A stretch of DNA of 64,000 nucleotides from the sequence record MZ443783.1; one strand, written 5' to 3'. The position numbers and the translations under genes are program-made. The notes beneath the pieces are model-generated. The model searched no databases. It was not told the DNA's origin and worked only from the letters and a program-made list of their open reading frames with translations. Positions 1 through 64,000 of this stretch are shown piece after piece. Position 1 is the first letter of the stretch, and each line of letters opens with the position of its first letter.

Positions 1-342
1 GTACTCCGCAAAAGAAGTACCGCCAACGGTAACAGTACCAGTCTTAGCGATAGTGCCTGTGTCAGAGATCTGCTCTGGAGCAGCAACGTACAGGTTGGTA
101 CGTTTGTCGGTGACTTTACACGCTACACGCCAGCGCTGTTTGCCTGCACCAGTACCGGCCAATGGATCGACAGTCGCAGTAGCTTCAATAACGAATGAAG
201 CCAGGTCGGTGGACGGAATCGTCGATGCGACGGTACCGTTAACGCTCACCAGCTGGAAGCCGTTGTCCACCAAATCCTGGAGGATAGATTTCCACATCTT
301 GATGTTGCTGGTGAAGCCAGATTTCACAATCAGTTTGTTCAT
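1..342 (-). CDS. Putative virion/fibre structural protein, N-terminal part (runs off the window start); paralogue of 362..1348
   Basis: Not in the ORF track. Manual translation from ATG at 342: MNKLIVKSGFTSNIKMWKSILQDLVDNGFQLVSVNG...EATATVDPL...QRWRV, open to base 1. SD-like AGGGG upstream. Shares GF(E/Q)LV.V.G and VDPL motifs with 362..1348. Confidence 0.75.
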   Translation of the reverse strand, partial: MNKLIVKSGFTSNIKMWKSILQDLVDNGFQLVSVNGTVASTIPSTDLASFVIEATATVDPLAGTGAGKQRWRVACKVTDKRTNLYVAAPEQISDTGTIAKTGTVTVGGTSFAEY

Positions 343-361
343 GAGTCGTTATCCCCTAATA

Positions 362-1348
362 TTAAGCCGCGTCGCCAGCACCGATAGGAAGCATCAGACG
401 CATACCACGGTTGTCTTTACCGTTTGCGTTCATGCCCAGGTACTTGGTTTTGTTAGTCGCTTTCAGTGGGTTCAACTGTACTTCTGAACCAGCAGAGAGA
501 ACGTCAGCAGAGGTATAGCCCAGCATGTCCAGTGTAGCGAAGTACACATAGCGTTGGGTGTTAATCATCTGCGGGAACAGCACGATGGCGCGGTTACCTT
601 CTGCAATCATAACCTGCTGGAGCGGGTTAATGATTGGCGCGGAGTCAGGAGTCGGCTGCACGGCAGACAGAGGAACTGTCGCACTGTAGATACCTGCTTC
701 GATAACAGTGAAGCGCTGAATTGCTTCAGGCTTGATGGTATCAGGGTCGCCAGCCAGACCGCCACCACACGAGAAGATGCAGAACAGTGGGCTATGATCA
801 CCAGGCTTAGTATCGCCCGTCTGTACGCCACGCTGTGCAACGAACCAACTGAACGCGGTGCCAGTGTTGTCGAAACCTTCTGCGTTGATGTGCAGAGCGA
901 TACCGTGGTCGGTGGTGATGAAGTCATAGGTCAGCGGATATGCTGCCATGTCAGCGGTCGCGTCCATCTTCCAGTCAGCAACCAGATCGATGAAGCTGTT
1001 AGCAAGCAGACCAGACTTGGACAGACGGCCGATTTCTACGGTAGCAGAACGCTTCGCCGCAGTGTAGTCGTTCTCACTCACCTGAAGGTCAGGCAGAACG
1101 TTGATTGACAGAGTTTTGGCCGTGTCGTCAGCTTTGAGGATGATACCCCATTGCTGTGTATCGAACAGCGGATCAACTGCATCAGAAGCCATCAGGTAGA
1201 ATGCTTTACCATCTGGTTTGATCTGAGTACCAGCAGTACCATCGACTGCAACGAGTTCAAAACCCGCAGCAACCATTTTAGCCACCAGGTCACGGGTCAG
1301 AGCTTCCAGACCAATGATCTTAGTGGCAGTTACACGTTGAATAGCCAT
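362..1348 (-). CDS. Putative virion structural protein (328 aa)
   Basis: Long ORF with GGAG SD, in the tail gene cluster; paralogous to the adjacent downstream gene. Confidence 0.6.
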   Translation of the reverse strand: MAIQRVTATKIIGLEALTRDLVAKMVAAGFELVAVDGTAGTQIKPDGKAFYLMASDAVDPLFDTQQWGIILKADDTAKTLSINVLPDLQVSENDYTAAKRSATVEIGRLSKSGLLANSFIDLVADWKMDATADMAAYPLTYDFITTDHGIALHINAEGFDNTGTAFSWFVAQRGVQTGDTKPGDHSPLFCIFSCGGGLAGDPDTIKPEAIQRFTVIEAGIYSATVPLSAVQPTPDSAPIINPLQQVMIAEGNRAIVLFPQMINTQRYVYFATLDMLGYTSADVLSAGSEVQLNPLKATNKTKYLGMNANGKDNRGMRLMLPIGAGDAA

Positions 1349-1355
1349 AAGTTAA

Positions 1356-2141
1356 TCACTCCATTACCAGATAGGTTACAGTGAGTTTCGGTTTCGACGG
1401 CGAGGTGCCGATATTCTTCATACGCCACGAGATTGTAGGCGTGTTGTCCTTGTTGGACAAGAAGCTGTATCGGCGCAGCTTACGGATGACAGGATTGCCT
1501 TCGCTATCCACATCAGAGAACACGCCGTCATCTTCAAGAAAATTAGCAGTGGAGCGGAATAAATACGGATTTCTGTCGTCGCGTTGCGCTGTAGGGAATG
1601 CGGAGAGTTCCACATCAAACGCATTGAGTTGAACAGAAAGCAGCATCACGGTGCGGTTCATCTGCAAATCAAAATCGATCTGCTGACCAGGAGTAATGTA
1701 CGAAGGTGATTCGTACTCCACAGTCTTACGCACACCAGCACTCTCATTGCCGCTCAAGTCGGCCCAGAACATTGTACCATTAGCGCCAGACACGAGGGTC
1801 ATCCCTGCGTATTCAGGCTCAGGCACTTGTTTACTTGGGTCGAGGCCTACAACAGTCAGACCTGTCTCATCCACAGCAGTAACGAAAGGCGACTCGAACT
1901 TATACTCCGAGCCACCAAATTTCGCTTCTTCCCATGTCACGTTGTCTGCACCAAGCTGATACATCTTCTTGGTCTCGGTCACGTAACACAACATCCCAGG
2001 CTTTTTATTACCTACGGACATTGCGTCACGCAACGCGAGTGTAGCAAGACAGCGCATACCCCCACGAAGATAAACATCCTCGAGGAGGTATGGGAGAGCT
2101 GCGGATGCTGGTAACAGGAACGAAGTCATCATTACCGGCAT
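1356..2141 (-). CDS. Putative tail/fibre-associated protein (261 aa)
   Basis: AAGGAG SD; N-terminal LPYLLEDVYLRGG segment resembles fibre-associated domains; tail cluster context. Confidence 0.5.
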   Translation of the reverse strand: MPVMMTSFLLPASAALPYLLEDVYLRGGMRCLATLALRDAMSVGNKKPGMLCYVTETKKMYQLGADNVTWEEAKFGGSEYKFESPFVTAVDETGLTVVGLDPSKQVPEPEYAGMTLVSGANGTMFWADLSGNESAGVRKTVEYESPSYITPGQQIDFDLQMNRTVMLLSVQLNAFDVELSAFPTAQRDDRNPYLFRSTANFLEDDGVFSDVDSEGNPVIRKLRRYSFLSNKDNTPTISWRMKNIGTSPSKPKLTVTYLVME

Positions 2142-2151
2142 CTTATTCTCC

Positions 2152-5100
2152 TTACGCGGTACCTGAACCTGGGGTCGAAGAACCGTAGGTCAGTTTAAAC
2201 GTATACGCCAGATTATCAAACGGGAAGTCGTTACGATAGACAACGTAATCAACACCATTGATAGTCACTTCGGCAGGACCAGCAAAGTTGAAGTCGTCGA
2301 ACTCCAACGCACCATCCCATGAACCAGCGAAGCCTTGAGCAGACTCGACGAAGTAACCATAGCCCAGAGACTTCGGCCACGCAACGTAGAAGAACACGTT
2401 GTTCGTAGAGGTACTCGTTCCACCAGGACAGTTCAGGAGTTGCTGGCCAGTCAGAGTCAACGCAGTTTGCAGACCCTGCACGAACGCTGCGTCATAACCA
2501 GAGACAGACTTGATCTTAGAATGCCAGCCGAAGCGAGCGCCCAGGTCAGAAGACTGTTGTGGTTTGAGCGTAACGTCTTTCGTTGCAGTAACGGTCTTGC
2601 CGTTCTTGACATACGACACAGTGATTGTTACCACAGCATCAGCAGTCACAGCGTTAGACTTCAACGAACCGCCTACAACACTCAGGCCAGTCACCGTACC
2701 GGACTTCACAGCCACAGACCACGTTGTACCGCTATCCGCAGTAACGTCAGGTGTGGTGCCATCAGACAGAGTTGCCGTTGCAGTGTATGCAGTGGTCACG
2801 CCACCAATGATAGAAGCAGGTCCAGTGATAACCACTGAGTCAGGCGTTGGTGGAGCAGGCGTGTTCGTTACAGTCAGGTTCGCAGTTTGCGCTTGGCTGT
2901 TATACGAAGCAGTGCCAGTGATCACCGCAGTCTGAGTCGTGCTCACAGTGTTACCCGTGATGGTGTTGTTGCCATTGAACGTGAAGCCTGTAGTGGAACC
3001 AGAGCTTCGCGTTACAACAGGCGTCAGATCAACCGTCGTGTTATCAGAGAACGTCAGGCGCAGGATATAGGTACCTGTCTCACCTTTGTTTACAGCAGTA
3101 GGACCAATCAGCTCGCGCTTAGTGATCGTTGCTGCCTGATTGATAATCTGGATGGTCTTCTCTGGTGCATACGTTTTACCGTCAACGACGACATTAGCAG
3201 CACGGAGAATTACCGTCTGGTTTTGCGTGATGGAGTTTGGCGGTGAAGTCAACTTCGCACGAGTCGAAGTAGTACCAACACCAAGCGTCACATATGCAGC
3301 ACCTTGAGGCAATGACCAAGTAGGCAGAGAAGTGTACTCAACCTGCGAGCCAGACAGACGAGTGATACGCACCAGATAGTCGCCAGATGCAGTACCTTCG
3401 GTGATGCTGTCTGCGCCGATGATTTCTACAGTGCTCACGTCATCCGTAGGACCAGTGACAGTGAACTGAACGCTACCAGTCTTCGTTACGCTGCCAACAG
3501 TAGCGACAACGTTAAGCTGGAAGGTCAGAGTACCGAAGAATCCAGTCAGAGCAGCTTTCGTACGGATGCGCCAGCCAGTTGTTCCACCAGCAACAATCTC
3601 AAAGTAAGTTTGTGCATTAGAGGACAACGTATAGCTGAGTTCGCCGCTTGTACCCTCACGAGTAGAAGAATCAGAGAACGTCAGAGTGCTATGCAGGTCA
3701 CGGGTCACAGCAGCAGCAGTACCGTAATCAAACGCAGGCGATGGAGCCAGAGGTTGAACGGACAGCAGACTGATCACGATGATGTTTTTAACCAGCACGG
3801 ATTTCTGCGCGTTACGACCATCGTAAGTAGCACGAATCAGAACAGTGGTGTCCTGAGTCACCTCACCTGCCGACAGGATGCCCGTCTGCGCGATGCTTGC
3901 GACTGCGCTACCCTGAATGACAGACCACGTTGGCGCAGATACCTGACGCTCTGTACCGTTTGAAAGAATCTCCCACGCTGTAAACTGCGACGTGGTGTTT
4001 TCGTTCATCTGGTCAGCACCGCGAACTTCCAGTGAGGTCACAACCGGTGGGTTACCAACGATAGTTACGCCCAGAGTCGCAGTCTTAGTGATACCGTTTT
4101 CAGTGTACGATGCGTAGATCGTTACGCTGGTATTTGCAATGTCTACCGCACCAGCAACAAGGTTGGAGTTGGTGAACGTTGCGTAGTTCGAAGCCTGCTG
4201 CAAACGGAACTCGTTAGGAGTAATCGTTGCAGTGTGCCCATCAGAGTAAGTAGCCAGCACGGTGTACGGTGTGGTGGTCTTCTCTTGTACAGACGACGGC
4301 CCAACAATCTTGATGCTCGACAGGTCAACAACAGGCACAACGTTCACGATAAGAATATCGAGTGTTGCGCTCTTAGTGATGCCGTTCTCCGTGTACGTTG
4401 CAGACAGCTTCACAGGAATGTCAGAAGACACTTTGCCTGCGTTAACGGTCTTGTTCACGATAGTCACAACATCCAGGCGGTCGGCAGTGAAGGTCGTCGG
4501 GTCAATCAGCTTCGTGCTTCCGTCAGAGTAGGTAGCGAGGAACGTATAGTTCGCGCTTTCTTCGCTGCGGATTGTGTTCGCACCCTGGATTGCCAGAGAG
4601 GACAGCACAACAGCTTCGGTCTCTTTCAGAATCGTAACGTTCTTCGTGCCAGTCACTGTCTGGTCGGCAGTGATGTACGTTGCAGTCAACACGATCTGAC
4701 GGTCAGAAACAGTCTCTTTACGCGCTGTTACCACGTTGCCACTGATGGTGGTGTACGTTGTAGGTGCAGCCGTGAAGGAGTTCTGCGTAACCATTTCGGT
4801 ATCGCCGTTCGACCACGTAATACGGAACGTGTATGTCGCGCTCTGCTGAGAAACGATGGTAGAAGCACCAAGCACTTCAAGCTGAGTAATCAACTGCGCT
4901 TTAACCGTCACGTTCTTATTCGCCGTGAAGGTAACGCCGTTGTACACGTAGGTCGCAGTCAGTTTGACGACGGTATCGACAGAGACTTTCTTCGCTGTGC
5001 CCTGCAGGCCTACGAGGTCCAGCGCGTTTGCGTTATCAACCGTGAAGTTAGTCGGCATGATAGTCGCAACGTTACCAGACTTGTAGCGAGCAGTAACGGT

Positions 5101-6162
5101 GTAGGTCTCTTTCTGTTTGTAGAACAGAGTACCTGTGCCCACAATTGAGATAGACACCAGCTCATCGTCGATGATGAAGGTATTCTTGATCAGCAAGTTG
5201 TAGGTGGCTGTTACCCAGTTACCGTAAACAGGGTCACGCTTACGTGCAGTCACTTTCAACACAACGTCAGCAGCGAGGTCAGGAGCAGTAACAGTGCCGT
5301 CCTGAGAGATAGTCACACCGATAACGTTTTCTTCGATAGACCACTCAACGCCAGCAGGCTGGTGCTCGATACGGTCAGACCATTCAGCGTCGATGTTCAG
5401 CTTGACGCTACTGTTATCCGACATGTAGCTCGCGTTACCAGGCAGGCTGATACGCAAGTTCATCAGGTGAGGAGATTCCCACTCGACGTTATCAGCAGTA
5501 GGCTTAACCCACTTACCGATGTACTTGTTCGGATTCGTTGGGTCTTGGTCAACGATAGCCAGCACGTAGCCTTCTTGCGGTTCGTTAGAGCTTGAGACTT
5601 CAACGAATGCAGTGGCGTTCAGACGAATCATGGTACGAGCATAGTCAGGATGATCGTGATTCGTCGGATAACGTGCGTTAGACATGCGCGGGTCAGAGCT
5701 GGACACAGCAACAGTCTCGTCCGAAGAAGCAGGCTCGTCTTTAGTGACGACACTACCCAAACGGTTAGTAGTTGCGTGTGGTATTTCCAGCTCACCTACG
5801 TCGATGCCGAGGTCGCCAGCGTTCTCCACAACAAAGCGGAAGAACTGTTTCTGGCTAAACAACTGCGCGTAGTCATTCACGGTAACCCATGAGCCACGGT
5901 GATTACCATCAGACACGCTACTGGTACGGCGCAGCACATACATATACTGCGGGCTACCAGAGTTGGCATCAATCCAAATCAGGTTGTACGGCTTTTCAGA
6001 AAACGACGGCTCTGTCATAGACACGACAACCTGATGCACTTCCGTTTGATCGTTCGCGTTAGGTCGGAACAAGAAAGTGATTGGGTTACGTGGCGTCAGA
6101 CCGCGAGTGCGAGCCAGGCCGATATACTGTTTAGCAAAGCCGTCGATCGTGGTTACGCTCAT
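2152..6162 (-). CDS. Large Ig-like-repeat tail fibre/whisker protein (1336 aa)
   Basis: About 10 repeats of ~90-100 aa beginning L.S(I/L).I.G...I....(S/T)..YT..A.YSDG (Big_2-like); Thr/Val/Ser-rich; N-terminal domain shared with the two upstream genes, C-terminal domain shared with 7475..8170. Confidence 0.8.
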   Translation of the reverse strand: MSVTTIDGFAKQYIGLARTRGLTPRNPITFLFRPNANDQTEVHQVVVSMTEPSFSEKPYNLIWIDANSGSPQYMYVLRRTSSVSDGNHRGSWVTVNDYAQLFSQKQFFRFVVENAGDLGIDVGELEIPHATTNRLGSVVTKDEPASSDETVAVSSSDPRMSNARYPTNHDHPDYARTMIRLNATAFVEVSSSNEPQEGYVLAIVDQDPTNPNKYIGKWVKPTADNVEWESPHLMNLRISLPGNASYMSDNSSVKLNIDAEWSDRIEHQPAGVEWSIEENVIGVTISQDGTVTAPDLAADVVLKVTARKRDPVYGNWVTATYNLLIKNTFIIDDELVSISIVGTGTLFYKQKETYTVTARYKSGNVATIMPTNFTVDNANALDLVGLQGTAKKVSVDTVVKLTATYVYNGVTFTANKNVTVKAQLITQLEVLGASTIVSQQSATYTFRITWSNGDTEMVTQNSFTAAPTTYTTISGNVVTARKETVSDRQIVLTATYITADQTVTGTKNVTILKETEAVVLSSLAIQGANTIRSEESANYTFLATYSDGSTKLIDPTTFTADRLDVVTIVNKTVNAGKVSSDIPVKLSATYTENGITKSATLDILIVNVVPVVDLSSIKIVGPSSVQEKTTTPYTVLATYSDGHTATITPNEFRLQQASNYATFTNSNLVAGAVDIANTSVTIYASYTENGITKTATLGVTIVGNPPVVTSLEVRGADQMNENTTSQFTAWEILSNGTERQVSAPTWSVIQGSAVASIAQTGILSAGEVTQDTTVLIRATYDGRNAQKSVLVKNIIVISLLSVQPLAPSPAFDYGTAAAVTRDLHSTLTFSDSSTREGTSGELSYTLSSNAQTYFEIVAGGTTGWRIRTKAALTGFFGTLTFQLNVVATVGSVTKTGSVQFTVTGPTDDVSTVEIIGADSITEGTASGDYLVRITRLSGSQVEYTSLPTWSLPQGAAYVTLGVGTTSTRAKLTSPPNSITQNQTVILRAANVVVDGKTYAPEKTIQIINQAATITKRELIGPTAVNKGETGTYILRLTFSDNTTVDLTPVVTRSSGSTTGFTFNGNNTITGNTVSTTQTAVITGTASYNSQAQTANLTVTNTPAPPTPDSVVITGPASIIGGVTTAYTATATLSDGTTPDVTADSGTTWSVAVKSGTVTGLSVVGGSLKSNAVTADAVVTITVSYVKNGKTVTATKDVTLKPQQSSDLGARFGWHSKIKSVSGYDAAFVQGLQTALTLTGQQLLNCPGGTSTSTNNVFFYVAWPKSLGYGYFVESAQGFAGSWDGALEFDDFNFAGPAEVTINGVDYVVYRNDFPFDNLAYTFKLTYGSSTPGSGTA

Positions 6163-6165
6163 TCA

Positions 6166-6792
6166 TTATTCTCCAAGAATGTCGGTCGCAATCAGATGGC
6201 CGTATGATGCTTTCACGTTAGTGTCAGCAATGAACGTAGAACCGTTGTCGCCAACGTCTGCATCCATGTTCACTTTGTCCTGCACGGTCTTCACTTCAAC
6301 CAGCGGCTTCTCTGGGTGCATTTCATCATGCGGCAGAGGAGTACGCTTGTCGGTGTTACGTGGGTCCGTTGTAGACACGAACGTAGGACGACCAACAGAA
6401 GCAGGCTCAGTAGTCAGACGCGCAATACCGTATTCGTCCACAGACGCGTTCGGGATGTTGTCGCTACCACTGATATCAGACGGATCGTAATACTGCGGTG
6501 CCCAGAACGAGTTGAAGTTCTTCACTTCTTCCCAGGTATTCTGGAAACCACCAGCAGGCGTCTTAGACTTACGCGCAAGGAACTTACGATAGTAAATGCT
6601 ATCGCGTACCATGCACAGCCAGACGACGTTCATTGGCAGCACGATGCCAACAGGCTCTTCCTGCGCAATGATGTGCGTACAACTGATGTTGAGTGTCGGG
6701 TTAATCTGACGAACAACTTGCTCTTTAGCAGTGTCGTCCATGAATCCCGTTACAGCCAACAGAGCAGCGGCGATATCGTTCAGTGTAGTCAT
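6166..6792 (-). CDS. Fibre-anchor-like structural protein (208 aa), paralogue of the N-terminus of 2152..6162
   Basis: Shared motifs: MNVVWL / YNLIWI, STTDPRNTDKRTP..HD..HPE / SSSDPRMSNARYP..HDHPD. Confidence 0.55.
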   Translation of the reverse strand: MTTLNDIAAALLAVTGFMDDTAKEQVVRQINPTLNISCTHIIAQEEPVGIVLPMNVVWLCMVRDSIYYRKFLARKSKTPAGGFQNTWEEVKNFNSFWAPQYYDPSDISGSDNIPNASVDEYGIARLTTEPASVGRPTFVSTTDPRNTDKRTPLPHDEMHPEKPLVEVKTVQDKVNMDADVGDNGSTFIADTNVKASYGHLIATDILGE

Positions 6793-6801
6793 AACCGCTC
6801 C

Positions 6802-7440
6802 TTAATCAGTAGGCTGGCCGAGTTCAGATTCACGCACCTTACGCCATTGAAGCGTAGAGTCTTCAAGTACCATGACCTGATTCACAGCAGGAACCAGCTG
6901 GTCTTTAATGGGTACGTGTTCTTCGCCATAACTACCGTTGATGCTGATCATGGTAGCAGGCTTCTCAGGGTGCGTGTGGTCAAGCGGGTCACGATTGTTA
7001 GTGAGTGTCTCATCACCTTCAATCAGAACGCGAGACTCTGCTTCGGGATAAGACAGATATCCCACACCACGAGTGATTGAAGTCGCAAGTGGCGGCAGCG
7101 CACGGTTGATGATTTGCAGATCGTTCGGGTCATACGTCTGTTCCATCATGGCGTCATCATAGAAATACAGCGCAGTCCAAACATCCTGATACGGGTCTGA
7201 ATTGTTCTTGGCAGTACGTTTGAACGCAGTACCATACGTGGACGATTCAGGGTTGTAGTCAATCCAGATCGCATTGATCGGAAGGACCACGAAACGCGGA
7301 ACTGCATACGAGCAGTAGAACAACAGACCCAACTGCGAGCCATCTTTTGGCAGACGGAACATGATTGGGTTTTTGTTCTGCTGGTGGATATTCGTAAGCA
7401 ACTCAACGTTACTGATGAACTGTTCAAGTTTCAGTTCCAT
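6802..7440 (-). CDS. Fibre-anchor-like structural protein (212 aa), paralogue of the N-terminus of 2152..6162
   Basis: Shared motifs: NPIMF / NPITF, INAIWID / YNLIWID, RDPLDHTHPEKP. Confidence 0.55.
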   Translation of the reverse strand: MELKLEQFISNVELLTNIHQQNKNPIMFRLPKDGSQLGLLFYCSYAVPRFVVLPINAIWIDYNPESSTYGTAFKRTAKNNSDPYQDVWTALYFYDDAMMEQTYDPNDLQIINRALPPLATSITRGVGYLSYPEAESRVLIEGDETLTNNRDPLDHTHPEKPATMISINGSYGEEHVPIKDQLVPAVNQVMVLEDSTLQWRKVRESELGQPTD

Positions 7441-7471
7441 TGTGTTCTCCGTTTACCAGAAGCGGTGGTTA

Positions 7472-7478
7472 AAATTAT
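7472..7478 (-). promoter_or_regulatory. Class-2 promoter-like motif variant (ATAATTT)
   Basis: 31 nt upstream of the 7440 start; overlaps the stop codon of 7475..8170. Confidence 0.3.
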
Positions 7479-8170
7479 ACAGGGTCACCGGACTTAGGAC
7501 TGGTGGAACCGTATTTAATGCGGAACACATAATCGAGACTATCGAACGGGAAATCGTTCCTGTACACGACATAATCAAAGCCACCAAGTGATACTTCCGC
7601 TGCGCCTACAAAGTTGAAGTCGTTAAACTCCATGGCGCCATCCCACGAACCAGAGAAGCCCTGCACCGTCTCTTGGAAATACCCATAGAGCAGTCGCTTA
7701 GGCCAGGCCACGTAGAAGAAGCGGTTGTTATCAGAAGTAGATTGGTTAGGTGGGCAAGTGATTTGTTGCGGACTAGTCTCACCCAAAATGGTAGGGAGAG
7801 AACGGAAGAAGGTGTCGTTGTAATCAAGTATCGACAACACTTTATCGTGAACGCCGAAGCGTGGACCGTACTCACCACTGAACGGCACAGACACTCTTAC
7901 TTTGTTTGACGTAGCGTTGAGCGTCGTGCTGACGTTATACGCCTTAGCAACAAGGTCGTGTTCACCAGTATCGAATGGCAAAGTGAAGTCAAAGTAGGCA
8001 GTCGAACCTGACGTTGGCATATCAAGTTTCTTGAGCACCGTACCCGCAGCGTTTTCAATCTGGAGTGTACCACGCAGTGGTGGGTTGTCCATGCTGACCA
8101 AGAAGCGGAGCTCCTTGTTACGCAGCGAGAAGCAGTATTCCAAGTTACCTTGAATGGTCAAAGTAAGCAT
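7475..8170 (-). CDS. Tail-associated protein (231 aa) carrying a copy of the Ig-fibre C-terminal domain
   Basis: C-terminal ~130 aa (RFG.H.K...FFYVAWPK..YGYF.E..QGF.GSWDGA.EF.DFNF.G.AEV....DYVVYRNDFPFD) closely matches the end of 2152..6162. Confidence 0.65.
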   Translation of the reverse strand: MLTLTIQGNLEYCFSLRNKELRFLVSMDNPPLRGTLQIENAAGTVLKKLDMPTSGSTAYFDFTLPFDTGEHDLVAKAYNVSTTLNATSNKVRVSVPFSGEYGPRFGVHDKVLSILDYNDTFFRSLPTILGETSPQQITCPPNQSTSDNNRFFYVAWPKRLLYGYFQETVQGFSGSWDGAMEFNDFNFVGAAEVSLGGFDYVVYRNDFPFDSLDYVFRIKYGSTSPKSGDPV

Positions 8171-8186
8171 AGAACCTCACAATACG

Positions 8187-8212
8187 AAAAAAGGAGGACC
8201 GAAGCCCTCCTT
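8187..8212 (-). terminator. Intrinsic terminator
   Basis: Minus strand GGAGGGC-TTCG-GTCCTCC-TTTTTT directly after the sheath stop codon. Confidence 0.85.
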
Positions 8213-8216
8213 AGTG

Positions 8217-9893
8217 TTACAGACTCAGACTTGTGGAGGTACTGCCTGACGGGTTGATGTTGAAGCGATAGATCAGACGCTTGGTAGTGCGCGTCGGGTC
8301 TAACACGATATCCAGAATCAAATCGCCGTTAGCGATAGTCTGGTTCGTGTTGTTGTTCTCATCACACACAACCTGATAGCCTTGAGAGCCAGAGCTACCG
8401 CCACGAAGACCGCGAGCGAGTTTAATCTCCTCGAGGAACTTCTCAACAATACCCTTCAGGTAACCACGAAGGATGTTGTCGTTCGGGTCGAACAGGCCGA
8501 CTTTACAGGTGCGATGACACACCTCAAGCACGTAGCCCACCATACGCTGAATCTGAATCTGCTGGAAGGCAGAGTTCATGTTATACTGCGTACTCGCTTC
8601 CCAAACTGCGTAGCCACCACCAGAGATATCTGGCAGCTTACGGATGTAGTTGACCTGCTCACGGGTCATAGCATCACGGTCGTCCTGATCATACTTCTGC
8701 GCGATAGCGAGGAAGTCGAGAGGGCTAGATGCAGTGATACCTGCAGGCGCGAACCACGTACCGCGGTTGTTGTCAGTGTACGCAAACACAGCACAGATCT
8801 GACCGACACAGGCTGTCCACAGGTAGCGGCCAGTATCTTCATCGAAGATTTTAATGTCAGGCGTATACAGTGCCATGTTGGTATCGTTCACGTTCAACGT
8901 CTGGCGACGATAGCGAATCGCTTTAGACACAGACTGCTCGGCAGAAGGGATGCCGCAGATAACGAAGCAGTTGATGTGCGCAGCAGCCGCAGCTTTCATA
9001 CCACGGTGAATGATGTAGTCCTGAGTAGGACTAATCAGCAGCGTCACACGAACTTCTTCTGGATCACCGAAGTAATCCTGATACGCTTGCGCCAGTTGGT
9101 CAGAACCAACAGTATCACCGTCTGAGCCACCTTGGAAGAAGATGAAGTCAGTGGTGAAGAAGTCGATATCAGTCGTGAAGTATTCGTTACGGATGAAACG
9201 GAAGTTTGAACTCTCGTTCTCCATAGCGTGATCAACACGGTACTGACGGTCGAACTCATCGGCGTAGTCAAACAGACTGCACTGATAAGAGTTTACTGGC
9301 GCACTGCCGTTCTGGTAGTTCTCGAACTCGTCGATGTAGAACAGCTTCGTGTTGTACGATTTGCGATCATCGAACGGGTCGAGGCCACGTGGCGTAGCAG
9401 GACGAATCTGCAACGACATTGCGTTGTTCCAGTCCCCTGGGTTTTCCAGAATGATGTAACCGATGATGTTTTCATTCAACGGATCATCAGGCAGGAAGCC
9501 GAGCTGGTCTGGAGAATCGACGCCAACGATATTACCTTCATCGTCAGTGTACGGAGTCAGGCGAAGTACAGGCTGTACAGCCGACGCGTCATCCACAGTC
9601 AGAACACCAACAGCGTACTTCGCGTTTTTAGTCACACGAACGTATTTGAGCTGATTGGTCTGTTTGGCTACAGGCAACGCTAAATATAAGCCGAGGCCAT
9701 ACTTGGGATCTTTTGCACCGAAGATGTTTTTCAAATCATCTTTATTACGCACATCAACACGCTGATTAACAGGACCTCGACGGGCCTGACCAACGATGCC
9801 TACGACGGACGTAGATAAAGACGTTGCACCAACGGAGAGATCCCGTACACCGGTGTAAACACCAGCAGAGGAATGCGTTGAGTTAACGGGCAT
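8217..9893 (-). CDS. Contractile tail sheath protein (558 aa)
   Basis: N-terminal AGVYTGVRDLS...SVVGIVGQARRGPVN; WFAPAG; C-terminal FDPND...F.EEIK.ARG...VVCDENNNT...I.NG.L..DI...P. Typical sheath motifs. Confidence 0.92.
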   Translation of the reverse strand: MPVNSTHSSAGVYTGVRDLSVGATSLSTSVVGIVGQARRGPVNQRVDVRNKDDLKNIFGAKDPKYGLGLYLALPVAKQTNQLKYVRVTKNAKYAVGVLTVDDASAVQPVLRLTPYTDDEGNIVGVDSPDQLGFLPDDPLNENIIGYIILENPGDWNNAMSLQIRPATPRGLDPFDDRKSYNTKLFYIDEFENYQNGSAPVNSYQCSLFDYADEFDRQYRVDHAMENESSNFRFIRNEYFTTDIDFFTTDFIFFQGGSDGDTVGSDQLAQAYQDYFGDPEEVRVTLLISPTQDYIIHRGMKAAAAAHINCFVICGIPSAEQSVSKAIRYRRQTLNVNDTNMALYTPDIKIFDEDTGRYLWTACVGQICAVFAYTDNNRGTWFAPAGITASSPLDFLAIAQKYDQDDRDAMTREQVNYIRKLPDISGGGYAVWEASTQYNMNSAFQQIQIQRMVGYVLEVCHRTCKVGLFDPNDNILRGYLKGIVEKFLEEIKLARGLRGGSSGSQGYQVVCDENNNTNQTIANGDLILDIVLDPTRTTKRLIYRFNINPSGSTSTSLSL

Positions 9894-9919
9894 GTTTCGT
9901 CTCCTTATATGACTGTCTG

Positions 9920-9926
9920 AAATTAT
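9920..9926 (-). promoter_or_regulatory. Class-2 promoter-like motif variant (ATAATTT)
   Basis: 26 nt upstream of the sheath start, downstream of a terminator. Confidence 0.45.
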
Positions 9927-9977
9927 TGAATGGACGGCCTAGAACAAGGAGAAGGGTGCTATTTGGGTTAGAAATGC

Positions 9978-10006
9978 AAAAAGGGCAGCCGAAGCCACCC
10001 TTTTTT
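9978..10006 (-). terminator. Intrinsic terminator
   Basis: GGGTGGC-TTCG-GCTGCCC-TTTTT after the DHH gene. Confidence 0.85.
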
Positions 10007-10008
10007 GA

Positions 10009-11091
10009 TTAGCAATCACAACCTACTGAGTCGAAATCCAGTTTCAGGCCAGGATAGAGTTGGTTAAACTCTTCCAGAGGCATATTGAAACCAGCAGCAC
10101 TAACATGTCCATCACCACCGCGCGAACGTGCGATGAAACGAGCACTACCCGCATGGCCTTCAGGATAACCTTTAGAACGGCAGCTAACGTAAACCTTTGT
10201 AGGGTCACGATGGCCCTTACGCACCAGCATCACTGTTTGGAAGTGAGCATAGTTGTCATAAACGTAAGTACCAGTCTCGGATGCAATGCCCTTATCGCAA
10301 GGCACCACCGCATGTTTCACACCAATCAGATGATTGGGTTCCGAGAAGAAGCTGTTCGTTTCGATCAGACCGCGAATTACTTCGTTGCGTTCTTCGATAG
10401 CGACAAAACCTTGTGAGATGATCTGTTCGATATCACCAGACAGGATAATCTTGTACGCAGCGCTAACGGTAGGAGGCATGTCAGTGTAGAAGCGACCACA
10501 CTTCTCAACTTCCTTGAATACGTCCTTAACGTAGCCTTCATAGAAAGCGAAAGCACGTTCGTTGGTACGAATCCACAGGTCACGGTCAGACACCAGTTGC
10601 GCCATGCGAATGATGTTATCAGTGCAGGCATATTGGTGCTGCTGGAAGTCAGATACGTGCGCCATGTAGGCAAGCAGAGTACCACTACCACCAGCTTTGA
10701 ACGTCAGGTCGAGAGGCGATACACCCAGCGCAGCACATTCTTTGGCATACAGCTCTGGTTCACGGCAATCATGGTGGTCAAGCACCTTGAAGTTACCGCC
10801 GAAGCGTTTTGTCATGACTGCCATCTGGCGCTCAGTCAGAGAGAAGTCAACAACGACAACGCGCGTGTAGCCTGTTGGGTTTTTAATGAAATCGCCTTTA
10901 TCGTCTTTGATACCTTCGAGACCCTTCATGTCTTCGAACTTAGTACCTTCGGCGTCAACGATATCTCCCTGGTCGTTCGCGTAGACAGCAGGGAAGAAGT
11001 GGAGAGTATCGTTCGGGTACGCAAGTGCTGTAATGGCAGCGGCGAAACTACCATCAGCACATCCTTGATGATAGACAACAAGTGTAGTCAT
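10009..11091 (-). CDS. DHH/DHHA1-family phosphoesterase (360 aa)
   Basis: YHQGCADG, VVVDFS, VLDHH and C-terminal SCRS...GGDGHVSAAGF motifs. Confidence 0.85.
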   Translation of the reverse strand: MTTLVVYHQGCADGSFAAAITALAYPNDTLHFFPAVYANDQGDIVDAEGTKFEDMKGLEGIKDDKGDFIKNPTGYTRVVVVDFSLTERQMAVMTKRFGGNFKVLDHHDCREPELYAKECAALGVSPLDLTFKAGGSGTLLAYMAHVSDFQQHQYACTDNIIRMAQLVSDRDLWIRTNERAFAFYEGYVKDVFKEVEKCGRFYTDMPPTVSAAYKIILSGDIEQIISQGFVAIEERNEVIRGLIETNSFFSEPNHLIGVKHAVVPCDKGIASETGTYVYDNYAHFQTVMLVRKGHRDPTKVYVSCRSKGYPEGHAGSARFIARSRGGDGHVSAAGFNMPLEEFNQLYPGLKLDFDSVGCDC

Positions 11092-11093
11092 TG

Positions 11094-11954
11094 TTAAACC
11101 CAGTGGTTATTGTGATTTGCTCCAGATTGGACGCTACGCATATGCTCAAGCATTTGGCGCAGGCCCGCCAGCGTCTGTTCTAACGACATGCGGTATTGGT
11201 CAGAGGCAACGCTCTCTCCATAATGCAGTGAGAGAACGTACAGCGACCATTCTTCGGACTGGCGCAGGCGCTCCATTTTCTTATAGAGGTCTTGACGGCG
11301 TTCACGCGCACGTAACAGACGCTCCATTAAATTAAGTGAATCGTGAGATTTTTTCAGCAACTCGATATGAATCGCGTCGAGCCCCTCATAGTCCAAACGA
11401 ATCACTGCCTCTTTTGCCTTAAGGAACAACTCGCGGCGGCGCTTCTGTTCTTCGGCAGGAAGATTGCGGCATTTGTCTGGATGCGTAATACGTGCGATGA
11501 TCTTATATAGCGCTTTGCACTTCTTACGCAGGATGGCTTTGGAGATTATCGCGTTAGACGCTTCACGGTCCGCTGCTTCTTCGTTGTCTTCCGTTTCGTG
11601 CTCGGTGTCCTGAACGAAGTTATCATCCATGAGCTTTTTCAGATCTTCTGCATTCGCCTGGTCTTCGAGATCGTCAGAGTCAGCCATCTGCAACATCAAG
11701 GCTTGAATCTGATTGTTAGTGATCTCAATCTCGGCGATGATTGGACGGTGTGTTGCATTGAGTCCGTCCACCAGCTTTGTAACACGTTCGCAGTCTGCGC
11801 CGTAACGCAGTTCAAGCGCGGCAACTTCTTCGAGAATCTCATCGAGAGTTTCGCCTGTCGCTTCTTCAAACTGCTGTACTTCTTCTGCCAGGTCCATGTT
11901 TGGTGGAACTGGTACTGGGAGTTGAGGGATAACCATCAACTGTGTATTTGTCAT
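11094..11954 (-). CDS. J-domain (DnaJ-like, HPD) protein with acidic coiled-coil N-terminus (286 aa)
   Basis: KALYKIIARITHPDK...RRELFLKAKEA helix-HPD-helix pattern. Confidence 0.7.
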   Translation of the reverse strand: MTNTQLMVIPQLPVPVPPNMDLAEEVQQFEEATGETLDEILEEVAALELRYGADCERVTKLVDGLNATHRPIIAEIEITNNQIQALMLQMADSDDLEDQANAEDLKKLMDDNFVQDTEHETEDNEEAADREASNAIISKAILRKKCKALYKIIARITHPDKCRNLPAEEQKRRRELFLKAKEAVIRLDYEGLDAIHIELLKKSHDSLNLMERLLRARERRQDLYKKMERLRQSEEWSLYVLSLHYGESVASDQYRMSLEQTLAGLRQMLEHMRSVQSGANHNNHWV

Positions 11955-12145
11955 GGGCGCACAAGCTCCGAAATAGGTTTAGCTACCAGCTCTGCAATGC
12001 GCTGTGGACATTGCGGGTTGCGCTTCAAGTTCTTATGCAACCACTGCAAGTTGTTACCTGACGTAGATACCTCAGCACGGAAGCTGGGAAGTTTAAGCTC
12101 GTCACGGTGTTTGTTTAACAGCGCATTCAGTTCGTTCAGTAACAT
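11951..12145 (-). CDS. Hypothetical protein (64 aa)
   Basis: AAGGA SD; stop overlaps the next start (ATGA). Confidence 0.6.
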   Translation of the reverse strand: MLLNELNALLNKHRDELKLPSFRAEVSTSGNNLQWLHKNLKRNPQCPQRIAELVAKPISELVRP

Positions 12146-12154
12146 CGTTTTTCC

Positions 12155-12775
12155 TTAAAGAGATGAGGTCATTAATTCGAGAACGTTTGATACCACATGC
12201 GCAGGCCCGATTGAAATACCAGTGTGCGCCTGCAGGTGAATACGTTTAGTGAATAGCTCTAACGGGTCTGGCCCGCCACCAGTCACTACGATGCGAGGTA
12301 TCTTCGGGAACATCTCAAGGATATCGCGCAGTCGTTCAATCTTATAACTGGTGCTGTCCATTGTTACGTTTGTCAGCACCAACAACGATGGTCGTTTCTG
12401 TTTGAGTTGTTCGTAGTCGAAACGATCACCATACAACGTTACCCAGCGTGGCTTTAACGCAGTTGCCTCACTATCCTCTACTGCCGCATTGAAGATAGAC
12501 AACGCAGCCATCTTCGCACGATAATCATTTGGGAAACTACTGATCACCGTGATACGCGGGTCAAACGAGAAAGGGTTTTGAATCATCTTCGCAAGGTGCG
12601 TAAGCTGTTTGGTCTTACTTACTACCTTGCCTTTAAAGTAAGGCGACAGTGGCTTATAGTCCTGCGCGGCTTCGGCCACATCAAACTGTTCACGCTTACC
12701 GAATAATAGCTGTGGGTCAACGCCCAGAGTCTGCATCTGCTTTGCTACAGCAGGTTCAAAGTCAAATGTTAGCAC
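12155..12775 (-). CDS. Degenerate DnaC/IstB-like AAA+ fold protein (206 aa)
   Basis: GTG start with GGAGG SD; PSLLVLTNV...RLRDILE...PRIVVTG resembles DnaC DLLILDDLG...IID.R...PTIITTN, but Walker A and B are not intact. Confidence 0.4.
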   Translation of the reverse strand: MLTFDFEPAVAKQMQTLGVDPQLLFGKREQFDVAEAAQDYKPLSPYFKGKVVSKTKQLTHLAKMIQNPFSFDPRITVISSFPNDYRAKMAALSIFNAAVEDSEATALKPRWVTLYGDRFDYEQLKQKRPSLLVLTNVTMDSTSYKIERLRDILEMFPKIPRIVVTGGGPDPLELFTKRIHLQAHTGISIGPAHVVSNVLELMTSSL

Positions 12776-12795
12776 AATACCCTCCGTTGTTCATG

Positions 12796-13158
12796 TTAGG
12801 TATTTACAGATTCTGGCGAGCGCTGCCACACAACGAATTTGACGTTCAGAGCCAGCTCCTCCGTTTCAGCAGCAAGCCTAGGCTCGTACTTATGTGCGTA
12901 GCCACGCAAACACTCAGGCCGGACTGCAAGCTGCACATTAATCTTTTGGATTGGGTTCGGCACCTGACTGTACGAATGGTCTTCAATGATAACAAGGTTA
13001 TCAATGCGGAGAACACCAGGAACTTCAAACACTGTGGGCAGTACGCCTGGTTTGAATGCTGAACCCATAACTGTCTCATGGTATTCAACAAGCGCTTTAA
13101 CCAACAATCGGCCGGCAGACTGACTCAGTGTAAGATTGTACTCAGTACGAAATTCCAT
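12796..13158 (-). CDS. Hypothetical protein (120 aa)
   Basis: AAGGAG SD; packed in operon. Confidence 0.6.
   Translation of the reverse strand: MEFRTEYNLTLSQSAGRLLVKALVEYHETVMGSAFKPGVLPTVFEVPGVLRIDNLVIIEDHSYSQVPNPIQKINVQLAVRPECLRGYAHKYEPRLAAETEELALNVKFVVWQRSPESVNT
12801..12809 (-). promoter_or_regulatory. Class-1 promoter-like motif CTGTAAATA
   Basis: Exact copy, 25 nt upstream of the 12775 start. Confidence 0.6.
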
Positions 13159-13174
13159 GATGTTCTCCTTGATA

Positions 13175-13546
13175 TTACATCAGTGCCAGTTCAGGGTCGA
13201 TATACGTGTACGAGAATACAACGTTCCAACCAGAAGCGGCATCTTTGTTTGGGTGATAGCGGAAGCCGTAGATCATCAGCTTGCCTTTAGTATCAGGCTC
13301 AAGCGTAGGCTCATACTCAAGCCAAGCCGCTTCCAGCTTCATCTTCTCGGCAATGTCTTTCGACCAGCCATCGAAGTCATACGGACCTTCTGGTACTTCC
13401 CACGACAGCGAATGCTTAGTCCAATGTTCGGCCTGCATATCAGTGTCTTTGGAAATCCAGTCGAGATGGGTAACGCCCATGTGATAAGCAATGGCATGTG
13501 CGTAACCACGCTCTTTCATGTAGCGCTGTAGTTGATCAAGACGCAT
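13175..13546 (-). CDS. Hypothetical protein (123 aa; start revised to MRLDQLQ)
   Basis: AAGGAG SD before ATG 13546; the track start at 13630 overlaps the upstream gene by 95 nt. Confidence 0.55.
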   Translation of the reverse strand: MRLDQLQRYMKERGYAHAIAYHMGVTHLDWISKDTDMQAEHWTKHSLSWEVPEGPYDFDGWSKDIAEKMKLEAAWLEYEPTLEPDTKGKLMIYGFRYHPNKDAASGWNVVFSYTYIDPELALM

Positions 13547-13856
13547 TAGGCTGCTCCTTGTAGCGTGGGAATACAGTAACGCTAATGCGCGTAGTGTCCT
13601 TCTGGTACGGCTGTTCATCATGCGACACAAGCAGGACGTCGGTGACCTCCAGTGTGTTACGAATCAGAATAAGCAACTGACCTACAACGGACAAAGGATG
13701 GATGAAGTTAGAGACAACCATATTGATCTCAGTTACATGATCATGGTCGCCTACACTAACATCACCATCCCATTTTTCTACGTGCATACACGCACGGACA
13801 GCTTCACTCTTGAGCATATCCATATCGAGAGTGAAGGGTAATCGCTCTTTCATCAT
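13536..13856 (-). CDS. Hypothetical protein (106 aa)
   Basis: AAGGAG SD. Confidence 0.55.
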   Translation of the reverse strand: MMKERLPFTLDMDMLKSEAVRACMHVEKWDGDVSVGDHDHVTEINMVVSNFIHPLSVVGQLLILIRNTLEVTDVLLVSHDEQPYQKDTTRISVTVFPRYKEQPNAS

Positions 13857-13892
13857 AAACTCCTTATAGGCTGCTGAAAAGAGACAGTCTAT

Positions 13893-13899
13893 AAATTAG
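13893..13899 (-). promoter_or_regulatory. Class-2 promoter-like motif CTAATTT
   Basis: 36 nt upstream of 13856; overlaps a TAA stop codon, so may be coincidental. Confidence 0.3.
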
Positions 13900-14360
13900 A
13901 GAGCGACACCCTTAAGGAACGTCCGAGCGAATTTAATGAAGATCTTTTGCTTGGCTTCGGGCAGCTTACGATAGCGTTGGAGAATGTCCTCCATCGAGTC
14001 GTCTTCCGATAGATCAACAGGCGAGACTACACCTTCTTCGCCTTTGTGCCAGTTTGCTTTCGTGACAGTTAACAGGAACGTGCCTCGAACTTCTTCCGCA
14101 ACGCGCTCACCAGGACCACCTACAGGAACACGCACCTTAGTGTGATCGATATCAGCAATGCGCTGGATAGCAACACCATCTGGGAACTGGGCGAACACCT
14201 CAGTCAGATCGATATCGGCTTCATTGTTCGGCGCAGGGTTTTTAGCAGTAAACGACACGCGAAACGTAATGCCACCATCAACGTCATACTGACCGTCGAA
14301 GATGATCTTTTTGTTTGCGCGTAGCGTGTTGCAGATTAGAGTATGTAAGGGATCGAACAT
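13896..14360 (-). CDS. Hypothetical protein (154 aa)
   Basis: Packed operon ORF with GAGG SD. Confidence 0.55.
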   Translation of the reverse strand: MFDPLHTLICNTLRANKKIIFDGQYDVDGGITFRVSFTAKNPAPNNEADIDLTEVFAQFPDGVAIQRIADIDHTKVRVPVGGPGERVAEEVRGTFLLTVTKANWHKGEEGVVSPVDLSEDDSMEDILQRYRKLPEAKQKIFIKFARTFLKGVAL

Positions 14361-14361
14361 G

Positions 14362-14850
14362 TTACTTCCTCAGATAGTCGGCCAGCATTTCAACATGATT
14401 ACGAATCATCCGCTTCTGGTCGATAGTGAGCTTGCTGAAAGGCGGCAGGTCTGGATAGATCCCCTGCATCGCCAGATACGTTGTCTGGATATTGCGCTTA
14501 GGTGCAGGCTCTTCTCCAACCGCAAAGATACAGTCTTTGAATAAATACGATGGAGGGCAGCCGAACGGAGTGTCCAGAACCTCAATGAGGCCACATCCAA
14601 GTAGCATCAGACAGTTACCTAAAGTCTTACGCACATCACTCATACCTAAGACGGACAGCTTTTCGTAGGTAGCATCAACAAGGCTGGTGGCTGCACCTTC
14701 GATAGAAATTTTGACTGTCACGTCCAGAGTCGCCGTGGCCGCACCCAATACGGACTGGTGCACAAGAGTAATGCCCTCCTCCGCGAGGGCACGCCGCAAT
14801 AAAGTTTCAAGGTCTCCGTGCGGCTTGGATTGCACTTCATGAAGATTCAT
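14362..14850 (-). CDS. Hypothetical protein (162 aa)
   Basis: TAATG overlap with the helicase stop. Confidence 0.55.
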   Translation of the reverse strand: MNLHEVQSKPHGDLETLLRRALAEEGITLVHQSVLGAATATLDVTVKISIEGAATSLVDATYEKLSVLGMSDVRKTLGNCLMLLGCGLIEVLDTPFGCPPSYLFKDCIFAVGEEPAPKRNIQTTYLAMQGIYPDLPPFSKLTIDQKRMIRNHVEMLADYLRK

Positions 14851-16451
14851 TAGAATCGCCTCATACCTAAGTTAGACGGCTGGCCTTTCACACGCGCTTC
14901 TGGTTCAAAGAAATCTGGCAGTTCTCCATCAAGCGCTTCTTCTCTCGACACGACCCCCATCCAGTCACGCAGTTTCTTCGGTGTACGCTTCGCTTTCGCG
15001 TAACCAAACTTCCAGCACATCTTGAGAACTGAACGAGCACACTGCATCGAACGGTCCATCTTAGGATCAATGAACATACGAATAACAGGTGTGCGTTTGT
15101 TTTCCATCGGCGTCAGAATACGGCACGATTCCTGTTTCCAGTTCGGTTCATTATTCATTGGCATGATGTAGTACAGCGTGTCCCACTTCGGAACGTTCAG
15201 GCCGCGCTGCATCAATTTCCTCATACCGACGACACAACGAATCTTACCTTCACGCGCTGCATCAATGATTGGCTTACGCCGCTTCGCCTCTTTCGCACCG
15301 CCGAGGAACACGGCCGCGACTTCTTCCATGTAATGCTCATTGATACGCTGCACCAGACGACGAGCCTGATCAGTGAACATAATCGGTATCGCAATGCTAC
15401 GGCCTGCATCGAGGTCTTTGATAATCCACTCAAAGATCTTATCGTTGCGGTCTGGATGATTCGCAAGGAACTTACAGAAGCGCACCCAACCACTTTTGTT
15501 ATTGTAGTTGGCTTTCGACTGCACACGCGAAGAGGTCTTGTGCAACGTTACTTTCGGCACAAGTTCTTCGACGAATGCTTCGGCAATCACAGGCCCGAAG
15601 ATAGATTCAATCAGGTAGTGACGACCATCTTTACGCTTAGGCGTTGCAGTCAGGCCGAAACGATACTTCATCTTGAGCGAGGCCAGTACGCGGCTGTAAC
15701 AGCTTGCGTTACCAGCGTGACACTCATCGACGAACAACGTGCCGTAGTTCTCGTTCAGCAACTTGAGTCGCTTCTTCGAGTTCTTACTGTCAGAGATCAA
15801 CGACTGATAGGTCACCAGAATGATCTGGAAGTTCTTATAGTCATCGAGAGTTTTAGGGAAGCCATACAGCTTCTTACCGGTCTTCTCCTCCAGCTCTGGC
15901 AGGTTCGTCATCTGCTCGATAGTCTCCAAGAAACCATCAAGGAAGTCTTTCTGGTCAGCCATAATGACTGTACGGAATCCAGAGTGACACGCACCAGCAG
16001 TGCCGATAACTGTCTTACCAGAACGAGGCGGTGCTTTAAACACACCACACAGTTCGCCGAACATCTTCTCGAACGGCTCTTCCTGATAATCACGCAGCTT
16101 ACCAGTGAACTTCACTTTATAGTCGAATGGCACACGGCTCGTACCATTGACGAACTTCACTTCTTTCAGGCTTAACCCTGCTGTACGTTCGAAGCGGTGC
16201 ATCTCGCCGTAAGGAATCGAAACGTAACGCTTACCCTTAATGTCAGAGTATTTGGCCAGCACGGTTATATCAACCAGTCCACCTTTAGAACACTGACGGC
16301 ATTCTTCGGACGGACGTATAGAACGAAACTCACAGTTCTTACAAGCGGCGTTGTCGAACTCGTAGTGAGTCATCTTCTTGATGATGTTGTCAGCGTCTAC
16401 ATGCTTAACAGGAATGTGCAGACGGCTATCGACCAATACTTTGGCAGTCAC
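14850..16451 (-). CDS. Superfamily 2 DNA helicase, UvsW/Rad25-like (533 aa)
   Basis: LRDYQEE (Q motif), APPRSGKT (Walker A), FVDECH (Walker B), GLTATPKRKDG, RGLNVPKWDTL; N-terminal CxxC..CxxC. Confidence 0.9.
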   Translation of the reverse strand: MTAKVLVDSRLHIPVKHVDADNIIKKMTHYEFDNAACKNCEFRSIRPSEECRQCSKGGLVDITVLAKYSDIKGKRYVSIPYGEMHRFERTAGLSLKEVKFVNGTSRVPFDYKVKFTGKLRDYQEEPFEKMFGELCGVFKAPPRSGKTVIGTAGACHSGFRTVIMADQKDFLDGFLETIEQMTNLPELEEKTGKKLYGFPKTLDDYKNFQIILVTYQSLISDSKNSKKRLKLLNENYGTLFVDECHAGNASCYSRVLASLKMKYRFGLTATPKRKDGRHYLIESIFGPVIAEAFVEELVPKVTLHKTSSRVQSKANYNNKSGWVRFCKFLANHPDRNDKIFEWIIKDLDAGRSIAIPIMFTDQARRLVQRINEHYMEEVAAVFLGGAKEAKRRKPIIDAAREGKIRCVVGMRKLMQRGLNVPKWDTLYYIMPMNNEPNWKQESCRILTPMENKRTPVIRMFIDPKMDRSMQCARSVLKMCWKFGYAKAKRTPKKLRDWMGVVSREEALDGELPDFFEPEARVKGQPSNLGMRRF

Positions 16452-16453
16452 AT

Positions 16454-17005
16454 CTATTTCCTTGAGTTCGGCAGACCGTACTCACGCTGATTGATCAGGC
16501 TCATCGTATCAACCAGTGCGCGATAAGCAAAGCCACACTTGTCGATATCCTTGATATACAAATCAAGTTCCTCTTTGAGCAAATCAAGTTGATCAGCGTA
16601 ACGGTAATACTCCGCCATAATGTTTCTGACACAACGCTCACGCTCTTTGGCGGCGCCGACGGCTTTCAGATCTTTTGCATACGTGACCGAAGCGTAATCC
16701 TGAAATCGTTCCAACATGTCATTTAACAGTTTCGAGGCTGCGTGAACATGCGTCATAATCTCAGTCATACGGCTTCGGTACGATTGATCTTGAATTATCG
16801 ACTCAGCCACCTTGTTGAGAGCGTTAGGGTCACCAGAGACATTCAGCGTTCTGACTTTACGAATCTTAAACAACTGCCGAGCTTCATCCTGATACTCTGC
16901 TAATGGCAGTTGAAACAGATCGTTGGTCTTATAGATATCGCGCAACTTTTTGTAGCGCTTATCCTCTTTGACCTTTAATCGTATACGCTTTAGGTCGTCC
17001 ATCAA
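16454..17005 (-). CDS. Helical protein, possibly UvsY-like recombination mediator (183 aa)
   Basis: C-terminal YIKDIDKCGFAYRALVD resembles T4 UvsY LDAIKSRGFAIKHIQD; adjacent to a UvsW-like helicase as in T4. Confidence 0.4.
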   Translation of the reverse strand: MMDDLKRIRLKVKEDKRYKKLRDIYKTNDLFQLPLAEYQDEARQLFKIRKVRTLNVSGDPNALNKVAESIIQDQSYRSRMTEIMTHVHAASKLLNDMLERFQDYASVTYAKDLKAVGAAKERERCVRNIMAEYYRYADQLDLLKEELDLYIKDIDKCGFAYRALVDTMSLINQREYGLPNSRK

Positions 17006-17436
17006 TCACCTCTATCGGTTACCAACAAAGGACTGTCTGGAGTCTTGTGCGGCATAGCGAAGAAACTACCATGCTCATCACGATACACCAACAGACCTCC
17101 AGATGACCCTTCAATCGGGCAGGTAAAGTTAAATATCTTTTCAAGAGGCGGCATATAGCTAACAGACACGTCATTAAACGTGCACCACTTGGCAGACACT
17201 TCAATCAACGAACCAACGACGGTATCGGCAAGGCGCAGGTAAGACTGCTTGAAGTGGTAACTATGTTCGATAGGAGCCACACTATCAATCGTCAGCTCAT
17301 CACCGTACACAGCCTTATAAATTAGGCAGAAGCGGCGACGGCCACGAGGAGCATTCGGTATTTCATACAGTACATCATGTATGAGTGAAGAAACGTCCCC
17401 ACAGAGGACGTTTTTCTTGACCACCAGATTGATCAT
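17002..17436 (-). CDS. Hypothetical protein (144 aa)
   Basis: ATGA overlaps on both sides. Confidence 0.55.
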   Translation of the reverse strand: MINLVVKKNVLCGDVSSLIHDVLYEIPNAPRGRRRFCLIYKAVYGDELTIDSVAPIEHSYHFKQSYLRLADTVVGSLIEVSAKWCTFNDVSVSYMPPLEKIFNFTCPIEGSSGGLLVYRDEHGSFFAMPHKTPDSPLLVTDRGD

Positions 17437-18611
17437 GCTGGCAGGTAACCGAAGTACAACAGCGTGTGTGTATCGAACTTGTAGTTCAGGCTGAATGCGT
17501 TCAGGCTATTGATGCTGCTGCCATGGAAGCCCATGTTGTGGCGTTCTTCACGACCGATGTTACGCAGCAACTCACGGATGATACGCATATCGAGAGCAGT
17601 AGTGAACTCCTTCTCGATTGGTTTCGCCAGCTTGAGACTGTCCTGTACGCTGCCGCTATCGTTACCAAACTTGAGTCGAAACTCTTGCTTCTTAACGTGG
17701 AGCTTCGCGTTCGTGTTGCCCTTCTTCTCAATCAGAGTCGAGATGTTAGCGAACGGTGCAGACAGGTCACCTTTGATCACACAACCCAGAATTGGTTTAC
17801 CGAGTTGTGCAATCATGTTGTCCATGTAGCGGTAGTCTTCATCGCTCGCCTGAATCGGAGGCAGAGTCAGTACGAACGATTCCGCTTCGGCAGCAAACGA
17901 ACTGCTATCAACATGGAACGTTACCTTCTCCTCACCGCAGAAGCGATACACCAGATCGAACATCTCGCCAGTCATACTGAAACGGAACGGCTTCACTTTC
18001 TTTTTCAGTTCCGAACGATAACGAGAAGACGTCCAGTGACCAGGACTAACGAGCGACAGACTTGTACCGTCACAGATAACGCGACACATAACAGTCTGAC
18101 CGGTGATGGTATCTTTCAGGCGAGTCAGCTTAACGCCTTGAGTCATCGCGTCGATTACTTCACGCGTCATCTCATGGCCACCTTCGATGTGGTGATGCAG
18201 ACCCTGTTCAACCATCGGGATTTGTTCGGCAGACACAGGACGCAGTTTAAGCTCGGCCTTGTATTTACCTTTCTGTTCGCTGATGTGCAGCACCTTACCG
18301 TCGAACTCAACGTCCAGCTCTTTACGCTTGTTGATCAAGCCAGTCAACTGAATCGGGTCGATGTTCATAACCGTATCGGCGTCAGCAGTTGCGCCAGGTA
18401 CCAGATACGCAACGAAGGTGTCAGGCGTACGGCCCAACACGAACACGTCAGACTTGTACGTTACCAGCAGATGGATATGCGTCAACTTATCGTCCGACTC
18501 AGAGAAGCGCGTCACGAGGTCAACACGTTTCAGAATATCTGACAGGAACGTACCATTCAGTGTCAGGTTGCACTTCTTAGCGGGGTTCTTCGGCAGTCGG
18601 CAAGTCTTCAT
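17433..18611 (-). CDS. Sliding clamp, DNA polymerase III beta-like (392 aa)
   Basis: Length and three-domain periodicity match DnaN; LSDILKRVDLV....LTHIHLLV....VFVLGRT resembles the DnaN N-terminus; next to the DNA polymerase; a DnaX-like loader is present in the window. Confidence 0.55.
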   Translation of the reverse strand: MKTCRLPKNPAKKCNLTLNGTFLSDILKRVDLVTRFSESDDKLTHIHLLVTYKSDVFVLGRTPDTFVAYLVPGATADADTVMNIDPIQLTGLINKRKELDVEFDGKVLHISEQKGKYKAELKLRPVSAEQIPMVEQGLHHHIEGGHEMTREVIDAMTQGVKLTRLKDTITGQTVMCRVICDGTSLSLVSPGHWTSSRYRSELKKKVKPFRFSMTGEMFDLVYRFCGEEKVTFHVDSSSFAAEAESFVLTLPPIQASDEDYRYMDNMIAQLGKPILGCVIKGDLSAPFANISTLIEKKGNTNAKLHVKKQEFRLKFGNDSGSVQDSLKLAKPIEKEFTTALDMRIIRELLRNIGREERHNMGFHGSSINSLNAFSLNYKFDTHTLLYFGYLPA

Positions 18612-18873
18612 CTCTATCCTCTAAAACAAATTGTAGTGTGCCTTGTATATTTACAGCTTCAAGGCGCTTACCTGTAGGCATTAACAGGCCATTCAACACA
18701 CCCAGCATATCAGCGCTGTGGCAGTCAGGTGCTATCTGGTGAACGTAGATATCATCAGGCACATCACCTGGGTTAAGCTGCCAAGATGTTCTCAAGGCAG
18801 CACCCATGAATGCCGGACGCTCTACCAGATGCCTGTTCAAAAATGAACATACGTCTTCGGCGCTCAACGTCAT
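18577..18873 (-). CDS. Hypothetical protein (98 aa)
   Basis: ATGA overlap with the polymerase stop; overlaps the clamp start by 35 nt. Confidence 0.4.
   Translation of the reverse strand: MTLSAEDVCSFLNRHLVERPAFMGAALRTSWQLNPGDVPDDIYVHQIAPDCHSADMLGVLNGLLMPTGKRLEAVNIQGTLQFVLEDRDEDLPTAEEPR
18648..18656 (-). promoter_or_regulatory. Class-1 promoter-like motif CTGTAAATA
   Basis: Exact copy, 36 nt upstream of the clamp start. Confidence 0.6.
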
Positions 18874-21800
18874 TTCTTACCAATCCCCTTAAGTGCGGAA
18901 CGGAGCATCGACTTACTGATTTTGATTTTCTTAGGAGCACCATCGCCCATCGCAGCCGCTGCTTTCTTAGCTTTCTCGTCTGCTTCGTATTTCTCAAAGG
19001 TTTTGATGTTCTTCGGAAGTTCGGCAAGCCACTCTTTGATGTTCTTCTTGTCCTTGTTGGTGAGTGGATTGACCTTGTCCATCGACCGAATCTTAATGTC
19101 GTTGGCCCAAAGTTGTTTCTTCATCCAATCGGACATAAGGTGATACTGGTCCTGCATGATGCTGTCAGTCACCTTATCAACATCGAGGTCCTTCTCACCA
19201 AGCTCATCACGTTTGACGATCAGACCATCACGGATGAGTTTCTTGAGTTGAACGTAAGAGAAGTTCCAACCCTGTACGTCTTTCTCCGATGCACCGATTT
19301 CAAAGTCAATCTCAGGCACGGATGTGAACGCAAATCCTTCGTGGCGTTTCTGTACGACTTCGACCACTGCGCTGGTCATCGCACGTTCGATCATATCGAG
19401 CGCAAGGAAGATCCATTTATAATCGCAGTCAACAGTCAAGGAGTCGTGTACCGATACGTTCATATCGAAGTCAGGGTACTCACCATTCGCTTTGAAGTAG
19501 TCATACTTCATACGGTCCAGAATACGAATCGCACTCATCATCAAGTCAGAACCGAAACCCTGTACTGGACTGTTTACCGCACGACGGTCACAAGCGGCAT
19601 GAACCATGTTCGCTTCTTTGTGTGACTCAGGCAGCATCAGGCCCCAGAGATGACGACGACGACCGACTGGCGATTCGACATAGAAGTTCTCGTGTGCAAA
19701 CTTCTTGATCTTGTCGAACCATTTTAAGCCAACAGGGAAACGAGTAAGGAACTTGCCTTTGATTTCGGCAATCTCTTTCACGTCACGACCAGTAGACTTC
19801 GCAAGACCTTTATCGCCCTGCTGATAGATCAGACCGAAGATTACGGTCTTAACCGCGTTACGTACGGACTTGGTTACGTCCATTACGTTTGGAATACCGA
19901 AGAAGTATGCGGCGTTGATTTTGTGAACGTCACCTTCTGCTTCGACGCGGTGCTCGATCCACGGGTCAGGTACTGTACGGAAACGATGACGTAACTTACG
20001 GCCTTGCTCGAATACGTCTGCAACGCCTTGGTCACCTGAGATGATCGACCAGCCCCTTACTTCGTGGGCTGAGTAGTCGACCTTGATTAGTAAACGGTTC
20101 TTACGCGCAATCAAGATACGCTTGATCAGTTTACCCATCTCACTACGGCTCGGTACCTGTTGCAAGTTCGGGTCAGACGCTGAGGTACGACCCGTTACAA
20201 CTCCAAGATAACCATACGTCGGTCGGATTGATCTATCGTGTTTGAAGTCTTCCGATTCGCCCCAGAGTTTAAGCAGGCTGTTAACGTAGGCGTTCTTGAG
20301 CTTGTACGCTTTTCCGAGTTTCGAGTAGAGAGCAACAAGCGGTATATCTGCATACGCCGCTTGGAAGTCCTTGTCCAGCTTGCCCGTCTTCTTACCGTTC
20401 TCACGTAGCTGTTCCCCTTCTTTCAGAGGCTTGAGTTTCATCACGTCGAAGAACAGGATTTGCTTATGCTCTGACTTCGACATATCGAACTTCGTGACCT
20501 CGACTTTGCCCATAAGACCCATCTTAGGAACATTGTCGTCTTTGCAGATCAGTTTGTTCGCAGCCTTAACTTCAGGGCTGTTCATGAACTCACGCTCTAC
20601 GTTTCGAATCTCCTCGTTAATAGGAGAGTTTGGCAGGTTGAGCTTAAACAGGTAGTCGATATCAGCACCAGCGCCTGTCGTCTCCAGAATCGAGAACGCA
20701 TGAATCTGGTCGGAGATTTGCTCACTGACCATAGACTCATATTTGGCATACTTGATATCGTTGGCTCGCTTGAGTTGTTGCTCTGCGATGCGGAACGGAA
20801 CGATAACGTCGAGGCCAGCATATTCCTGAACGTTCTCGTCCAAGTCAACGTCGGCAATCGTCGCTCGCATCTCTTTACCGAACGATACTTCATGATACAC
20901 CTGACAGCCGTACTGCATCGTCAGGTTCGCTAAGTTGTAATAACCAGCGCCCGTAACGTTAAGCAATGACTTGGCGTTCTCATCGTTCGCAAACTCACCA
21001 GCCTGAATATCCCACACGTTCGCGGCGTAACTACGAATGCCAAAGTTGGAGCGCATTACGTTTAGGTCGAACTTCGCGTTGGTGTAGATTTGATACTTGT
21101 TCGAGTTCTCCTCAAAGAAGTCTTTGAATAGCTCACGAACCTTGCGCAGTTCTTTCGGACTGAATGGACTGTCGCGGTGATAAATAGGAATGACATATGC
21201 CTTCTGACCGTCATCCGATAACTGCACCGTTAAGATTTTATTCTTGATACGGTTCAGGTTCTCGGTTTCGGTATCGACTGCAACCTTCTTGGCGCGCTTC
21301 ATACGCTTCAAGATTTTCTCAAGTTGCTTGACCTTCGTTACATACACGAGGTCCCAGTTACGCTTCTTACCACACGTAACCTCTGCGATCTTATAGCGCA
21401 TCCCCTTGTTAAGCCACGGCAACATCCAGCGAGCCATGTAGCCGAGCGTGTACGATGAACCAGCAATGTGCATCGGGTTTAGAACGGTGTGATAGCTAAC
21501 GTTCGGCAGATGGACGAAGCTGTGTTTCTTCGAACCATGTTTGACCTTCGTCGGTATCTCAACACCGTACCAGTGCTCATAGTGATCTTTCGAGAACTGA
21601 ATCTTCTCGTTGTTCAGCGCTTTGAACGGCGCCTTACCAAACGTCAGCACGTAGTCAGGTTTGTAGTCTACAATGATTTCCCGAATACGGTCAGCGAACG
21701 CGGCATCGGCATCTTCCTTAAACTGTTCGCCCTTGTCATAGGTCTTGAACATGTTGTACGAGACAACGAGGAAGTTCCAATCGTCGAGAGTCGTCTTGGT

Positions 21801-22037
21801 CGGAAACGTATCTTCAAGATACTGAATCTGGTTTAGAAACAACTCACCTTCTGTCGAAGTAAAGATTCTGCCGCTACGCAGATCTTCGGTCGGCATATGA
21901 TCGAGGACGAGAAGTGCTTTGCCACCTTTAGCGCTTTTACTTACGCTTTTCAAAAGTCGAACGCCATCGTAGGTCTGCATGTCTGCAAACTGTTCAGGCG
22001 GATCGAAGTCGAGGGATATAAACTTTGGTTTTTCCAC
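18870..22037 (-). CDS. polA: Family A DNA polymerase with N-terminal UDG-like domain and 3'-5' exonuclease (1055 aa)
   Basis: Exo: VAVDTET, NAKFDL, YAGLD. Pol: VTGRTSASDPNLQQVP, DYSAHEVR (motif A), RNAVKTVIFGLIY (motif B, Phe at the 762-equivalent position), NSPVQG, SVHDS (motif C). GTG start with AGGA SD. Confidence 0.95.
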   Translation of the reverse strand: MEKPKFISLDFDPPEQFADMQTYDGVRLLKSVSKSAKGGKALLVLDHMPTEDLRSGRIFTSTEGELFLNQIQYLEDTFPTKTTLDDWNFLVVSYNMFKTYDKGEQFKEDADAAFADRIREIIVDYKPDYVLTFGKAPFKALNNEKIQFSKDHYEHWYGVEIPTKVKHGSKKHSFVHLPNVSYHTVLNPMHIAGSSYTLGYMARWMLPWLNKGMRYKIAEVTCGKKRNWDLVYVTKVKQLEKILKRMKRAKKVAVDTETENLNRIKNKILTVQLSDDGQKAYVIPIYHRDSPFSPKELRKVRELFKDFFEENSNKYQIYTNAKFDLNVMRSNFGIRSYAANVWDIQAGEFANDENAKSLLNVTGAGYYNLANLTMQYGCQVYHEVSFGKEMRATIADVDLDENVQEYAGLDVIVPFRIAEQQLKRANDIKYAKYESMVSEQISDQIHAFSILETTGAGADIDYLFKLNLPNSPINEEIRNVEREFMNSPEVKAANKLICKDDNVPKMGLMGKVEVTKFDMSKSEHKQILFFDVMKLKPLKEGEQLRENGKKTGKLDKDFQAAYADIPLVALYSKLGKAYKLKNAYVNSLLKLWGESEDFKHDRSIRPTYGYLGVVTGRTSASDPNLQQVPSRSEMGKLIKRILIARKNRLLIKVDYSAHEVRGWSIISGDQGVADVFEQGRKLRHRFRTVPDPWIEHRVEAEGDVHKINAAYFFGIPNVMDVTKSVRNAVKTVIFGLIYQQGDKGLAKSTGRDVKEIAEIKGKFLTRFPVGLKWFDKIKKFAHENFYVESPVGRRRHLWGLMLPESHKEANMVHAACDRRAVNSPVQGFGSDLMMSAIRILDRMKYDYFKANGEYPDFDMNVSVHDSLTVDCDYKWIFLALDMIERAMTSAVVEVVQKRHEGFAFTSVPEIDFEIGASEKDVQGWNFSYVQLKKLIRDGLIVKRDELGEKDLDVDKVTDSIMQDQYHLMSDWMKKQLWANDIKIRSMDKVNPLTNKDKKNIKEWLAELPKNIKTFEKYEADEKAKKAAAAMGDGAPKKIKISKSMLRSALKGIGKK

Positions 22038-22075
22038 CAGCTAGTCCTATCAGTGTCTCACAATGTGATGGCAGT

Positions 22076-22084
22076 TATTTACAG
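22076..22084 (-). promoter_or_regulatory. Class-1 promoter-like motif CTGTAAATA
   Basis: Exact copy, 38 nt upstream of the polymerase start, right after a terminator. Confidence 0.7.
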
Positions 22085-22096
22085 ATTTTAGAAACG

Positions 22097-22123
22097 AAAA
22101 AGGGCACCCTAAGGCACCCTTTT
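22097..22123 (-). terminator. Intrinsic terminator
   Basis: GGGTGCC-TTAG-GGTGCCC-TTTTT. Confidence 0.85.
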
Positions 22124-22126
22124 AGA

Positions 22127-23314
22127 TTAAAGTTTACGCAGACCTTTCTTAATGGCCGCTTGTGCTTGAGCCGCTGTAGGGTCTTTCGTTGCAAACAGTT
22201 CGATAACGTTCTTGATTGATTCCAGCTCACCCAAATGAATCTGTACGTTCTGCACTTTCTTCAAGTGGTCACCGATGAACGTCATCAGCCATCCCTTCTG
22301 TTTCATAACTACGGAAACTTCCAGTCCCTTATACTCGAAGGAGAACTGGTTGCCCGTAGTACGAAGCAGTTTAGCAGCGCCAGGCGTAGGCTCAACAGCA
22401 CGGATGAACTTCGGCGCGTACTTGCTGGCCGTCTGAGTACGCAATACTGAGTATGCAGGGTCGAATGCCACAGCACCCGCAGTCACAGTCGCAGCTTTCT
22501 TACCTTTCGCGCCTGGCGTACCGACTTTGCCGACCAGCTTAGTGATTGCAGCAGCGAAAGCAGCAGGCGTAGGACGACGCAATTCCTGCCCGATTACAAT
22601 ACCACCAGTGTTGGTAGTAGCGCCGATATGCCATGAAGTCGAACGCTCGTACTCATGGAACTCATACGGTGGGTCGATATGAATCTCACGGTAGCGGGCG
22701 TTAGGGTTTGCAGCACTGAACGTCCAGTCAGACGACTGACCATTGCTTGGTGTGTGCTCGCCAACAAACGTCAGGCCTGTTGCTTCTGACAACGCGGCAG
22801 CAATAGAATCAATCTGCGTCTGCGTCACGTTGTTCATGAACTTAGGACCGATACGTGCGAGATCGATCTTAGGCAGAGAGGCATTCTGATTAACACGCTG
22901 CGCTACGACTTTGGCAGGCTTGGTGCCTGTATCGCCTTTAGTTTTAGCGACACGCTGAGGCTTGACAGCGGCTTTGGCTGTATCGTTCGGAGCAGTCACT
23001 TTGATCTTGATTGCACGAAGACCATTGATGGTAGTCACCAGCGTCTTCGCCTTGTACAGGTTCTTGATCGCAGTGACTGCATTTTTACCAGCAGCCTTCT
23101 TCACAAACGCGTTGGTCGCTTCGGTATCTTTCAGGATATCGAGAATGGCTTCGAGCTTAGACGTGTCCAGCTCTTTGATTTTTACCAGCTCGTCGATACG
23201 CTTGATCAGCACTTTGGCGTTCTTACCAAAGAGGATTTCTGCATTAGCGACCTGAGCTTTGGTGGCAGCAGAGACAGACACCACTGCACCACTGTTCATT
23301 GTCATTTCGTACAT
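22127..23314 (-). CDS. Hypothetical basic multidomain protein, possibly virion-internal (395 aa)
   Basis: AAGGAA SD; Lys/Ala-rich linker; N-terminal VVSVSAA motif. Confidence 0.55.
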   Translation of the reverse strand: MYEMTMNSGAVVSVSAATKAQVANAEILFGKNAKVLIKRIDELVKIKELDTSKLEAILDILKDTEATNAFVKKAAGKNAVTAIKNLYKAKTLVTTINGLRAIKIKVTAPNDTAKAAVKPQRVAKTKGDTGTKPAKVVAQRVNQNASLPKIDLARIGPKFMNNVTQTQIDSIAAALSEATGLTFVGEHTPSNGQSSDWTFSAANPNARYREIHIDPPYEFHEYERSTSWHIGATTNTGGIVIGQELRRPTPAAFAAAITKLVGKVGTPGAKGKKAATVTAGAVAFDPAYSVLRTQTASKYAPKFIRAVEPTPGAAKLLRTTGNQFSFEYKGLEVSVVMKQKGWLMTFIGDHLKKVQNVQIHLGELESIKNVIELFATKDPTAAQAQAAIKKGLRKL

Positions 23315-23323
23315 TGCTGTTCC

Positions 23324-23878
23324 TTATCGCTTCTTGGTCCAGTTGGAGTTCTGCTTAGGCTGCTGGTTATTTGCAGGCGCTGGTGCAGGCGTGTTGTCGT
23401 CCTCAATGTCATCTTCTTCATCGTCGATGACTTCTTCTTTTTCAGGCTCAGGCGCTTTCACCTGAGTGTTGAGGACAGATGCTGCGAGTGGTGCTTGCTG
23501 CACTGTATTTACAGTAGCAACAGGCTCTTGCACTGCGGCAGTACGCGCAACAGCAGCTTCACCTACAGCGTGTTCACGGACCATATCAACAGTGACCAAT
23601 TGACCTTTCTCTTTCAAGATCTCATCGGCGCGAGCTTGATCCCACTTGTCCCAAAGAATGTCGAGGCCTTTGTGCATGTAGTTCATGCCGGCAGGGAGTT
23701 TACCACGACCGTTGAAAGGCAGACCGTTCGAAGGAGTAGCTGGCTCGAACTCGTCCATCATCTCCCACTTACGTTTTGCTTCAATACACTTAGGGCCCCA
23801 GACACCGTCACACAGACCATCATAGAGTCCCATCATGGTCATGATAAGCTGGAGCTTCTGGTAGAATTTATTGAGCAT
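23324..23878 (-). CDS. Protein with N-terminal peptidoglycan-binding (PG_binding_1-like) motif and acidic low-complexity tail (184 aa)
   Basis: LQLIMTMMGLYDGLCDGVWGPKCIEA matches LQ..L...G......DG..G..T..A. Confidence 0.55.
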   Translation of the reverse strand: MLNKFYQKLQLIMTMMGLYDGLCDGVWGPKCIEAKRKWEMMDEFEPATPSNGLPFNGRGKLPAGMNYMHKGLDILWDKWDQARADEILKEKGQLVTVDMVREHAVGEAAVARTAAVQEPVATVNTVQQAPLAASVLNTQVKAPEPEKEEVIDDEEDDIEDDNTPAPAPANNQQPKQNSNWTKKR

Positions 23879-23900
23879 TATGTTTTCCTTGCGGCAAATG

Positions 23901-23919
23901 AAAGGGGCCGAAGCCCCTT
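23901..23919 (-). terminator. Intrinsic terminator
   Basis: AGGGGC-TTCG-GCCCCT-TT after the SNF2 gene. Confidence 0.75.
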
Positions 23920-23925
23920 ATCTGA

Positions 23926-26900
23926 TTACACTGCCTTGTTCTTGGTAGTGGTCAGTTTCAGACGGTCAAGAGCCGTCGTCAACTTCTTGATGTTCGTGAT
24001 GTTGTAGCCTGCTTTCACGATCTTGTTGATACGTGCTTTCGCAGTAGCGACATTCTTCACGAAGCCAATCCACATGCCTGGCGACACATCGAAGGTACCA
24101 AACTTACGAGTGTTCGGAATCTTCGTACCGACGAAACGTTTCATCTGCGGGTTAGTGTTCAGGTCGAACATGATACGCAGACGATCTTCCATTACCATCG
24201 GGTATGCCTTGACGTGTTTCTTATCAGAGGCTGCCTTGTGACGAATCAGGAAGAACTGTTTCAACTGCTCCTGAGCTTTCAACGCCAGTTTGATGTTGAA
24301 GCCCATACGCGGCGTAGACTCGTCGAAGAAGTCCAGCACGAACTCCAAGCGCTTCTCGGAAGGCTTGTCGAATGCCAGTTTCTTCTTAACCTCAATGAAG
24401 TCGAGCATCTTCTCGAAGTCTTCATAGTAGGCACAGTCGTAATACACGTAGTCACCGAACTCCACGAAGTCGAATGCCTTGAGGGCTTTCGCATCCGGGT
24501 CGGTAGCGTTCGCGTAAATAGCCACGAAGCCGTTGTACACGGTAGGCGTCAGTTCGAGCGCCATGTCTGCACCAGTCGCTTCTTCGACAGCGGCAGCAAC
24601 AGGTTTCTTACGACGAGTCGTGTTGTCCAACACAGGCAGATCAGCAGGCTTACGACGACGAACACGGCCAGCAGCCTCAGCAACACCTTCGTTGATTGGC
24701 TTACCTTCTGCTTTGTTCGTAGCACGTTGTTTGGCGCGAGCGGTCTTACGCGCTACAGCCACAACCTTCTTCTCTGTCTCAACGGTATCGGCAGTTTCTG
24801 TCTCGTCCTTAATCGTATCTTCAATTTCAATACGATTCGCTTCGGCCGTAGCACGTTTGCGGTCTTTCTCGTTCGCCCACGGTTTACGCGCTTCGAAGAA
24901 CTTCTTGAGATCAGCCTTGTCGACCTTAGTTGCGATGTGAACTTTGTTGGCAGAAATGCTAACAGTCTCACCTGTACCCGCCAGACGCACACGCACCGTA
25001 CTGATAGGACTATCTGCACGGAGTTTGCCGTCAACTGTACGCGCAGTCACAGACACGATAACACCATTGCCGTACTCAGTAACGACAGGTGCACGGTTCA
25101 GAGAATCTTTCAGGTTCTCACCGTTCGTGAAGTTGCGGTTACGTGTCCAGTCCAGCAGACGCTCCAGACCCCAGCCGTAGCGGTCAGGAATCTTCTGGTT
25201 GGCAACAAACGGAGTCTGCTCCATAACACGGAAGTCGTTCAGCGCTGGCGTAGCGGGCAGTGCCTGCATAGCTGCAACAGTCGTCTTACGCATCTCATGG
25301 AATTCCTGAGACTCGATTTCGTTCAGGTCGCGCTTGGCAAAGAAGTACTGGGCGAAGTCTTCCATCGTGTTGTTGTCGATGAGCAGTTTCGCACTCATCT
25401 TGATCGGGTCCAGTTTATACTGGTCGAGTGCTTCGTAACGCTGGTTGCCCTTCTCATCGAAGCGCGTTTTCTCCAGTGTCTTCCACATCAAACGAGCGAC
25501 CTTACCAACTTCGAGGGTCTTGTTCGTCATTACCCAGTCAATGAACACAACTTCACGGGCCATGTCGCCTGGCTTACCGTTCTCATCCAGTTTTGCAGCA
25601 GCAACGTCAGGACGGAAGATACGCGCAGTAGACTGATCGTAAGTACCTGGTGACCACGGAGTATCGCAGCGGATGATACGGCTACCCATCTGCATGTTGT
25701 GGCCTTCGGAGATTGCCTGTTCGTTCGCAATCAGAATCTGGACGTTGTTGTCCGTTTTGAATGCGTCGAGGTTAGCGTCTTTGTTCTGGCCCAGCTTACC
25801 AACTTCACCGTGATACACTACAGCAACTTTCTTGTAGTTCTCAGGCAGAGCGTTGTAGATAGCGTTAGCCGCACGAACGTAGCGCGTGAAGACAATCAGC
25901 TTGCCCTGAACCTCTGGTTTCCAGTAGTCCGGATCGTCCGGAGGCGGAACCATTGAAGGCGGTAAGGCTTGACGTTTGTACTCTTCGGACTGCTTACGTG
26001 CCAGATACTTCTGACCGTTGTAGACAGCAATGTCCAGTTCACGAGGAGTAACGCCTGGCTTCCAGTCGAAGATCTGCTGTTCACCAACCATCGGGTCACG
26101 TTCAGGCTGCACTTCGAAGTGCTTCTTGATACGGTCGATAATGGTCAGCACTTTCGCAGATACGAAGTTGGTAACACCAGCGGCTTCAAACGTCAGACGT
26201 GCAACGTCATCACCCATCGGGTCAGTCAACATCATTTCCATACGCTGGAAGTACATGTTCAGGTCGGCGTTACCTGCAAGCAGTGCGCCCAGGTCATCAC
26301 CTTCCTCGATATCGTCTTCGTCAATGTCGGAAGCGTTATCGTCAGCGCCACCAGCATCATCGTCTTCGTCATCGTTACCAGCAGAGGCTTTGCGTTTCGC
26401 AGCGTTGGCCGCGTCTTGCAATTTCTCCAGCACCTGTTCGTACATCGCGTTATACACCTCTTGGTGTAGCGCAGAGTTAGGAACAGACGGGTCATCGATC
26501 TCAACCTGAATGAAGGTGTCAATCGGGTTAGGCAGCATGAACGCCCAGTGCTTACGCTTGAACGAGATGAATGCAGTGTGGTTCGCCATACGAGAGTGAG
26601 CACGACGAATCATTTCGATATCGTCTTTCGCACCATCATACGCAACATCCAGTGAGTCACCGAACATTGCAGGCGTCATCAGCGCGGCCTGACCAACGAT
26701 ATCACGCACACGGTCAGTTACCAGCGTACCAGTCGCGATACGAGCATAGCGAACGGACGGAGCAGTGAATACCGCTTTGGTGTTGAAGTGAACCTGCGAG
26801 CCAGCCTGACCACCAGAGAAGTTCTTCACTTTATGCGACTCATCGAGCAGCACATAGCTGAAACGGAAGCGGTTAACGAACTCTACAGCACCACGCACAC

Positions 26901-29775
26901 GAACACGCACACCGCCGATATCAACGTTGAACGTACCAGTCTGGAGGAAGCTCAGGCCAACGATATAGATCGTGTTGCGCGGAGCCTGCTGGATAACGTC
27001 ATACATGCGGTCTTCGCCCCACGTATTAACAGTGTCAGCAGTGATAGGCACTGCGTTCCAACCATCAACAACTTTGTGGAGGTCATCACACCAGTTCGCT
27101 ACGAGGTTAGACGGACAGATGATCAGAGGACGAATCGTTTCTTCGCCAAGGTCATCCAGCTCTTTGATTAGAGCAGCAACGTCGGTCAGACCGATGATTG
27201 TCTTACCGCCACCAGGTGCGATAAAGATTGTTGCGAAGCGTGGACGACGACGCAGAGTTTTGTGCGCTTCAACCTGATGCGGCAGTAACGCTGCACCTGC
27301 TTTAAGACCTGGGATACGGATATCTTCAATCGTGATACCGCTATCCGGTTTCAGCTTCTCAATCTCCACTTCGGCCTGTTCGAAGTATTCGAGTGATTTA
27401 GGAATCACGTCGCTGTACATCGTGGCGAACGGCAGAATGATTTGTTGCAGACGGTCAGAGCCTGGGGCCTGTTCGTCTTCAATCAGAGAGCTGAACAACT
27501 TCTTACGATCACTACGAGCCAGAGCCTGAGTCATCTCACGATACAGCGCGCCACCGAAGTAGTTATTCAGTCGCGCCATGTCAGACAGCTTGGAGCTTTC
27601 ACCCATCACGAAGTAGTGAGTGTGGTTCGGCAGAGATTCGGTTGCAGCCTGAATGCTACCCATCTCATTGAGAGAGGTCATAATCAGGTTAGACCCACGC
27701 AGACCAGCAGCATCGTTCAGCACACGGAGCATCACGCGCATCATCGTCATTGCAGGACGTTCGTTAGCGAGGTCTGGAATTGAGAAGTCGTTCTCAATCA
27801 GGTTCTGATACAGGTTCTGGTCCATCGGGCTTTCGGCCAATGAAGCATTCTCTGCGTCCATACCGATAGCAACACGCGCCTGCTGCACCAGAGTTTTCAG
27901 ATCAGGAACTTGTTTGTTCTTGAGCATGAACTCATAGGTCTGACAGGTAGATGCGATAATCTGCACCAGCTCGTGGAGGTTAGAACCTTCGGTGCTGTTG
28001 TACTTGATGGTGCTGTCCGAAACAGCTTCCACCAGACGGCCAGCGCCAGATTCTGCTTTCGCCGCTTCGATCATCATGTCGTTAGACACGCGATATGCAG
28101 CCATACCACCAGAAGACTGATTGTGGTGGATGTTACCGATTACGTTAGATGCAGAACGGAAGTTAGGTGCTTCACCAGGCTCTGCGAAGTCGTAGCCAAG
28201 TGAGTCAGCAACGTCCAGAGAGTTCGGCGCTTTCATGCCTACGGTACGTGTCTCTTTAACATCGAGACCGCCACCATTAGACGTGTTCACGATCAGCGCG
28301 AAGTCAGGGTCAATGCCGATGCACACGTTACTGAAACGAGAGAGCGACTTGGCCTTGGTCTGCACTTCACGGTCGAAGTCCAGATTACCGTTCTGAATTG
28401 CGAACATGTTGGTACGCAGGGTATCGTGCTCGGTGGACAGAGGCACACCCTTTTCGAACAGGTCTTCGAGTACGCTGTTGAGAGAAGACTCGTAGGTCTT
28501 AACCATCTCAATGTCGATATCTTCACGACGAGGAAGCACTGCGAGAGTACCATTCGGCATGATCGTCAGACCGTTATCGTCTGCAACCACATCGTTTACC
28601 ACATAGCCAAACTTCTCACGGAGTTTCTTCAACTCAGGCAGAGTGGTGGCCGAGGTAACGTAGCGTGGGATACGCGCAGCACGAGTGATACCAGTACGAG
28701 TAGAGCCAGCAACACGGAAGTAGTAGCTCGCCCAACCCTGGAACCAACGATACAGACACATGGTCTGCGTGTCAGCGCCCTGAGAGATGTACTCGACCAT
28801 TTCTTTTTCGAAGTTAACGATCAGGCCGCCTTCAACGCGAACGTCAGTAGCGAGAGCGACAGGGTTAAAATCGACAGGCGTATCGTGGCTGATTTTCATC
28901 GCTTGAATCTTGCGATCAATCATCGCCTTGCCTGGGATAGGACGAATACCGATCGTCATGAAATCGCCCAGCGCTTCGGCAGCACCTTTGTCCAGATTAC
29001 GGAACAGGTCGATATCCATGTTGTGCATCAGCGGGTGAATGGAGCGCAGAGCCGCGTTATACACAGTCCAGTCTTTATCGAGAGGAATGCGGACCATCTT
29101 CGTTTCGAATGCGTTGGAGTTGGTGCGTTCAACGCCGAAGATATCTTTGTACAGAGTCTTCGCCACACGAATCGCAGCCTGTGCAATATCAGAACTGTAG
29201 GTCTGAATGTTGGCACGTTCGAAGTTGGCGTCATTGTCCACACGAGGACGGTCGCTACCCTGATTGTTCAGAACGTTGAAGTTACCGTTCGAGGCCAGAG
29301 GACTTGTCGGGCATGGCGTACCAGACATGATAATGTCACGACCACCTGGGAAGCGCGTACTGTTTTCAATCACGGCACCAGATGCTGCGGACAGGTGTTC
29401 AGCCAGAGAGGTCTTAATCTCACGACTCAACTTGTCGCCGTTCAGTGACATATTGATACGCATGATGGACAGATCGATGTTGTTCTTAACACGCTTAACA
29501 AAATCGTCTGGCGCTACTTCCAGCATGTCTTCGAACTCTGCACCGTTGGTAACGATGTAGTTGATCAAATCGAATGCGGCGTAGATGCGAGCAACGGTAG
29601 ATGCGGTGAACACTGCAAGGGTTTCGTAGTTACGACGAGACTTCCCTGTAGCGTACATTTTCGACATTTTACCATCGAACTCGGGCGGCAACGTCTTCAC
29701 AGCCAGAGCCTGATTAAACGTATCGGCGATCTGCTGGGTTGCGGTTGCTGAGGTACTGATCATTTGATTCATCAT
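23926..29775 (-). CDS. Giant SNF2/SWI2-type (DarB-like) helicase protein (1949 aa)
   Basis: LLPHQ, APGGGKT, LIICPSNLVANW, LLDESHKVKN, ATGTLV, KLIVFTRY, SEGHNMQ...DTPWSP..YDQSTARIFR motifs at ~25.6-27.3 kb. Confidence 0.85.
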   Translation of the reverse strand: MMNQMISTSATATQQIADTFNQALAVKTLPPEFDGKMSKMYATGKSRRNYETLAVFTASTVARIYAAFDLINYIVTNGAEFEDMLEVAPDDFVKRVKNNIDLSIMRINMSLNGDKLSREIKTSLAEHLSAASGAVIENSTRFPGGRDIIMSGTPCPTSPLASNGNFNVLNNQGSDRPRVDNDANFERANIQTYSSDIAQAAIRVAKTLYKDIFGVERTNSNAFETKMVRIPLDKDWTVYNAALRSIHPLMHNMDIDLFRNLDKGAAEALGDFMTIGIRPIPGKAMIDRKIQAMKISHDTPVDFNPVALATDVRVEGGLIVNFEKEMVEYISQGADTQTMCLYRWFQGWASYYFRVAGSTRTGITRAARIPRYVTSATTLPELKKLREKFGYVVNDVVADDNGLTIMPNGTLAVLPRREDIDIEMVKTYESSLNSVLEDLFEKGVPLSTEHDTLRTNMFAIQNGNLDFDREVQTKAKSLSRFSNVCIGIDPDFALIVNTSNGGGLDVKETRTVGMKAPNSLDVADSLGYDFAEPGEAPNFRSASNVIGNIHHNQSSGGMAAYRVSNDMMIEAAKAESGAGRLVEAVSDSTIKYNSTEGSNLHELVQIIASTCQTYEFMLKNKQVPDLKTLVQQARVAIGMDAENASLAESPMDQNLYQNLIENDFSIPDLANERPAMTMMRVMLRVLNDAAGLRGSNLIMTSLNEMGSIQAATESLPNHTHYFVMGESSKLSDMARLNNYFGGALYREMTQALARSDRKKLFSSLIEDEQAPGSDRLQQIILPFATMYSDVIPKSLEYFEQAEVEIEKLKPDSGITIEDIRIPGLKAGAALLPHQVEAHKTLRRRPRFATIFIAPGGGKTIIGLTDVAALIKELDDLGEETIRPLIICPSNLVANWCDDLHKVVDGWNAVPITADTVNTWGEDRMYDVIQQAPRNTIYIVGLSFLQTGTFNVDIGGVRVRVRGAVEFVNRFRFSYVLLDESHKVKNFSGGQAGSQVHFNTKAVFTAPSVRYARIATGTLVTDRVRDIVGQAALMTPAMFGDSLDVAYDGAKDDIEMIRRAHSRMANHTAFISFKRKHWAFMLPNPIDTFIQVEIDDPSVPNSALHQEVYNAMYEQVLEKLQDAANAAKRKASAGNDDEDDDAGGADDNASDIDEDDIEEGDDLGALLAGNADLNMYFQRMEMMLTDPMGDDVARLTFEAAGVTNFVSAKVLTIIDRIKKHFEVQPERDPMVGEQQIFDWKPGVTPRELDIAVYNGQKYLARKQSEEYKRQALPPSMVPPPDDPDYWKPEVQGKLIVFTRYVRAANAIYNALPENYKKVAVVYHGEVGKLGQNKDANLDAFKTDNNVQILIANEQAISEGHNMQMGSRIIRCDTPWSPGTYDQSTARIFRPDVAAAKLDENGKPGDMAREVVFIDWVMTNKTLEVGKVARLMWKTLEKTRFDEKGNQRYEALDQYKLDPIKMSAKLLIDNNTMEDFAQYFFAKRDLNEIESQEFHEMRKTTVAAMQALPATPALNDFRVMEQTPFVANQKIPDRYGWGLERLLDWTRNRNFTNGENLKDSLNRAPVVTEYGNGVIVSVTARTVDGKLRADSPISTVRVRLAGTGETVSISANKVHIATKVDKADLKKFFEARKPWANEKDRKRATAEANRIEIEDTIKDETETADTVETEKKVVAVARKTARAKQRATNKAEGKPINEGVAEAAGRVRRRKPADLPVLDNTTRRKKPVAAAVEEATGADMALELTPTVYNGFVAIYANATDPDAKALKAFDFVEFGDYVYYDCAYYEDFEKMLDFIEVKKKLAFDKPSEKRLEFVLDFFDESTPRMGFNIKLALKAQEQLKQFFLIRHKAASDKKHVKAYPMVMEDRLRIMFDLNTNPQMKRFVGTKIPNTRKFGTFDVSPGMWIGFVKNVATAKARINKIVKAGYNITNIKKLTTALDRLKLTTTKNKAV

Positions 29776-30269
29776 TCACCCAGTTTAATATAGTTGTCGA
29801 TTACAGACGTCCACACTCCAGGTACAGGCAGGTTTCGGTCGGCAGCGATATCAGAAAGCACGATAGCCAGTGCGTAAGCACGAAGCGGTTCGAGGCCTTC
29901 AAACTTATCACGCGTAAACACAGACGTGAGTTGTTCGTTGGTCAGCGTCTGATACTGCGCACGGTACTCCGTCAAGTACAGGCGATACTTGCCGTCATCG
30001 ACAGGAGTAGTGTCTGGTGTGCTCTGCACATACAGCAGTGCTTTACCCAGCGCATCCAGAAGCAGCAGCAGATCGTTCTGATCGTACGGCGTAATTTCTG
30101 GAACGTTGGAACTGCCCATCAGTTCGATGACCGAATCAGGCAGTTGAATAGGCTCTTTCGCCTCAGAGATGGACTCGATAATCCCTTGAGCCGCATTTGC
30201 GTAGCGCTTATCGCTCGTCGCAATGCCAGACAGCAAGGAATGGAGCCGCGTATTTACGTCGTGCGTCAC
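29772..30269 (-). CDS. Hypothetical protein (165 aa; start revised to GTG MTHDVNT)
   Basis: AGGAG SD before GTG 30269; the track start overlaps the upstream gene by 179 nt. Confidence 0.55.
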   Translation of the reverse strand: MTHDVNTRLHSLLSGIATSDKRYANAAQGIIESISEAKEPIQLPDSVIELMGSSNVPEITPYDQNDLLLLLDALGKALLYVQSTPDTTPVDDGKYRLYLTEYRAQYQTLTNEQLTSVFTRDKFEGLEPLRAYALAIVLSDIAADRNLPVPGVWTSVIDNYIKLGE

Positions 30270-30279
30270 GGTTCTTCTC

Positions 30280-31062
30280 CTAGATAAAAATGCTCTTGAC
30301 CAGAGAGTTGAGTCGCTTTTCCACGGCGTGTCGTTTGTGTGTCGTAAGGAAACAGCACATACGGCGCGACTGTAGATGCAGCGCAATGGCATTGCCCTTG
30401 ACGCGAGCGCAGTCAATCCCAAGGTCAATGTTCCACGGATGCCAAGCACGAGGTGCAAGCATCACCTGTTGGATGTTCGGATAAGTGTCCATCAATACAG
30501 GAATCGCAGACTTTGCCAGTTTCTTGGTCAAATTATCAGTTTTGAACAAAGCCTTAGGCTGTTTGTTCGAAAACCAGTACGGAACCTGCTTGTGGAGTAT
30601 CTCCCCGACTTTAGGAATGCCACCACGAGTAGTCTGAGGCACATACACCAGATAGATATCGATCGTGGTGTTGATGCAGTTCGCTACGCGGTTGTAATCG
30701 CTGTTAGTACGCGAATGCACCTCGGCCAGTCTGAACTTATTGCTGAACTCGATACGCTGCAACCACTGGCGCAAGTCCTGGTGCTGCAACTTGAGAAGGA
30801 CACGGGCCTGCTCCAGAGAATGCTTAGTCACAGACGGGATTGGGCGTATCAGATACTTCGTGGTAGTCTTAGACAGCGAGGACATGAAGCCTTCAACAAC
30901 ACGCTGCATACCAAGAGGCTGCGGCAGTGAGTGAAAGAGATCGACTGCGGTTTGGGTTGTGATGTACGAACCCCACGCCTCAATATACTCAGGGTCAATG
31001 CAGTCTGGGAAAGCACGTAGGTTCAATCCTACTTCGGAGCCATATGTTTTCAAACGACTCAC
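30280..31062 (-). CDS. Hypothetical protein (260 aa)
   Basis: ATGA overlap with the HNH gene. Confidence 0.55.
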   Translation of the reverse strand: MSRLKTYGSEVGLNLRAFPDCIDPEYIEAWGSYITTQTAVDLFHSLPQPLGMQRVVEGFMSSLSKTTTKYLIRPIPSVTKHSLEQARVLLKLQHQDLRQWLQRIEFSNKFRLAEVHSRTNSDYNRVANCINTTIDIYLVYVPQTTRGGIPKVGEILHKQVPYWFSNKQPKALFKTDNLTKKLAKSAIPVLMDTYPNIQQVMLAPRAWHPWNIDLGIDCARVKGNAIALHLQSRRMCCFLTTHKRHAVEKRLNSLVKSIFI

Positions 31063-31424
31063 TTTCTACCTCCGTGAAGCAATCGAGAGCCGCGTCGGTT
31101 TGCAGTACCGATTTGGTTATTGTCGCACGTATAGCACAGCAGTTCAAGGTTATGCTTCATGTTAGAACCACCATTGGCATGTGCAACTTTATGGTTGAGA
31201 ATCAATTCGCGTGTGGGCTTACCACAGCGCTCGCAGTAGTAACCGCGCTCGTCGATGATGCTCATCTTGAGTTTGGTCCAGTCTGCTCTGTCCATGCGAA
31301 CGTGTGTACCTGCACGGGCACGTTCAAATCCCGTTACGCCAGCAAGACGTTGGGAAGTAGACAGAGTACGTCCACGTCCACCTTGCGTTCGAGCGGCGAT
31401 GCCGCCTCTTGGTCTGTATGCCAT
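31059..31424 (-). CDS. HNH endonuclease family protein (121 aa)
   Basis: CERCG...ILNHKVAHANGGSNMKHNLELLCYTCDN: CxxC, HNH-like core, CxxC. Confidence 0.8.
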   Translation of the reverse strand: MAYRPRGGIAARTQGGRGRTLSTSQRLAGVTGFERARAGTHVRMDRADWTKLKMSIIDERGYYCERCGKPTRELILNHKVAHANGGSNMKHNLELLCYTCDNNQIGTANRRGSRLLHGGRK

Positions 31425-31446
31425 GATGTTCTCCTAAATACAATGA

Positions 31447-31455
31447 TATTTACAG
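31447..31455 (-). promoter_or_regulatory. Class-1 promoter-like motif CTGTAAATA
   Basis: Exact intergenic copy, 22 nt upstream of the HNH start. Confidence 0.65.
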
Positions 31456-31457
31456 AC

Positions 31458-32270
31458 TTATGCAGAGGCGGAGAAGATCTGTACCGTCTTATCCAGACCA
31501 GCTTGATAGGACTGTTCGATATCTTTGGCTGAACGGCTGATAATCTGCTTAGTTGAGTTAGACGCAGCAGCAATCAATTCAACAGGCAGATTCTTTTTGT
31601 TCCATGCGTTAATCTGGTGGAATACTGAAACGAGAACGGTACCAGCAGACTCGGCGAACGGACCAAGCACCTCAGCATTGAGGATCTCAGCCAACTGACC
31701 AACATCGCGCAGCGCACGAAGGTCAGCAATGATTTCGCGCATCTGGTCATAGAGTTTCATCAGCGCATAAATATCACGACTCTGTTTCTTTTGCAGGTAC
31801 AGGTTTTCGCACTCACGCGCCATAGCCTGACACTGCTTGAACATGGTCATGTATTCTTGAATCTGGTCATTCTCCTGCTTGATGGCGTCAGGGATATCAG
31901 CCATGACCTCCATCAATTGACCCTCAAGCACTGCAACATCAGTGCCAAGCGCTTTCCTGTCTTTCTTTTTCTTCTTCTTGATGACCTCTACGGCGTTCTC
32001 TTTTTTCTTTTTCTTCTTCGCTTTCGGTTTGTCTTCAATGGAAGCGATTGCCTTTTGGGTACTGGCGATATCAGCGTAAAGTTCTTCTGGGTTAAGCACA
32101 CCAGGCATGATATCACTCGAAGGGTCTTTCTTTTTCTTCTTTTTGACCTTCACGCCTTTGCTAACTGTCTTAGCTTTAACGGCGGTGGTCTTAGCTTTCA
32201 CTTTCGCTTTGCCTTTCTTTTTAGCAGGCTGTGCGTAAGAGCCAATGTCATCCAAGCTTATGGCCGCCAT
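31458..32270 (-). CDS. Hypothetical protein with poly-Lys N-terminal half and helical C-terminus (270 aa)
   Basis: Three K5-K6 tracts; GAGG SD. Confidence 0.6.
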   Translation of the reverse strand: MAAISLDDIGSYAQPAKKKGKAKVKAKTTAVKAKTVSKGVKVKKKKKKDPSSDIMPGVLNPEELYADIASTQKAIASIEDKPKAKKKKKKENAVEVIKKKKKKDRKALGTDVAVLEGQLMEVMADIPDAIKQENDQIQEYMTMFKQCQAMARECENLYLQKKQSRDIYALMKLYDQMREIIADLRALRDVGQLAEILNAEVLGPFAESAGTVLVSVFHQINAWNKKNLPVELIAAASNSTKQIISRSAKDIEQSYQAGLDKTVQIFSASA

Positions 32271-32292
32271 GTGAAAATCCTCTGTAGAAACG

Positions 32293-32320
32293 AAAAAGGG
32301 AACCCCGCGAGGCTCCCTTT
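32293..32320 (-). terminator. Intrinsic terminator
   Basis: GGGAGCC-loop-GGTTCCC-TTTTT. Confidence 0.8.
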
Positions 32321-32329
32321 AGGGTTTGA

Positions 32330-33136
32330 TTAGAAGCTGTGACCTTTGATGATACCAGCAATCTTGCTGTAGTAGTCCGGGCTATAACGGAATACCTGAG
32401 CGTAATAGCTCAACAGCTTAGGCACGTCAACGCCAGCAGCGGCAGACACGCTATCGACAGCAGGGAACTGGTTAGGGTCCAGCTCGTCACCAGACAGTAC
32501 AGCAACCATAGACATGGAGCTGATCTGTTCTTCGTTACCCTGCTCGTCAACCACCAGCATGGTGTTGTCGTCGGTAACGTTAGCAGCAACGAAACCAACT
32601 TTCAGGTCACCGCTGTTTGATACGAAGCTGATCATATCGCCACCAACAGCAGCAGCCAGAATCGCTTCATTGCGCATGATAGCCTGAGCCAGTTCAGGAC
32701 GCTGGGCAGCGAAGTTAACGCTCTGTGCGCCACTGACAGAACGAATCATATCGATCAGTTCGGCGTTGTCGTTAGCAGAGCTATCGCGTACCAGAACGTC
32801 TTCGCCAGATTCAGAACGACGAACATGCCACATGCGCTCGCTCTTGTCCATGTACATGTTCTTAGACAGTGCCTGGAACTGGTCGCCCATCTGAGACACA
32901 GGAATGATATCCTGCATACGGTTCATGATGGTGCGCACGAAGCTGGTGGTCTTGCCGCCTTCGATCAGAGTCGAAGCGCCTTCAACTGGCAGGAACTCGC
33001 GGTCGCATGAAGCGCTCACGATTGCGCCGAAGTTGTCAGCGATGTTCTCACCGTGTGAGTGAGTTAATTGCACGATAGCCACGCTCTGGTTGTCGTTGAG
33101 CTGGTCAATCTGTTTGATGAAAGCCTTCATTGTCAT
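32330..33136 (-). CDS. Putative virion protein (268 aa)
   Basis: AGGAG SD; strongly biased codon usage; own class-2 motif and terminator. Confidence 0.55.
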   Translation of the reverse strand: MTMKAFIKQIDQLNDNQSVAIVQLTHSHGENIADNFGAIVSASCDREFLPVEGASTLIEGGKTTSFVRTIMNRMQDIIPVSQMGDQFQALSKNMYMDKSERMWHVRRSESGEDVLVRDSSANDNAELIDMIRSVSGAQSVNFAAQRPELAQAIMRNEAILAAAVGGDMISFVSNSGDLKVGFVAANVTDDNTMLVVDEQGNEEQISSMSMVAVLSGDELDPNQFPAVDSVSAAAGVDVPKLLSYYAQVFRYSPDYYSKIAGIIKGHSF

Positions 33137-33159
33137 CTCCTGAATAGTTCGACAATATG

Positions 33160-33166
33160 AAATTAG
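33160..33166 (-). promoter_or_regulatory. Class-2 promoter-like motif CTAATTT
   Basis: Intergenic, 23 nt upstream of 33136. Confidence 0.55.
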
Positions 33167-33177
33167 TATTTCGAGGG

Positions 33178-34374
33178 TTAGCCAGTGACGCGATAACGTG
33201 CATTGACCCAGATACTGCGGTTACCAACAGTAGCCCATTTGGTGGTTGGGCTGTTTGTGATGCCGAGCTTGCCGAGTGAACGTGCACCGTCAATCGCATT
33301 GGCACCCTGAGAACCATCACCGTCGTTTATTCCGGCTTTAGACAGCTTGTTCTTCAAGTTCGTAACAGGACCTTGTATCTCTGTCTCAAGTCTGCCTAAC
33401 GCAGATTCAATTGACGGAGTACGGTCCATGTTTAAGTTAACGACCTGACCTGTGAAGTCAAACGCTAACTGACCCTCTGCCTGTAGTTGCGCGGCGAGAG
33501 CGTAATACGAAGCGCAGATAACCCAACCGTTAAGAATGGTTCCCTGCATGTTCGTACCGTTGAAGCCTGTAACACGAGGACCAATCGTGTTGAACAACGC
33601 AAGTCCACGATACAGGTAGTTCATGATATCAGCCTGGGTGTATTCCAACTCAGGGATAACGTTCATTGCTCGGGCTTTGTTGATGTGGTCTTCAACCATT
33701 GACGCTGCGATAAGAATCTGCGGCGTTACAACCCAGAGCTTGTACGTGAACATCTTCGTGGTCTTGCGTGTGTTCGAAGTATGCTGTGCGATTAAGCTGA
33801 TAGGCTCCAATCGACGAACAGCAACCCAGACAGGAATCTGGAACACGCAGGTCTTGGCGCGGTTCACAACCATCTTCACACCAGAATCGCCAGAGTCGAT
33901 ATCAGATGCGATGATTTGGTTGTTGAGTGCCAGTTGGAATTTCAGCTTATCGCCGCGCGTGTCGTAATGAAACGGTAACGTCATCTCAAACGTTTCGTCA
34001 TCACCGAACAGGCATACGATATCTGTCACACGGTTTTCAGTCAGTGGCTCAACGATGAGTTCCTGACGGGACTGCATGATTCCTTCTTCGGACTCATAGC
34101 GCCATGAAAGCAGCAGACGCTTATCGTCCACCAGCCCCATGTTCGGCACGGCAACATCAGCGGTCCAGGCGCCAGGAATTTCACCAGGCGTTGCAACCAC
34201 TTGAGCCAGTACCGATCTATCTTCGGGGTCAATGAGGCTTACTACAGGCCCCATGTCATCCGATAGTGGGTACAGTGGTTCGTCGAGGTCGTTATAGAAA
34301 CTTTCCTCGACTACCAGTACATTACCTTCTGTTGTGCGCATATCAGTCTGCCTTAGTGAGTCCCAGATACTCAA
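33178..34374 (-). CDS. Putative neck/head-tail adaptor-like structural protein (398 aa; start may be 34341)
   Basis: C-terminal helical region (YTQADIMNYLYRGLALFN...AFDFTGQVVNL) resembles neck proteins; context only. Confidence 0.35.
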   Translation of the reverse strand: MSIWDSLRQTDMRTTEGNVLVVEESFYNDLDEPLYPLSDDMGPVVSLIDPEDRSVLAQVVATPGEIPGAWTADVAVPNMGLVDDKRLLLSWRYESEEGIMQSRQELIVEPLTENRVTDIVCLFGDDETFEMTLPFHYDTRGDKLKFQLALNNQIIASDIDSGDSGVKMVVNRAKTCVFQIPVWVAVRRLEPISLIAQHTSNTRKTTKMFTYKLWVVTPQILIAASMVEDHINKARAMNVIPELEYTQADIMNYLYRGLALFNTIGPRVTGFNGTNMQGTILNGWVICASYYALAAQLQAEGQLAFDFTGQVVNLNMDRTPSIESALGRLETEIQGPVTNLKNKLSKAGINDGDGSQGANAIDGARSLGKLGITNSPTTKWATVGNRSIWVNARYRVTG

Positions 34375-35449
34375 TCAGATTGCGTAGCTGGTCGTTATAC
34401 CCACCTTCGATTAGCGCTCTCGCCATTGACACGTGGTTGGAGTTCGCTGTACGCACTACCTTAGCCTGATAGTCAGGAACGTTTTGCATGTTCTGATTCA
34501 GGTTGTAGAAGTAGCTACGCACGAAGTTCGTTCGTTCCACGTTACTCGCTTCCATATCGCTGGTGTCCTGTGTAGGAGTCAGCAACAGGTAGAGGGCAGC
34601 AAGCAGTTCAGGACTCTGGTCAACAATCGGCGAGGCGAGCGAAGCAGCAATCTTCATCAGGCCTTTTGCAACGAAGTCAACCACAGTCTTCTCGATGTAC
34701 GCCGTGCCAGCTTTGCCAACGTTAGGCAGATACAGGCCAGGCAGAATGAAGATACAGAAGTACAGCGGAAAGTCTTTACGCATCACGTCGGGGATAAGCA
34801 TCTCCGAGTAGTCTTTCCAGATGTTCACGTTGAAGTGCCACTCATCGTAGGGCACTGTACGCATCAGGTTCGATACCGATAGGTCTTTCACTTGGTTCGC
34901 CTGCGATGCAAGATCGCGAGCGCTCTGCGAAGGAGCAAGGTTCGAACTCGATACCAGTTGAACGTAGTTGCGAGTGACAACACCCACAGTGTTATACGTC
35001 ACGTTCAACATCTCAACGCCGTTACCGTTCAGGCCGAAGATAACAGAACGAGGAAGACCGATAGTGATGTACTCGTTGTTATTGTCCACGCCCCACAAGC
35101 GCCAGTAACGCCCGCGACCAAGTTGAGTCATAGGCTGCGGGAGAATACGGTTGGCGCGAGCTTTCAGGCAGAACGTGAAACAGATACCGCTGTCAATCAT
35201 AATCACCGAATCATCTGGACGATTCGAGTAACCCATCGACATATCGTTATCGGTACTGTACACGTTTACCAGAGTGAAGTTCTGAGCCTTAGTGAAAGGC
35301 ATCTGCGCTTCAATCAAATAGCCGAGGACTTGTCGCAGGATAGTATCGAGCACATAAGGAGAAGCAGAACGCATTTGCTGTGGACGGTACTGACCACTAT
35401 ACGTGTTCTCCTTGAATGTGCGATCTACCTTGAAGTGCGTCAACGCCAT
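34343..35449 (-). CDS. Hypothetical, probably virion protein (368 aa)
   Basis: TAATG coupling with the upstream gene. Confidence 0.55.
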   Translation of the reverse strand: MALTHFKVDRTFKENTYSGQYRPQQMRSASPYVLDTILRQVLGYLIEAQMPFTKAQNFTLVNVYSTDNDMSMGYSNRPDDSVIMIDSGICFTFCLKARANRILPQPMTQLGRGRYWRLWGVDNNNEYITIGLPRSVIFGLNGNGVEMLNVTYNTVGVVTRNYVQLVSSSNLAPSQSARDLASQANQVKDLSVSNLMRTVPYDEWHFNVNIWKDYSEMLIPDVMRKDFPLYFCIFILPGLYLPNVGKAGTAYIEKTVVDFVAKGLMKIAASLASPIVDQSPELLAALYLLLTPTQDTSDMEASNVERTNFVRSYFYNLNQNMQNVPDYQAKVVRTANSNHVSMARALIEGGYNDQLRNLIEYLGLTKAD

Positions 35450-36744
35450 TACTTAACCGACTGCTTGAGCAAACGTTTCTGCTGCGGGTTCAGGCCCATA
35501 ACGTCTGCGATCTCATCGATCTTACGCAACGTCAACACGCCTTTAGCAGTACCGCCAGAACCTGTCAGGCTGACCTTAACGAACTCGCGTCCGTTACGAC
35601 CGTTAACGATCTGGTGAATGATACTGTTCTTACCGCCGCGGCCAGCGCGAAGTGCGGTGCTAGCCATGCCCAGAATTTCGGTGATAGCTTCTTTCTTCTC
35701 GGTTGGGCTGAGGCCCTGCACCAGACGAACATACAGGCTATCATTCTGCACACGCACGTTGTCGAAGATCTCTTTCTTACGACCACGAATATCGTGTTGA
35801 GCATTACCCAGCTGAGTTGTATCACGCAGGTTCTGAGTAGAGCGGTTGATTGGCTTACGTTCGCTGTAGTTCAGGAAGCCGTCAACAGCCATGAGCTGGT
35901 TGATAGTACGCTTCATTTCTGGAGCAGTAGCAATCAGACGACCCATAGGGAATGACCCAGGAACTTTCTCGTCAACGAGTGACGTCAGGAAGTTCTCACT
36001 GATACCGCTTGCAACCGCGATCGTGGTAGACAGCACCAGAGCGTAGTTCGGATAATGCAGGCCTTCTGAGTTCACGAAGTTATCAATGAACACATAGGTC
36101 TGGAAGCAGATAGGGTCAGTGCCTGACGCGATGAAGGTACGTGTACGAATCTTCGAATAGTCTTCTTTATTCAGAATCTTCGACAGATAGTTAGCGATAG
36201 TCGCAGCCAGCTTGGTGTGTTCTTTCGGGGCGCCGTTCTTAACGTCGATGCTCATCAGTTTGACCAGCTTCTGCTGTTGGTTCTTCGCTTGCTCGATGAC
36301 GCTCAACAGGCTCTTGGCAGCGGCATTCTGATCTTTGAACGCGCTGAAAGTTTTGCTGCTGAGAATCTGGTAGGCAACAGACAGTTCACCGATTGCCTGA
36401 GAGAGATTGCTCACCTGTTGGTTGTACTGTGCTTTAGAGCGCACGTCGGTGATATCAATCTTCGTCAGGTCAATAACCTGGTTGAGGTCAATCGCTTTGG
36501 CCTGTTTGCCTTTGATTTTACCTTCGAGATCTGCCAGCTCAACAGCCTTAGGACTAGCGCTGACAGACAGGAGTTTCTTCGGAATAGTGACTGAGGTGGC
36601 GTTAGCGATTACTTTATCAAGTACGTTACGGAATTCTTTCGCTGTGCGAGCACCACGCAGGGCAGCCATATTCCCAGAGTTATAGTCAACAGATGCGCTG
36701 ATACTGCTAACTTCATTGTTTTTGGCAGTCTTAGCCATGATCAT
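35449..36744 (-). CDS. Hypothetical, probably virion protein (431 aa)
   Basis: GAGGA SD; class-2 motif upstream; SSISAS and LLSVSAS motifs near the N-terminus. Confidence 0.55.
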   Translation of the reverse strand: MIMAKTAKNNEVSSISASVDYNSGNMAALRGARTAKEFRNVLDKVIANATSVTIPKKLLSVSASPKAVELADLEGKIKGKQAKAIDLNQVIDLTKIDITDVRSKAQYNQQVSNLSQAIGELSVAYQILSSKTFSAFKDQNAAAKSLLSVIEQAKNQQQKLVKLMSIDVKNGAPKEHTKLAATIANYLSKILNKEDYSKIRTRTFIASGTDPICFQTYVFIDNFVNSEGLHYPNYALVLSTTIAVASGISENFLTSLVDEKVPGSFPMGRLIATAPEMKRTINQLMAVDGFLNYSERKPINRSTQNLRDTTQLGNAQHDIRGRKKEIFDNVRVQNDSLYVRLVQGLSPTEKKEAITEILGMASTALRAGRGGKNSIIHQIVNGRNGREFVKVSLTGSGGTAKGVLTLRKIDEIADVMGLNPQQKRLLKQSVK

Positions 36745-36776
36745 CCTCTACTGGGTCTATTATTCATGTCGAGTAA

Positions 36777-36783
36777 AAATTAG
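36777..36783 (-). promoter_or_regulatory. Class-2 promoter-like motif CTAATTT
   Basis: Intergenic, 32 nt upstream of 36744; shares CTAATTTTTAC with the copy at 37651. Confidence 0.6.
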
Positions 36784-36851
36784 CGACTAAGGTCAGTTTT
36801 ACCCAACATAGTATACTCGAACACTTTACAAATTTTGGGTGCAGAAACGAC

Positions 36852-36879
36852 AAAAGGGGCAGCCGAAGCCACCCCTTTT
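36852..36879 (-). terminator. Intrinsic terminator
   Basis: GGGGTGGC-TTCG-GCTGCCCC-TTTTG. Confidence 0.85.
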
Positions 36880-36908
36880 GTTTTGTAACGTCATACCGAC
36901 CAGGTCGA

Positions 36909-37580
36909 TTAAACGACTACTTTACCTTTTGCTTTGGTCTTAGCGGCTTTCTTGCCACCAGCTTTCTGCGCTGCGGTACCTTTGTGCTTAACGACTTTAG
37001 CAGTGGTTTCTTTACCACCTTTCAGACGCGGCATTGGTTTCAGCTTAGGCTTGACCAGAGTTACGGCTTTCGGTGCTACTTTCGGAGTCACCAGTTTGCC
37101 GTCTTTGATGCTTGGCTTACGTGCTTTGCGCGCGGCCAGACGAGCTTTCTGTTTCAGGATCAGGTTTTTGTAACCAGCTTTCTGTTTAGCAGCAAGGTTG
37201 CTCTTAGCAACAGCCTGACGTTTCAGCAGGAGCTTACGCACTTTACCCTGGGAAACAGCGGTCGCTTTCAGGCCAGCCTGGTATTTAGCCAGACGTTCCT
37301 TCAGGCGCTGCTCGATGGTTTTCGCTTTGCCTTTCTTAGCCTGCTTACGCAGGTGAGTCGCACGTTCGTTGTCGTACTTCTTCTCGGAAGCGGTACGCTT
37401 AGGTGCAGCTTTCTTAGGCTTAGCAGCCTTAGGTGCAGCGGTTTTCTTCGCAGCTTTCGGCTTAGCAGCCTTAGGAGCAGCGGCTTTCTTCGCAGCAGGT
37501 TTTTTACCAGCGGCTTTCTTAGCCTTGGAACCGCCTTTAACCGGGTCGGTCGGGGAAGTGGTTTTGCGTTTTACGGCCAT
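36909..37580 (-). CDS. Histone H1-like Lys/Ala/Pro-rich DNA-binding protein (223 aa)
   Basis: KKAAGKKPAAKKAAAPKAAKPKAAKKTAAPKAAKPKKAAPKR repeats; almost no acidic or aromatic residues. Confidence 0.75.
   Translation of the reverse strand: MAVKRKTTSPTDPVKGGSKAKKAAGKKPAAKKAAAPKAAKPKAAKKTAAPKAAKPKKAAPKRTASEKKYDNERATHLRKQAKKGKAKTIEQRLKERLAKYQAGLKATAVSQGKVRKLLLKRQAVAKSNLAAKQKAGYKNLILKQKARLAARKARKPSIKDGKLVTPKVAPKAVTLVKPKLKPMPRLKGGKETTAKVVKHKGTAAQKAGGKKAAKTKAKGKVVV
37417..37496. repeat. Tandem coding repeat, 42-bp period (two 38-bp copies, 36/38 identical)
   Basis: ggcttagcagccttagg(t/a)gcagcgg(t/c)tttcttcgcagc at 37417-37454 and 37459-37496, encoding AAKK(T/A)AAPKAAKP. Confidence 0.85.
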
Positions 37581-37650
37581 GATTATATCCTCAAGTTACA
37601 ATTGAACTTTCGTCCTTCGGGACATTAAAGTTTTTGAAATCAGCATGTAA

Positions 37651-37657
37651 AAATTAG
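37651..37657 (-). promoter_or_regulatory. Class-2 promoter-like motif CTAATTT
   Basis: Intergenic, 70 nt upstream of the H1-like gene. Confidence 0.55.
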
Positions 37658-37701
37658 TATAATCTCTCCAGGATTCCTGAGGAAATTTCCTAAAAAACTT
37701 T

Positions 37702-38775
37702 TTACATAGCAGTATACCCTATTTCAGATAACACCGCGTTAAGTTCCTTGCGAGCACTAACCCGCAAAGACTTTTTAATTCCAGAAGCCTTCAGGTATTC
37801 CTTTAGGCCATCACGTGGGTCGATATCCGCAAGCGCCAGCTCGCTAACATCAACTGTATCTATATTATCGAGATCGACACGTTTATTCGTGGAATTTATT
37901 TGAGAAATATTTGGAACGCGAGTACGAATATCTGCTGGGATTGACACCGTATCTTTGACGACAACACGATATCGGATCGCAGGGTTTACCTCAAGGCGTG
38001 ACCAATCCTTTTGGTTTTCAATCACAACTGTTTCGAGTCTAAAGCCTGGCTTACTATCGACAAACTTACGCTTAACCACCAGCTCTTTGTTCTTGTACTG
38101 CGCACGAATATGAATGAATCCTTTCGGTAATGCTTCTCCAAATGTTTTCTGATACGGTGAGCCACAATATTCGAAGCGCTTCTTCTCCAGCACCTGAGCC
38201 AAGTGGATGTGCCCACTGATTGTGTAATCGCGTGGGTCTACTTTGATATCGTGTTTCGTCTTGAGTGGACGACCGTTATCGCCAAGAGCGCCAACAGCTT
38301 CAACGTGACAGAAGTTAAGGCATGGCTTCTTATGCTTGATACTTTCTCTTGCAGGGTGAGCCAAGAAGTTAACCACGATACCGTCAATCTCTACCTGCTC
38401 TGGACGAAGATAGATGTGCAGAGACTTGAGGAAGTCCCACTCACAAAACGTTTTGATAAGGTCCACACTGGTGCTCGTCATATCTGCCCAGTCATGGTTG
38501 CCACCACAATACCACGTATCAATGATGCCGTCATACTTCAAGAAGAACTGGAGCAACTTACGCTTCGTGTCATCGTCCATCTTGAACTTGTCAGTGATAT
38601 CACCAGGAACGAAGATGTGTTTGATGCCGTGCTCCAGTGCGTACTGATAGATACGGTCGATCGTTTCAAGCTGACGGTCAATGTGGTCAACAGGGAAGTG
38701 ACTCGACAGACCTTCTAAGTGCCAGTCAGAAGTTACAAGCGCTTCAAGGAAAGCCGCTACTTTGTTCTTTTTCAT
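37702..38775 (-). CDS. sbcD: SbcD/Mre11-like metallophosphoesterase nuclease (357 aa)
   Basis: TSDWHL, PGDITD, GGNHD, SGHIH, YCGSPYQKTFGE. Confidence 0.9.
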   Translation of the reverse strand: MKKNKVAAFLEALVTSDWHLEGLSSHFPVDHIDRQLETIDRIYQYALEHGIKHIFVPGDITDKFKMDDDTKRKLLQFFLKYDGIIDTWYCGGNHDWADMTSTSVDLIKTFCEWDFLKSLHIYLRPEQVEIDGIVVNFLAHPARESIKHKKPCLNFCHVEAVGALGDNGRPLKTKHDIKVDPRDYTISGHIHLAQVLEKKRFEYCGSPYQKTFGEALPKGFIHIRAQYKNKELVVKRKFVDSKPGFRLETVVIENQKDWSRLEVNPAIRYRVVVKDTVSIPADIRTRVPNISQINSTNKRVDLDNIDTVDVSELALADIDPRDGLKEYLKASGIKKSLRVSARKELNAVLSEIGYTAM

Positions 38776-38804
38776 TGGTGTAATCCACAGGTTTCAATGT
38801 AAGC

Positions 38805-38813
38805 TATTTACAG
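38805..38813 (-). promoter_or_regulatory. Class-1 promoter-like motif CTGTAAATA
   Basis: Exact copy immediately after a terminator U-tract, 29 nt upstream of sbcD. Confidence 0.7.
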
Positions 38814-38841
38814 AAAAATGGGCACCCGAAGGCACCCATTT
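38814..38841 (-). terminator. Intrinsic terminator
   Basis: ATGGGTGCC-TTCG-GGTGCCCAT-TTTT. Confidence 0.85.
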
Positions 38842-38845
38842 GGAT

Positions 38846-40726
38846 TTATTTCTTGGCTCGTAATCTTCTGGCCTTAGCTTCATCTCTGAGGTCAATCAAT
38901 GAATCCAGAGACTCTTCCATGCCGAGTTCGATAGCACGTTTGATGACAGCCTCTTTTATCACTTTCGAGGACTGACCTGACGCAATCAACAGATAGAGTC
39001 CAGAACGTGACATGTTGATCGCTTCTGGGTACAACTCTTCCGACGCTTGCTGCAACAGGAAGTCACCATCAAGTCGATGCAGGAGAATGCCGACCTCTTT
39101 CTGTTTGATTTTAGGCTTAGGATTGTTGATCAGTGCATCACGCATACGAGGGCGGAGGTCTAGTCGATCATCGAATGCAATCAGCTTATCTCCGTCCATG
39201 ATGCGAGTGATAACATCGTAGTAGCGAGGACTAAGCATGTCCTTGTGTCGTTCCAAACTCGCACGATTCGCAGCAGGGCACTTTGGATTCTGTGCAGCGA
39301 ATGCAGCGGCAGCAGGTAGGAGCACATACTCCGTGTACATGCTTCCTGTATAGCTTCCGAACTCCTCGTCCACATACTGCGTCTGCGTACCAGCACTGTT
39401 AATGCGCGAAGCGTTGTACCAGAACATTTGCTCTGGGTTCTTAGAGTATTTGGCGAATGACCAAATCTCCGAGAGCGCAGCAGGGAAGGCACCATCAACA
39501 GTCGCATCCGTATTGTCACGATACAGGTCCATCGAGCCTAAGTTAGCGTCCAGGAAACTATCACGCTGACTGTTAGGCAGGGCTTCGATAAACATCATAA
39601 GCGGTTGTGGTTTTCCTGACAGACTCTCCCACACCTTCGACATAACGTAATCGTCAAGCTCGAAGTTCTCAAACAACGTATCGAAGTAACGACGTAATTC
39701 GGTCAGGTGCCCGTTATTAATCAGCAGCGATACGCAACGACTATAGAAACGAGTCTGGCCCCATTTCTGTTTCGCCAGTGCAGTAGCAATCTGAGGGAAT
39801 CGGTCCATGTACTCCAGAGCTATATCTTCTGCTTCTTTGGAGCGACTAGCAATCAGACCCTGAATGAAAGCGTTAACATCACCACGCATCATGGGACCTT
39901 CGAGATCGTAGTTGAACTGACCCCTTGAATCAATATACAACTTACTGGCCATCTCGTACACGCCTTTACGTTCAGTAGTAGCGATAAACGGATTGACCTT
40001 CTCGTTCAACCAATCTTGCAGCGTGTGGATGAATGGCATCTTGTTGTCAGGATAAGCGTACTCGACCATGTACATGGCGTTCACTTTATCGGAGCCAACG
40101 AACTTATCAGCAGCTTTCGCCTTAGTGCGTTCAAAGAAAGGCTTGGCAAGACAACGACCAATAGGCTTGTTGATGTTCTTATCCTGATGGTCAATCAAGT
40201 AAGCAATCAGAGTACCATTTGCGATATCCTGTTTGATATACTTCTTGTTGCTGCCTGTTTTCAAATTCATGCAGCTCACCCAGCCACGATCGGTACTCAT
40301 ACCAGCGATATCATACGGGTGCATTGAGATACAGATCAGCTGGTGGTTACGCGTTGCGTTAACAAGTGACTTGCGCTTAGGGTCCGAATCAAACATCTTC
40401 TTGAGTTCGGGCAGCTTCGCAAGATACTTACCGATTTTAACAATACGTCCGTGCGAATCTTTACCTGTGCCTGCAACGTAATCCACCAGCACGATATTCT
40501 TTTCGGCAAGTGCGTCAACGATCTCAATAGGTGCCACAACGTTTTGTGCAACATTCTTGATCACGGTATCGGTCTTTGCGTCTATATAGATACGCATCGC
40601 CTTGTGACCTTTCTTGCCACTAATCTTTTCGAAGATACCCAACAGTGTGGGATTTGGCTTCCAGCCTTTTCTGTACTTGCGATACATTGAAGGAGGTAGC
40701 GCAGACAAACTAACCATTATTTCCAT
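38846..40726 (-). CDS. Hypothetical protein with MEIMVSLSA leader (626 aa; start revised)
   Basis: ATG 40726 with GAGA SD and class-2 motif upstream; the track start at 40915 overlaps the upstream gene and a terminator. Contains ISMHPYDIAGMSTDRGWVSCM. Confidence 0.65.
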   Translation of the reverse strand: MEIMVSLSALPPSMYRKYRKGWKPNPTLLGIFEKISGKKGHKAMRIYIDAKTDTVIKNVAQNVVAPIEIVDALAEKNIVLVDYVAGTGKDSHGRIVKIGKYLAKLPELKKMFDSDPKRKSLVNATRNHQLICISMHPYDIAGMSTDRGWVSCMNLKTGSNKKYIKQDIANGTLIAYLIDHQDKNINKPIGRCLAKPFFERTKAKAADKFVGSDKVNAMYMVEYAYPDNKMPFIHTLQDWLNEKVNPFIATTERKGVYEMASKLYIDSRGQFNYDLEGPMMRGDVNAFIQGLIASRSKEAEDIALEYMDRFPQIATALAKQKWGQTRFYSRCVSLLINNGHLTELRRYFDTLFENFELDDYVMSKVWESLSGKPQPLMMFIEALPNSQRDSFLDANLGSMDLYRDNTDATVDGAFPAALSEIWSFAKYSKNPEQMFWYNASRINSAGTQTQYVDEEFGSYTGSMYTEYVLLPAAAAFAAQNPKCPAANRASLERHKDMLSPRYYDVITRIMDGDKLIAFDDRLDLRPRMRDALINNPKPKIKQKEVGILLHRLDGDFLLQQASEELYPEAINMSRSGLYLLIASGQSSKVIKEAVIKRAIELGMEESLDSLIDLRDEAKARRLRAKK

Positions 40727-40755
40727 GATGTTTCTCGTTATTCGGGTGTTACGAA

Positions 40756-40762
40756 AAATTAG
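40756..40762 (-). promoter_or_regulatory. Class-2 promoter-like motif CTAATTT
   Basis: Intergenic, 29 nt upstream of 40726, after a hairpin. Confidence 0.55.
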
Positions 40763-40772
40763 CGTTGAAATG

Positions 40773-40798
40773 ACAAACGCCCCGTTAGGAGCGTTTGT
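40773..40798 (-). terminator. Terminator-like hairpin overlapping the SLOG stop codon
   Basis: ACAAACGCTCC-TAAC-GGGGCGTTTGT; weak U-tract. Confidence 0.55.
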
Positions 40799-41303
40799 AG
40801 CGTTCGTTGAATCTCTGCCAGTCTTTCCACCAGTACTCAACACGCTTACCATTTCGAAGCGCATAGTCGATGCAGTTCTGTGTACCAGAAGGTGCACCGC
40901 AACAAAGAGAAGCAAGACGGTCAGTGTTGTCCACCATGAAATGATTCCGCTTGTTTAGCGCAAACACCTCTTGTCCATCCATATGTACCCAGTCCTCTTT
41001 GGACGTCACGATATGGACTTCGTGGCTTTTATTCAACAGACCGTCAAGCTCAAACACACTGGACATATTCCAGCGGTTATTAAATCCGAGATAAGGGATA
41101 CATGACACAACACGGTGTCCTTGCTCGATAGCAGCATTGGCGATTGCCATGTCAAAGCCGAGAGCGCAACCAACCCAAATTTCAGTGTCGTTCTCGATAC
41201 GCAGCAATCTTCTATGAGCAAAAGTATAGAGGCGGCGTTTTGCCTCAGGGCCGAAGCCACCTAGATACTGTGGTCGATGGCCAGTGAAGGATAGTTTTTC
41301 CAT
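40785..41303 (-). CDS. SLOG-superfamily, YspA/DUF1273-like protein (172 aa)
   Basis: LSFTGHRP, GCALGFDM..A..A, KRNHFMVDNTDRL, SGTQNCIDYA. Confidence 0.8.
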   Translation of the reverse strand: MEKLSFTGHRPQYLGGFGPEAKRRLYTFAHRRLLRIENDTEIWVGCALGFDMAIANAAIEQGHRVVSCIPYLGFNNRWNMSSVFELDGLLNKSHEVHIVTSKEDWVHMDGQEVFALNKRNHFMVDNTDRLASLCCGAPSGTQNCIDYALRNGKRVEYWWKDWQRFNERYKRS

Positions 41304-41309
41304 GCTCTG

Positions 41310-41318
41310 TATTTACAG
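41310..41318 (-). promoter_or_regulatory. Class-1 promoter-like motif CTGTAAATA
   Basis: Exact copy, only 6 nt upstream of the ATG. Confidence 0.6.
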
Positions 41319-41324
41319 AACTTA

Positions 41325-42215
41325 TCAGACGGCGATATCAAACGATTTTATGTTGATACCAACATTGATTGGATATCGTTTCCCTGGAGTACACGCTGCG
41401 CCCGCATTAACTGAGAAGTCAGCACTGGTCAGCGTCAGCACTCTGTCACCTGCGATGAAAGCCATTAGATTAGGCTTCACCTGTTCGGTATCAGGATAAG
41501 GAGTCATTCCGCCTCTACCTAAGTACAGTTGTGGGCGTGTGCCTTTGAGGTCAGGAGGATCTGTTAGACCACCAGATCTACTGAATGAACGTACAGTCAG
41601 AATGAAGGGCTTGGCCATATATGTAGGAGTGTCTTTGTATTCCATACGACAATCCCATGTGGTCATAATCGATCCTATTGCAGCATTGGTTGAACCGAAG
41701 TTCATCTCCTTACCGAAAGCAACAGCACTCTGCGAAGTAAGGCTACACAATGTGGCGTCATATCGAGGACGACAGTTCATATTGTTGTTGGCGACTTGAC
41801 TGCGAACGTACATACCAAGATAACCATCACCACCGTTATACCCTTGAATGAATCTAGGCGTCCATTCAGGAATTATCCATGACATGCGATTGTTTTCTTC
41901 GCCTACTGAGTAATCCGTGTATGAGACAGGAGTACCAGATTTAGCCAACAGCAAATCATTGAATGTGTAGGGCATATCAGGAGCAGAGAACTTCAAGTTC
42001 GTGTAGTACCTGATATAAGTTTCGTTGCCTGCAACAATCGTTGTATTGCCGTCACTGCCTAAACAGCATCGCGCCTTTGATACGTTCGCAATCAAATCAG
42101 AAACAGAATTGAACGACGAAGGTACGCCAGAGTCTAACACGGTATCAAACAGAAATATCTCAGGAAGGTTTTGCGCTTCACTGAAATCAAAGTTGTTTCC
42201 ATTAACGTATTGCAT
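41325..42215 (-). CDS. 'MQY' paralogue family protein (296 aa), probably structural
   Basis: Shares the MQY start, KAR..LG and terminal PG(T/K)R with 42631..43491 and 46710..47594. Confidence 0.55.
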   Translation of the reverse strand: MQYVNGNNFDFSEAQNLPEIFLFDTVLDSGVPSSFNSVSDLIANVSKARCCLGSDGNTTIVAGNETYIRYYTNLKFSAPDMPYTFNDLLLAKSGTPVSYTDYSVGEENNRMSWIIPEWTPRFIQGYNGGDGYLGMYVRSQVANNNMNCRPRYDATLCSLTSQSAVAFGKEMNFGSTNAAIGSIMTTWDCRMEYKDTPTYMAKPFILTVRSFSRSGGLTDPPDLKGTRPQLYLGRGGMTPYPDTEQVKPNLMAFIAGDRVLTLTSADFSVNAGAACTPGKRYPINVGINIKSFDIAV

Positions 42216-42255
42216 GTGAGTCCTCCTTGAGACACGTCCTTGTGTCGCATAGCGA

Positions 42256-42621
42256 TTAAGCCACTACTTCAAGGTCATGATCACCAGAGTTCCACACAAG
42301 CTCACGAATGTTGCGTGGCATGATGATACAACCAGACGATGCAGTCCCTGGTGCTTTGATACTATCACCGTGCATCTGGAACGCAGAGCGGCCGAACATC
42401 ACGTTCTCTTTTGCTGGAGTCAAGTCCATTGCATACGGACCAGTCTTCTGACTTTGGCGTGGAGCATTCAGTGTGTAATGCCCTACAGGCAGAGGACCTA
42501 GGCCAACGATGTTCTGACTATCGTGTTTGTTCTTGTGCTCGCCTTTACCGGCATAACCAGTAGCGACAAGTTTATTAGCCGAGTTATACAGACGGCCTGT
42601 TGTTTGCTCATACTTCCACAT
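42256..42621 (-). CDS. Tlde1/DUF2778-like (L,D-transpeptidase fold) protein (121 aa)
   Basis: MWKYEQTTG.L, GYAG.G, GPLP.G.Y, GRSAFQMHGD......ASSGCII (His...SxGC catalytic signature). Confidence 0.8.
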   Translation of the reverse strand: MWKYEQTTGRLYNSANKLVATGYAGKGEHKNKHDSQNIVGLGPLPVGHYTLNAPRQSQKTGPYAMDLTPAKENVMFGRSAFQMHGDSIKAPGTASSGCIIMPRNIRELVWNSGDHDLEVVA

Positions 42622-42630
42622 ATACGCTCC

Positions 42631-43491
42631 TTATAGCTCTGTGTGGTTTTTGGGGAAATCAATGTACGGACGAGTGCCTGGGACCAAATCACTTTCGACC
42701 GTGAAGTCTATGTCTCTTTCGAATTTCCAGAACGTGTTAGAAGAAAGTGGAAAGAGTCCGAAATGAATGTCCACTGTCTCAGGCTCAAACAACATCTCTG
42801 GAGAGTAGAAGGAATCAGTGACTTTGTTGTTGCCCCACCTAAGGCCTTGACCAGAAGATGAGGTATTGTAGCGAGTAGCGAACATGCAATCAAGCATTGA
42901 GATCGCATCAGTCACTTCATATGAAGGGGTGACGTCGTAATTACCACTCCAGTTAAGTGTGGCGACGTAGCTAGATGAAGTCGGAGCTTTCCCTGATTCA
43001 CACAGATAGGCATCGAGATAGTAACCGTACCAACTCGCAGAGCTTTGTCTAGTGACAGAGAATGTTGGCATAGTCATTTGGGTATGACCTAAGCCTGGAT
43101 TAATGACGAAGTTACGTTTCAGTGGGTAGTAGTATATGGCAGCAGATATTGCATACTCAAATACTTCCCATTCGGTCGACTGCCCATCAGACGCGAGAGA
43201 AGCGTAGTTTTCATCAGTCCTGAGTGCAGCGCCAATGACCGTGTTATCTTCGGCAGCAACGACGGCCCGCGATGTAAAGGCGTTACGCATCTGGGTGAAG
43301 TAATACTTCTCGGCAGCCTGACCGCGAATTGGGTTTAGCTGGAATCCGCCTCCTAGTGTTGTTCTTGCTTTACGAAATATCTCTTCCATTGTGTCTTCGC
43401 TGATTTGAGGCAGGTTATCATCATCAGACAAAAACACGGTTGTTGGTTGAGATGGTTTGGTGATTGAAGCGAAACTGGATAAATATTGCAT
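42631..43491 (-). CDS. 'MQY' paralogue family protein (286 aa; start revised)
   Basis: MQYL start; KARTTLG, LNPIRGQ, LVPGTRP. Confidence 0.55.
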   Translation of the reverse strand: MQYLSSFASITKPSQPTTVFLSDDDNLPQISEDTMEEIFRKARTTLGGGFQLNPIRGQAAEKYYFTQMRNAFTSRAVVAAEDNTVIGAALRTDENYASLASDGQSTEWEVFEYAISAAIYYYPLKRNFVINPGLGHTQMTMPTFSVTRQSSASWYGYYLDAYLCESGKAPTSSSYVATLNWSGNYDVTPSYEVTDAISMLDCMFATRYNTSSSGQGLRWGNNKVTDSFYSPEMLFEPETVDIHFGLFPLSSNTFWKFERDIDFTVESDLVPGTRPYIDFPKNHTEL

Positions 43492-43533
43492 GTTATAAGC
43501 CTTGGTTTTTATTGTGGAACCACGGCATAGCAC

Positions 43534-43566
43534 AAAAGGGCCTACACCTTTCGATGCAAGCCCTTT
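43534..43566 (-). terminator. Intrinsic terminator
   Basis: GGGCTTGCATC-GAAA-GGTGTAGGCCC-TTTT (three G-U pairs, GNRA loop). Confidence 0.8.
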
Positions 43567-43571
43567 GGGTG

Positions 43572-43709
43572 TCAGACTATGATTGTCTTGATCACGTTAC
43601 GGTTCTTCTTTGGGTCGAACCATACTTCTTCGATAATCTTGCCCATGCCGAAATTGATCATCTGAACCGTACGGCGTCGAACGAGTTGCAGACGTTTAGA
43701 CTGGAACAT
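43572..43709 (-). CDS. Small basic protein (45 aa), absent from the ORF track
   Basis: AAGGAG SD; MFQSKRLQLVRRRTVQMINFGMGKIIEEVWFDPKKNRNVIKTIIV; fills the gap up to the terminator. Confidence 0.6.
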   Translation of the reverse strand: MFQSKRLQLVRRRTVQMINFGMGKIIEEVWFDPKKNRNVIKTIIV

Positions 43710-43711
43710 GA

Positions 43712-44221
43712 TTACTCCTTAATCATTTTGACACGCGTGTGGTCGAAGATGCCAAAGGTAGGAACATCATTATGCTCACCTTCGTTACCTTTGATTGAGT
43801 CATACCCAGCAAGTTTGAGTATCTTGCTGATCTCGGTATACTCGTCCCACCACATGTAGACTCGCTTATACTGCGATGCAGGTATAAGTTTGTCTAGCGC
43901 GTCTAACCTTTTAACGAGAGTCATCGCTTCATCTTTGCCAACCAGATGCAACTGGAAGGCTTCCATGATAAGATGCTTCACTCGTCTATGAATCTCAGCG
44001 AACTTTACTTCCGTCCACAGAGAACGGAATTTCAGGCTGGCGTATCGGCCTGGGTCCGCATGAAATTTGTAGAGGCGCCCATCCTCCGCATACTTCTCGG
44101 CATACGCACGATCAGGAGTTACCCAAGTCATGTGTTGCTTCTTAGCATGTTCATCTGACCAGTCTTCTGCAAGACCGCGATAGTAGATTGTGGGCGCACT
44201 CAGGCTGACAAAGATCTGCAA
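43712..44221 (-). CDS. ADP-ribosyltransferase-fold protein (ART-PolyVal-like) with MQIFVSLSA leader (169 aa)
   Basis: YYRGL...TWVTPDRAYAEKYA...RLYKF and LKLAGYDSIK....TFGIFD patterns. Confidence 0.6.
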   Translation of the reverse strand: MQIFVSLSAPTIYYRGLAEDWSDEHAKKQHMTWVTPDRAYAEKYAEDGRLYKFHADPGRYASLKFRSLWTEVKFAEIHRRVKHLIMEAFQLHLVGKDEAMTLVKRLDALDKLIPASQYKRVYMWWDEYTEISKILKLAGYDSIKGNEGEHNDVPTFGIFDHTRVKMIKE

Positions 44222-44224
44222 CTG

Positions 44225-45148
44225 TTACTTGCTCAGGCGTTTGAACGTAGCGCCCTTGTCGTTGTAGGTGATGCTGACAACGCCAGGAATTTCAAAGCCG
44301 TCTTTCTTACGAACAATCGGGATGTTTTTGTCTGCGAAGTGGTGACGCATTTCGGTAACAACTACACCAGCACCGTTACCGAGCGACTTACCTTCGGAGT
44401 TAGTGATTGTGCCGCTTGCTTTAGAGAAGTCTGCTTTAGCGCCGACAGTTCTCAGAATAGCCTTAGAGCGTTTCTCTACTTTATCACTCAGCTTCTTATC
44501 CGCGCCCGCTGCGGCTGGTTTACTTGGCTTTTTAGCGGCAGGAGCTTCTTTCGCTTTCTGCGTTTTCTTAACAGAAGCGCGAGGTCCCATGCCAGGTTTA
44601 GCCGTAGACGTCTTCTGACCGATAGCGTCAAACGCAGCTTCTTTCAGGAACTTCGGCTTGAAGGTACCACGCTTACCTGTAACGCCGAACTCAGTCAGCT
44701 TGGTAGCACGGATAGATTTCAGTGCCTTGTCAGCACCTACACCAGTTTTGATATCAGCAGCAGACAGAGGCAGATTCAGACCACCCAGACCGTGAGCTTT
44801 AGCAACCTTGTTCGCTTCCCGCAGAGCAGCCTTAGCCGTTTTGATTTCGGCAGTAGCTTTAGCCTTCTCAGTTTTACGAGTGGCCATCAGCTTGGTGCGC
44901 TTATCACCACGAGGCAGTTGGCGAGCCTTTGTCGAAGCAGTGTTGGATTTGATTGAGGCAGTAATGCCGGCAACAGCAGCAGTCTTAGCTTTTTTCAAAT
45001 GACCAACAACAGTCTGCAACTCTGCTTTCTTGGCAGAGTTGACTAGCAGCGTAGTTGCGCCACCAAACTTATGCACACGGTATGCCGGTTTCTTTGCAGC
45101 AGATTCTGACACCAGAGAGTCAGCGATATTAATACGAATGAGAGCCAT
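44225..45148 (-). CDS. Basic Lys/Ala-rich protein (307 aa; start revised to MALIRINIADS)
   Basis: AAGGAA SD before ATG 45148; KKTQKAKEAPAAKKPSKPAAAGADKK segment. Confidence 0.6.
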   Translation of the reverse strand: MALIRINIADSLVSESAAKKPAYRVHKFGGATTLLVNSAKKAELQTVVGHLKKAKTAAVAGITASIKSNTASTKARQLPRGDKRTKLMATRKTEKAKATAEIKTAKAALREANKVAKAHGLGGLNLPLSAADIKTGVGADKALKSIRATKLTEFGVTGKRGTFKPKFLKEAAFDAIGQKTSTAKPGMGPRASVKKTQKAKEAPAAKKPSKPAAAGADKKLSDKVEKRSKAILRTVGAKADFSKASGTITNSEGKSLGNGAGVVVTEMRHHFADKNIPIVRKKDGFEIPGVVSITYNDKGATFKRLSK

Positions 45149-45158
45149 TTTGTTTTCC

Positions 45159-45764
45159 TTATACCAGGGCGCGGCCCGGGATATCAAAATTTTTACCAGC
45201 GGAGTAATCACCCAGCGCTTGGTAGAGAGAGTTACGCAACATCTGTTCGATGATATCGGAGTTATGAGCCGATGCGTCTTTGAACGCAACTTCAATCGAA
45301 TCAGTTCTCGGATTCACTACAGCGTATCGCAGAGGGCAGATCGTTTGAGCTTCACACCAGGCATCAATACGCGGCTGCAAGTCAGGCGTGATTGGAATGC
45401 GGAAGTCAGTGAGAGCAAACACTACGCTTTGAATAGGCGGTGGTGCAGACAGCGAATTGTATTTACCTTTCGGGTCGAGTCGCTCCATGGCCATAGAGGC
45501 ATCATAGACAGACTGATAACCTTCACCAACGGTTTTGATATCAGCCAGCTTGAAGCTATGCGTTGACAAGCCTTTGCGAATCAGCTTGGCGATCTTGAGA
45601 TCGTAATCACCAGAATCGTCAGTAGCAAAGGCAACGAACGCGTAGAAGGAGATCCCATCAGTTTCGCGCAGCAGACGATGGTCCAACACACGAAAGCCCA
45701 CGACACTCGAAAGTGCCTGGGCTGTTACCTGAGGCCCCTTAGATAAGGAGACGAAGATTTGCAT
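45159..45764 (-). CDS. Hypothetical protein with MQIFVSLSK leader (201 aa)
   Basis: TAATG coupling; leader motif. Confidence 0.6.
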   Translation of the reverse strand: MQIFVSLSKGPQVTAQALSSVVGFRVLDHRLLRETDGISFYAFVAFATDDSGDYDLKIAKLIRKGLSTHSFKLADIKTVGEGYQSVYDASMAMERLDPKGKYNSLSAPPPIQSVVFALTDFRIPITPDLQPRIDAWCEAQTICPLRYAVVNPRTDSIEVAFKDASAHNSDIIEQMLRNSLYQALGDYSAGKNFDIPGRALV

Positions 45765-46102
45765 TAACGCAGAGTCTTCAACGCCTGTTTAGCTTTCGCC
45801 AAATCAGTGAAGTATTTAGCGTCGTCATCGAACTCTGGTTCCATGCGAATCTCGATGCCAGATACGTTGAAGCCGATATCTTCATCTTCATCTTTGGTGA
45901 CCATGCCGAAACGAGCTACGCCTTCTTTGTAGCTAATGAAACGGAAGTCGATGATATCTTCCGGACCGCTCAAGTCAGACGGCATACCATCGTCCAGCAG
46001 ATCGAAGAACTCTTTCTTCGTCAGCTTAGTGAACACGCTTGCCATGGCGTTGGCAGAAGTAGACGCTACAGATTCGTCGAGATTCAGTTTGATAAGAGTC
46101 AT
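45764..46102 (-). CDS. Acidic hypothetical protein (112 aa)
   Basis: MTLIKLNLDESVASTSA N-terminus parallels that of 44225..45148. Confidence 0.6.
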   Translation of the reverse strand: MTLIKLNLDESVASTSANAMASVFTKLTKKEFFDLLDDGMPSDLSGPEDIIDFRFISYKEGVARFGMVTKDEDEDIGFNVSGIEIRMEPEFDDDAKYFTDLAKAKQALKTLR

Positions 46103-46104
46103 AG

Positions 46105-46674
46105 TTAAATTCCAACCTGTTTAGTGATTGTGATAACACGCTGGTACCAACCATAAATGTTATCTTCCTGGGTTTCATCTGCCTTAGCGATGTTCTTCAA
46201 CTTCGCAATACGACAGCCGTTGTAGGCATAAGCCAATACTTTGATATCGCGTACCTTGACATAGGCGTCAAGTGCAGCCAGTGTCTTAGGACCGATATTT
46301 GCAGCAGGAGCAAAGTCAGGATAGAGTTTGCCGCGCTGGTTCAGGATATTCAACTGGTCTTGCAGTTCAGCAATCGCAGCTGGTGGTCCTGAGTTAACTG
46401 CATAGTCAAATACCCACAGAGCCAGTTCTTGGCTGTACTTAGCAAGCTGATCGCATTTGCAGAAGTCCCAGAAATTAGCGCTGTAGATAGCGTATGCGAT
46501 TTCGTACGGCAGATTTTGCATATCGCCTTTATAGCCATATGCACGAGCATTCTTCTCCGTGACACCCCAACGTGTAGGGCCACCACGATCCGCCGCGCGA
46601 TTTGTATACTTCTCACCACCTTCTCGGTCGATGACCTCGGCAATGGCTTTCTTACGAAACGTCATAGCGTCCAT
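46105..46674 (-). CDS. Glycoside hydrolase family 108 lysozyme (endolysin) with C-terminal PG-binding region (189 aa; start revised)
   Basis: REGGEKYTNRAADRGGPTRWGVT (EGGY-like catalytic motif), FDYAVNSGP, YGWYQR; GAGGA SD. Confidence 0.88.
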   Translation of the reverse strand: MDAMTFRKKAIAEVIDREGGEKYTNRAADRGGPTRWGVTEKNARAYGYKGDMQNLPYEIAYAIYSANFWDFCKCDQLAKYSQELALWVFDYAVNSGPPAAIAELQDQLNILNQRGKLYPDFAPAANIGPKTLAALDAYVKVRDIKVLAYAYNGCRIAKLKNIAKADETQEDNIYGWYQRVITITKQVGI

Positions 46675-46700
46675 AATGAGTCCTCTTGATCGACATATCA

Positions 46701-46707
46701 AAATTAT
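46701..46707 (-). promoter_or_regulatory. Class-2 promoter-like motif variant (ATAATTT)
   Basis: Intergenic, 26 nt upstream of the endolysin start. Confidence 0.4.
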
Positions 46708-46709
46708 CG

Positions 46710-47594
46710 TCAGATGGACAATCTCGTAGCTTTGAACTTAAATGCAGGGCGTGTTCCTGGAATGAGTTCAGCGGGCAGATCATAGTCATTGTCGTCCAGC
46801 ATAACCAACGTATTTAATGCTTTCCAGTAGAAAAGACCGAACGCCAGATTGACTGTTTCGTCCGCAGCTTCTCTCGGTGCCCAGAAGATACCATCATCTC
46901 TGTACGACAGGTGCATGTCCGCGAAGTTACCGCCGTCCGTACCAACAGAGCAGGCTTTCATGGCCATAGCATATTGGAAATTAACGTCAGTAGTCGTGTA
47001 CACATCGACAGGCGCAATGGGAGGAAAACCATATCCTGTTTTAAACTGGTCTGAATACGTCGGTGCCGTGGTGACGACTGAGCCATTATATGTTTTCAAG
47101 TGAAGCGTACTAGGGAAGCGTCCGAACTGACTGCTTGTACCAGACGTTGCGAGAGCAGCACACTTAGGGAAGTGCATCTTAACGTCAAACGGACAGTTGA
47201 AGATTACGGTACCTTTCCGAATTGTATAATCAGGGAAATACTCGGCTCGGGTTGCATCGTAACTCTGATAGTCCACGACTCCTGGTTCCGATACATGCGG
47301 CGAAAAGCCTACGGTGTTCTCCTGCATTATGATATCGTAGGTTGCGGGCGCCCAGTTCTTATCTGAGGCATACTTTGCGAAGGTTGGGAAGTATTTGTTT
47401 CCGTGCTGCCCTGCGACTGGATTGAGCTTACTGCCTACACCAAGAACCGAGCGAGCCTTATGTGCATTCTGTTTCGCAAATGTCATATCTCGCATTTGAA
47501 TTTTGGTGATGCCGTCTCTTGCATCAAAGAAAAGAACGTTAGGCATGTTCGTTTCTTTCGAAGCCAATCCAAAGAGTGTTGCTATGTATTGCAT
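46710..47594 (-). CDS. 'MQY' paralogue family protein (294 aa)
   Basis: MQYI start; KARSVLG, LNPVAGQ, LIPGTRP. Confidence 0.55.
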   Translation of the reverse strand: MQYIATLFGLASKETNMPNVLFFDARDGITKIQMRDMTFAKQNAHKARSVLGVGSKLNPVAGQHGNKYFPTFAKYASDKNWAPATYDIIMQENTVGFSPHVSEPGVVDYQSYDATRAEYFPDYTIRKGTVIFNCPFDVKMHFPKCAALATSGTSSQFGRFPSTLHLKTYNGSVVTTAPTYSDQFKTGYGFPPIAPVDVYTTTDVNFQYAMAMKACSVGTDGGNFADMHLSYRDDGIFWAPREAADETVNLAFGLFYWKALNTLVMLDDNDYDLPAELIPGTRPAFKFKATRLSI

Positions 47595-47642
47595 TGTGTA
47601 TCACCTCAATGGTCTGTCGAAGGTACTACGCGCTTGTGCCTA

Positions 47643-47649
47643 AAATTAG
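47643..47649 (-). promoter_or_regulatory. Class-2 promoter-like motif CTAATTT
   Basis: Intergenic, after a terminator, 48 nt upstream of 47594. Confidence 0.55.
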
Positions 47650-47662
47650 CTCCAAGATCGAC

Positions 47663-47682
47663 AAAAGGGGCCGAAGCCCCTT
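47663..47682 (-). terminator. Intrinsic terminator
   Basis: AAGGGGC-TTCG-GCCCCTT-TT. Confidence 0.85.
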
Positions 47683-48022
47683 AGAATGTCCAACGAGTAG
47701 CCCAAGCGATTAAGCCTGAGATAATACCGATGTGTGCCAGATAACCGTACTGCAACACATAGCCTCTGACATAGTGCTTCATGCCGCCCTCATACGCACC
47801 ATCATACACGGCAGAGATCATCGTGAACGACATAACGTAGGTGAACACATGCCACGTTGTCATCTCCATCACTTCGTTGCAGAACACTATTAGGAATAAT
47901 GAAACTGCCATGATGTACACTGTGCGTTTGGTCTCGGTTAGATTGATACCAAGCACAACAGGACGCATCAAGAAGGATGCGAATATCGAAACCAGCATTA
48001 GCGTTTCATAGTCGGCTGACAT
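47681..48022 (-). CDS. Small membrane protein with several hydrophobic segments (113 aa)
   Basis: Three to four hydrophobic stretches; holin role possible but not demonstrated. Confidence 0.5.
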   Translation of the reverse strand: MSADYETLMLVSIFASFLMRPVVLGINLTETKRTVYIMAVSLFLIVFCNEVMEMTTWHVFTYVMSFTMISAVYDGAYEGGMKHYVRGYVLQYGYLAHIGIISGLIAWATRWTF

Positions 48023-48327
48023 GCTTCGTCTACCTGTTCAGGAGTGATGTGTGCTTTTCTACGCAGGTCGAGCGCCAGTTGTGCTTTACGTCCAATGCGA
48101 GCATACGACTCAAGATCATCGTCGGAGTAACCGCTCATGCTTTCGCGTACATGAGACAGCTCGGCCATTTGGCGTGGACTCAGTTCGTTCGAACGCGCAT
48201 AGGCAGTCGCATGATCAATGTTACCTACATTAAAGCCTGCACAGCGATTCCAGATAGGCTCGGCATTAGGGTCCGTCTGCACCATCAACGTACCGTGACG
48301 ATCAACGTCATGAATATTACGACTCAT
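47998..48327 (-). CDS. Hypothetical protein (109 aa; start revised to MSRNIHD)
   Basis: GGGAG SD before ATG 48327. Confidence 0.55.
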   Translation of the reverse strand: MSRNIHDVDRHGTLMVQTDPNAEPIWNRCAGFNVGNIDHATAYARSNELSPRQMAELSHVRESMSGYSDDDLESYARIGRKAQLALDLRRKAHITPEQVDEACQPTMKR

Positions 48328-48328
48328 A

Positions 48329-49042
48329 TCAAACTCCCTGGTTAGAAACGTAGGTGTCGGTGATGTTCGCAGTCTTCTCCACGTTACCACGAATGTACCC
48401 GAGTTCAAACACCTGCACGTTATGTTTGACGACTGCTTCACCTGCTGTCTCACAGGCACCGCTGTGGAGATCAAGGAAGGCCTGACACAAACGATCTGCA
48501 ACAGGCTTTGCCAAAATCTTCATCAGTGTATGCCTCTGCATAGCAGTGAGCTTGATAGGCATCGCGTCAATCTCGCGTTCGATATTCTTACGACCACCGT
48601 TAAATATCCACTTACAGATTGTCGCAGTCAAAGGCTTCTGGTGAGTCTTCGACGGCAATGTGTAGATGAATGTCATCAGGCTATAGAACAGGCTGCCGTC
48701 GATAGCGCGTTTCTTGAGGTCATCAAGGTACTGACCAACAGGCTGCAACTTACCGCGCTGAGGCTGCATCTCATCCAGCTTGAGATCAACGTCTAGGCCA
48801 AAACGCTTCAACGACTCGGAGTGCCCAAACACATAGACGATATGATTAGGCATATCACGAATAGCAACAGCGTTACGGCTATACTCCCGTGCACCAACGA
48901 CAAACAAATACTTGCGATATTTCTTCGACGGGTCAATGGTGCCACCGATAGGAACAAACGTTACTCGGTCGGCATGACCTTTCTTTTTCAGCCAGCCCAT
49001 AACCTGCTCTGGGCTTTGACGTGTTACCGCGATTACAGGCAT
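48329..49042 (-). CDS. Hypothetical protein (237 aa)
   Basis: GGAG SD; in the SbcC operon. Confidence 0.55.
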   Translation of the reverse strand: MPVIAVTRQSPEQVMGWLKKKGHADRVTFVPIGGTIDPSKKYRKYLFVVGAREYSRNAVAIRDMPNHIVYVFGHSESLKRFGLDVDLKLDEMQPQRGKLQPVGQYLDDLKKRAIDGSLFYSLMTFIYTLPSKTHQKPLTATICKWIFNGGRKNIEREIDAMPIKLTAMQRHTLMKILAKPVADRLCQAFLDLHSGACETAGEAVVKHNVQVFELGYIRGNVEKTANITDTYVSNQGV

Positions 49043-49044
49043 CG

Positions 49045-49368
49045 TTACTCCACAGTGTTGAGCGCTTTAGCCGTGTACTCACGCAGAGTACGTTCGATGT
49101 TTTCTGCCAGAGTAGGATGACAGATGAGCTGGTGGTCTTTCATGAAGACACGCAGCGACGGACGCATTACTTTACGCGTCTGCATCTTCATGCGCAGCGC
49201 ACGGTGCATAGCGGTAGCGTAATATTCTTCCTCACGCTCCTCCAGGCAGTTCGCATTTGCCACTACTTCGTACTTGGCGAAGATGTGTGGATTACGATTG
49301 ATGTACGCCGGGTCCATAGGCACACTATTCTTTTCGTGATCACGATTGAGTTGACCGAAGATCATCAT
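49045..49368 (-). CDS. Hypothetical protein (107 aa)
   Basis: ATGA overlap with the SbcC stop. Confidence 0.55.
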   Translation of the reverse strand: MMIFGQLNRDHEKNSVPMDPAYINRNPHIFAKYEVVANANCLEEREEEYYATAMHRALRMKMQTRKVMRPSLRVFMKDHQLICHPTLAENIERTLREYTAKALNTVE

Positions 49369-51698
49369 ATCACCTTACGGGACAGACTGGACGTTCCACC
49401 TTTCTTGGTGACTGTCCATTGATTGTTAGAGAAGTGCTCGACGTCATTTGGAGTTATCCAGTAGATGTTCGGGATAATCTGTTTGAGAATCGGCAGGAAG
49501 TTTTCAACGATGTGATTACTCACCGCAGGGCTACAACTGTTATCAGGCTCATCGAGGATGATAAAGTTCGTGCGACGGTTCGCTGGGATAAACGGCATGA
49601 TCGCTACAGCGAACAGCAGTCTAAAGCAGTTAGTCTCCGCGCCGCTCATGATACCAATGTCCGTAGTCTTTTTCGAGATCATACGAGTCACGGTAGCACC
49701 AACACCTTGCTTGGTCGTAAACAGTTCGAATCGCATAGGCTCAGGGAAGACGAGGCCAGAGTATTCGTTCAGCTTGGCTTCGATTTGTTTCAATCGACTC
49801 TCAACGGCTTTCAATTTGAGCGCGTTGTTGCTGTATGCCTTATACAAGACTTCGAACACCTTGCGCTTATCAATCAACGGCTGGAGCTTGGCTAGCTTGG
49901 TACGGAGTTCACGTAATGTTTCCTCGTAGTGCTCATGCTCCTGCACACGCATCTGGATGCCTTGCGCCTTGCGCTCTTTCTTGTCGATATCGTTACGCAG
50001 AGATTCAGCTTCCTGTTCAATCTTTTTGTAACGTCCGTCAAGAATGTAGAACGGATCTTCTGGCTCACCGATAGCTTTCATTGCAGCGCGAAGGTCTTTC
50101 AGAATCTCAAGGTCCTTGATTCGGTTCTTGATTGTCTTACGGGCTTTCTTAGGCTGCTTGACCGCTTTAGGTTTCTTGAGCGCTGCCTTACGTGCTTGCA
50201 GCTTCTCCAGCTTCTTGGCCTGTTCGAATTGTTCTTCGATCTGGTCAAGCTGTTTGCCTGCTGTCTTGAGTTTCTTCTCAAGCGCTTTGCGATCATGCTT
50301 CGGCTTCTTCACTTTGTCTGACTGCAACGCGGTGAGTTCGGCATTCAGCTTGTGATAGTCGATATCAGTAATGCACTCGTCAATGATAGCCTGCGCTTTG
50401 GTTGCTGCGCGTGACATGGCTTTGATATCAACATCCTGACCGCAAGTAGGACAGGAGTTACCATCGTGCTCATGCTCCTCAAAAGCACGATACGCCTGAA
50501 CTATTGCTTTGGATTCTGCTCTGGCATCCTGTGCCTCTTCCTGAGTTCGTTTAGGACTTTTGAGCTTAGACAACCGTTTGGTGAGCTTTTCACAGGCTTC
50601 TCGCCAGTCGTCGTATTCTTCTTGTTGCTCATCTACCTTCTCCAGTAGCTCTTGGAGTTCTTCTTCCTCTTTAACCAGCTTGCCGTGTTTCTTACGCAAC
50701 TTCTTGTTATCGAGATCAGCAACATCACCAAGTGCCTTGATGCGTTTCTTAACTTCGGCCAGCTCTGCTTCGTATTCCTCCAGAGCTTCCACGTAATCTT
50801 CGTAACGGTCATGCTCGATGAGCTGGCCCCGCAGGTCATTCAGTTCGCCTTTGAGATCAGTAGTCTCAATGCCAAGAGTGTCCAGTTGGTGTTTCAGCTT
50901 CTCGTACTTACGCGCATTGCTACGCGCCGTACTGAGTTCGACCAGTTTACCATTCAGGTCATTACGTCTGGCTTTCATCTTATCGAGATGCTTGATGATA
51001 GCAGCCAGAGTATTCTTTTCTTCGGCGTGAATGTTCAGCGCGTTTTGTTTACGCTGCGTCACGTCGAACATATCAGCCAGGCCTTTCGATTCTGTCTCGG
51101 CGTCTTTGGCCAAGTCCAGTTTCTTCTTCAACGCCATACGAATGTTGTCGAAGATATCGAGGTTGAATAACGAGGTCAGATACTTGAGGCGATCAGCAGG
51201 TGCAGCGCGTTGGAACGGATGCGAGATCTGCGACTGAATATAACAGTAGCTGTAGAACTCATCTTTGGACAGAGGCCAGTGCTTCTGTACCCAACCACGA
51301 GCAACGTCCTGACGACCAACCTTCTGGTCTTCACCATTGAAGAACACTTGATACTTCGTGGCCGACTGTACGATACGCACAATGCCACCGAGCGGAGATT
51401 CCCACGACAGGTCTATTGAACTACCTTTGCCGAGCATGTTCCCCTTGTCTTTCTTTTTCATCGCAAGAGGGTCAGCTTCATACAGCAAGGTAGGTATCGC
51501 AGCGAACAGCATACTTTTGCCTACGCCGTTCGTGTTGTCTTTAACGTTCGTACTATCGAGGTTCTTTCCGCAGATTGTTGCGAAGCCCTCGTTGTCAAGG
51601 CCGTCAATATCGAGTTCCTTATACACGCCAACGTCGCGCAAGTGAATCTCTTTCAGGCCGATACCGTGCTGCTGTTTCTGCTTTTGCTTCTTGGCCAT
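49365..51698 (-). CDS. sbcC: SbcC/Rad50-like SMC ATPase (777 aa)
   Basis: Walker A NGVGKS, Q-loop YIQSQ, central zinc hook CPTCGQ in coiled coil, signature MSGAE, Walker B IILDEPD. Confidence 0.9.
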   Translation of the reverse strand: MAKKQKQKQQHGIGLKEIHLRDVGVYKELDIDGLDNEGFATICGKNLDSTNVKDNTNGVGKSMLFAAIPTLLYEADPLAMKKKDKGNMLGKGSSIDLSWESPLGGIVRIVQSATKYQVFFNGEDQKVGRQDVARGWVQKHWPLSKDEFYSYCYIQSQISHPFQRAAPADRLKYLTSLFNLDIFDNIRMALKKKLDLAKDAETESKGLADMFDVTQRKQNALNIHAEEKNTLAAIIKHLDKMKARRNDLNGKLVELSTARSNARKYEKLKHQLDTLGIETTDLKGELNDLRGQLIEHDRYEDYVEALEEYEAELAEVKKRIKALGDVADLDNKKLRKKHGKLVKEEEELQELLEKVDEQQEEYDDWREACEKLTKRLSKLKSPKRTQEEAQDARAESKAIVQAYRAFEEHEHDGNSCPTCGQDVDIKAMSRAATKAQAIIDECITDIDYHKLNAELTALQSDKVKKPKHDRKALEKKLKTAGKQLDQIEEQFEQAKKLEKLQARKAALKKPKAVKQPKKARKTIKNRIKDLEILKDLRAAMKAIGEPEDPFYILDGRYKKIEQEAESLRNDIDKKERKAQGIQMRVQEHEHYEETLRELRTKLAKLQPLIDKRKVFEVLYKAYSNNALKLKAVESRLKQIEAKLNEYSGLVFPEPMRFELFTTKQGVGATVTRMISKKTTDIGIMSGAETNCFRLLFAVAIMPFIPANRRTNFIILDEPDNSCSPAVSNHIVENFLPILKQIIPNIYWITPNDVEHFSNNQWTVTKKGGTSSLSRKVI

Positions 51699-51910
51699 TA
51701 GAAATACTCGACAGTTTCTTCCTGTATCAGACCTTTACCATGCGTCTGCTCAAACACTTCGATTTCGTCCTGCGTGTACTCTGAGGACGATTCGGCGATC
51801 ACATCATACGAGATGGATTCTTCGCGTGTGTCAGAAATGATTGGCTTGAGAATACGCCACAGAGGCAGAGCGATTGTTTCGCGCTTCAAGATTTTTGCTA
51901 CGGCAACCAT
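51698..51910 (-). CDS. Hypothetical protein (70 aa; start revised to MVAVAK)
   Basis: TAATG coupling on both sides. Confidence 0.5.
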   Translation of the reverse strand: MVAVAKILKRETIALPLWRILKPIISDTREESISYDVIAESSSEYTQDEIEVFEQTHGKGLIQEETVEYF

Positions 51911-52125
51911 TAGTGAAATACTCCAGCTGGTTCTACCCACAGTTCAGGCGCGTTGTACTGCGCACGTAATTCGTTCAGGCGATCATCAGTCAGTGGACGA
52001 TCGGAGACTAAGATGCACTGCGGCACCTTTTCTTCTTTACCTGTTACAGGATGAATGTCGCGGTCGTGGCGCATGACATTCCAACGTTTTGATACGGAGA
52101 TATTGATGAAGGTATTGCGTTCCAT
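51910..52125 (-). CDS. Hypothetical protein (71 aa; start revised to MERNTF)
   Basis: First gene after the terminator plus class-1 motif. Confidence 0.5.
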   Translation of the reverse strand: MERNTFINISVSKRWNVMRHDRDIHPVTGKEEKVPQCILVSDRPLTDDRLNELRAQYNAPELWVEPAGVFH

Positions 52126-52163
52126 AGTCAAGGACCTATGTATAGTGTATGAATGATACTCGC

Positions 52164-52172
52164 TATTTACAG
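52164..52172 (-). promoter_or_regulatory. Class-1 promoter-like motif CTGTAAATA
   Basis: Exact copy heading the SbcC operon. Confidence 0.65.
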
Positions 52173-52189
52173 TTTTTGAGGATATAGAC

Positions 52190-52219
52190 AAAAAGAAGGG
52201 CCACCGTTAGGCAGCCCCT
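52190..52219 (-). terminator. Intrinsic terminator
   Basis: GGGGCTGCC-TAAC-GGTGGCCCT-TCTTTTT. Confidence 0.75.
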
Positions 52220-52491
52220 GCGAATACTTTGCGCACCCCGTTATCCAGATAGTGATCTGCATAGAAGGGTCCATTTTCGTTTTCAATACCAATGCGCCTA
52301 CATAGCTGACGACGTAAGCGTCTAGGCCATACCAGCTCATCTTCAATCAGATGGATGACGGCAGGTAGTGCTTCCAGTTGCGTCATAGTCAGGTCACGAA
52401 TCTTGTCGTCAATGCGACACAGCTCCGCATAGTCCTGTTCAGGTGTTGGTACGTTGCGCACAGGCTTAGAAAGATCTACGGTGAGTTCCAT
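52207..52491 (-). CDS. Hypothetical protein (94 aa)
   Basis: TGATG coupling; MELTVDLSK start resembles the leader motif. Confidence 0.55.
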   Translation of the reverse strand: MELTVDLSKPVRNVPTPEQDYAELCRIDDKIRDLTMTQLEALPAVIHLIEDELVWPRRLRRQLCRRIGIENENGPFYADHYLDNGVRKVFAGAA

Positions 52492-52937
52492 CAGTATCTC
52501 CGCGGCTTCTTAGGTTTCTTGATAGTGGATTTAGGACGCTTGATTGCTCTCAGAGCTTTACGCGCCTCAATAATCTGCTTGGACAATTCAGAGCGACGAG
52601 CCTTAATCTGGTCAGTGTCCTGCTCAGTGCCTTTGAGTTTATCAAGGCGATTCCATTCTTTGACCAGACGATCAACGACGTTGGCACGAGACACACGCTG
52701 CTGATTGGTACGCACAATGTCCTGCTGCGTCTTCACCGAATCGCGTGTACGATTAACTTCTTCACGCGCTGACTTAACGCCTTTGGTATCACCCTCAGAT
52801 TGTTTGTCGTTCAGCTTCTTACGCGCTAACTGCGAGCGGCGTTGTGCTCCCTTGAGATCATCTTTCGAATTGTCCAAGGAGACTTGAGTATCTTCGAGCG
52901 GGCTTGTACGCGCACTCAAACTGATAAGTATCTTCAT
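52491..52937 (-). CDS. Basic coiled-coil protein with MKILISLSA leader (148 aa)
   Basis: GAGGT SD; heptad-rich; KKPKKPRR tail. Confidence 0.6.
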   Translation of the reverse strand: MKILISLSARTSPLEDTQVSLDNSKDDLKGAQRRSQLARKKLNDKQSEGDTKGVKSAREEVNRTRDSVKTQQDIVRTNQQRVSRANVVDRLVKEWNRLDKLKGTEQDTDQIKARRSELSKQIIEARKALRAIKRPKSTIKKPKKPRRY

Positions 52938-52951
52938 AAGACCTCAAAACG

Positions 52952-52976
52952 AAAAAGGGCGACCCGAAGGCCACCC
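52952..52976 (-). terminator. Intrinsic terminator
   Basis: GGGTGGCC-TTCG-GGTCGCCC-TTTTT. Confidence 0.8.
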
Positions 52977-53068
52977 TGTGTAGAATGGCGCGCTATGCAC
53001 CCGACTGGTTAGGTCTACTACGATTATTTAACCTCGCAGTAGTGAGCGAGGAGATGGGGATCACCTCC

Positions 53069-53605
53069 TCATGCGGATTGAAGTTGAAGAATTTCTTCGT
53101 CTTCGATATCCGCGCCAGACCACGAACGAATCACGGATGCGTTTCCACGATTGCCTGTCAGCATCATCTTAACTGATGGCTTGGCATCGCGTTCTGCGTA
53201 ATAGTCGGCGAGAGCTTTCTCTGTACCGAACCATAAAATGGAGTGACCACCCTTAGGGCAGATCAAGAATTGAGTAGGACGTTGTGGAACGTTCAACGTC
53301 AGATAGAAGTCACCAGCGCCAGTAGGACCAAGCATTGGCATAGGCTTCATGATCTGCTGAAAGTCTCCAGCATCTTTAAGACGTGTATCGCCCAGCAACC
53401 AGATAGCACCTTCTTCGCCTTCACGCACAGCACTCAATGTGCCTTTACGTGTTGTGATAGAGCCAAAGGTGTCTTGGTCAAAACGGGCTAGACCGAAGAT
53501 GAGTGATGCGAGTTTCTTCAGGTCAGGGGTCGTGCATGGACTATCAATTTTGGCCATGCCCTCGGACCCTACTGTAATCTTCGAGAGTGATACAAAGATT
53601 TCCAT
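53069..53605 (-). CDS. Hypothetical protein with MEIFVSLSK leader (178 aa)
   Basis: GGAAG SD; class-2 motif upstream. Confidence 0.6.
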   Translation of the reverse strand: MEIFVSLSKITVGSEGMAKIDSPCTTPDLKKLASLIFGLARFDQDTFGSITTRKGTLSAVREGEEGAIWLLGDTRLKDAGDFQQIMKPMPMLGPTGAGDFYLTLNVPQRPTQFLICPKGGHSILWFGTEKALADYYAERDAKPSVKMMLTGNRGNASVIRSWSGADIEDEEILQLQSA

Positions 53606-53641
53606 ATTGTCTTCCAGAGCTGTATGATTAATTGTGATATA

Positions 53642-53648
53642 AAATTAG
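53642..53648 (-). promoter_or_regulatory. Class-2 promoter-like motif CTAATTT
   Basis: Intergenic, after a terminator, 36 nt upstream of 53605. Confidence 0.55.
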
Positions 53649-53672
53649 TGTTTGATCAGACAATTCTGAAAC

Positions 53673-53704
53673 AAAAATGGGCAGCACAAAGGCCACCCAT
53701 TTTT
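53673..53704 (-). terminator. Intrinsic terminator
   Basis: ATGGGTGGC-CTTTGT-GCTGCCCAT-TTTT. Confidence 0.8.
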
Positions 53705-53711
53705 CACTTAT

Positions 53712-54995
53712 TTACTTCTTCTTCTTTTTCTTTTCTTTCTTCGGCTTGTCGTCTTCGTCGTCTTCGCCCATCTTGACTGCCAGCTTACCTTCATAGATAT
53801 CAGCCATGAGAGTAAGCACTTTGGACTCCAACATAATGTCTGCTGGTACGGACGTTGAGTTGAAAGCTACTTCGGCATCAGCCAGTGCGGATTGCAGATA
53901 GACCATGCTAACCAGATTGACTTTGATGTTGTCTTTCTTGGTCATGTTCATGAACATCTTGAGGCCAGCCGACTGCCACTTATTAGTTTCGGCATAATGA
54001 CCTAACACGCCGTGAATAATCCAACGAGCTTTCGCAACGATTGCACGTGGGTTGTTCGCTTCACGCAGGAACTGAATAACACCAATCAGGTCCATCGCAA
54101 GATACGCACCAATCATCTGGACAGCTTTCGCTTCCATATCGATCTCTGGATCTGCTGCTGCGAGTTCGGCAACGAGGTTCTTATCGAAGTCCTCACCACC
54201 TTTCACGGACGCATAGATATTCTGCAACATGGTGATTGCGCCACGCATCTGACCACCAGCATACTCTGCAACCTGATGCAGTGCTGCTTCTGCTTTATCA
54301 CGCGCCTTATCTTTCTTCGGCATGATATCAAGCTGGTCACTGATCTCCAACAGACGCTTATGAATCACGTCAGTAGGAATCGGCCTGATAGGCAATTGCG
54401 TCATGCGACTGATCATCGTGTTCTTCATCTTCTCTGGGTTCGTTGTTACGAAGATGAATACAACGTGCGCTGGTGGCTGCTCGGTGATCTTAAGGAACTT
54501 CGATTCGGCCGCGCTCGACATGAGGTGCGATTCGTCGAAGATGAATACGCGACGTTTGAACATCGGACTCAGCGGTGCGCTGTCCACAATCTTCTGGCTA
54601 CCTTCAACCTTACCAGCATCGCCACCCATATCGAACTCTTGCTCATCAGGGTGTGCGCCACGGTCGTGCATCTCACACGAACGGCATTTGCCACAGGCCG
54701 AGAACGTGTCGCAGTTGATATACTTCGCAACCAGACGCGCAAACGTTGTTTTACCTGAACCCAAATGACCAGTAATGATCATTGTCGAGGGAATCGTTTT
54801 CGACTTCTGCCAACCCTTCATGATCTTAACGATGTGGTCTTGACCAACATAGTCTTCAATCTTCTTTGGTCGGAATTGGTCTGCAAAGTTAATCGTTGTC
54901 AGTTCAACTGACTCGGAAGAATCGCCTTTCTTTTTCTTTGGAGTATCACCACCAAAGGAACGCGACTTCTTCTTTTTCTTTTCTTCTTTAGCCAT
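53712..54995 (-). CDS. dnaX: Clamp loader ATPase, DNA polymerase III gamma/tau-like (427 aa from ATG 54995; TTG 55001 possible)
   Basis: FADQFRPKKIEDYVGQDH, GHLGSGKTTFAR, zinc motif C....CGKCRSC, FIFDESHLM, SRM, GQMRGAI. Confidence 0.88.
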   Translation of the reverse strand: MAKEEKKKKKSRSFGGDTPKKKKGDSSESVELTTINFADQFRPKKIEDYVGQDHIVKIMKGWQKSKTIPSTMIITGHLGSGKTTFARLVAKYINCDTFSACGKCRSCEMHDRGAHPDEQEFDMGGDAGKVEGSQKIVDSAPLSPMFKRRVFIFDESHLMSSAAESKFLKITEQPPAHVVFIFVTTNPEKMKNTMISRMTQLPIRPIPTDVIHKRLLEISDQLDIMPKKDKARDKAEAALHQVAEYAGGQMRGAITMLQNIYASVKGGEDFDKNLVAELAAADPEIDMEAKAVQMIGAYLAMDLIGVIQFLREANNPRAIVAKARWIIHGVLGHYAETNKWQSAGLKMFMNMTKKDNIKVNLVSMVYLQSALADAEVAFNSTSVPADIMLESKVLTLMADIYEGKLAVKMGEDDEDDKPKKEKKKKKK

Positions 54996-55032
54996 TTTCA
55001 ATTCGCCCTTAGTTCTAATGCGTTACACCAGT

Positions 55033-55041
55033 TATTTACAG
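55033..55041 (-). promoter_or_regulatory. Class-1 promoter-like motif CTGTAAATA
   Basis: Exact copy, 37 nt upstream of dnaX, after a terminator. Confidence 0.7.
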
Positions 55042-55050
55042 ATTTTAGAC

Positions 55051-55086
55051 AAAAAGAAAGGACCACATCCAAAACGGAGGGTCCTT
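55051..55086 (-). terminator. Intrinsic terminator
   Basis: AAGGACC...GGTCCTT-TCTTTTT. Confidence 0.65.
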
Positions 55087-55136
55087 ACGTGTTACAATGG
55101 TTTGAATGATAACGCATCGGCAGTGGGCGCTGTCGA

Positions 55137-55334
55137 TTAGGCAAAGCTCATCTCCCAACGCGGTACAACGCGGAAGAATTGCTTAAAGTGGGACGGTGGG
55201 TTCTGCTTGATGGACTCAAGTTTCTTTTCCACAACGTCATAATCTTTTATGCCACTCTCAACGCAGTGAGTGGTGAATGTACCGTCAGCCTCAATCAAAT
55301 CGGCGACAACACGGTAGCTTGGTTTTCTCAGCAT
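55137..55334 (-). CDS. Hypothetical protein (65 aa)
   Basis: AGGAG SD; variant motif CTGTAAACA at 55374-55382 upstream. Confidence 0.6.
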   Translation of the reverse strand: MLRKPSYRVVADLIEADGTFTTHCVESGIKDYDVVEKKLESIKQNPPSHFKQFFRVVPRWEMSFA

Positions 55335-55399
55335 CTAGTCTCCTGAAAACGAAATTCTCATTGCTCTGAATTATGTTTACAGATTACTGGAGTAGTCAC

Positions 55400-55760
55400 A
55401 AAAGAATAAAGTAAGACAAATCTTAAACTCCAATAGGGACTCGCTGGAATTCCTATTGGAGTTCACCCTCAACCGATGACGGTCGGCGGAAGGTGTTCTC
55501 CCCGTGCTTTTCGATTGCACCAGCACGGTAGCGCTTGCGGTCTTACGCTCTTGTCATGCAGCGGGCCGGCAGGGATGGTAGCATTTCCCGCCGCAAAGAG
55601 CAGCCGCTTTCGGCCATTAGCGATAACGCGGTGTTACGCTTAACGGCCCGACTCTGTGGCCGAGTCTGTACAAAAAAGAGTTCGGCCTATTCCCCAATTC
55701 GGCAAAAAGAAATAAGCCGAACTAAACAGTCAACGCACACTCCATATGCGCTGTTTTGTA
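55400..55760 (-). ncRNA. Candidate structured non-coding RNA (family unknown)
   Basis: Largest intergenic gap in the window, nearly filled by stem-loops, with class-2 motif CTAATTT at 55768-55774 pointing into it. Strand inferred from that motif only. Confidence 0.45.
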
Positions 55761-55767
55761 CTGTAAC

Positions 55768-55774
55768 AAATTAG
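55768..55774 (-). promoter_or_regulatory. Class-2 promoter-like motif CTAATTT with no CDS directly downstream
   Basis: Intergenic; the next credible start codon is more than 430 nt away. Confidence 0.45.
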
Positions 55775-55801
55775 AAACATCCTGCAATATTCAGACAATT
55801 C

Positions 55802-56389
55802 TTAGTTCAACATCGGAACAAGATTTTGCAAGAAATGTTTGCGATCAAACGAACTGATTCGGTGCGGATGATCGACGTGCATGTTCCATCCTTTGTTGAA
55901 CAGCAGCACGTTCTTCGGCAGGACAATGTTAAGGCCAACGCGAGTGAACGAATCACGAACGGCAGTCACTGGATTGTCGTCAACCAGAATCCAAGTACCT
56001 TCACCGTACTTCTCGTTCAGGTAAGCAATCTTATCAGGATGCTGGCGTGAGTCCAGACAGTCGATGTGGTCAAACAACGACAGGTGCTTCTCCAACACCT
56101 TGCGTGTGTAGCGTTCACCTTTGGCGTGATAACCACGATGCGTACAAATGCCGACACTGAAACCGTCGCGCACCAGCATTGCAACCGTTTGGATGAAGTA
56201 GTCACGCATGTTAGCTTCGAGCATGAAGCGACCGTCAGCCAGCATCTCCACGAAAGGTTCGTGACCATTCTCTGGCGTAATGTACGTGTCGGTACCTGGG
56301 TAGATTCCCCAGTTCATCAGATAGCACAGCATGAAGTTATGCGTATCGAATGCCGTGTCGTCCATGTCGAAGAAAATATATTTAATCAT
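55802..56389 (-). CDS. HAD-superfamily phosphatase, 5'(3')-deoxyribonucleotidase-like (195 aa)
   Basis: YIFFDMDDT (DxD motif I), ICTHRG, K (motif III), ILVDDNP (motif IV). Confidence 0.8.
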   Translation of the reverse strand: MIKYIFFDMDDTAFDTHNFMLCYLMNWGIYPGTDTYITPENGHEPFVEMLADGRFMLEANMRDYFIQTVAMLVRDGFSVGICTHRGYHAKGERYTRKVLEKHLSLFDHIDCLDSRQHPDKIAYLNEKYGEGTWILVDDNPVTAVRDSFTRVGLNIVLPKNVLLFNKGWNMHVDHPHRISSFDRKHFLQNLVPMLN

Positions 56390-56727
56390 TAATGCCTCGT
56401 GCTATTGCACAGAAAAGGTGTATCGTTAATGAAGCCGAGATTCAACTGACAGGCAAGGTGAGTCAGCCGCATCTCATCGGCGTTGGTTACGATCATAACG
56501 TTAGCGTATGGGTCGAGTCGGAAGTTTGGAACTTCAATCAACTCAACGTTGAATGGACCAGACTCGTTCTCATTAATGAAGTACGCGCCAAGCATCCACG
56601 TTGTACCGTTATCATCTGGAAGTAGGTGACCGATGATGCAATCCTCGTCCTGCATAACAATATGCAGTGGTCTATCGAAGTCCATATCTTCTGCACCAAA
56701 TTCAAAATGGAAATCATCATCGCTCAT
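56389..56727 (-). CDS. Acidic hypothetical protein (112 aa)
   Basis: TAATG coupling with the HAD gene. Confidence 0.55.
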   Translation of the reverse strand: MSDDDFHFEFGAEDMDFDRPLHIVMQDEDCIIGHLLPDDNGTTWMLGAYFINENESGPFNVELIEVPNFRLDPYANVMIVTNADEMRLTHLACQLNLGFINDTPFLCNSTRH

Positions 56728-56729
56728 GG

Positions 56730-57305
56730 TTACGCCCTCAGATCAACAAGTATCGACGCACTCAAATCTCGAAGCATGTCACGGCCGAGAGAGGTGTACA
56801 TCGTTTGAGAAACAACTATGCGTTCAAGGAACAGGCGGGAACCAATGACGTCCCTGCCTAACTTCTGCTGAACGAACTCAATGATTGAAGACGGAGGCTG
56901 AATGAGGAACGTGAGTATCTCGGCATCGTGGAGAACGTTACCCATCGCTGTCACAGGTCGCATTTCTGTTTCCTGATCGAGGATGTATGAGATGACTCGG
57001 TCTGCATTGCCTATGTTTGGATAGCGCTTGAAGAATCTACGCACCGCTTCTACGGTGTGCATGAAATCGTATTCCGGTCGGGTCGGCATACGAAGAAAGA
57101 GTGAAGCGAGCAACAGGTTTATTTCTAACTGCGGACCTTGTTCAATGTTCAACATCGCATGTGCGGTCAACACAACATTCAACGAGAAGTCACGAGTATA
57201 GAGCGGGTGAGAGGTCGCTGTCTGATCGAAATAGTCAAGGGCCTGACGCAACCCTTGACGTATTAACAGGTGCTCTGCTTTAATGCGGGACAGGCGTTGC
57301 ATCAC
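56730..57305 (-). CDS. Hypothetical protein, possibly a degenerate HD-domain fold (191 aa)
   Basis: FSLNVVLTA...LLLASLF...VLHDAEIL resembles the HD pattern but lacks the central HD. Confidence 0.4.
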   Translation of the reverse strand: MMQRLSRIKAEHLLIRQGLRQALDYFDQTATSHPLYTRDFSLNVVLTAHAMLNIEQGPQLEINLLLASLFLRMPTRPEYDFMHTVEAVRRFFKRYPNIGNADRVISYILDQETEMRPVTAMGNVLHDAEILTFLIQPPSSIIEFVQQKLGRDVIGSRLFLERIVVSQTMYTSLGRDMLRDLSASILVDLRA

Positions 57306-58276
57306 TCAGCGCCGCGAATCTCTTTCAGGCTATTCTTGATCGCTTTGCGCAGCGTCTTGCCTACGTCAATGCCATCAATGTGACGAGCAAACACGTTGGC
57401 GAATAGCGTGGTTGGATTCTTCATGATCGCTTTGTCGAGGTCAGGACGACCTTCTGCAATCTGCAACTCCCCTGGCCAAAGTTCTGCAACCGCCGCGCTA
57501 TCGTTAGCCGCAATCAGTTCCAGTTCACGGACCGAGATAGAGTTCTGACGTGCAATCGTACGGAAGATTATGTCAACGAAAGGCAGCATGTCTTCGCTAA
57601 CAACGTTCTTCACGTCTTTGGCATCACCAGCACGTTGGAAATCTTCCAACAGACCTTCGAGATGCGTCTGTGTGATCTTCTGGACGTTACGCAGTTTCTT
57701 GAACAGCATCATCCAGCGAACTTTACGCTTAGAACTTAGCAGGTGAGTCCACACTGATTCACCGAGTGCGATCATCAGGCGGTTGTACACGTCAACGCTC
57801 AGGCTATCACGATCAACGAAGACCGTGATCTCATCATGCCATTCATCTTTACGGAATTTGCTGCGGAACGCATGAGTCTTCGACCCGGACTGCTGGACGA
57901 AGTTGATTTGTTTGCAGCGGCGTACAGCTTCCGCCAGATGATATTTCTCAATCACCTTAGGAAGTTTCTTAACGCCGACACGACACGCTTTTGCAACTTC
58001 GGCCTCACGACCGAAAAGAGATAAACGAGGCAGTCCGCCATAAACAGGCATCGAAGCGTATGGTCTGACTGTCACGCCACACACTGACATACCTGGCTCA
58101 GGGTCTGGTCCGAGAACACACAACACATCACCAGACTTCGGACTGAACTTGATCGTCTCAGGGTCTGGCGTACTCAGCGTGTTGGCCAAAAGACCAACAG
58201 TGTTGCCGGTAGCCAGCACCAAATGGTTTTTGTTACCCTGCCTTACAACAAGGTAATCTTTTTCACTATGTTTCAT
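57302..58276 (-). CDS. Hypothetical protein (324 aa)
   Basis: Long ORF with AAAGG SD; weak zincin-like features without HExxH. Confidence 0.55.
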   Translation of the reverse strand: MKHSEKDYLVVRQGNKNHLVLATGNTVGLLANTLSTPDPETIKFSPKSGDVLCVLGPDPEPGMSVCGVTVRPYASMPVYGGLPRLSLFGREAEVAKACRVGVKKLPKVIEKYHLAEAVRRCKQINFVQQSGSKTHAFRSKFRKDEWHDEITVFVDRDSLSVDVYNRLMIALGESVWTHLLSSKRKVRWMMLFKKLRNVQKITQTHLEGLLEDFQRAGDAKDVKNVVSEDMLPFVDIIFRTIARQNSISVRELELIAANDSAAVAELWPGELQIAEGRPDLDKAIMKNPTTLFANVFARHIDGIDVGKTLRKAIKNSLKEIRGAE

Positions 58277-58284
58277 AACGACCT

Positions 58285-58815
58285 TTATAGTTGATCAACG
58301 ATGTTCATCGTGTGAACTTCCGCTGTGTAGCCCTGACGGAAGATGCGACCTTCTGCGCGGCCAGATGCCTGCTCTGCGGAAGGGACGCCCCAGCTTGTTG
58401 CAGGCTCAACCGAGATGAGTGCCTGCTCATCCCACATGTCACCGTCTTCAAGGTAGTCGGCAATCATCTGGAGAGCAGCAGGACGATCGAGGCCCAAGTG
58501 CGCAAGCTCGGCGATAATAAGTTTCGGCGCAGTGGCGTCTTTCATTTCGTCGAGTTCGTATTGCAAATCGGAAAGCGAGTTAACCTGATGGCAGTCAGCG
58601 CTAGTCAGGCCTGCATACTCGTCTTGTCCGAAATAAGCAATTGCAAAGTCAGAAACATCAAGTTGACTGGAAAAGAAATGAGGAGCGTCCACCAGAACAG
58701 AAGGCGCGGCGCTCATCTGGAGAAAACTCATGTATGGGCGTTGCATATCGTGAGCTTCTACCGAACAGGACTTCCCAGCAAGATCTTTCATTATGCTGTG
58801 TGCGAGATTATTCAT
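58285..58815 (-). CDS. Hypothetical protein (176 aa)
   Basis: GAGGT SD. Confidence 0.55.
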   Translation of the reverse strand: MNNLAHSIMKDLAGKSCSVEAHDMQRPYMSFLQMSAAPSVLVDAPHFFSSQLDVSDFAIAYFGQDEYAGLTSADCHQVNSLSDLQYELDEMKDATAPKLIIAELAHLGLDRPAALQMIADYLEDGDMWDEQALISVEPATSWGVPSAEQASGRAEGRIFRQGYTAEVHTMNIVDQL

Positions 58816-58822
58816 TGTAACC

Positions 58823-59038
58823 TCATTTCTCAGGAGTAGGAGTAAAAGGGCTGTGGGTGTACGGGGTTAACTTATCCACATACAGGAAACGAGATGAAGC
58901 ACTACTGTAACCAGAGCGTGGTGCCGATTGCTTTTTCTTGGCTTCGGCCTCACGTCTATCCAGCTCGTCAAAGATACCTACGCGACGGGCGTACTTAAAC
59001 TTCGGATGTACGGAGATATGTTTGACGATAGCTGTCAT
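58823..59038 (-). CDS. Hypothetical protein (71 aa)
   Basis: ATGA overlap with the upstream gene. Confidence 0.5.
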   Translation of the reverse strand: MTAIVKHISVHPKFKYARRVGIFDELDRREAEAKKKQSAPRSGYSSASSRFLYVDKLTPYTHSPFTPTPEK

Positions 59039-60066
59039 TTTTTATATTGTCCTGTAACAATGTAGACAAGGGATTTTTTGGAGACACGCGCATTGACGAT
59101 CAAGTATTTGAACTCTTTCGTCGGCTCAAGTTCTCCAGCCGTCACACGAACTATTGGAATGTTCTGAATCTCACCGAACGTAAGTGTCGTCCCCATCTCA
59201 TTGATTGAGCAGGAAGATGAAAGCGAAACACTATTCAACGACTTCTTTGAAATCATCGAAGGATGTTTACCGTGCTGGCGTTTGGCATCCAACCATTTTT
59301 GCCAGTCGGCTGTCGCGTGGTGCATTGAACGTTTAATCAAAGAGCGTGGAACATCGCCTTCATACTGCTTGCGAAACTCCGTAATGACTTTCGAGTCAGG
59401 AGCACCTGCGGTTACGCGTCGTTTGTCCTTAAGCGCCCCCTTCAAATGCTCTGACCAATGGTCGTAGGCAGCGCCACGGATCTGGATGTAATCATCCATC
59501 ATCTGAGCTTGCGCCAAACTACATTCAATTTCGAATGTCACCAACTTACCGCGATAGCTTGGCGTATCAGCCGAGTGCCGTTCAGCGAGTTTTGCCGCGC
59601 GTGTTTCAGCGATAAGTTTCTCTTTGATACAAGCTGCCCATGAGTACACAAACGTCAATCGCAGATCAGGACCTTGCGCCAGCAAGTCAGGACAGAACTG
59701 CATTAACAGTGGGATAGCATAACCGAGATAGCAACGACGTTCGATGAACGCGGACTTTAGGTCATCAGGATTGATTTTACCTTCACCGAGATTCGCAAAC
59801 AGTTTTCGAGACTGCTTATACGACTCGGAGATATGGGAGCCATCATACACAACATCATCAATGGTAATTCCCGACTCAATGACTTTGGTGTACGCTTCTT
59901 CGATTGTAACATCAGGCCACGTCCTGTACCCAACATCGGCCAGCAGAAAATTCTTATGGCAGAAGAACTCATACATGTGCAAAAAGTCCGCGACAGGCAG
60001 ACTTTCTGGATATACGAATTGTTTGGGCGCTTTCTTTGGCGTGATACTAGCTTTCTTCTTAATCAT
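59035..60066 (-). CDS. Fusion of an unknown N-domain and a TnpB/IS605-OrfB-like WED/REC module, lacking RuvC (343 aa)
   Basis: C-terminal ~170 aa aligns by eye to the TnpB N-terminal half (see findings); ends where the RuvC-I GIDLG motif would begin. Confidence 0.5.
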   Translation of the reverse strand: MIKKKASITPKKAPKQFVYPESLPVADFLHMYEFFCHKNFLLADVGYRTWPDVTIEEAYTKVIESGITIDDVVYDGSHISESYKQSRKLFANLGEGKINPDDLKSAFIERRCYLGYAIPLLMQFCPDLLAQGPDLRLTFVYSWAACIKEKLIAETRAAKLAERHSADTPSYRGKLVTFEIECSLAQAQMMDDYIQIRGAAYDHWSEHLKGALKDKRRVTAGAPDSKVITEFRKQYEGDVPRSLIKRSMHHATADWQKWLDAKRQHGKHPSMISKKSLNSVSLSSSCSINEMGTTLTFGEIQNIPIVRVTAGELEPTKEFKYLIVNARVSKKSLVYIVTGQYKK

Positions 60067-60073
60067 CGCTTTC

Positions 60074-61825
60074 TCACTGGAGTTTGCTGGCTATTTTCAG
60101 ATACTCGCTATTTACAGTTTCCACATCCGTGTAGCCCCTGCTGGCTGTAACGTCACGGCGTAGATCACCCATGCGGTAACCGTTTTCCCATAGACGCATA
60201 AACAACAGGCTGTTAAGAGTCGGCTGCATGAACGGTTTTTCTTTCAATGCAACATCACCCTTATATTCGGTCAAGAGTATCGCGCCATCAAATTCGGCAC
60301 TGCACCATTCGGCTTCCGCTAAAATTTTAAGCAGGTTATGATTCTCCATGCCTTGGATTAAATGACTAAGCACCGTGTACTGTTCCCGCTTGAAGCGATG
60401 CGCAGGTACTTGGTGTGAGCATCCTGAATCGTTTTTGAAATAGTACGCACCGTTACGAGAATAAGAGGAATCTCGTATGCGCTCGCACAATTCACTGACG
60501 ACTTCGGACGCAGGCTTAAACATCGCCTTCCACTTATCCCAAATAAATCCAACATGCTGGTGCATCTCTTTTTCATTCAGTCGAAGTTTCTTAACCGCAT
60601 TGACGATCTTCGTGTCATTCAACAACTGACGATAAATATCAGTAGCCATAGGCTTTTGTTGTTCGTTGTCCGTGCGTGTCTCGAATGATTGCTTGAAATA
60701 TTTCTGGTTACTCCAGCCGCTATAAATTCCCCCGTAGTTGAGAGTCTTGGCTGTACTGCGCGTAATGTTCAACTGCCGTGCAACCCTATCGTGATTGAGT
60801 TGCTCAAGTTCAGGACAATCTAGTCCATACTGTGCCATCAGGTCTAAAAGCAAAACCATCTGAGCATTAGGCATGTCGAAGTTACGGCCATACGAATGAT
60901 CGAAACATAACAGCTTCACCAATTTAGGTAGAGCGGCCGTAGTTCCAAACAATCGTGACCCAACGTGGTTCATTGTGTATTCGTCGTAAAACTCCACCAG
61001 CCTGTCGTTTGGATTATCGTTAACAAGCCTAAACCCGAAGCGACAAATCTTTTTCAGGAACGAATTGAGTCTGAGGTGCAGTTTCTTTCGGCGATTCGTT
61101 TTTGTATTGTGCATTATGTCCAAGAATCGATCGAGGTACAACCGATACGGACGTTGATTGGCCTGAGCCTTGTTTATCAGTTCGATAACCTCACCGCAAT
61201 ATGCTCTGCGATTTTCGAAGTTATGGGGACGAATAAACGAGCGTGGCTTTATTTCGGAGCAGAACGAAGACGTTACCAAGTCGGCTTCGTTTTTATAGAG
61301 GGCCCTTCTACGCACAGGCTTCATGAGATTGTACAGAGGCTCATCAAGCAAGGTCAGTTCGCAGAATATGTCCGTAAACACCTTATTAAGCGTGTACTTA
61401 CGGGCGATCCCCTTAATGTAATCGTAACGAGTGTGGTCAACCTTTCGACCTAACCACGTAGCTACGGAGTATTCCTTGTGATACACCATCGCGTACCGCA
61501 TCTTTTCGTGCTGACGCAGGTAGGTGTGGGTCACTACCGTTTCGTTATAGACGTTTCTGCGTTCCATAACGCCTGATTTATCGAGAAGGTGCATGAAAAA
61601 CCATGCAAGACTCTCGTAAAACTTATCCGATTTTGCTTTAGGTGGCTTAGGGCAAGAATAAATCGTGTCCCAGAAGAACTTGTGGGCCGATTTATTAACC
61701 GTGAACGCCCATCCTGGCATCACGGCCTTCTTGCGGTACACGGGCTTTGCCATTTGGACCTCAAAACATGCGTTTCGTGGGTGATCTTTACAGAATCCGT
61801 CTTTTTCTCGTGGTATGGAACTCAA
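60074..61825 (-). CDS. Divergent PolA-superfamily (TV-Pol-like) polymerase (583 aa from TTG; ATG 61753 with GAGGT SD gives 559 aa)
   Basis: GSRLF, motif A RNFDMPNAQMVLL, motif B RSTAKTLNYGGIY, HLIQGMEN, motif C AEFDGAIL, in the correct order. Confidence 0.6.
   Translation of the reverse strand: MSSIPREKDGFCKDHPRNACFEVQMAKPVYRKKAVMPGWAFTVNKSAHKFFWDTIYSCPKPPKAKSDKFYESLAWFFMHLLDKSGVMERRNVYNETVVTHTYLRQHEKMRYAMVYHKEYSVATWLGRKVDHTRYDYIKGIARKYTLNKVFTDIFCELTLLDEPLYNLMKPVRRRALYKNEADLVTSSFCSEIKPRSFIRPHNFENRRAYCGEVIELINKAQANQRPYRLYLDRFLDIMHNTKTNRRKKLHLRLNSFLKKICRFGFRLVNDNPNDRLVEFYDEYTMNHVGSRLFGTTAALPKLVKLLCFDHSYGRNFDMPNAQMVLLLDLMAQYGLDCPELEQLNHDRVARQLNITRSTAKTLNYGGIYSGWSNQKYFKQSFETRTDNEQQKPMATDIYRQLLNDTKIVNAVKKLRLNEKEMHQHVGFIWDKWKAMFKPASEVVSELCERIRDSSYSRNGAYYFKNDSGCSHQVPAHRFKREQYTVLSHLIQGMENHNLLKILAEAEWCSAEFDGAILLTEYKGDVALKEKPFMQPTLNSLLFMRLWENGYRMGDLRRDVTASRGYTDVETVNSEYLKIASKLQ
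60109..60117 (-). promoter_or_regulatory. Class-1 promoter-like motif CTGTAAATA
   Basis: Exact copy, 42 nt upstream of 60066, inside the 3' end of the TV-Pol-like gene. Confidence 0.6.
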
Positions 61826-62084
61826 ATTGCATCATCAGATTAGGTAGATAGGAGATATCAGCATGTTCATGCAGCATGAGCGCACTATAGTCACAAGAAA
61901 GCAGCAGTCTGAAACCAGAACCCTGCTCCCAGGAAGCATATCCCTTTGAAATAACCATGCCGAAACAGGCGAAAACGTACAACCTTGAATAGACTGGTTA
62001 TTTGGTGTCAATGCAGAGGATTCTTAATCCCAGCATGTGGACGTGCAAAGGGAGTGCTCCCGGGATGAATCTACAGGAAAGTGG

Positions 62085-62744
62085 TTATTTTTTGCGCGAA
62101 ACGCGCTTACCCAGTTTTACACCGATTTGCGTCATAATGCGCTTCACGGTCTCTCCGTCATGGTCCTCAATGGCGTTTGCGAGTTTTTCGCCCTGCTCGC
62201 GTGAAAGCTCAGGCATAATCAGTTTTAGCATCTGCGAACGCATTTTCGCAGACTTTGATTTGCCGCGTGATAGAGATTGTGTGTCCATTTCGTTTGCAAC
62301 ACGGCTCATGGTGCGCTGCACACGACGATCTGCGAAGATATCAGCAAAAATATTGCCAAACAGGTCCTGGAACGAACGTCCACCGCCCATAATGTCGTCT
62401 TTTGTGAAACGAACAGGCTGTCCGAGCGCATTCTGCTTATTGCAGTGCGTGGATTCCACTTCGTTTTGAGTACGTCCACCAGCACGGAAGTTCTCGTCAG
62501 GGCGTGACGCTTTACCCTCTGCACCTGGTTTAGTGTTGCCGTTGCGCAGATCTGCATCGCCTTCAACAGCCTTATCGGGGTCGAACATGTCGTCCGCTGT
62601 CTCGCTTTGGTTAGCGTCAAACGGAATCTTGCCCGTCAGCTTATTCGGGTCAGGCCAGCTCTTTGGAATATCAGAAGCAGGTTGCGCTTTGTTCGTCATA
62701 TCGCCGTTAGCTTCGCTATTCAGGCTGATCATAATACGTGCCAT
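62085..62744 (-). CDS. Hypothetical protein with MARIMISLNS leader-like N-terminus (219 aa)
   Basis: AGGAG SD; low-complexity middle region, helical C-terminus. Confidence 0.55.
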   Translation of the reverse strand: MARIMISLNSEANGDMTNKAQPASDIPKSWPDPNKLTGKIPFDANQSETADDMFDPDKAVEGDADLRNGNTKPGAEGKASRPDENFRAGGRTQNEVESTHCNKQNALGQPVRFTKDDIMGGGRSFQDLFGNIFADIFADRRVQRTMSRVANEMDTQSLSRGKSKSAKMRSQMLKLIMPELSREQGEKLANAIEDHDGETVKRIMTQIGVKLGKRVSRKK

Positions 62745-62753
62745 TCGAATCTC

Positions 62754-63860
62754 CTATCGGATTTTATAGCCTTTGAAAATGTTGTACGCAACTTCTTTGC
62801 GCTGTACAGGACGAGTGGTACACACCCATTCCCACTGATCGTTCTTGGCCGTGCGTTTCTTCGGTGCTTCCATTACTTTCAGCACGTAGTTTTTGAAAGG
62901 CACAACAAGAATGTCCTCCGGCTCCAGAGGTCCACAACGTGCAGGCAGAACGACTGTAAGGTTGCCGACAGTCAGTTCCTGATCGTAGTTCAACACGTTG
63001 GCCTCTTCGCTGAGGTTACCTTTAACCGCAGGCACACCTAAATCGAAGATGATTGTGGCGTGTGTGAAAGCCTCAACGCCTTTGACGCGCACAATCACAT
63101 GCTTACCACGCCACGGCTCCAGATTCGCAGCAGTCAGCTCCTGTTCTACGCCGTTAACAACCAGTACAGGGCGTGGGAATGCAGGCAGCAACTGTTCATT
63201 CAATCGTACCGAATAAGTCGCCTGCGTAAAGTATTTTGGAATAAGCTGATCGAAATCAACGTGTCCGTCTTTACGTACCTGCCTGAATGTCGCAGGGCTG
63301 GTGGATTGATCGAGCGTATACGCCGTCAGTGTTTTGGCGTGATGGTGCGTCATGACGTTGTAGATAAAGCCTGTGCTGATAAAGCCAGGCACAATGCCCT
63401 GACGGAAGCAGATGCCGCAGTTCGCAACGTTACCTGCATCCCATCCGTTCGACACTTCCTCGTCGCCGTTGCCCATGAGATCGGCAGCGCCCATTACAGC
63501 GTTCATGCCGTCGTCGATATCATCAAGGCTTACTGTTTGGCGTCCACCACCAAACATACCTTTCGATACTGGTGCGATCTTAACGTTCGCGTCCATTACA
63601 GATGATTCGCGGCCAATCGACTTCATGCCGCCCACCTGTTCGTCGAAGATATCGTTGTCCACTTTGTTGCAGCTACAGGTTAGACCCATCTTCGCTTTCT
63701 TGAAGATGACGATATCGGTCGCATCAACCTGTAACGCCTGTTCAACTTTCGACTGCACAACCTTCTGCACCGAGTCGAGGCGTTGCTGGACGCGTTCGGT
63801 TTCGTAGGTCTTATGGCGGTCGTAAGCAGTTCGCGGTCTTCCGCGTTCAATCCAGCTCAT
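62754..63860 (-). CDS. Putative head-closure/neck-like structural protein with Cys cluster (368 aa)
   Basis: CSC...CGICFRQGIVPGF pattern resembles neck proteins of large myoviruses; GAGGAG SD; class-2 motif upstream. Confidence 0.4.
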   Translation of the reverse strand: MSWIERGRPRTAYDRHKTYETERVQQRLDSVQKVVQSKVEQALQVDATDIVIFKKAKMGLTCSCNKVDNDIFDEQVGGMKSIGRESSVMDANVKIAPVSKGMFGGGRQTVSLDDIDDGMNAVMGAADLMGNGDEEVSNGWDAGNVANCGICFRQGIVPGFISTGFIYNVMTHHHAKTLTAYTLDQSTSPATFRQVRKDGHVDFDQLIPKYFTQATYSVRLNEQLLPAFPRPVLVVNGVEQELTAANLEPWRGKHVIVRVKGVEAFTHATIIFDLGVPAVKGNLSEEANVLNYDQELTVGNLTVVLPARCGPLEPEDILVVPFKNYVLKVMEAPKKRTAKNDQWEWVCTTRPVQRKEVAYNIFKGYKIR

Positions 63861-63883
63861 AATCGTTCTCCTCTGTGTGGCTT

Positions 63884-63890
63884 AAATTAG
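63884..63890 (-). promoter_or_regulatory. Class-2 promoter-like motif CTAATTT
   Basis: Intergenic, 23 nt upstream of 63860. Confidence 0.55.
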
Positions 63891-63958
63891 TGTACAAAAT
63901 TTAGGACCTTGCCCCTAGTAAATACTTATTTAGAGTACGTTAAAACACGGAGCCTTTT

Positions 63959-64000
63959 ATGCGTATTCTTTCAGGCGACCCGGGCAAAGTGAACTTCGCG
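63959..64000 (+). CDS. RuvC-like Holliday junction resolvase, N-terminal fragment
   Basis: MRILSGDPGKVNFA resembles the RuvC start MRILGIDPG; GGAG SD; only 14 codons visible. Confidence 0.5.
   Translation, partial: MRILSGDPGKVNFA

Follow-up and report, generated by a model that had tools for sequence, protein, structure and literature searches.

In bacteriophage T4, the internal proteins IPI-III, Alt, gp67 and gp68 carry a capsid-targeting sequence (CTS) that is removed by the prohead protease gp21. The cargo-loading peptides of encapsulins are short and conserved, are usually C-terminal, remain uncleaved and bind an HK97-fold shell directly. Ser-Lys dyad proteases, such as signal peptidase I, the S49 enzymes of the SppA/lambda gpC type and birnavirus VP4, follow a small-x-small cleavage rule. 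The T4 CTS is a peptide of approximately 10 residues at the extreme N-terminus, and is the sole feature common to a diverse set of fast-evolving proteins (PMC3012670). In phiKZ-like giant phages such as SPN3US, head and ejection proteins are processed by a protease, and the heads package many extra proteins (PMC5694885, PMC10052503). The window analysed here, a stretch of 64,000 nt from MZ443783.1, is part of the 267-kb genome of Erwinia phage pEa_SNUABM_28 (Alexandravirus). An earlier note on this DNA had referred to phiKZ-like heads; the phage is not phiKZ-like, and taxonomy places it in the 'Lupandier' (Lu11/PaBG) group of jumbo phages. It encodes a sigma factor, and phage-specific promoters are in use.

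Five minus-strand open reading frames of the window, encoding proteins of 148–626 aa, all start with M-x-I-x-[VI]-S-L-S-[AK]. They are _00193 (38846–40726, 626 aa; MEIMVSLSA encoded at 40700–40726), _00199 (43712–44221, 169 aa; TTG start followed by QIFVSLSA, 44195–44221), _00201 (45159–45764, 201 aa; MQIFVSLSK, 45738–45764), _00213 (52491–52937, 148 aa, basic and highly charged; MKILISLSA, 52911–52937) and _00214 (53069–53605, 178 aa; MEIFVSLSK, 53579–53605). A terminator-like hairpin (52956–52977, minus strand) lies between the last two. The starts and the size range given in the earlier note are both correct, and the GenBank CDS starts are identical at all five positions. The note had revised the start of _00193 to 40726; this start is supported because the promoter motif described below falls within the longer reading frame, and the Yoloswag ortholog has a stop codon eight codons 5' of its MEIVVSLSA.

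The five proteins were thus correctly recognized as tagged, but the set is larger. The whole genome contains eight strict copies of the tag, each directly 3' of a start codon, together with additional degenerate ones. The three strict copies beyond the window begin a Nudix hydrolase (_00126, MMINVSLSA) and two acidic proteins (_00237, MEIYVSLSQ, and _00246, MEMMVSLSH). Pfam and PHROG searches revealed no family common to the tagged proteins, and _00193 has no family in Pfam. In the six-frame translation of the window, the expression [EQK]I.[VI]SLS[AK] matches only five times, always immediately 3' of a start codon, so that the motif is N-terminal rather than randomly placed. A degenerate DNA pattern gave seven matches compared with 0.32 expected, a number reached in none of 100 shuffles, and in a position-specific scoring matrix (PSSM) scan the true tags scored 24–28 bits and the best match away from a start 17 bits. 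The looser core, hydrophobic-x-S-x-S, occurs within the first 12 residues of 11 of 110 proteins (3.0 expected, p=2e-4). At least eight unrelated late proteins of pEa_SNUABM_28 begin with M-x-I-hydrophobic-[VI]-S-L-S-[A/K].

Three further genes of the window, also on the minus strand, have related starts. _00200 (44225–45148, 307 aa, Lys/Ala-rich) has a 17-residue leader, MALIRINIADSLVSESA (45098–45148), which terminates in the same hydrophobic-x-S-x-S-A core as the tags; similar leaders are found in Y3_187, Y3_194 and JA29 gp182. The acidic protein _00202 (45764–46102, 112 aa) has the long leader MTLIKLNLDESVASTSA (46052–46102), comparable with the start of Y3_196, MTVIKLNLKDAVPSESS. _00212 (52207–52491, 94 aa) has a degenerate tag, MELTVDLSK, and its orthologs are clearly tagged (Yoloswag_197, MEIVISFSA; JA29 gp190, MQIFVSLSN).

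It is the peptide rather than the DNA that is conserved, as had been proposed earlier. Among same-residue codon pairs in the tags, 85 of 113 use different codons; the number of different codons is 3 for I3 and 4 for each of S6, L7 and S8, with both Ser codon families present. Because the invariant residues use three to four different codons each, selection acts on the peptide and not on the DNA, and the tag is under selection at the amino-acid level. These data bear directly on the idea that the shared 5' ends are a nucleic-acid or translation feature, spread by recombination or optimizing initiation, or an evolutionary leftover, and that the peptide has no function. Several tagged genes have no obvious Shine-Dalgarno sequence and two overlap an upstream stop codon (_00201 by TAATG), as this idea might predict. 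Nevertheless, mean nucleotide identity among the tags (53%) is lower than amino-acid identity (67%), both codon families are used at the invariant Ser and Leu, the tagged genes share no upstream DNA, and the tag is kept on orthologs down to approximately 50% identity. We consider this explanation highly improbable.

The search of related phages also yielded further copies: each relative has 5–10 tagged proteins, in sets that overlap but differ, and the tag is both conserved and turned over in Y3, Yoloswag, JA29 and Lu11. In addition to Yoloswag MEIVVSLSA, orthologs or paralogs of _00193 begin MEIEVSLSA and MKTVVSISA in JA29. The tag is kept in nine homologs of _00199, with variants including MKIVISLST and MQIRISLSA, and the Y3 ortholog of _00201 begins MKIFVSLAA. 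Orthologs of _00213 (family PHROG 28362) are Y3_205 (MKILISLSA), Yoloswag_198 (MEILISLSQ) and JA29 gp191 (MQVLISLSK). Those of _00214 are tagged in Y3 (Y3_208, MEIFVSLSK) and JA29 (gp193, MQIVFSLSK) and untagged in Yoloswag. In the GenBank record of Y3 the tagged orthologs are annotated only as 'hypothetical protein'. Orthologs of the Nudix protein carry the tag in close relatives, whereas in those of the PaBG type there is no tag and the chain starts with the fold itself. In the confident AlphaFold2 (AF2) model of _00126 (pLDDT 87.7), residues 1–11 score below 50 and the fold starts at residue 18, so the tag is predicted to lie, disordered, ahead of the folded domain. Ortholog comparison shows that it has been gained and lost. 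Both results agree with the earlier description of a portable N-terminal module, acting at the peptide level, on unrelated proteins. The AF2 model of _00199 is poor (pLDDT 57.7 overall, with residues 1–10 below 50). The note had also assigned an ART (ADP-ribosyltransferase) fold to this 169-aa protein, which is not supported: Pfam, PHROG and PDB sequence searches gave no match, and the best Foldseek E-value with this model was 1.3.

A short, exposed, disordered N-terminal peptide common to unrelated proteins might also be a degron, by which a host or phage protease would destroy late proteins at a set time, or which would protect them. To our knowledge, however, the tag fits no known class of N-terminal degron. 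That four genera have kept it, on proteins retained in other respects, points to a function rather than disposal, and a degron would explain neither the late promoter nor the link to the head module described below. We therefore judge it very unlikely. A Sec or Tat signal, which has a positive n-region, a hydrophobic core of at least about 7–15 residues and then a small-x-small site, was rejected: the leader has eight residues, of which three or four are hydrophobic, position 2 is often Glu, and a disordered coil is predicted.

The late, virion-type (class-2) promoter motif occurs on the minus strand as ACACTAATTTT at 53641–53651, 36 nt 5' of the _00214 start, and as ACGCTAATTTT at 40755–40765, 29 nt 5' of the _00193 start. 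Two of the five genes are therefore directly behind such a promoter (ACRCTAATTTT, 29–36 nt upstream), as the earlier note had stated. A class-2-like motif, GCTAATTT (47643–47650, minus strand), heads the operon from _00204 to _00198, which includes tagged _00201 and _00199 and the long-leader genes _00202 and _00200. Tagged genes lie directly behind RCTAATTT or in operons behind it. The class-2 motif is likewise present 5' of the genes for sheath, PAAR and tail proteins and of the Nudix operon, and the promoter motif of the replication genes differs (TGTAAATA). These sites support an association of the tag with putative late, virion-type promoters.

The positions of the tagged genes are varied. 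They are located among replication and recombination genes, outside the head module, and one of them, encoding a KMPT-N family protein, lies between tail-tube paralogs; each of these observations counts against head routing. The tag might instead dock proteins onto a partner outside the head, such as a T6SS-like tail spike or tube, a common chaperone or the phage sliding clamp. The peptide is strand-like, tagged genes are interleaved with those for Tlde1-domain and GH108 peptidoglycan enzymes, the tail has PAAR and VgrG3-like parts, the KMPT-N gene is placed as described, and the clamp-loader gene is flanked by two tagged genes. Gene position is, however, a poor guide to the destination of a protein, and such docking does not account for the motif matches within the head module, namely those of the capsid protein, scaffold-like protein and protease. 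The clamp consensus moreover requires a conserved Gln and another hydrophobic spacing (Leu-x-Leu-(x)-Phe/Leu). We rejected a beta-clamp-binding motif, since E, Q, K and M all occur at position 2, S6-L7-S8 is invariant, and variants such as MLISISSAP and MEIAVASEP do not fit. Docking outside the head seems unlikely overall.

The tag core also has matches within the head module. A scan of the phage's own capsid protein with the tag PSSM gave ELVHSTSA, starting at residue 62, as the best match, which is weak alone (7 bits, 4–5 of 8 residues). This sequence, ELVHSTS-A (residues 62–69), is the putative propeptide junction, and matches hydrophobic-x-S-x-S followed by A. In all 31 capsid homologs of the close clade, S-x-S is found 3–7 residues after G-E-[LI]-V (at about 62–69), and in distant homologs SLSA[RS]EE is frequent at the corresponding position. 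Cleavage at this candidate junction would remove approximately 19% of the chain; maturation of the PaBG capsid protein reduces its mass by about 20% (PMC7412058). Between the genes for the head protease and the capsid protein lies that for a scaffold-like acidic protein of 674 aa, in which S-x-S occurs 23 times compared with 8.4 expected. The counts are 27 (11.3 expected) in JA29 and 26 (14.9 expected) in a metagenomic relative (p<=0.0005 by shuffling in all three cases). The PaBG protein has 7 (5.3 expected), and the PaBG Nudix protein is untagged. This co-variation of tag and scaffold, seen in four lineages only, is imperfect because PaBG still has tag-like N-termini on some proteins (for example topoisomerase I, MHTSLSA). 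The core is also present at the N-terminus of the head protease itself. Its occurrence at these three places is what a T4-like targeting and processing signal predicts, and we infer that the phage's own head maturation protease recognizes hydrophobic-x-S-x-S where a small residue or Lys comes next. Against this, the Leu between the two Ser residues is near-invariant in Alexandravirus tags and variable at the capsid and scaffold sites, and therefore the tag appears to be constrained beyond a cleavage site. The specificity of this enzyme is not predictable, because it matches no Pfam peptidase family; its sole match is a lineage-specific PHROG.

Alternatively, the tag may be a processing site only, a substrate cut by a phage protease for maturation, activation or timing with no routing to the capsid. 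The S-x-S core is common to the tag and the putative head-protease substrates, the tag is very short, and the cutting enzyme might be the head protease, the adjacent KMPT-N/HExxH metallopeptidase or another of several further peptidases encoded by the phage. However, loss of eight disordered residues would have no obvious activating effect on the Nudix or the low-complexity acidic proteins, and the association with a late promoter fits assembly. Its strict confinement to the N-terminus, and a hydrophobic strand conserved ahead of the site, suggest docking in addition to cutting. Processing alone is, in our view, a rather unlikely explanation.

The best explanation, to which we give about an even chance, is that the tag is a T4-like capsid-targeting propeptide ending in a site for the phage's own protease. 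Under this explanation the tagged proteins would be synthesized late, and the strand-like tag would dock them on the scaffold/protease core, or on the inside of the capsid, and so bring them into the prohead core as it assembles. When the protease fires, the octapeptide would be clipped after the second Ser; the mature cargo would remain alongside the DNA in the head, and both would pass together into the next host cell. The proposed cargo, whose packaging, cleavage and ejection are suggested by these sequence features, includes the Nudix hydrolase, low-complexity proteins of basic and of acidic character, and several others whose fold is unknown. Tagged proteins are not among the 14 abundant virion bands of PaBG. 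More speculatively, and with distinctly lower probability, the octapeptide may be a programmable cargo-loading signal for a jumbo-phage capsid that mimics the propeptide junction of the capsid protein. The cargo would dock either on the protease/scaffold core, as a pseudo-substrate, or directly on the inside of the HK97-fold shell, as in encapsulins, and a single cut would release it. If so, a scan of N-termini would read out the full arsenal of ejected proteins in this phage group, consisting of the Nudix enzyme and of DNA-binding-like basic, acidic and unknown-fold proteins, and would reveal a class of prohead protease with small-x-small specificity.

Like the T4 CTS, the tag is a short peptide at the extreme N-terminus of unrelated proteins of one phage. 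It apparently ends in a site for the phage's own maturation protease, and its cargo would include small, highly charged proteins as well as enzymes, with genes scattered outside the head module. In contrast, its sequence is unrelated to that of T4, the putative site is built of small residues, S-x-S and then A, and lacks Glu at P1, and pEa_SNUABM_28, for which we infer packaging and cleavage, belongs to the Lu11/PaBG jumbo group and not to the T4 group. The gp21 consensus (Leu/Ile-x-Glu) and a gp21-family protease were rejected, as the tags end in S-L-S-[A/K] and the protease has no Pfam peptidase match. In phiKZ-like phages such as SPN3US, which are likewise jumbo myoviruses, propeptide removal takes place at a short consensus motif that the capsid protein also has. 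That motif has Glu at its end, however, and the propeptides are dissimilar as well as long, whereas here a near-identical octapeptide is reused. A head propeptide of the phiKZ/SPN3US type was rejected, since the tag does not end in Glu and the lineage is Alexandravirus (Lu11/PaBG). The putative site, small at P3, P1 and P1', resembles those of Ser-Lys dyad proteases by analogy, although the phage protease has no detectable similarity to them and the tag has no long hydrophobic core like that of secretion signals. Finally, the tag may be compared with the cargo-loading peptides of encapsulins, being a short, strand-like terminal peptide of small and hydrophobic residues on unrelated cargo; it differs in being N-terminal and, under our proposal, cleaved, and the shell would be a phage capsid that is filled with DNA and has both scaffold and protease.

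Five minus-strand open reading frames in the window begin, as claimed in the earlier note, with the peptide M-x-I-x-[VI]-S-L-S-[AK]: _00193 (start at 40726), _00199 (44221), _00201 (45764), _00213 (52937) and _00214 (53605). The GenBank CDS starts are identical. The start of _00199 is TTG, replaced by ATG in its Y3 ortholog; within this protein family, the 139-aa cluster P0009 looks as if it came from a truncated gene call. Translation of the window in all six frames, which sets N-termini against every other position, yields the strict motif five times, each time right after a start codon. The degenerate DNA pattern has seven matches in the window against 0.32 expected, and with a position matrix the true tags score 24–28 bits, compared with 17 for the top-scoring 8-mer apart from them. 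Scores below about 17 bits were treated as noise in the genome-wide matrix scan, degenerate tags were counted only if orthologs bear a clear tag, and parts of the genome were scanned by DNA-pattern searches. Across 15.2 kb, the region with the tagged genes is 100% identical to Erwinia phage pEa_SNUABM_28 (MZ443783.1; 267,143 bp; genus Alexandravirus; record position minus 124,000 gives window position). In the remainder of this genome, the search added three strict copies to the original five, all outside the window: MMINVSLSA on a Nudix hydrolase, MEIYVSLSQ on an acidic protein of 159 aa and MEMMVSLSH on a Glu-rich protein of 109 aa. The N-terminal tag is real, statistically solid and evolutionarily conserved, and can be used to fix uncertain gene starts, such as those at 40726, at the TTG at 44221 and in the Nudix gene of phage Yoloswag.

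Of the invariant residues, I3 is specified by three different codons and S6, L7 and S8 by four each, with both serine codon families in use, and different codons were found in 85 of 113 same-residue codon pairs among the tags. This diversity bears out the view that the peptide rather than the DNA is conserved, means that selection acts on the peptide, and contradicts the rival explanation that the tag is a feature of the nucleic acid. A DNA-level repeat was rejected because the tag codons differ; a clamp-binding motif and a Sec signal were rejected from the tag sequence.

Alexandra, AD1, Y3, Yoloswag and JA29 are related jumbo myoviruses of Erwinia, Dickeya and Yersinia. The Pseudomonas phages Lu11 and PaBG are more distant relatives, and all together form the 'Lupandier' group (PMC7412058). 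The phage pEa_SNUABM_28, a Lu11/PaBG-related Alexandravirus, is not phiKZ-like, and a relationship to phiKZ-type heads found no support. Searching the related phages for the motif revealed five tagged genes in the syntenic region of Y3, five in Yoloswag (two of them encoding proteins that are untagged in pEa_SNUABM_28), and seven strict copies plus several variants inside 13 kb of JA29; the Yoloswag ortholog of _00214 has no tag. A set of 34 Nudix homologs was compared: in the close ones a tag variant (MKINVSLSA, MKLMISTSA, MEIFVSTSS, MLISISSAP or MEITVSLASGP) comes before a basic linker, and the PaBG-like ones begin straight at the fold, without a tag. In the AlphaFold model of the tagged Nudix protein (pLDDT 87.7), residues 1–11 are unstructured (pLDDT below 50) and the fold starts at residue 18. 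Turnover among orthologs and this predicted disorder indicate that the tag is a portable add-on.

The Yoloswag Nudix gene (NC_047815.1, L010:401-423) is annotated from a GTG codon that corresponds to Val5 of the tag. Translation from an in-frame ATG 12 nt upstream would give MEIIVSLSA, and thus the deposited gene probably lacks its first four codons. An assembly of Salmonella enterica serovar Infantis includes a 267,225-bp contig encoding a capsid protein (P0014, 88% identical) and a Nudix protein (P0134, 81% identical, leader MIIDVALSASA), which suggests a related jumbo phage within, or contaminating, that assembly.

A second leader of 16–17 residues, M-x-L-I-K-L-N-L-x-E-S-V-x-S-x-S-A, ends in the core of the tag (in degenerate form, M-x-[LI]-I-[KR]-[LI]-N-[LI]-x-[ED]-S-[LV]-x-S-[ET]-S-A). 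It is found on the Lys/Ala-rich basic protein _00200 (44225-45148, minus strand) and on the acidic protein _00202 (45764-46102, minus strand). Its bearers in relatives (loci L011, L018 and L020) are Y3_187, Y3_194, Y3_196, the JA29 proteins gp182 and gp183, and the products of three adjoining genes in PaBG (MRIKINLL..., MHIKINMN... and VRIKIMLESTSA). Three KMPT-N (Pfam PF20294) proteins are encoded on the minus strand of the pEa_SNUABM_16 locus (L012:25446-26579, 32696-34558 and 16848-17522), one of them fused to an HExxH metallopeptidase and adjoining the head protease. Two of the three have tag-like starts (MILSVSAS and MLILLSESA), and for the tail-cluster copy the N-terminus reads MLFFVSVSA in JA29 and, in a metagenomic relative, MHLFISTSA; a literature search on KMPT-N yielded no match.

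The conserved tag core is a hydrophobic residue followed by x-S-x-S and then A, S or K, and the present analysis newly links this core, at the level of sequence, to putative head maturation sites. The top tag-matrix match in the 366-aa capsid protein is ELVHSTSA, at residues 62–69. S-x-S is present at this spot in all 31 homologs with at least 56% identity, within an otherwise variable linker, and more distant homologs often have SLSA[RS]EE there. With a hypothetical cut after S68, 19% of the chain would be lost; in PaBG, maturation is reported to strip about 20% of the mass from the capsid protein (PMC7412058). Between the head protease and major capsid genes of pEa_SNUABM_16 lies the gene for a 674-aa protein, gp145 (L012:23344-25368, minus strand), with counterparts in JA29 (L019:7190-9178) and a further relative (L021:5181-7556). 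It is labelled 'ATPase' in RefSeq and PHROGs, although no Pfam domain was found; it contains Cys-rich zinc-ribbon-like segments and long Asp/Glu repeats interspersed with DFDSES[SK]. Its 23 S-x-S sites (8.4 expected, p<0.0005) include the conserved DPSLVSLSR and AASLSKA as well as the repeated DFDSES[SK], and the JA29 ortholog and a metagenomic relative have 27 (11.3 expected) and 26 (14.9 expected). Judged from these features, the protein resembles a scaffold or a component of an internal core. The head maturation protease, for which a PDB sequence search returned no meaningful match, itself begins MDQSIRSESF, and 11 of 110 annotated proteins have the core among their first 12 residues (3.0 expected, p=2e-4). 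In PaBG, S-x-S is not enriched in the scaffold-like protein (7 against 5.3 expected) and is absent from the capsid linker, and the Nudix protein likewise has no tag.

A rival reading is that the tag is a processing site without any targeting role. The residue between the two serines does not co-vary between tags and capsid junction: where the tags have Leu, the capsid site has T, Q or E; in the metagenomic relative the tags read S-T-S-A or S-Q-S-A and the junction S-V-S-A. The near-invariant Leu of the Alexandravirus tags has no counterpart in the capsid or scaffold sites, and thus the tag probably also binds something.

Two phage-specific promoter-like motifs were found in the window, invariably on the coding strand. 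The first, tcTGTAAATA, occurs 10 times (12801-60116, minus strand; 1.5 expected), precedes clamp-loader, Mre11-like, YpsA-like and ligase genes of replication and recombination, and matches a Lu11 motif annotated 'putative middle/late promoter'. The second, RCTAATTT, occurs nine times (3.2 expected) and stands before genes of the sheath, PAAR, tail and connector region, as well as before the GH108 lysin gene of Y3. As the earlier note had observed for its class-2 motif, it stands directly before two tagged genes, 29 nt upstream of _00193 and 36 nt ahead of _00214. Two operons have it at their head as well, that of _00201 and _00199 and that of the Nudix gene. This common motif indicates that the tagged genes are co-regulated with virion genes. 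Sigma-70-type promoters are not enriched (14 found, 20 expected).

Other rivals are that the tag is a degron or that it docks to a partner outside the head. Docking of this kind would fit the enzymes in the tagged-gene neighborhood and a tail with PAAR and VgrG3-like parts. A Tlde1-domain protein (42256-42621) and a GH108/PG_binding_3 lysin (46105-46674), both on the minus strand, are interleaved with tagged genes in late operons; the Tlde1 domain comes from a family of T6SS L,D-transpeptidase-like effectors, and PAAR and VgrG3-like_C tail parts are encoded elsewhere in the genome. The same region contains three minus-strand paralogs of about 290–300 aa (41325-42215, 42631-43491 and 46710-47594), which match no family, start MQY... 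and have a common [IV]-[FL]-[LF]-FD near residue 20; two such proteins (MQF..., MQL...) occur in each of Y3 and Yoloswag. The minus-strand gene between a paralog and _00193 (40785-41303) goes by 'putative ssDNA binding protein' in Y3 and Yoloswag; RefSeq lists it under 'GTP-binding domain', and here it is borderline for the YpsA SLOG family (27.6 bits; cut-off 27.7).

Pfam and PHROGs assigned only the Nudix protein among the tagged proteins, the others falling into lineage-specific families of unknown function, and PDB sequence searches with _00199 and _00193 gave nothing meaningful. The ART fold once proposed for the 169-aa _00199 was dropped, because its AF2 model is too poor to use (pLDDT 57.7) and had no Foldseek match.

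Under the capsid-targeting reading, tagged proteins would be recruited to the prohead, the tag would be cleaved after S8, and the cargo would be ejected. Should the tag indeed route its bearers into the head, scanning N-termini would be enough to list what Alexandravirus, Sasquatchvirus, Yoloswagvirus, Salmondvirus and many metagenomic relatives inject along with their DNA. Such proteins are likely to be early factors for taking over the host and countering its defences, in genomes where some 80% of genes are without an assigned function. In that case the head protease, which fits no known family, would also have a novel cleavage specificity, and the tag would provide a nine-residue handle for packaging foreign proteins in a large capsid.

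In phage T4, diverse internal proteins have in common only a short N-terminal capsid-targeting sequence, which is removed by the prohead protease (PMC3012670). Of the capsid-targeting or processing signal originally suggested for pEa_SNUABM_28, the peptide-level N-terminal tag on unrelated proteins and its match to the T4 pattern stand, and recruitment, cleavage and ejection are what we infer from them. Based on this likeness we favor, at about even odds, a capsid-targeting propeptide ending in the phage's own protease site. Most likely the tag evolved independently as an analogue of the T4 sequence, and it would then be a second case of the same principle: both are short N-terminal peptides on diverse proteins, but the cleavage specificity inferred for this phage is a different one.

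Follow-up and report, generated by a model that had tools for sequence, protein, structure and literature searches.

A structured minus-strand RNA upstream of the clamp-loader block of Erwinia phage pEa_SNUABM_28 and related jumbo phages

Large RNAs of complex fold are rare in bacteria and their phages, and those whose function has been solved are usually ribozymes or the cores of ribonucleoproteins. GOLLD and ROOL are large ornate RNAs of ~580-800 nt, found mainly in phages and prophages. Like the RNA described here, they are phage-borne, several hundred nucleotides long, rich in helices and pseudoknots and devoid of an ORF; they are supported by covariation, their biochemical role is unsolved, and they appear free-standing rather than plainly cis-regulatory. 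The present RNA differs from them in being shorter (~290-470 nt across lineages, with ~290 nt in JA29), in matching no covariance model, in not lying beside tRNA genes, and in its restriction to a single clade of Enterobacterales jumbo phages. The packaging RNA of phage phi29, a component of a ribonucleoprotein machine, is also phage-encoded, structured, non-coding and expressed from its own promoter (for the present RNA, a promoter-like motif), but the locus analyzed here belongs to a replication block rather than to packaging genes, and its RNA has no Rfam-model similarity. The pseudoknot of the T4 gene 32 mRNA leader is an autogenous translational operator. It shares with the present RNA an H-type architecture, a location in a phage replication-gene region and an A/U-rich stretch toward the start codon. 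Here, on the other hand, ~170 nt, two hairpins and a promoter motif lie between the pseudoknot and the next ATG, the downstream gene varies, and the fold to which the pseudoknot belongs is much larger. Riboswitch and attenuator leaders share a conserved pseudoknotted domain followed by three segments, the second of which can pair with the first or the third (such a toggle is a typical feature of cis-acting leaders) and, in JA29, a terminator downstream. They differ in that the third segment here lies outside the terminator and covers no real ribosome-binding site, a promoter motif intervenes, the next gene is not conserved, and the RNA is several-fold larger and implies no ligand.

The window (the whole stretch of DNA analyzed, 64 kb) comes from Erwinia phage pEa_SNUABM_28, an Alexandravirus with a 267 kb genome. 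A gene-free gap at 55335-55801, flanked by minus-strand genes at 55802-56389 and 55137-55334, had been singled out in a first-pass annotation as the largest in the window. It is: two bigger gaps produced by crude ORF calling were rejected since both are annotated CDS, and no larger one was found. The neighbours are:

55802-56389, minus strand: upstream neighbour, a HAD-superfamily phosphatase-like protein of 195 aa that matches phrog_16292 and phrog_415
53712-55334, minus strand: downstream, the gene of a 65-aa protein (55137-55334), then that of the clamp loader (53712-55001, matching Pfam DNA_pol3_delta2 and phrog_5846)

The HAD phosphatase-like gene is the upstream neighbour of the RNA in all lineages, and the DxDxT and DD motifs of its product are invariant. 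(A marginal match of this protein to an SRP19-like RNA-binding domain, E 0.018, sits inside the HAD core, is partly deleted in relatives, and was rejected.) The next gene after the RNA varies by lineage, being that of the 65-aa protein, a ~108-aa gene or the clamp loader: JA29 lacks the 65-aa gene, and Yoloswag and SNUABM_5 have another gene in between. The RNA invariably shares its strand with the replication clamp-loader block and directly precedes it.

The minus strand of the gap folds with -175.7 kcal/mol, against -134.6 +/- 5.4 kcal/mol for shuffled controls (z -7.66), far below what shuffling yields; the corresponding value for the plus strand is z -2.97. This asymmetry recurs in Yoloswag and, weakly, in JA29. 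The conserved pairs include many G-U wobbles, which would turn into A-C on the opposite strand; on this ground, and for its much poorer fold, a plus-strand RNA was rejected. The G+C content of the RNA core is 0.57-0.61, compared with ~0.48 in the surroundings. No in-frame ORF of the same extent is found among the homologues, whose longest ORFs differ in frame, position and length, and the CDSs that the Yoloswag and Yen9-02 records place across the RNA are mutually unrelated. A small protein encoded in the gap was rejected for want of a conserved ORF, a result that corrects three genome records in which small CDSs are annotated over it. The proposal of a discrete structured RNA is thus borne out for the minus strand by strand asymmetry, cross-genus covariation (see below), lack of a conserved ORF and raised core G+C.

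The covariance-model search that had been recommended yields no Rfam family for the RNA. Rfam 15 (4227 models) gives no match in the whole window at gathering thresholds; at E values up to 10 only chance-level microRNA and RAGATH-13 matches appear, RAGATH-13 on the flank. The RNA in six related loci likewise matches nothing in Rfam, and ARAGORN finds no tRNA or tmRNA in the window. Mimicry of the 16S rRNA 3' end was rejected, the short shared words, compared by eye, not being conserved between subgroups. The RNA is non-coding and corresponds to no known RNA family. The literature on these phages does not mention it; a 2023 catalogue of >10,000 candidate viral RNAs, each of 29-151 nt, may include fragments of it.

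Among jumbo phages of Erwinia, Dickeya and Yersinia with genomes of 250-270 kb, at least seven genus-level lineages have homologous gaps; no homologues were found outside this clade in the databases searched. A pattern scan of IMG/VR, blastn from the JA29 and Yen9-02 RNAs and a profile search with the HAD protein all lead to the same clade only, as does a metagenome scan among the matches listed; 185,579 bacterial and archaeal genomes, when scanned, gave chance matches only. Neither a second copy in the window nor a copy in Klebsiella phage Eowyn was found. Covariation among the homologous intergenic regions is strong and extends across genera. In 19 sequences, 92.9% of cells are paired, compared with 34-49% when the partners are slid, and 16 pairs show compensatory changes, compared with 2-4. 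In 26 distinct sequences the corresponding values are 92.5% (28-48% with slid partners) and 22/35 pairs (4-9 with slid partners), and 0/500 shuffles reach the observed value, with the qualification that this larger alignment was fitted to the structure model and is biased toward the structure. Support was obtained helix by helix across the whole RNA.

The best explanation is that the gap encodes one minus-strand non-coding RNA of ~340-355 nt, running from ~55761 to ~55405-55425 and belonging to a previously undescribed family confined to one Enterobacterales jumbo-phage clade. The fold that is under selection consists of module A (H1, H2, P0), a 5' domain (P3-P6) and a universal 3' domain made up of UAAGAC, an H-type pseudoknot, GGGGAG, P8 and P9:

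55668-55761, minus strand: module A, including the inverted repeat of helix P0 (55751-55761/55668-55678, GUACAAAA/UUUUGUAC)
55731-55753, minus strand: hairpin H1, 7-bp stem with invariant GGAGU loop (55739-55743), 100% of cells paired
55672-55723, minus strand: hairpin H2 (55679-55723), which has a large loop, and behind it a U6 run (55672-55677); the two together are terminator-like
55650-55666, minus strand: hairpin P3, GACUC/GAGUC, in all close relatives
55612-55648, minus strand: long hairpin P4 with invariant loop region GUAACACCGCGU; compensatory changes in Y3 and the SNUABM_34 group
55537-55607, minus strand: helices P5a, P5b and P6 around an apical invariant GCUACC (55577-55582), with covariation
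55502-55545, minus strand: UAAGAC (55540-55545), then the H-type pseudoknot with stems S1 (55531-55534/55517-55520) and S2 (55522-55528/55502-55508)
55498-55503, minus strand: toggle segment 1, GGGGAG in 25/26 sequences
55464-55495, minus strand: hairpin P8 with apical loop CCGUCA (55477-55482); 10/13 pairs compensatory in 26 sequences
55426-55463, minus strand: hairpin P9, which covaries in its upper part and supplies toggle segments 2 and 3 with its lower 7 bp (ACUCCAA/UUGGAGU)
55407-55425, minus strand: U-rich tail after P9, possible 3' end region, with hardly any variation in the Alexandra, Y3 and SNUABM_34 groups

The nine stems of the first-pass annotation are all found at the coordinates given there, and seven of them (P9, S2, P5b, P4, P3, H2 and H1) belong to the conserved structure. 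The other two are not conserved in relatives. One is a nested arm, GGGATG/CATTTCCC; the other is a GCCG-CTTT-CGGC hairpin that fails in the SNUABM_34 group, where a competing P5a pairing covaries.

In module A, H1 has compensatory changes at 3/7 pairs, and hairpins of its type with the same loop motif also occur in Yoloswag, SNUABM_5 and Yen9-02. H2 (stem of 11-12 bp, loop of ~20 nt) has 94% of cells paired and compensatory changes at 5/12 pairs, and the U-run that follows it measures 6-12 nt in relatives. Together, H2 and its U-run look like an intrinsic terminator placed ~90 nt past the putative start, a resemblance missed in the first reading. (A consensus terminator scan omits H2 because its loop exceeds 8 nt.) Since, in the window's own lineage, H2 is terminator-like and P9 has no clear terminator behind it, read-through, a second start or processing may be needed for the core, and module A could be a separate small RNA. 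The P0 inverted repeat, 11 nt long and 91% complementary, is the same throughout the Alexandra, Y3 and SNUABM_34 groups; at this position Yoloswag has, by eye, a different yet complementary pair, CGUAA/UUACG. Tentatively, P0 may join with H1 and H2 in a three-way junction, closing them off from the putative 5' end onward. In the 5' domain, P3 gives no covariation because it is invariant; compensatory changes are found at 4/6 pairs of P5b (55547-55552/55596-55601) and at 6/9 pairs of P6, which has 94% of cells paired.

The 3' domain contains two stems in crossing order, each kept by compensatory changes: double changes occur at 2/4 pairs of S1 and 5/7 pairs of S2 in 19 sequences, and 6/7 pairs of S2 are compensatory in 26 sequences. 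S1 is 5-7 bp long, with eight different sequences in eight lineages. The first-pass reading of alternative pairings was partly right: what had been read as competition for a GTGC segment is an H-type pseudoknot in which both pairings coexist; a better-supported competition, the GGAG/CUCC/GGAG toggle discussed below, lies elsewhere in the RNA. A hairpin with a CCGUCA, CCGACA or GCGUCA loop is present in all lineages, but in Yoloswag, SNUABM_5 and Yen9-02 it is part of the 5' domain. This shifting position would suit a scaffold-like modularity, and we count it in favour of a scaffold. The lower 7 bp of P9 are unchanging in 26 sequences, 6 upper pairs covary, and a terminator scan finds no canonical terminator in the U-rich tail at 55407-55425.

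The third loop of the pseudoknot is A/U-rich, and the Alexandravirus version, GCUACC-N6-GUGCA-N3-GAAA, resembles a ToxI repeat. With the GGA motifs in the H1 loop and in a single-stranded stretch, these features are what an anti-defence decoy would offer, that is, a mimic of a ToxI-type antitoxin pseudoknot or a sponge of the CsrA/RsmA type. To this reading we give very little credence. The region has no tandem repeats and its neighbours are a HAD phosphatase and a clamp loader, unlike a type III antitoxin locus, in which tandem repeats of ~34-45 nt adjoin a toxin endoribonuclease gene; the likeness to ToxI is lost in Y3, Yoloswag, JA29 and Yen9-02 though the stems covary there, and as a ToxI mimic, limited to one lineage, the RNA was rejected. 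Its 3-4 GGA sites are far below the number in known CsrA sponges, and its fixation in a core syntenic block, in phages whose hosts span three genera, is not what an accessory counter-defence gene would show.

Large, multi-pseudoknot and strongly conserved RNAs are often ribozymes. A complex fold with invariant unpaired UAAGAC, GGGGAG, GCUACC and CCGUCA would be in keeping with a new self-cleaving or otherwise catalytic RNA, as would the flanking of the 3' domain by UAAGAC/UAAGAU on both sides in the window's lineage and the constant upstream HAD phosphatase, which has weak similarity to polynucleotide kinase/phosphatase families. Catalysis is nevertheless quite improbable: the second UAAGAC copy is missing in Yoloswag and JA29, no cleavage site is identifiable from the sequence, and no known ribozyme model matches even at E = 10, save for the chance-level RAGATH-13 on the flank.

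The toggle consists of three segments, GGAG / CUCC / GGAG, of which the first and third are each complementary to the second. Segment 1 is GGGGGA in the Sasquatchvirus Y3/pEp_52 variant; among its alignment columns, G44-G46 and G48 do not vary and A47 hardly does. Segment 1 is able to close P8 by pairing with CUCC in segment 2, and this complementarity reaches 10-11 bp in the JA29, Yen9-02 and UViG lineages. The extensions are duplicated and lineage-specific (GGAGUAUGCC in Yen9-02, GGAGUUUA in JA29), and that of JA29 is altered in step in the related UViG. The P9 fold is 6-9 kcal/mol more stable than the fold with segments 1 and 2 paired.

Such an arrangement brings to mind a leader, in other words a cis-acting riboswitch-like element or a protein-controlled attenuator or operator that would form the long 5' UTR of a late transcript into the replication genes, its pseudoknot domain sensing a ligand or protein and the GGAG/CUCC/GGAG toggle relaying the signal. 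The three-segment toggle with co-varying duplicated arms speaks for a leader, as does the constant placement of the RNA immediately upstream of, and on the same strand as, the clamp-loader block. H2 and its U-run (55672-55723) and the terminator of JA29 could be regulated terminators, and in the window's lineage the terminator scan shows no strong terminator from P9 to the 65-aa gene. We consider a leader possible but doubtful. In every lineage a separate CTGTAAA-type motif stands between the RNA and the next gene, which is itself not constant. In JA29, segment 3 is clear of the terminator stem, which lies ~45 nt beyond it. Nor does this segment reach into the ribosome-binding site that serves the next gene. 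The genes that would be regulated carry replication-class motifs, against the late-class motif of the RNA, and a length of 290-470 nt with two pseudoknots in some lineages is far above the size of known leaders.

Two promoter-like motifs delimit the unit:

55768-55773, minus strand: late-class promoter-like motif cTAATTT, a recurrent motif, here with no CDS behind it
55371-55382, minus strand: promoter-like motif CTGTAAACATAA of the replication class, belonging to the 65-aa gene and bounding the RNA unit on its downstream side

The motif at 55768-55773, noticed in the first-pass annotation as pointing into the gap, is a real, recurrent and strand-biased one. In the window, TAATTT is found 18 times on the minus strand, with a single copy on the plus strand; 8/18 fall in the intergenic 7.4% of the window. 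As cTAATTT it precedes the tail-sheath and endolysin genes by 23-48 nt, and its strand bias and position 20-50 nt upstream of late genes mark it, by sequence, as a candidate promoter. The designation of the RNA as late holds by association only, through the motif shared with those two genes. A TAATT(T/A) motif lies upstream of the RNA in every lineage (TAATAT in Yen9-02). The other motif, CTGTAAA, is found 14 times on the minus strand of the window and once on the plus strand, with 8 copies in intergenic DNA, and precedes the DNA polymerase, clamp, clamp-loader and SbcD-like genes. In JA29 and the related UViG the late motif overlaps the stop codon of the HAD gene and the RNA closes with a GC-rich hairpin and U7-9, a strong terminator ~45 nt after P9 in JA29-like phages, after which the clamp-loader gene has its own CTGTAAAT motif. 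The start, end and timing of the RNA are those that these motifs suggest.

A promoter motif with no CDS behind it, inside a replication gene block and adjoining the clamp loader, could also signify a transcript that primes or activates replication in the manner of ColE1 RNA II or T4 origin transcripts. A structured origin had been named at the outset as an alternative, and finds no support. Cumulative GC skew has no inflection at 55.5 kb; there are no iterons or tandem repeats; the core, with its G+C of 0.57-0.61, is GC-rich and not an AT-rich unwinding element. The constraint is specific to one RNA strand, on which alone the many G-U wobbles are meaningful, and the promoter motif is of the late class. 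An origin function is accordingly among the least probable readings of the locus.

With moderate confidence, then, we take this to be a structured late RNA that stands alone and probably serves as a protein-binding scaffold or as a regulator. Its late transcription would start from the cTAATTT motif and produce a unit of its own, and it would act free and folded rather than as part of an mRNA, with the invariant loops GGAGU, ACCGCG, GCUACC and CCGUCA as its recognition sites. In a first fold, adopted during transcription, segments 1 and 2 would be paired, P8 closed and segment 3 free; the toggle would then allow passage to a more stable final fold in which P9 has formed and GGGGAG is free. A different Shine-Dalgarno-like GGAG would thus be exposed in each fold. 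It is conceivable, if rather unlikely, that a new phage ribonucleoprotein is made late in infection with this RNA as its catalytic or structural core. The RNA might then engage the translation machinery by way of the exposed GGAG and the anti-Shine-Dalgarno-like ACUCC, or it might represent a new ribozyme class with the toggle as a built-in switch of folding or activity.

As a new RNA family it is well supported: both pseudoknot stems covary across at least seven lineages, and the three-segment toggle covaries as well. The family resides in culturable jumbo phages of Erwinia, Dickeya and Yersinia and is therefore directly accessible to tests by phage genetics. Should the RNA be only a leader, it would be a modest addition to phage gene regulation. 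For this phage group the analysis also provides two working promoter classes, which go with replication genes and with late genes respectively.

Some smaller observations concern individual helices. The stem first drawn at 55724-55756 corresponds to H1, and that at 55620-55639 to P4. The loop of P4 repeats, with one mismatch, a 13-nt stretch of 55537-55549.

The gap at 55335-55801 of MZ443783.1 (pEa_SNUABM_28, an Alexandravirus of 267 kb; window position is record position minus 124,000) is flanked on both sides by minus-strand genes, and no feature is annotated within it (46 related records). It is the largest in the window, as the first-pass annotation had it; two larger candidates returned by a crude ORF caller are annotated CDSs. 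The gap almost certainly encodes a conserved, strand-specific, non-coding and pseudoknotted RNA, of a family that is limited to one jumbo-phage clade.

Elements of the gap RNA and its neighbours, in the sense of the RNA
55802-56389, minus: gene of a 195-aa protein, upstream of the gap; matches phrog_16292 and phrog_415
55768-55773, minus: cTAATTT motif, first in 5'-to-3' order
Module A, minus: H1, a hairpin with an invariant GGAGU in its loop
Module A, minus: H2, a hairpin followed by U6
Module A, minus: P0 (GUACAAAA/UUUUGUAC), a helix that may close H1 and H2 into a three-way junction
5' domain, minus: P3, then P4 (a long hairpin), then P5 and P6 with GCUACC at the apex
3' domain, minus, 5' to 3': UAAGAC; H-type pseudoknot; GGGGAG; hairpins P8 and P9
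H-type pseudoknot, minus: stems S1 (GCGC/GUGC) and S2 (CCGUGCU/AGCACGG)
P8, minus: hairpin with loop CCGUCA
U-rich tail, minus: 3' of P9, conserved
CTGTAAACATAA motif, minus: after the U-rich tail, and followed by the ribosome-binding site of the 65-aa gene
55137-55334, minus: gene of a 65-aa protein, the first downstream of the gap
53712-55001, minus: DNA-polymerase clamp loader, next after the 65-aa gene

Relatives of the 195-aa protein carry, invariantly, the DxDxT and DD motifs of HAD phosphatases. (A marginal SRP19 match falls inside the HAD core and was rejected.)

Folded as RNA, the minus strand reaches -175.7 kcal/mol and its dinucleotide shuffles -134.6 +/- 5.4, a z of -7.66, bearing out the first-pass expectation of a fold below such controls; z for the plus strand is only -2.97. 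The asymmetry is also seen in Yoloswag (z -8.12 for the RNA sense vs -5.39 for the opposite strand) and is weak in JA29 (-3.83 vs -3.45). Folding asymmetry between strands implies that the feature is an RNA read in the same direction as its flanking genes. G+C content of the core is 0.57-0.61, that of the surrounding genome region ~0.48. The stems previously listed were all found where they had been placed, and two of them, the GGGATG arm and the GCCG tetraloop hairpin, are not conserved. A direct repeat of 13 nt that differs at one base (55537-55549 and 55628-55640; in RNA sense AGCGUAAGACCGC and AGCGUAACACCGC, AGCGUAA-C/G-ACCGC) provides the GCGG strand of P5a (55604-55607) with two possible partners. 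The P4 loop region of the Sasquatchvirus isolate pEp_SNUABM_52 (L020; columns 186-195 of alignment A1) has a 10-nt tandem duplication, GTAACACCGC, that is absent from Y3.

Compensatory changes among homologues, which the first-pass annotation had proposed as a check, are present and exceed controls in which pairing partners are slid. In the 3' domain including the pseudoknot (19 sequences, 39 pairs), 92.9% of cells are paired vs 34-49% with partners slid, and 16 pairs are compensatory vs 2-4. The corresponding values for all lineages (26 sequences, 35 pairs) are 92.5% vs 28-48% and 22 vs 4-9, in an alignment that was fitted to covariance model R1 and is thus biased toward structure. In neither case did any of 500 shuffles reach the observed values. 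Stem S1, which was left out of R1, still pairs over 5-7 bp at that position, using eight different sequences (ACGU/ACGU, GGCGCG/CGCGCC and GGUGUG/CGCACC, for example). Compensatory changes are likewise seen in H1, H2, P5b, P6 and some of P4. Close relatives have P3 and P0 unchanged, so that covariation speaks neither for nor against these two helices. Many of the conserved pairs are G-U, which fits the minus-strand RNA alone.

Across its full length the gap can be aligned, at 69-100% identity, in Alexandravirus, Sasquatchvirus (Y3) and the unclassified SNUABM_34 group. Homologous RNAs are found in four more lineages, Yoloswagvirus, Rivsvirus (SNUABM_5), Yersinia phage fHe-Yen9-02 and Salmondvirus (JA29, JA11), which were located by protein synteny and then by nhmmer and reading of the sequences; their flanking proteins are just 33-49% identical to the window's and their flanking DNA does not align. 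A pattern built from the invariant parts matched only the same clade and four metagenomic jumbo-phage contigs in IMG/VR, gave nothing new among the matches listed in a metagenome scan, and met chance matches only in 185,579 bacterial and archaeal species (one genome each). A HAD-protein profile search added no lineage, and there is no second copy of the RNA in the window and none at the Eowyn locus. None of the papers found on these phages mentions the RNA; a large 2023 catalogue of short candidate viral RNAs may contain fragments of it. Read by eye, the 5' domain appears to start with a second H-type pseudoknot in Yoloswag (L032 ~2105-2195) and at equivalent places in SNUABM_5 and Yen9-02, with arms such as CGCAACC/GGUU-GCG and ACUCUCAC/GUGAGAGU.

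There is no conserved ORF, the longest ORFs varying in frame and extent among relatives. Three small hypothetical CDSs annotated over the RNA (L032:1952-2116, Yoloswag gp204; L033:1582-1788, fHeYen902_106c of Yen9-02; L034:2264-2389, pEaSNUABM5_00214 of SNUABM_5) differ in frame or strand, the two that were compared are mutually unrelated, and all are probably mis-annotations. The Rfam search that had been suggested, run with Rfam 15 on the window and six related loci, yields no match at gathering thresholds and only chance-level matches at E up to 10, leaving the RNA without a known family. ARAGORN found nothing, and no tandem repeats were found. A ribozyme is improbable, and an anti-defence decoy and an origin transcript are very improbable; all three have little or no support. 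No skew switch is present at the locus. A likeness of the pseudoknot to a ToxI repeat is confined to one lineage and was set aside.

The lower 7 bp of P9 (ACUCCAA/UUGGAGU) do not vary, unlike nearly all remaining helices, which covary; GGGGAG is altered (to GGGGGA) in the Y3 group only. Synteny had already turned up most lineages when the pattern was drawn up, so this invariance is not simply a search artefact. GGAG within GGGGAG (segment 1) can pair with CUCC of the P9 5' strand (segment 2), closing P8, in competition with GGAG of the P9 3' strand (segment 3). Segment 1 complementarity reaches 10-11 bp in three lineages, the extension being a lineage-specific duplicate of segment 3 (GGAGUAUGCC is present twice in Yen9-02, GGAGUUUA twice in JA29). 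In a metagenomic phage contig related to JA29 the three segments change in concert, preserving both pairings. By constrained folding, the P9 fold lies 6-9 kcal/mol below the segment 1-2 fold. The latter pairing would arise first, during transcription, and would then be displaced by P9 unless held, possibly through stacking onto S2, the neighbouring pseudoknot stem, or through a bound factor. This toggle and the constant position of the RNA favor the main rival interpretation, a cis-acting leader or attenuator for downstream genes, which we consider rather unlikely. The H2 loop repeats a 10-mer of the S2 5' strand, CAAUCCCUCU, in SNUABM_5 (L034 ~2480-2500, 2215-2235) and a 7-mer in Yoloswag (L032 ~2140-2160, 1915-1935), which makes the loop a possible competitor for the 3' strand of S2; the repeat is not seen in the window's lineage. 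The SNUABM_5 repeat and the 13-nt repeat hint at further possible strand exchanges.

Two motifs, CTGTAAA and TAATTT, have a strong minus-strand bias in the window and are enriched in its intergenic DNA (7.4% of the total). The first, as CTGTAAA(T/C)A, has 14 minus-strand copies and a single plus-strand copy (55376-55382, 55035-55041, 22078-22084 and 18650-18656 are minus-strand examples), often stands directly after a terminator, and resembles the T4 late consensus TATAAATA. Genes downstream of it specify DNA polymerase, the processivity clamp, the clamp loader, an SbcD-like nuclease and an HNH endonuclease, and it is probably the promoter class of replication (early or middle) genes. (HNH-endonuclease-like genes at 6802-7440 and 31059-31424, amid structural and replication genes, may be homing endonucleases.) TAATTT has 18 minus-strand copies, for example at 9920-9925, 46701-46706 and 63884-63889, and a single plus-strand copy. 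In the form cTAATTT it is found 23-48 nt 5' of the tail-sheath gene, of the endolysin gene and of several functionally uncharacterised genes, and probably represents the late promoter class. The RNA therefore bears a late-class motif inside a replication-class block, in agreement with the first-pass label 'late', the class being assigned solely from its association with the tail-sheath and endolysin genes.

JA29 and a related metagenomic phage lack module A. There, cTAATTT overlaps the HAD gene's stop codon, a GC-rich hairpin followed by U7-9 lies ~45 nt past P9, and the clamp loader's own CTGTAAAT motif comes after that hairpin. This arrangement is a complete predicted promoter-RNA-terminator unit. 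The bracket in JA29, the change of downstream gene between lineages, the presence in every lineage of a promoter motif between the RNA and that gene, and the movement of the CCGUCA-loop recognition hairpin between domains across lineages (a mobility like that of flexible RNP scaffolds) all argue for an independent late transcript that acts folded, most plausibly as a protein-binding scaffold or regulator, a reading that we hold with middling confidence. The window's lineage has no canonical terminator 3' of P9; H2 and its U-run are terminator-like, ~90 nt past the putative start. Module A may be a small RNA of its own, a leader whose terminator leaks, or a structural 5' domain that P0 closes. 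The T-run after H2 (55672-55677; same place in the related loci L004, L005, L013, L014, L018 and L019) varies in length between 6 and 12 T in close relatives, which is homopolymer slippage at a terminator-like site.

Follow-up and report, generated by a model that had tools for sequence, protein, structure and literature searches.

Profile comparisons and the predicted fold indicate that the C-terminal ~175 residues of a jumbo-phage protein are derived from the N-terminal half of an RNA-guided nuclease of the TnpB type. Its gene, pEaSNUABM28_00223, lies on the minus strand at 59035–60066 of the window, the 64,000-nt stretch of MZ443783.1 analyzed here, and encodes a 343-aa, two-domain product that is annotated as a hypothetical protein; the DNA belongs to the 267-kb genome of the Alexandravirus pEa_SNUABM_28, an Erwinia phage. 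Nothing is left of the TnpB half that holds the RuvC nuclease and the zinc ribbon, and thus the protein cannot cut DNA. The gene is accompanied by a predicted minimal polymerase gene, and the two are exchanged together with their upstream spacer as one block between 97%-identical phages.

TnpB-type domain and the lost nuclease half

The reading frame contains all the peptides that an earlier note on this DNA had quoted, and residue 173 falls at nt 59550, as given there. The AlphaFold2 model of the 343-aa protein (pLDDT 84.6) shows two domains. The N-terminal domain (residues 1–167; 59566–60066, minus strand) is predicted to be all-helical after a Lys-rich disordered tail (residues 1–10, pLDDT < 50), and it contains the invariant residues Y32, E33, T49-W50-P51, I118, L120, and W143 and a nearly invariant P119. 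Foldseek, Pfam, and PDB searches gave no significant match for this domain, and hhalign against TnpB gave P 0.73, consistent with the proposal that a new N-terminal domain has been fused to a TnpB-like module. The C-terminal domain (residues ~168–343; 59038–59565, minus strand) is basic (pI ~9.6, net charge +10), and the N-terminal domain is neutral. The secondary structure predicted for the C-terminal domain runs strand, three helices, six strands, in agreement with the order of elements in a TnpB-type WED-REC-WED domain.

A Foldseek search of the PDB with the AlphaFold2 model returned only TnpB, Cas12f, Cas12k, Cas12n, Cas12m, Fanzor2, TranC, and Cas12X at ranks 1 to 21, headed by ISDra2 TnpB (8exa_A; E 3.2e-4, prob 1.00), whereas the first neighbor outside the TnpB/Cas12 superfamily appeared at E 1.6. 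The TM score was 0.69 against 8ex9_A, an ISDra2 TnpB structure in which only WED and REC are resolved, and a search of BFVD matched viral TnpB/Fanzor "transposases". After restriction to domains on both sides and the addition of six members, hhalign aligned the family C-domain end to end with the RuvC-free half of 11 phage TnpBs over 153 co-linear columns (P 2.5e-5, prob 75%). The observed value of 38.3 compared with a maximum of 18.0 in 58 column shuffles, and the control comparison of the C-domain with the RuvC/zinc half gave P 0.5, alongside the N-domain control mentioned above. When a TnpB HMM was run over all six-frame pieces of the window, the target reading frame ranked first (E 0.014). 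The earlier note had read a likeness to the N-terminal half of TnpB from the order and spacing of short motifs, and these correspondences fall in the register of the 153-column alignment. In the hhalign alignment, P240-R241-S242 falls on the "EV.S..LQ" REC helix of TnpB, which, going by the ISDra2 structure, may be a TAM-reading helix. The WED/REC half of TnpB and Cas12f reads the TAM duplex and clamps the RNA–DNA heteroduplex.

Both routes by which the kinship had been expected to surface, structural and profile–profile comparison, returned TnpB/Cas12f matches. Pfam (PF01385, PF12323, and PF07282) was blank at E up to 10 for all 13 members. Searches of Pfam, PHROGs, NCBIfam, and PDB sequences with the protein and with a 13-member profile gave no usable match, so that the homology rests on the fold and the HH-level signal. 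The best PDB profile match, Atg23 (E 0.05), was dismissed as chance. Convergence, in which a β-barrel with an inserted helical bundle arose independently of any TnpB ancestor, would account for the blank Pfam and PDB profiles, for a sequence identity to TnpB of only 10–16%, and for the weak hhalign result of the full-length protein against whole TnpB (prob 12.6%). It is difficult to reconcile, however, with an order and register of elements kept along the whole alignment at a level beyond that of the shuffles, with motif correspondences noted earlier in that same register, and with the membership of all 21 top structural neighbors in a single superfamily, and we regard it as highly improbable.

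All 18 family members, down to the most divergent (P0017), terminate after the last WED strand, the target by a few residues, and a RuvC domain with its D-E-D triad is absent from every one, the target included. A RuvC-half HMM searched in six frames revealed nothing significant at or near 58–60 kb (the sole piece, at 58308–58463, was at chance level with E 6), and the C-terminal zinc ribbon (CxxC...CxxC), which is invariant in the 11 reference TnpBs, is missing from the target. The frame stops where RuvC would begin, and the protein is truncated rather than point-inactivated, both as the earlier note had proposed. Downstream reading frames were ruled out as split RuvC remnants, since they gave neither a Pfam match nor a signal with the RuvC-half HMM. 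The view that no tnpA or IS ends accompany the gene also held: Pfam detected no tnpA or transposase domains in neighboring proteins, IS ends were not present, and an Rfam search gave no match. Synteny around the gene is fixed in five genera, and the gene is a resident of the phage genome, not a mobile element.

Gene context and cassette exchange

An HMM search of 1.84 billion representatives retrieved the target family alone, in seven clusters, with no bridge sequences to TnpB. The family alignment was built from IMG/VR loci; the family is conserved across five jumbo-phage genera (Alexandravirus, Sasquatchvirus, Rivsvirus, Yoloswagvirus, and Salmondvirus) at 27–32% identity with 24 invariant residues, among them P240-R241-S242, which speaks for selection. 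The conservation and synteny in related phages that the earlier note had left to be checked extend to gene order, which is kept in all five genera. Work is under way to use phages of this group against fire blight and soft rot.

In line with the translational coupling proposed in the earlier note, the target stop overlaps the start of the next reading frame (ATGA at 59035–59038). This frame of 71 aa (58823–59038, minus strand) had no match in Pfam and PHROG searches; genes in this slot 3' of the target vary among genera. On the other side, the polymerase-like gene ends 7 nt before the target ATG. A scan for sigma-70 promoters and terminators around the target gene stayed at background level. 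The exact class-1 motif reported before the gene is present as CTGTAAATA at 60109–60117 (minus strand), 42 nt 5' of the target ATG and within the 3' end of the polymerase-like gene. The window contains 10 exact copies of this promoter-type motif, all on the minus strand, versus 0.36 expected, and several of the other copies come after terminator hairpins and before replication genes. The motif lies 27–43 nt upstream of the target homologue in 10 of 11 family contexts; the exception is the most distant contig (L013). In phages that carry the alternative cassette, no such motif precedes the partner gene. With a promoter of its own, the target could be expressed independently. A k-mer search for a second promoter class yielded only GATATC-containing words, mostly in-frame Asp-Ile codon pairs, and gave no signal.

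The upstream partner, gene 00224 (60074–61753, minus strand), encodes 559 aa from the annotated ATG, or 583 aa from an alternative TTG start at 61825. It matches phrog_30690, for which the function is given as unknown, and its polymerase nature is unannotated. Foldseek matched its product to the T7 RNAP elongation complex (8dh0_B; E 1.8e-4), with further matches to mitochondrial RNAPs/POLRMT, KlenTaq, and Pol I; those to T7 RNAP, POLRMT, and KlenTaq span E 1.8e-4 to 1e-2. A profile search against the PDB hit motif B of Pol gamma (E 0.012–0.04). D293 of motif A, K336 of motif B, and D489 of motif C are invariant; K336 sits in an RxxxK in which R is replaced by K in Salmondvirus, and in the alignment, read by eye, Gln takes the place of the steric-gate Glu of Pol I and the motif B aromatic is Tyr or Phe, which does not discriminate between rNTP and dNTP use. 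With a predicted palm–fingers–thumb fold and the catalytic residues present, the product can be assigned, at the level of model and alignment, to the minimal family-A/T7-RNAP-like polymerases. In every phage genome examined, as well as in metagenome contig L015, a homolog sits directly upstream of the target; in the distant contig L013 it is two genes away. The earlier note mentioned neither this adjacent gene nor its cassette behavior, the most informative part of the context.

Comparison by blastn revealed an exchangeable cassette at 59039–62088 (minus strand), which consists of the upstream spacer (260 nt, 61826–62084), the polymerase-like gene, and the target, and which leaves the 71-aa frame outside. 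The pEa_SNUABM_22 sequence aligns at 97.7% identity as far as 59038 and again, at 96.3%, beginning at 62089, but nowhere in the interval, and the breakpoints are identical in the comparisons with SNUABM_30, SNUABM_20, and AD1. The corresponding slot of these sister phages holds a divergent polymerase homolog and an unrelated 155–174-aa protein. The small proteins exhibited no detectable kinship to either target domain or to TnpB (P 0.2–0.8), and a resemblance to the N-domain in an "LG.A.P.L" pattern was faint and not significant.

Candidate functions of the protein

Our preferred, if tentative, reading is that the target serves as a nuclease-less nucleic-acid-binding accessory or targeting subunit of the adjacent polymerase. 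The basic WED-REC module would bind a specific DNA duplex or else a primer/transcript–template hybrid, and the N-domain would dock on the polymerase. In phage DNA replication, or in a specialized transcription/priming step, the protein may thereby serve as the subunit that targets or loads the polymerase or holds its hybrid. Adjacency and cassette exchange are also compatible with a merely co-inherited pair. Polymerase homologs occur in 41 phage records versus 22 for the target, with a small unrelated protein elsewhere; the WED-REC partner is thus not strictly needed. In a bolder version, which is conceivable but unlikely, the WED-REC fragment would be the subunit that selects sites for a new two-protein machine of nucleic-acid synthesis. 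A duplex reader/melter of TnpB origin, possibly still aided by a short RNA, would bring a minimal T7-RNAP/Pol I-like enzyme to specific phage sequences and so start transcription or prime replication. If this were true, the sister-phage cassette would supply a diverged polymerase with an alternative specificity subunit that is not homologous to the target.

The protein might instead work without the neighboring polymerase, as a stand-alone sequence-specific DNA- or RNA-binding regulator that reads a fixed motif like a guide-less TAM reader and controls transcription or replication of phage or host. The basic and conserved C-domain, the gene's own conserved promoter, and the existence of polymerase homologs without the target all fit such a regulator, but it leaves unexplained why the target is never exchanged apart from the polymerase, the breakpoints coinciding exactly with the limits of the two-gene block, and why a polymerase homolog is found beside or near it in all contexts; we consider it unlikely. 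The TnpB ancestry and the precedent of phage-encoded TldRs (10.1101/2023.11.30.569447) bring to mind an RNA-guided, nuclease-free repressor or targeting factor of the TldR or Cas12k kind with a phage-encoded guide RNA. A strongly structured RNA, conserved with covariation and named in the earlier note as a possible ligand, does lie at 55.4–55.8 kb, 3.3 kb downstream of the target and in the same transcriptional direction; however, it matched no Rfam family, is detected with undiminished score in pEa_SNUABM_22 and AD1, both of which lack the target protein, and was not found on contig L013, which weakens its case as a dedicated partner. An adjacent guide RNA (scaffold plus ~16-nt guide) would find no non-coding space beside the target gene, given the overlapping stop and the variable downstream genes. 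The omega-RNA scaffold of TnpB is held mostly by RuvC and WED together, as seen in ISDra2 structures, and RuvC is gone from the target; RNA guidance therefore seems quite improbable.

Phages that are otherwise nearly identical differ in this hypervariable cassette, as is often seen with conflict genes, and the family has a narrow distribution. These features would suit an anti-defense decoy or inhibitor, that is, a dead fragment that soaks up guide RNAs, occupies TAM/PAM sites of host TnpB/Cas12-type systems, or otherwise hinders host immunity. Such a role is very doubtful in our view, since the tight coupling to the polymerase and a promoter motif common to replication genes favor nucleic-acid synthesis over counter-defense.

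Relation to known systems

The target resembles TnpB (IS200/IS605 OrfB; ISDra2, PDB 8exa/8ex9) and miniature Cas12f in its WED-REC-WED topology, the order of elements, a weak but specific profile similarity, and its basic character. It differs from them in having no RuvC, zinc ribbon, omega-RNA locus, IS ends, tnpA, or mobility, and in carrying the extra 167-aa N-domain; its C-domain is also less basic than the N-terminal halves of true TnpBs (net charge +10 versus +9 to +25). TldR, Cas12k, Cas12m, sigma-E-associated dCas12f, and the Ri-7/Ri-8 clades are, like the target, TnpB derivatives that have lost cleavage and been recruited elsewhere, and some TldRs are likewise phage-encoded. The published derivatives still possess the RuvC scaffold, with active sites that are mutated or partly trimmed, and use a guide RNA (PMC10691335, PMC12259090), whereas the target is devoid of the entire RuvC half and no guide locus was found. 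Among the known exaptations in the literature surveyed (Cas12 effectors, Cas12k, TldR, and sigma-associated dCas12f), all retain the RuvC scaffold, and our literature search found no earlier description of a RuvC-less TnpB half paired with a polymerase. A conserved family that retains only the WED-REC half of TnpB would establish this half as a nucleic-acid-recognition module able to function and evolve on its own, and would add lytic jumbo phages to the settings in which TnpB has been domesticated. A stand-alone WED-REC domain of ~175 aa may also interest engineers of compact DNA-binding tools.

An undescribed device for replication priming or transcription is suggested by the fixed pairing with an unannotated minimal polymerase of the Pol I/T7-RNAP superfamily, and the cassette polymorphism between 97%-identical phages makes its function directly testable. 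Mitochondrial TFB2M/Mtf1 with POLRMT and phage N4 gp2 with RNAP II, which are accessory specificity factors of single-subunit polymerases, offer a functional analogy, drawn from gene context alone and with no sequence or fold kinship to the target, of a small polymerase beside a separate predicted nucleic-acid-binding protein that could contribute site recognition or melting. The TV-Pol family (Iyer, Abhiman and Aravind 2008, PMC2579912) comprises minimal family-A/T7-RNAP-like viral polymerases for which priming and extension are predicted. Compared by description, the partner gene is similar to TV-Pol in its size of 400–600 aa, thumb–palm–fingers core, two catalytic Asp residues, RxxxK, and viral origin; TV-Pol associates with D5-like helicases, whereas the partner gene is found with either the WED-REC protein or a small acidic protein.

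A TnpB-like C-terminal domain

The target gene pEaSNUABM28_00223 (59035..60066, minus strand; 343 aa) is annotated as hypothetical in Erwinia phage pEa_SNUABM_28 (MZ443783.1), an Alexandravirus with a 267-kb genome, to which positions 58000–62000 are 100% identical. It belongs to a long minus-strand gene array, flanked by gene 00224 (559 aa) and an ORF of 71 aa. All peptides quoted in the earlier note were found in the target translation, with residue 173 at nt 59550 as claimed, and the target stop overlaps the start of the next ORF (ATGA). The end of the upstream gene and the target ATG are separated by 7 nt.

Searches of Pfam, PHROGs, NCBIfam and PDB sequences with the target alone or with a 13-relative profile gave no match. 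An AlphaFold2 model built from the 13-sequence alignment (mean pLDDT 84.6) revealed an all-helical part (residues 25–162) and a second part (residues 175–341) in which one strand leads into three helices followed by six strands. Foldseek against the PDB placed TnpB, Cas12f, Cas12k, Cas12n, Cas12m, Fanzor2, TranC and Cas12X at ranks 1–21; the top match was ISDra2 TnpB (8exa_A; E 3.2e-4, prob 1.00), ISFba1 TnpB was among the best (E 9.8e-4), and the first unrelated protein appeared at E 1.6. The target-normalised TM-score against 8ex9_A, an ISDra2 structure resolving WED and REC only, was 0.69. In a viral structure library, the target's own family came first, followed by giant-virus and phage TnpB/Fanzor 'transposases'.

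Comparison by hhalign of the RuvC-free N-terminal half of 11 phage-genome TnpBs with the C-domain of 18 family members gave a probability of 75% (P 2.5e-5, 153 columns), and the alignment spans end to end in a single register. The controls yielded P 0.73 (N-domain vs TnpB), P 0.5 (C-domain vs the RuvC/zinc half), a score of 12.2 for the reversed alignment and scores of at most 18.0 for column-shuffled alignments (n = 58), compared with 38.3 observed. Among all six-frame pieces of the 64-kb window, the target ranked first for a plain TnpB HMM (E 0.014). From the fold and profile comparisons, we conclude that residues ~168–343 are homologous to the WED-REC-WED half of TnpB, an identity that is well supported and highly probable. 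The Foldseek ranks and the hhalign P value agree with the TnpB-like WED/REC module claimed in the earlier note; of the profile and structure searches proposed there, Foldseek pointed to TnpB/Cas12 and hhalign to TnpB, whereas Pfam was silent. The two domains differ in charge: the N-domain is neutral, but the C-domain is basic, with a pI of ~9.6 and a net charge of +8 to +12 in most members. A full-length TnpB was also noted in Salmonella phage LPSTLL (MN737551.1; L017, 1186–2277), where it is annotated 'putative head morphogenesis protein' and shares 49% identity with the TnpB of Acinetobacter phage HFM1.

Conservation of the family and absence of the nuclease half

By tblastn, the target gene was found in 22 phage records covering Alexandravirus, Sasquatchvirus, Rivsvirus, Yoloswagvirus and Salmondvirus, phages of Erwinia and Dickeya; word-indexed and exhaustive searches of 1.84 billion representatives gave a family that forms 11 clusters when grouped at 90% identity and 7 when grouped at 50%. 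At 27–32% identity, members retain 24 invariant residues, including E181, Q186, Y193, S225, T229, R232 and the block P240-R241-S242. This block aligns in hhalign with the TnpB 'EV.S..LQ' helix, which we take to carry TAM-contacting residues in ISDra2 TnpB.

In each of the 18 members the chain terminates only a few residues past the last WED strand, and this holds for the most distant one too (P0017, 533 aa). None carries the RuvC motifs or the CxxC zinc ribbon that are invariant in the reference TnpBs. No RuvC-half match was detected at or near 58–60 kb in any frame beyond a chance-level piece (E 6), consistent with the claimed removal of RuvC; the ORFs downstream of the target had no domain matches and vary between genera. 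The locus contains no tnpA, as the earlier note had stated, and its suggested synteny check revealed the same fixed slot in five genera. Since the RuvC half is gone in all members, tnpA is lacking and synteny is fixed, the target is neither an IS copy nor a recent pseudogene but a derivative that is stable at the level of domains. For the N-domain (residues 1–167), described earlier as new, neither structure nor sequence gave a significant relative.

The target has none of the features that define TnpB, namely a RuvC domain, a zinc ribbon, an IS context and an omega-RNA. It should be classed neither as TnpB nor as TldR, but as a domain of TnpB origin placed in a new architecture. The TnpB derivatives described in the literature searched are inactivated yet retain RuvC, in contrast to the target, and this literature yielded no account of a family consisting of WED-REC alone, nor of its polymerase link.

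Adjacent polymerase-like gene, cassette exchange and probable promoter

Gene 00224 (60074–61753, minus strand; 559 aa; phrog_30690, PHROG function unknown) has homologs annotated as 'hypothetical' in most relatives and as 'putative helicase' in pEa_SNUABM_5. The best structural neighbours of its protein model (pLDDT 73) were T7 RNA polymerase elongation complexes (E 1.8e-4), with mitochondrial RNA polymerases, KlenTaq and Pol I as further neighbours; its profile matched Pol gamma motif B in the PDB (E 0.012–0.04), and the catalytic residues D293 (motif A), K336 within RxxxK (motif B) and D489 (motif C) are invariant. Judged from model and motifs, the product is a predicted, unannotated minimal polymerase of the Pol I/T7-RNAP superfamily. 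It resembles the TV-Pol type, minimal family-A-like enzymes with a predicted role in priming and extension (PMC2579912), and may belong to that family or sit near it. A homolog lies directly upstream of the target in every phage genome read and in a metagenome contig (L015), and two genes from the target homolog in a distant contig (L013; hhalign probability 99.9%).

Comparison with pEa_SNUABM_22, of the same genus, revealed 97.7% identity up to 59038 and 96.3% from 62089, but no nucleotide similarity between them; the breakpoints were identical against SNUABM_30, SNUABM_20 and AD1. The swapped block (59039–62088) comprises exactly the two genes, polymerase and target, together with a spacer, and is replaced relative to NC_061440.1 (181755–184277), with flanks 96–98% identical on both sides. 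There are two cassette types, a polymerase with the 343-aa WED-REC protein, or a diverged polymerase (~18–23% identity, hhalign probability 100%) with a helical, acidic-tailed protein of 155–174 aa that has no detectable relation to the target. The polymerase family (41 records) is wider than that of the target, which counts 22. Inheritance and exchange thus involve the polymerase together with its downstream partner as one unit, which is the main argument for a functional pair.

The motif CTGTAAATA (class-1 motif) has 10 exact copies in the window, all on the minus strand, vs 0.36 expected (12809, 18656, 22084, 23514, 31455, 38813, 41318, 52172, 55041 and 60117); the exact copy claimed before the target is present at 60109–60117. 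It lies 27–43 nt 5' of the target start in 10 of 11 family contexts read (exception, L013, the most distant contig), including Salmondvirus (27% protein identity) and one metagenome contig, placed either inside the polymerase gene or at its end. In phages carrying the alternative cassette, no copy precedes the partner gene. Several other copies are intergenic, directly after terminator-like hairpins, and precede genes annotated in relatives as DNA polymerase, sliding clamp and clamp loader. Given this conserved position, the target very probably has a conserved promoter of its own from which it is transcribed, one of a class that also precedes replication genes. The motif resembles the T4 late-promoter box TATAAATA. 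It usually follows an A/T run and often a GC-rich terminator hairpin; the terminator hairpin repeat family GGGCAGCCGAAGCCACCC has five copies, and sites 52172 and 60117 share an identical 21-nt extension.

Possible role and structured RNA

From this context we infer, tentatively and with slightly less than even confidence, that the best reading is a nuclease-less nucleic-acid binder acting with the adjacent polymerase. The target would bind nucleic acid without cleaving it and serve as a targeting, loading or hybrid-holding subunit, and the N-domain would be the part docking on the polymerase. A stand-alone DNA/RNA-binding regulator, which would share the basic C-domain and its own promoter, is a less likely reading, set against the joint exchange with the polymerase. 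A decoy against host defence is improbable, and so, to the same degree, is convergence on the fold without TnpB ancestry, considering the single-register alignment and its controls.

A TldR-like RNA-guided factor, somewhat less improbable than these two but still doubtful, would draw on the retained TnpB half and a phage-encoded guide RNA. A non-coding RNA candidate of ~370 nt (55400–55770, core 55425–55636, minus strand) is strongly structured (RNAfold, z = -7.2), with compensatory changes in 14 of 31 consensus pairs across five genera. However, pEa_SNUABM_22 and AD1, both without the target, gave full-score matches to a covariance model of it, whereas L013 gave none; the candidate thus has no specific tie to the target. 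No other non-coding space adjoins the target gene. The candidate, which has no Rfam match, lies between the last gene of the target operon and a 65-aa ORF plus clamp-loader gene. It has two invariant boxes, TAAGAC and GGGGAG, as well as a terminal hairpin, AACUCCAAU...AUUGGAGUU.

Other genes of the target operon (minus strand) encode a HAD/polynucleotide-kinase-phosphatase-like protein (55802–56389; phrog_415/16292) and a 324-aa 'peptidase' (57302–58276; phrog_17197, PHROGs), the latter 42% identical in L013 and better conserved than the polymerase or the target. Across the whole window, the EcoRV site GATATC occurs 64 times vs ~16 expected, and most copies are in-frame GAT-ATC codon pairs (Asp-Ile); for a palindromic hexamer, such an excess is unusual in phage genomes.
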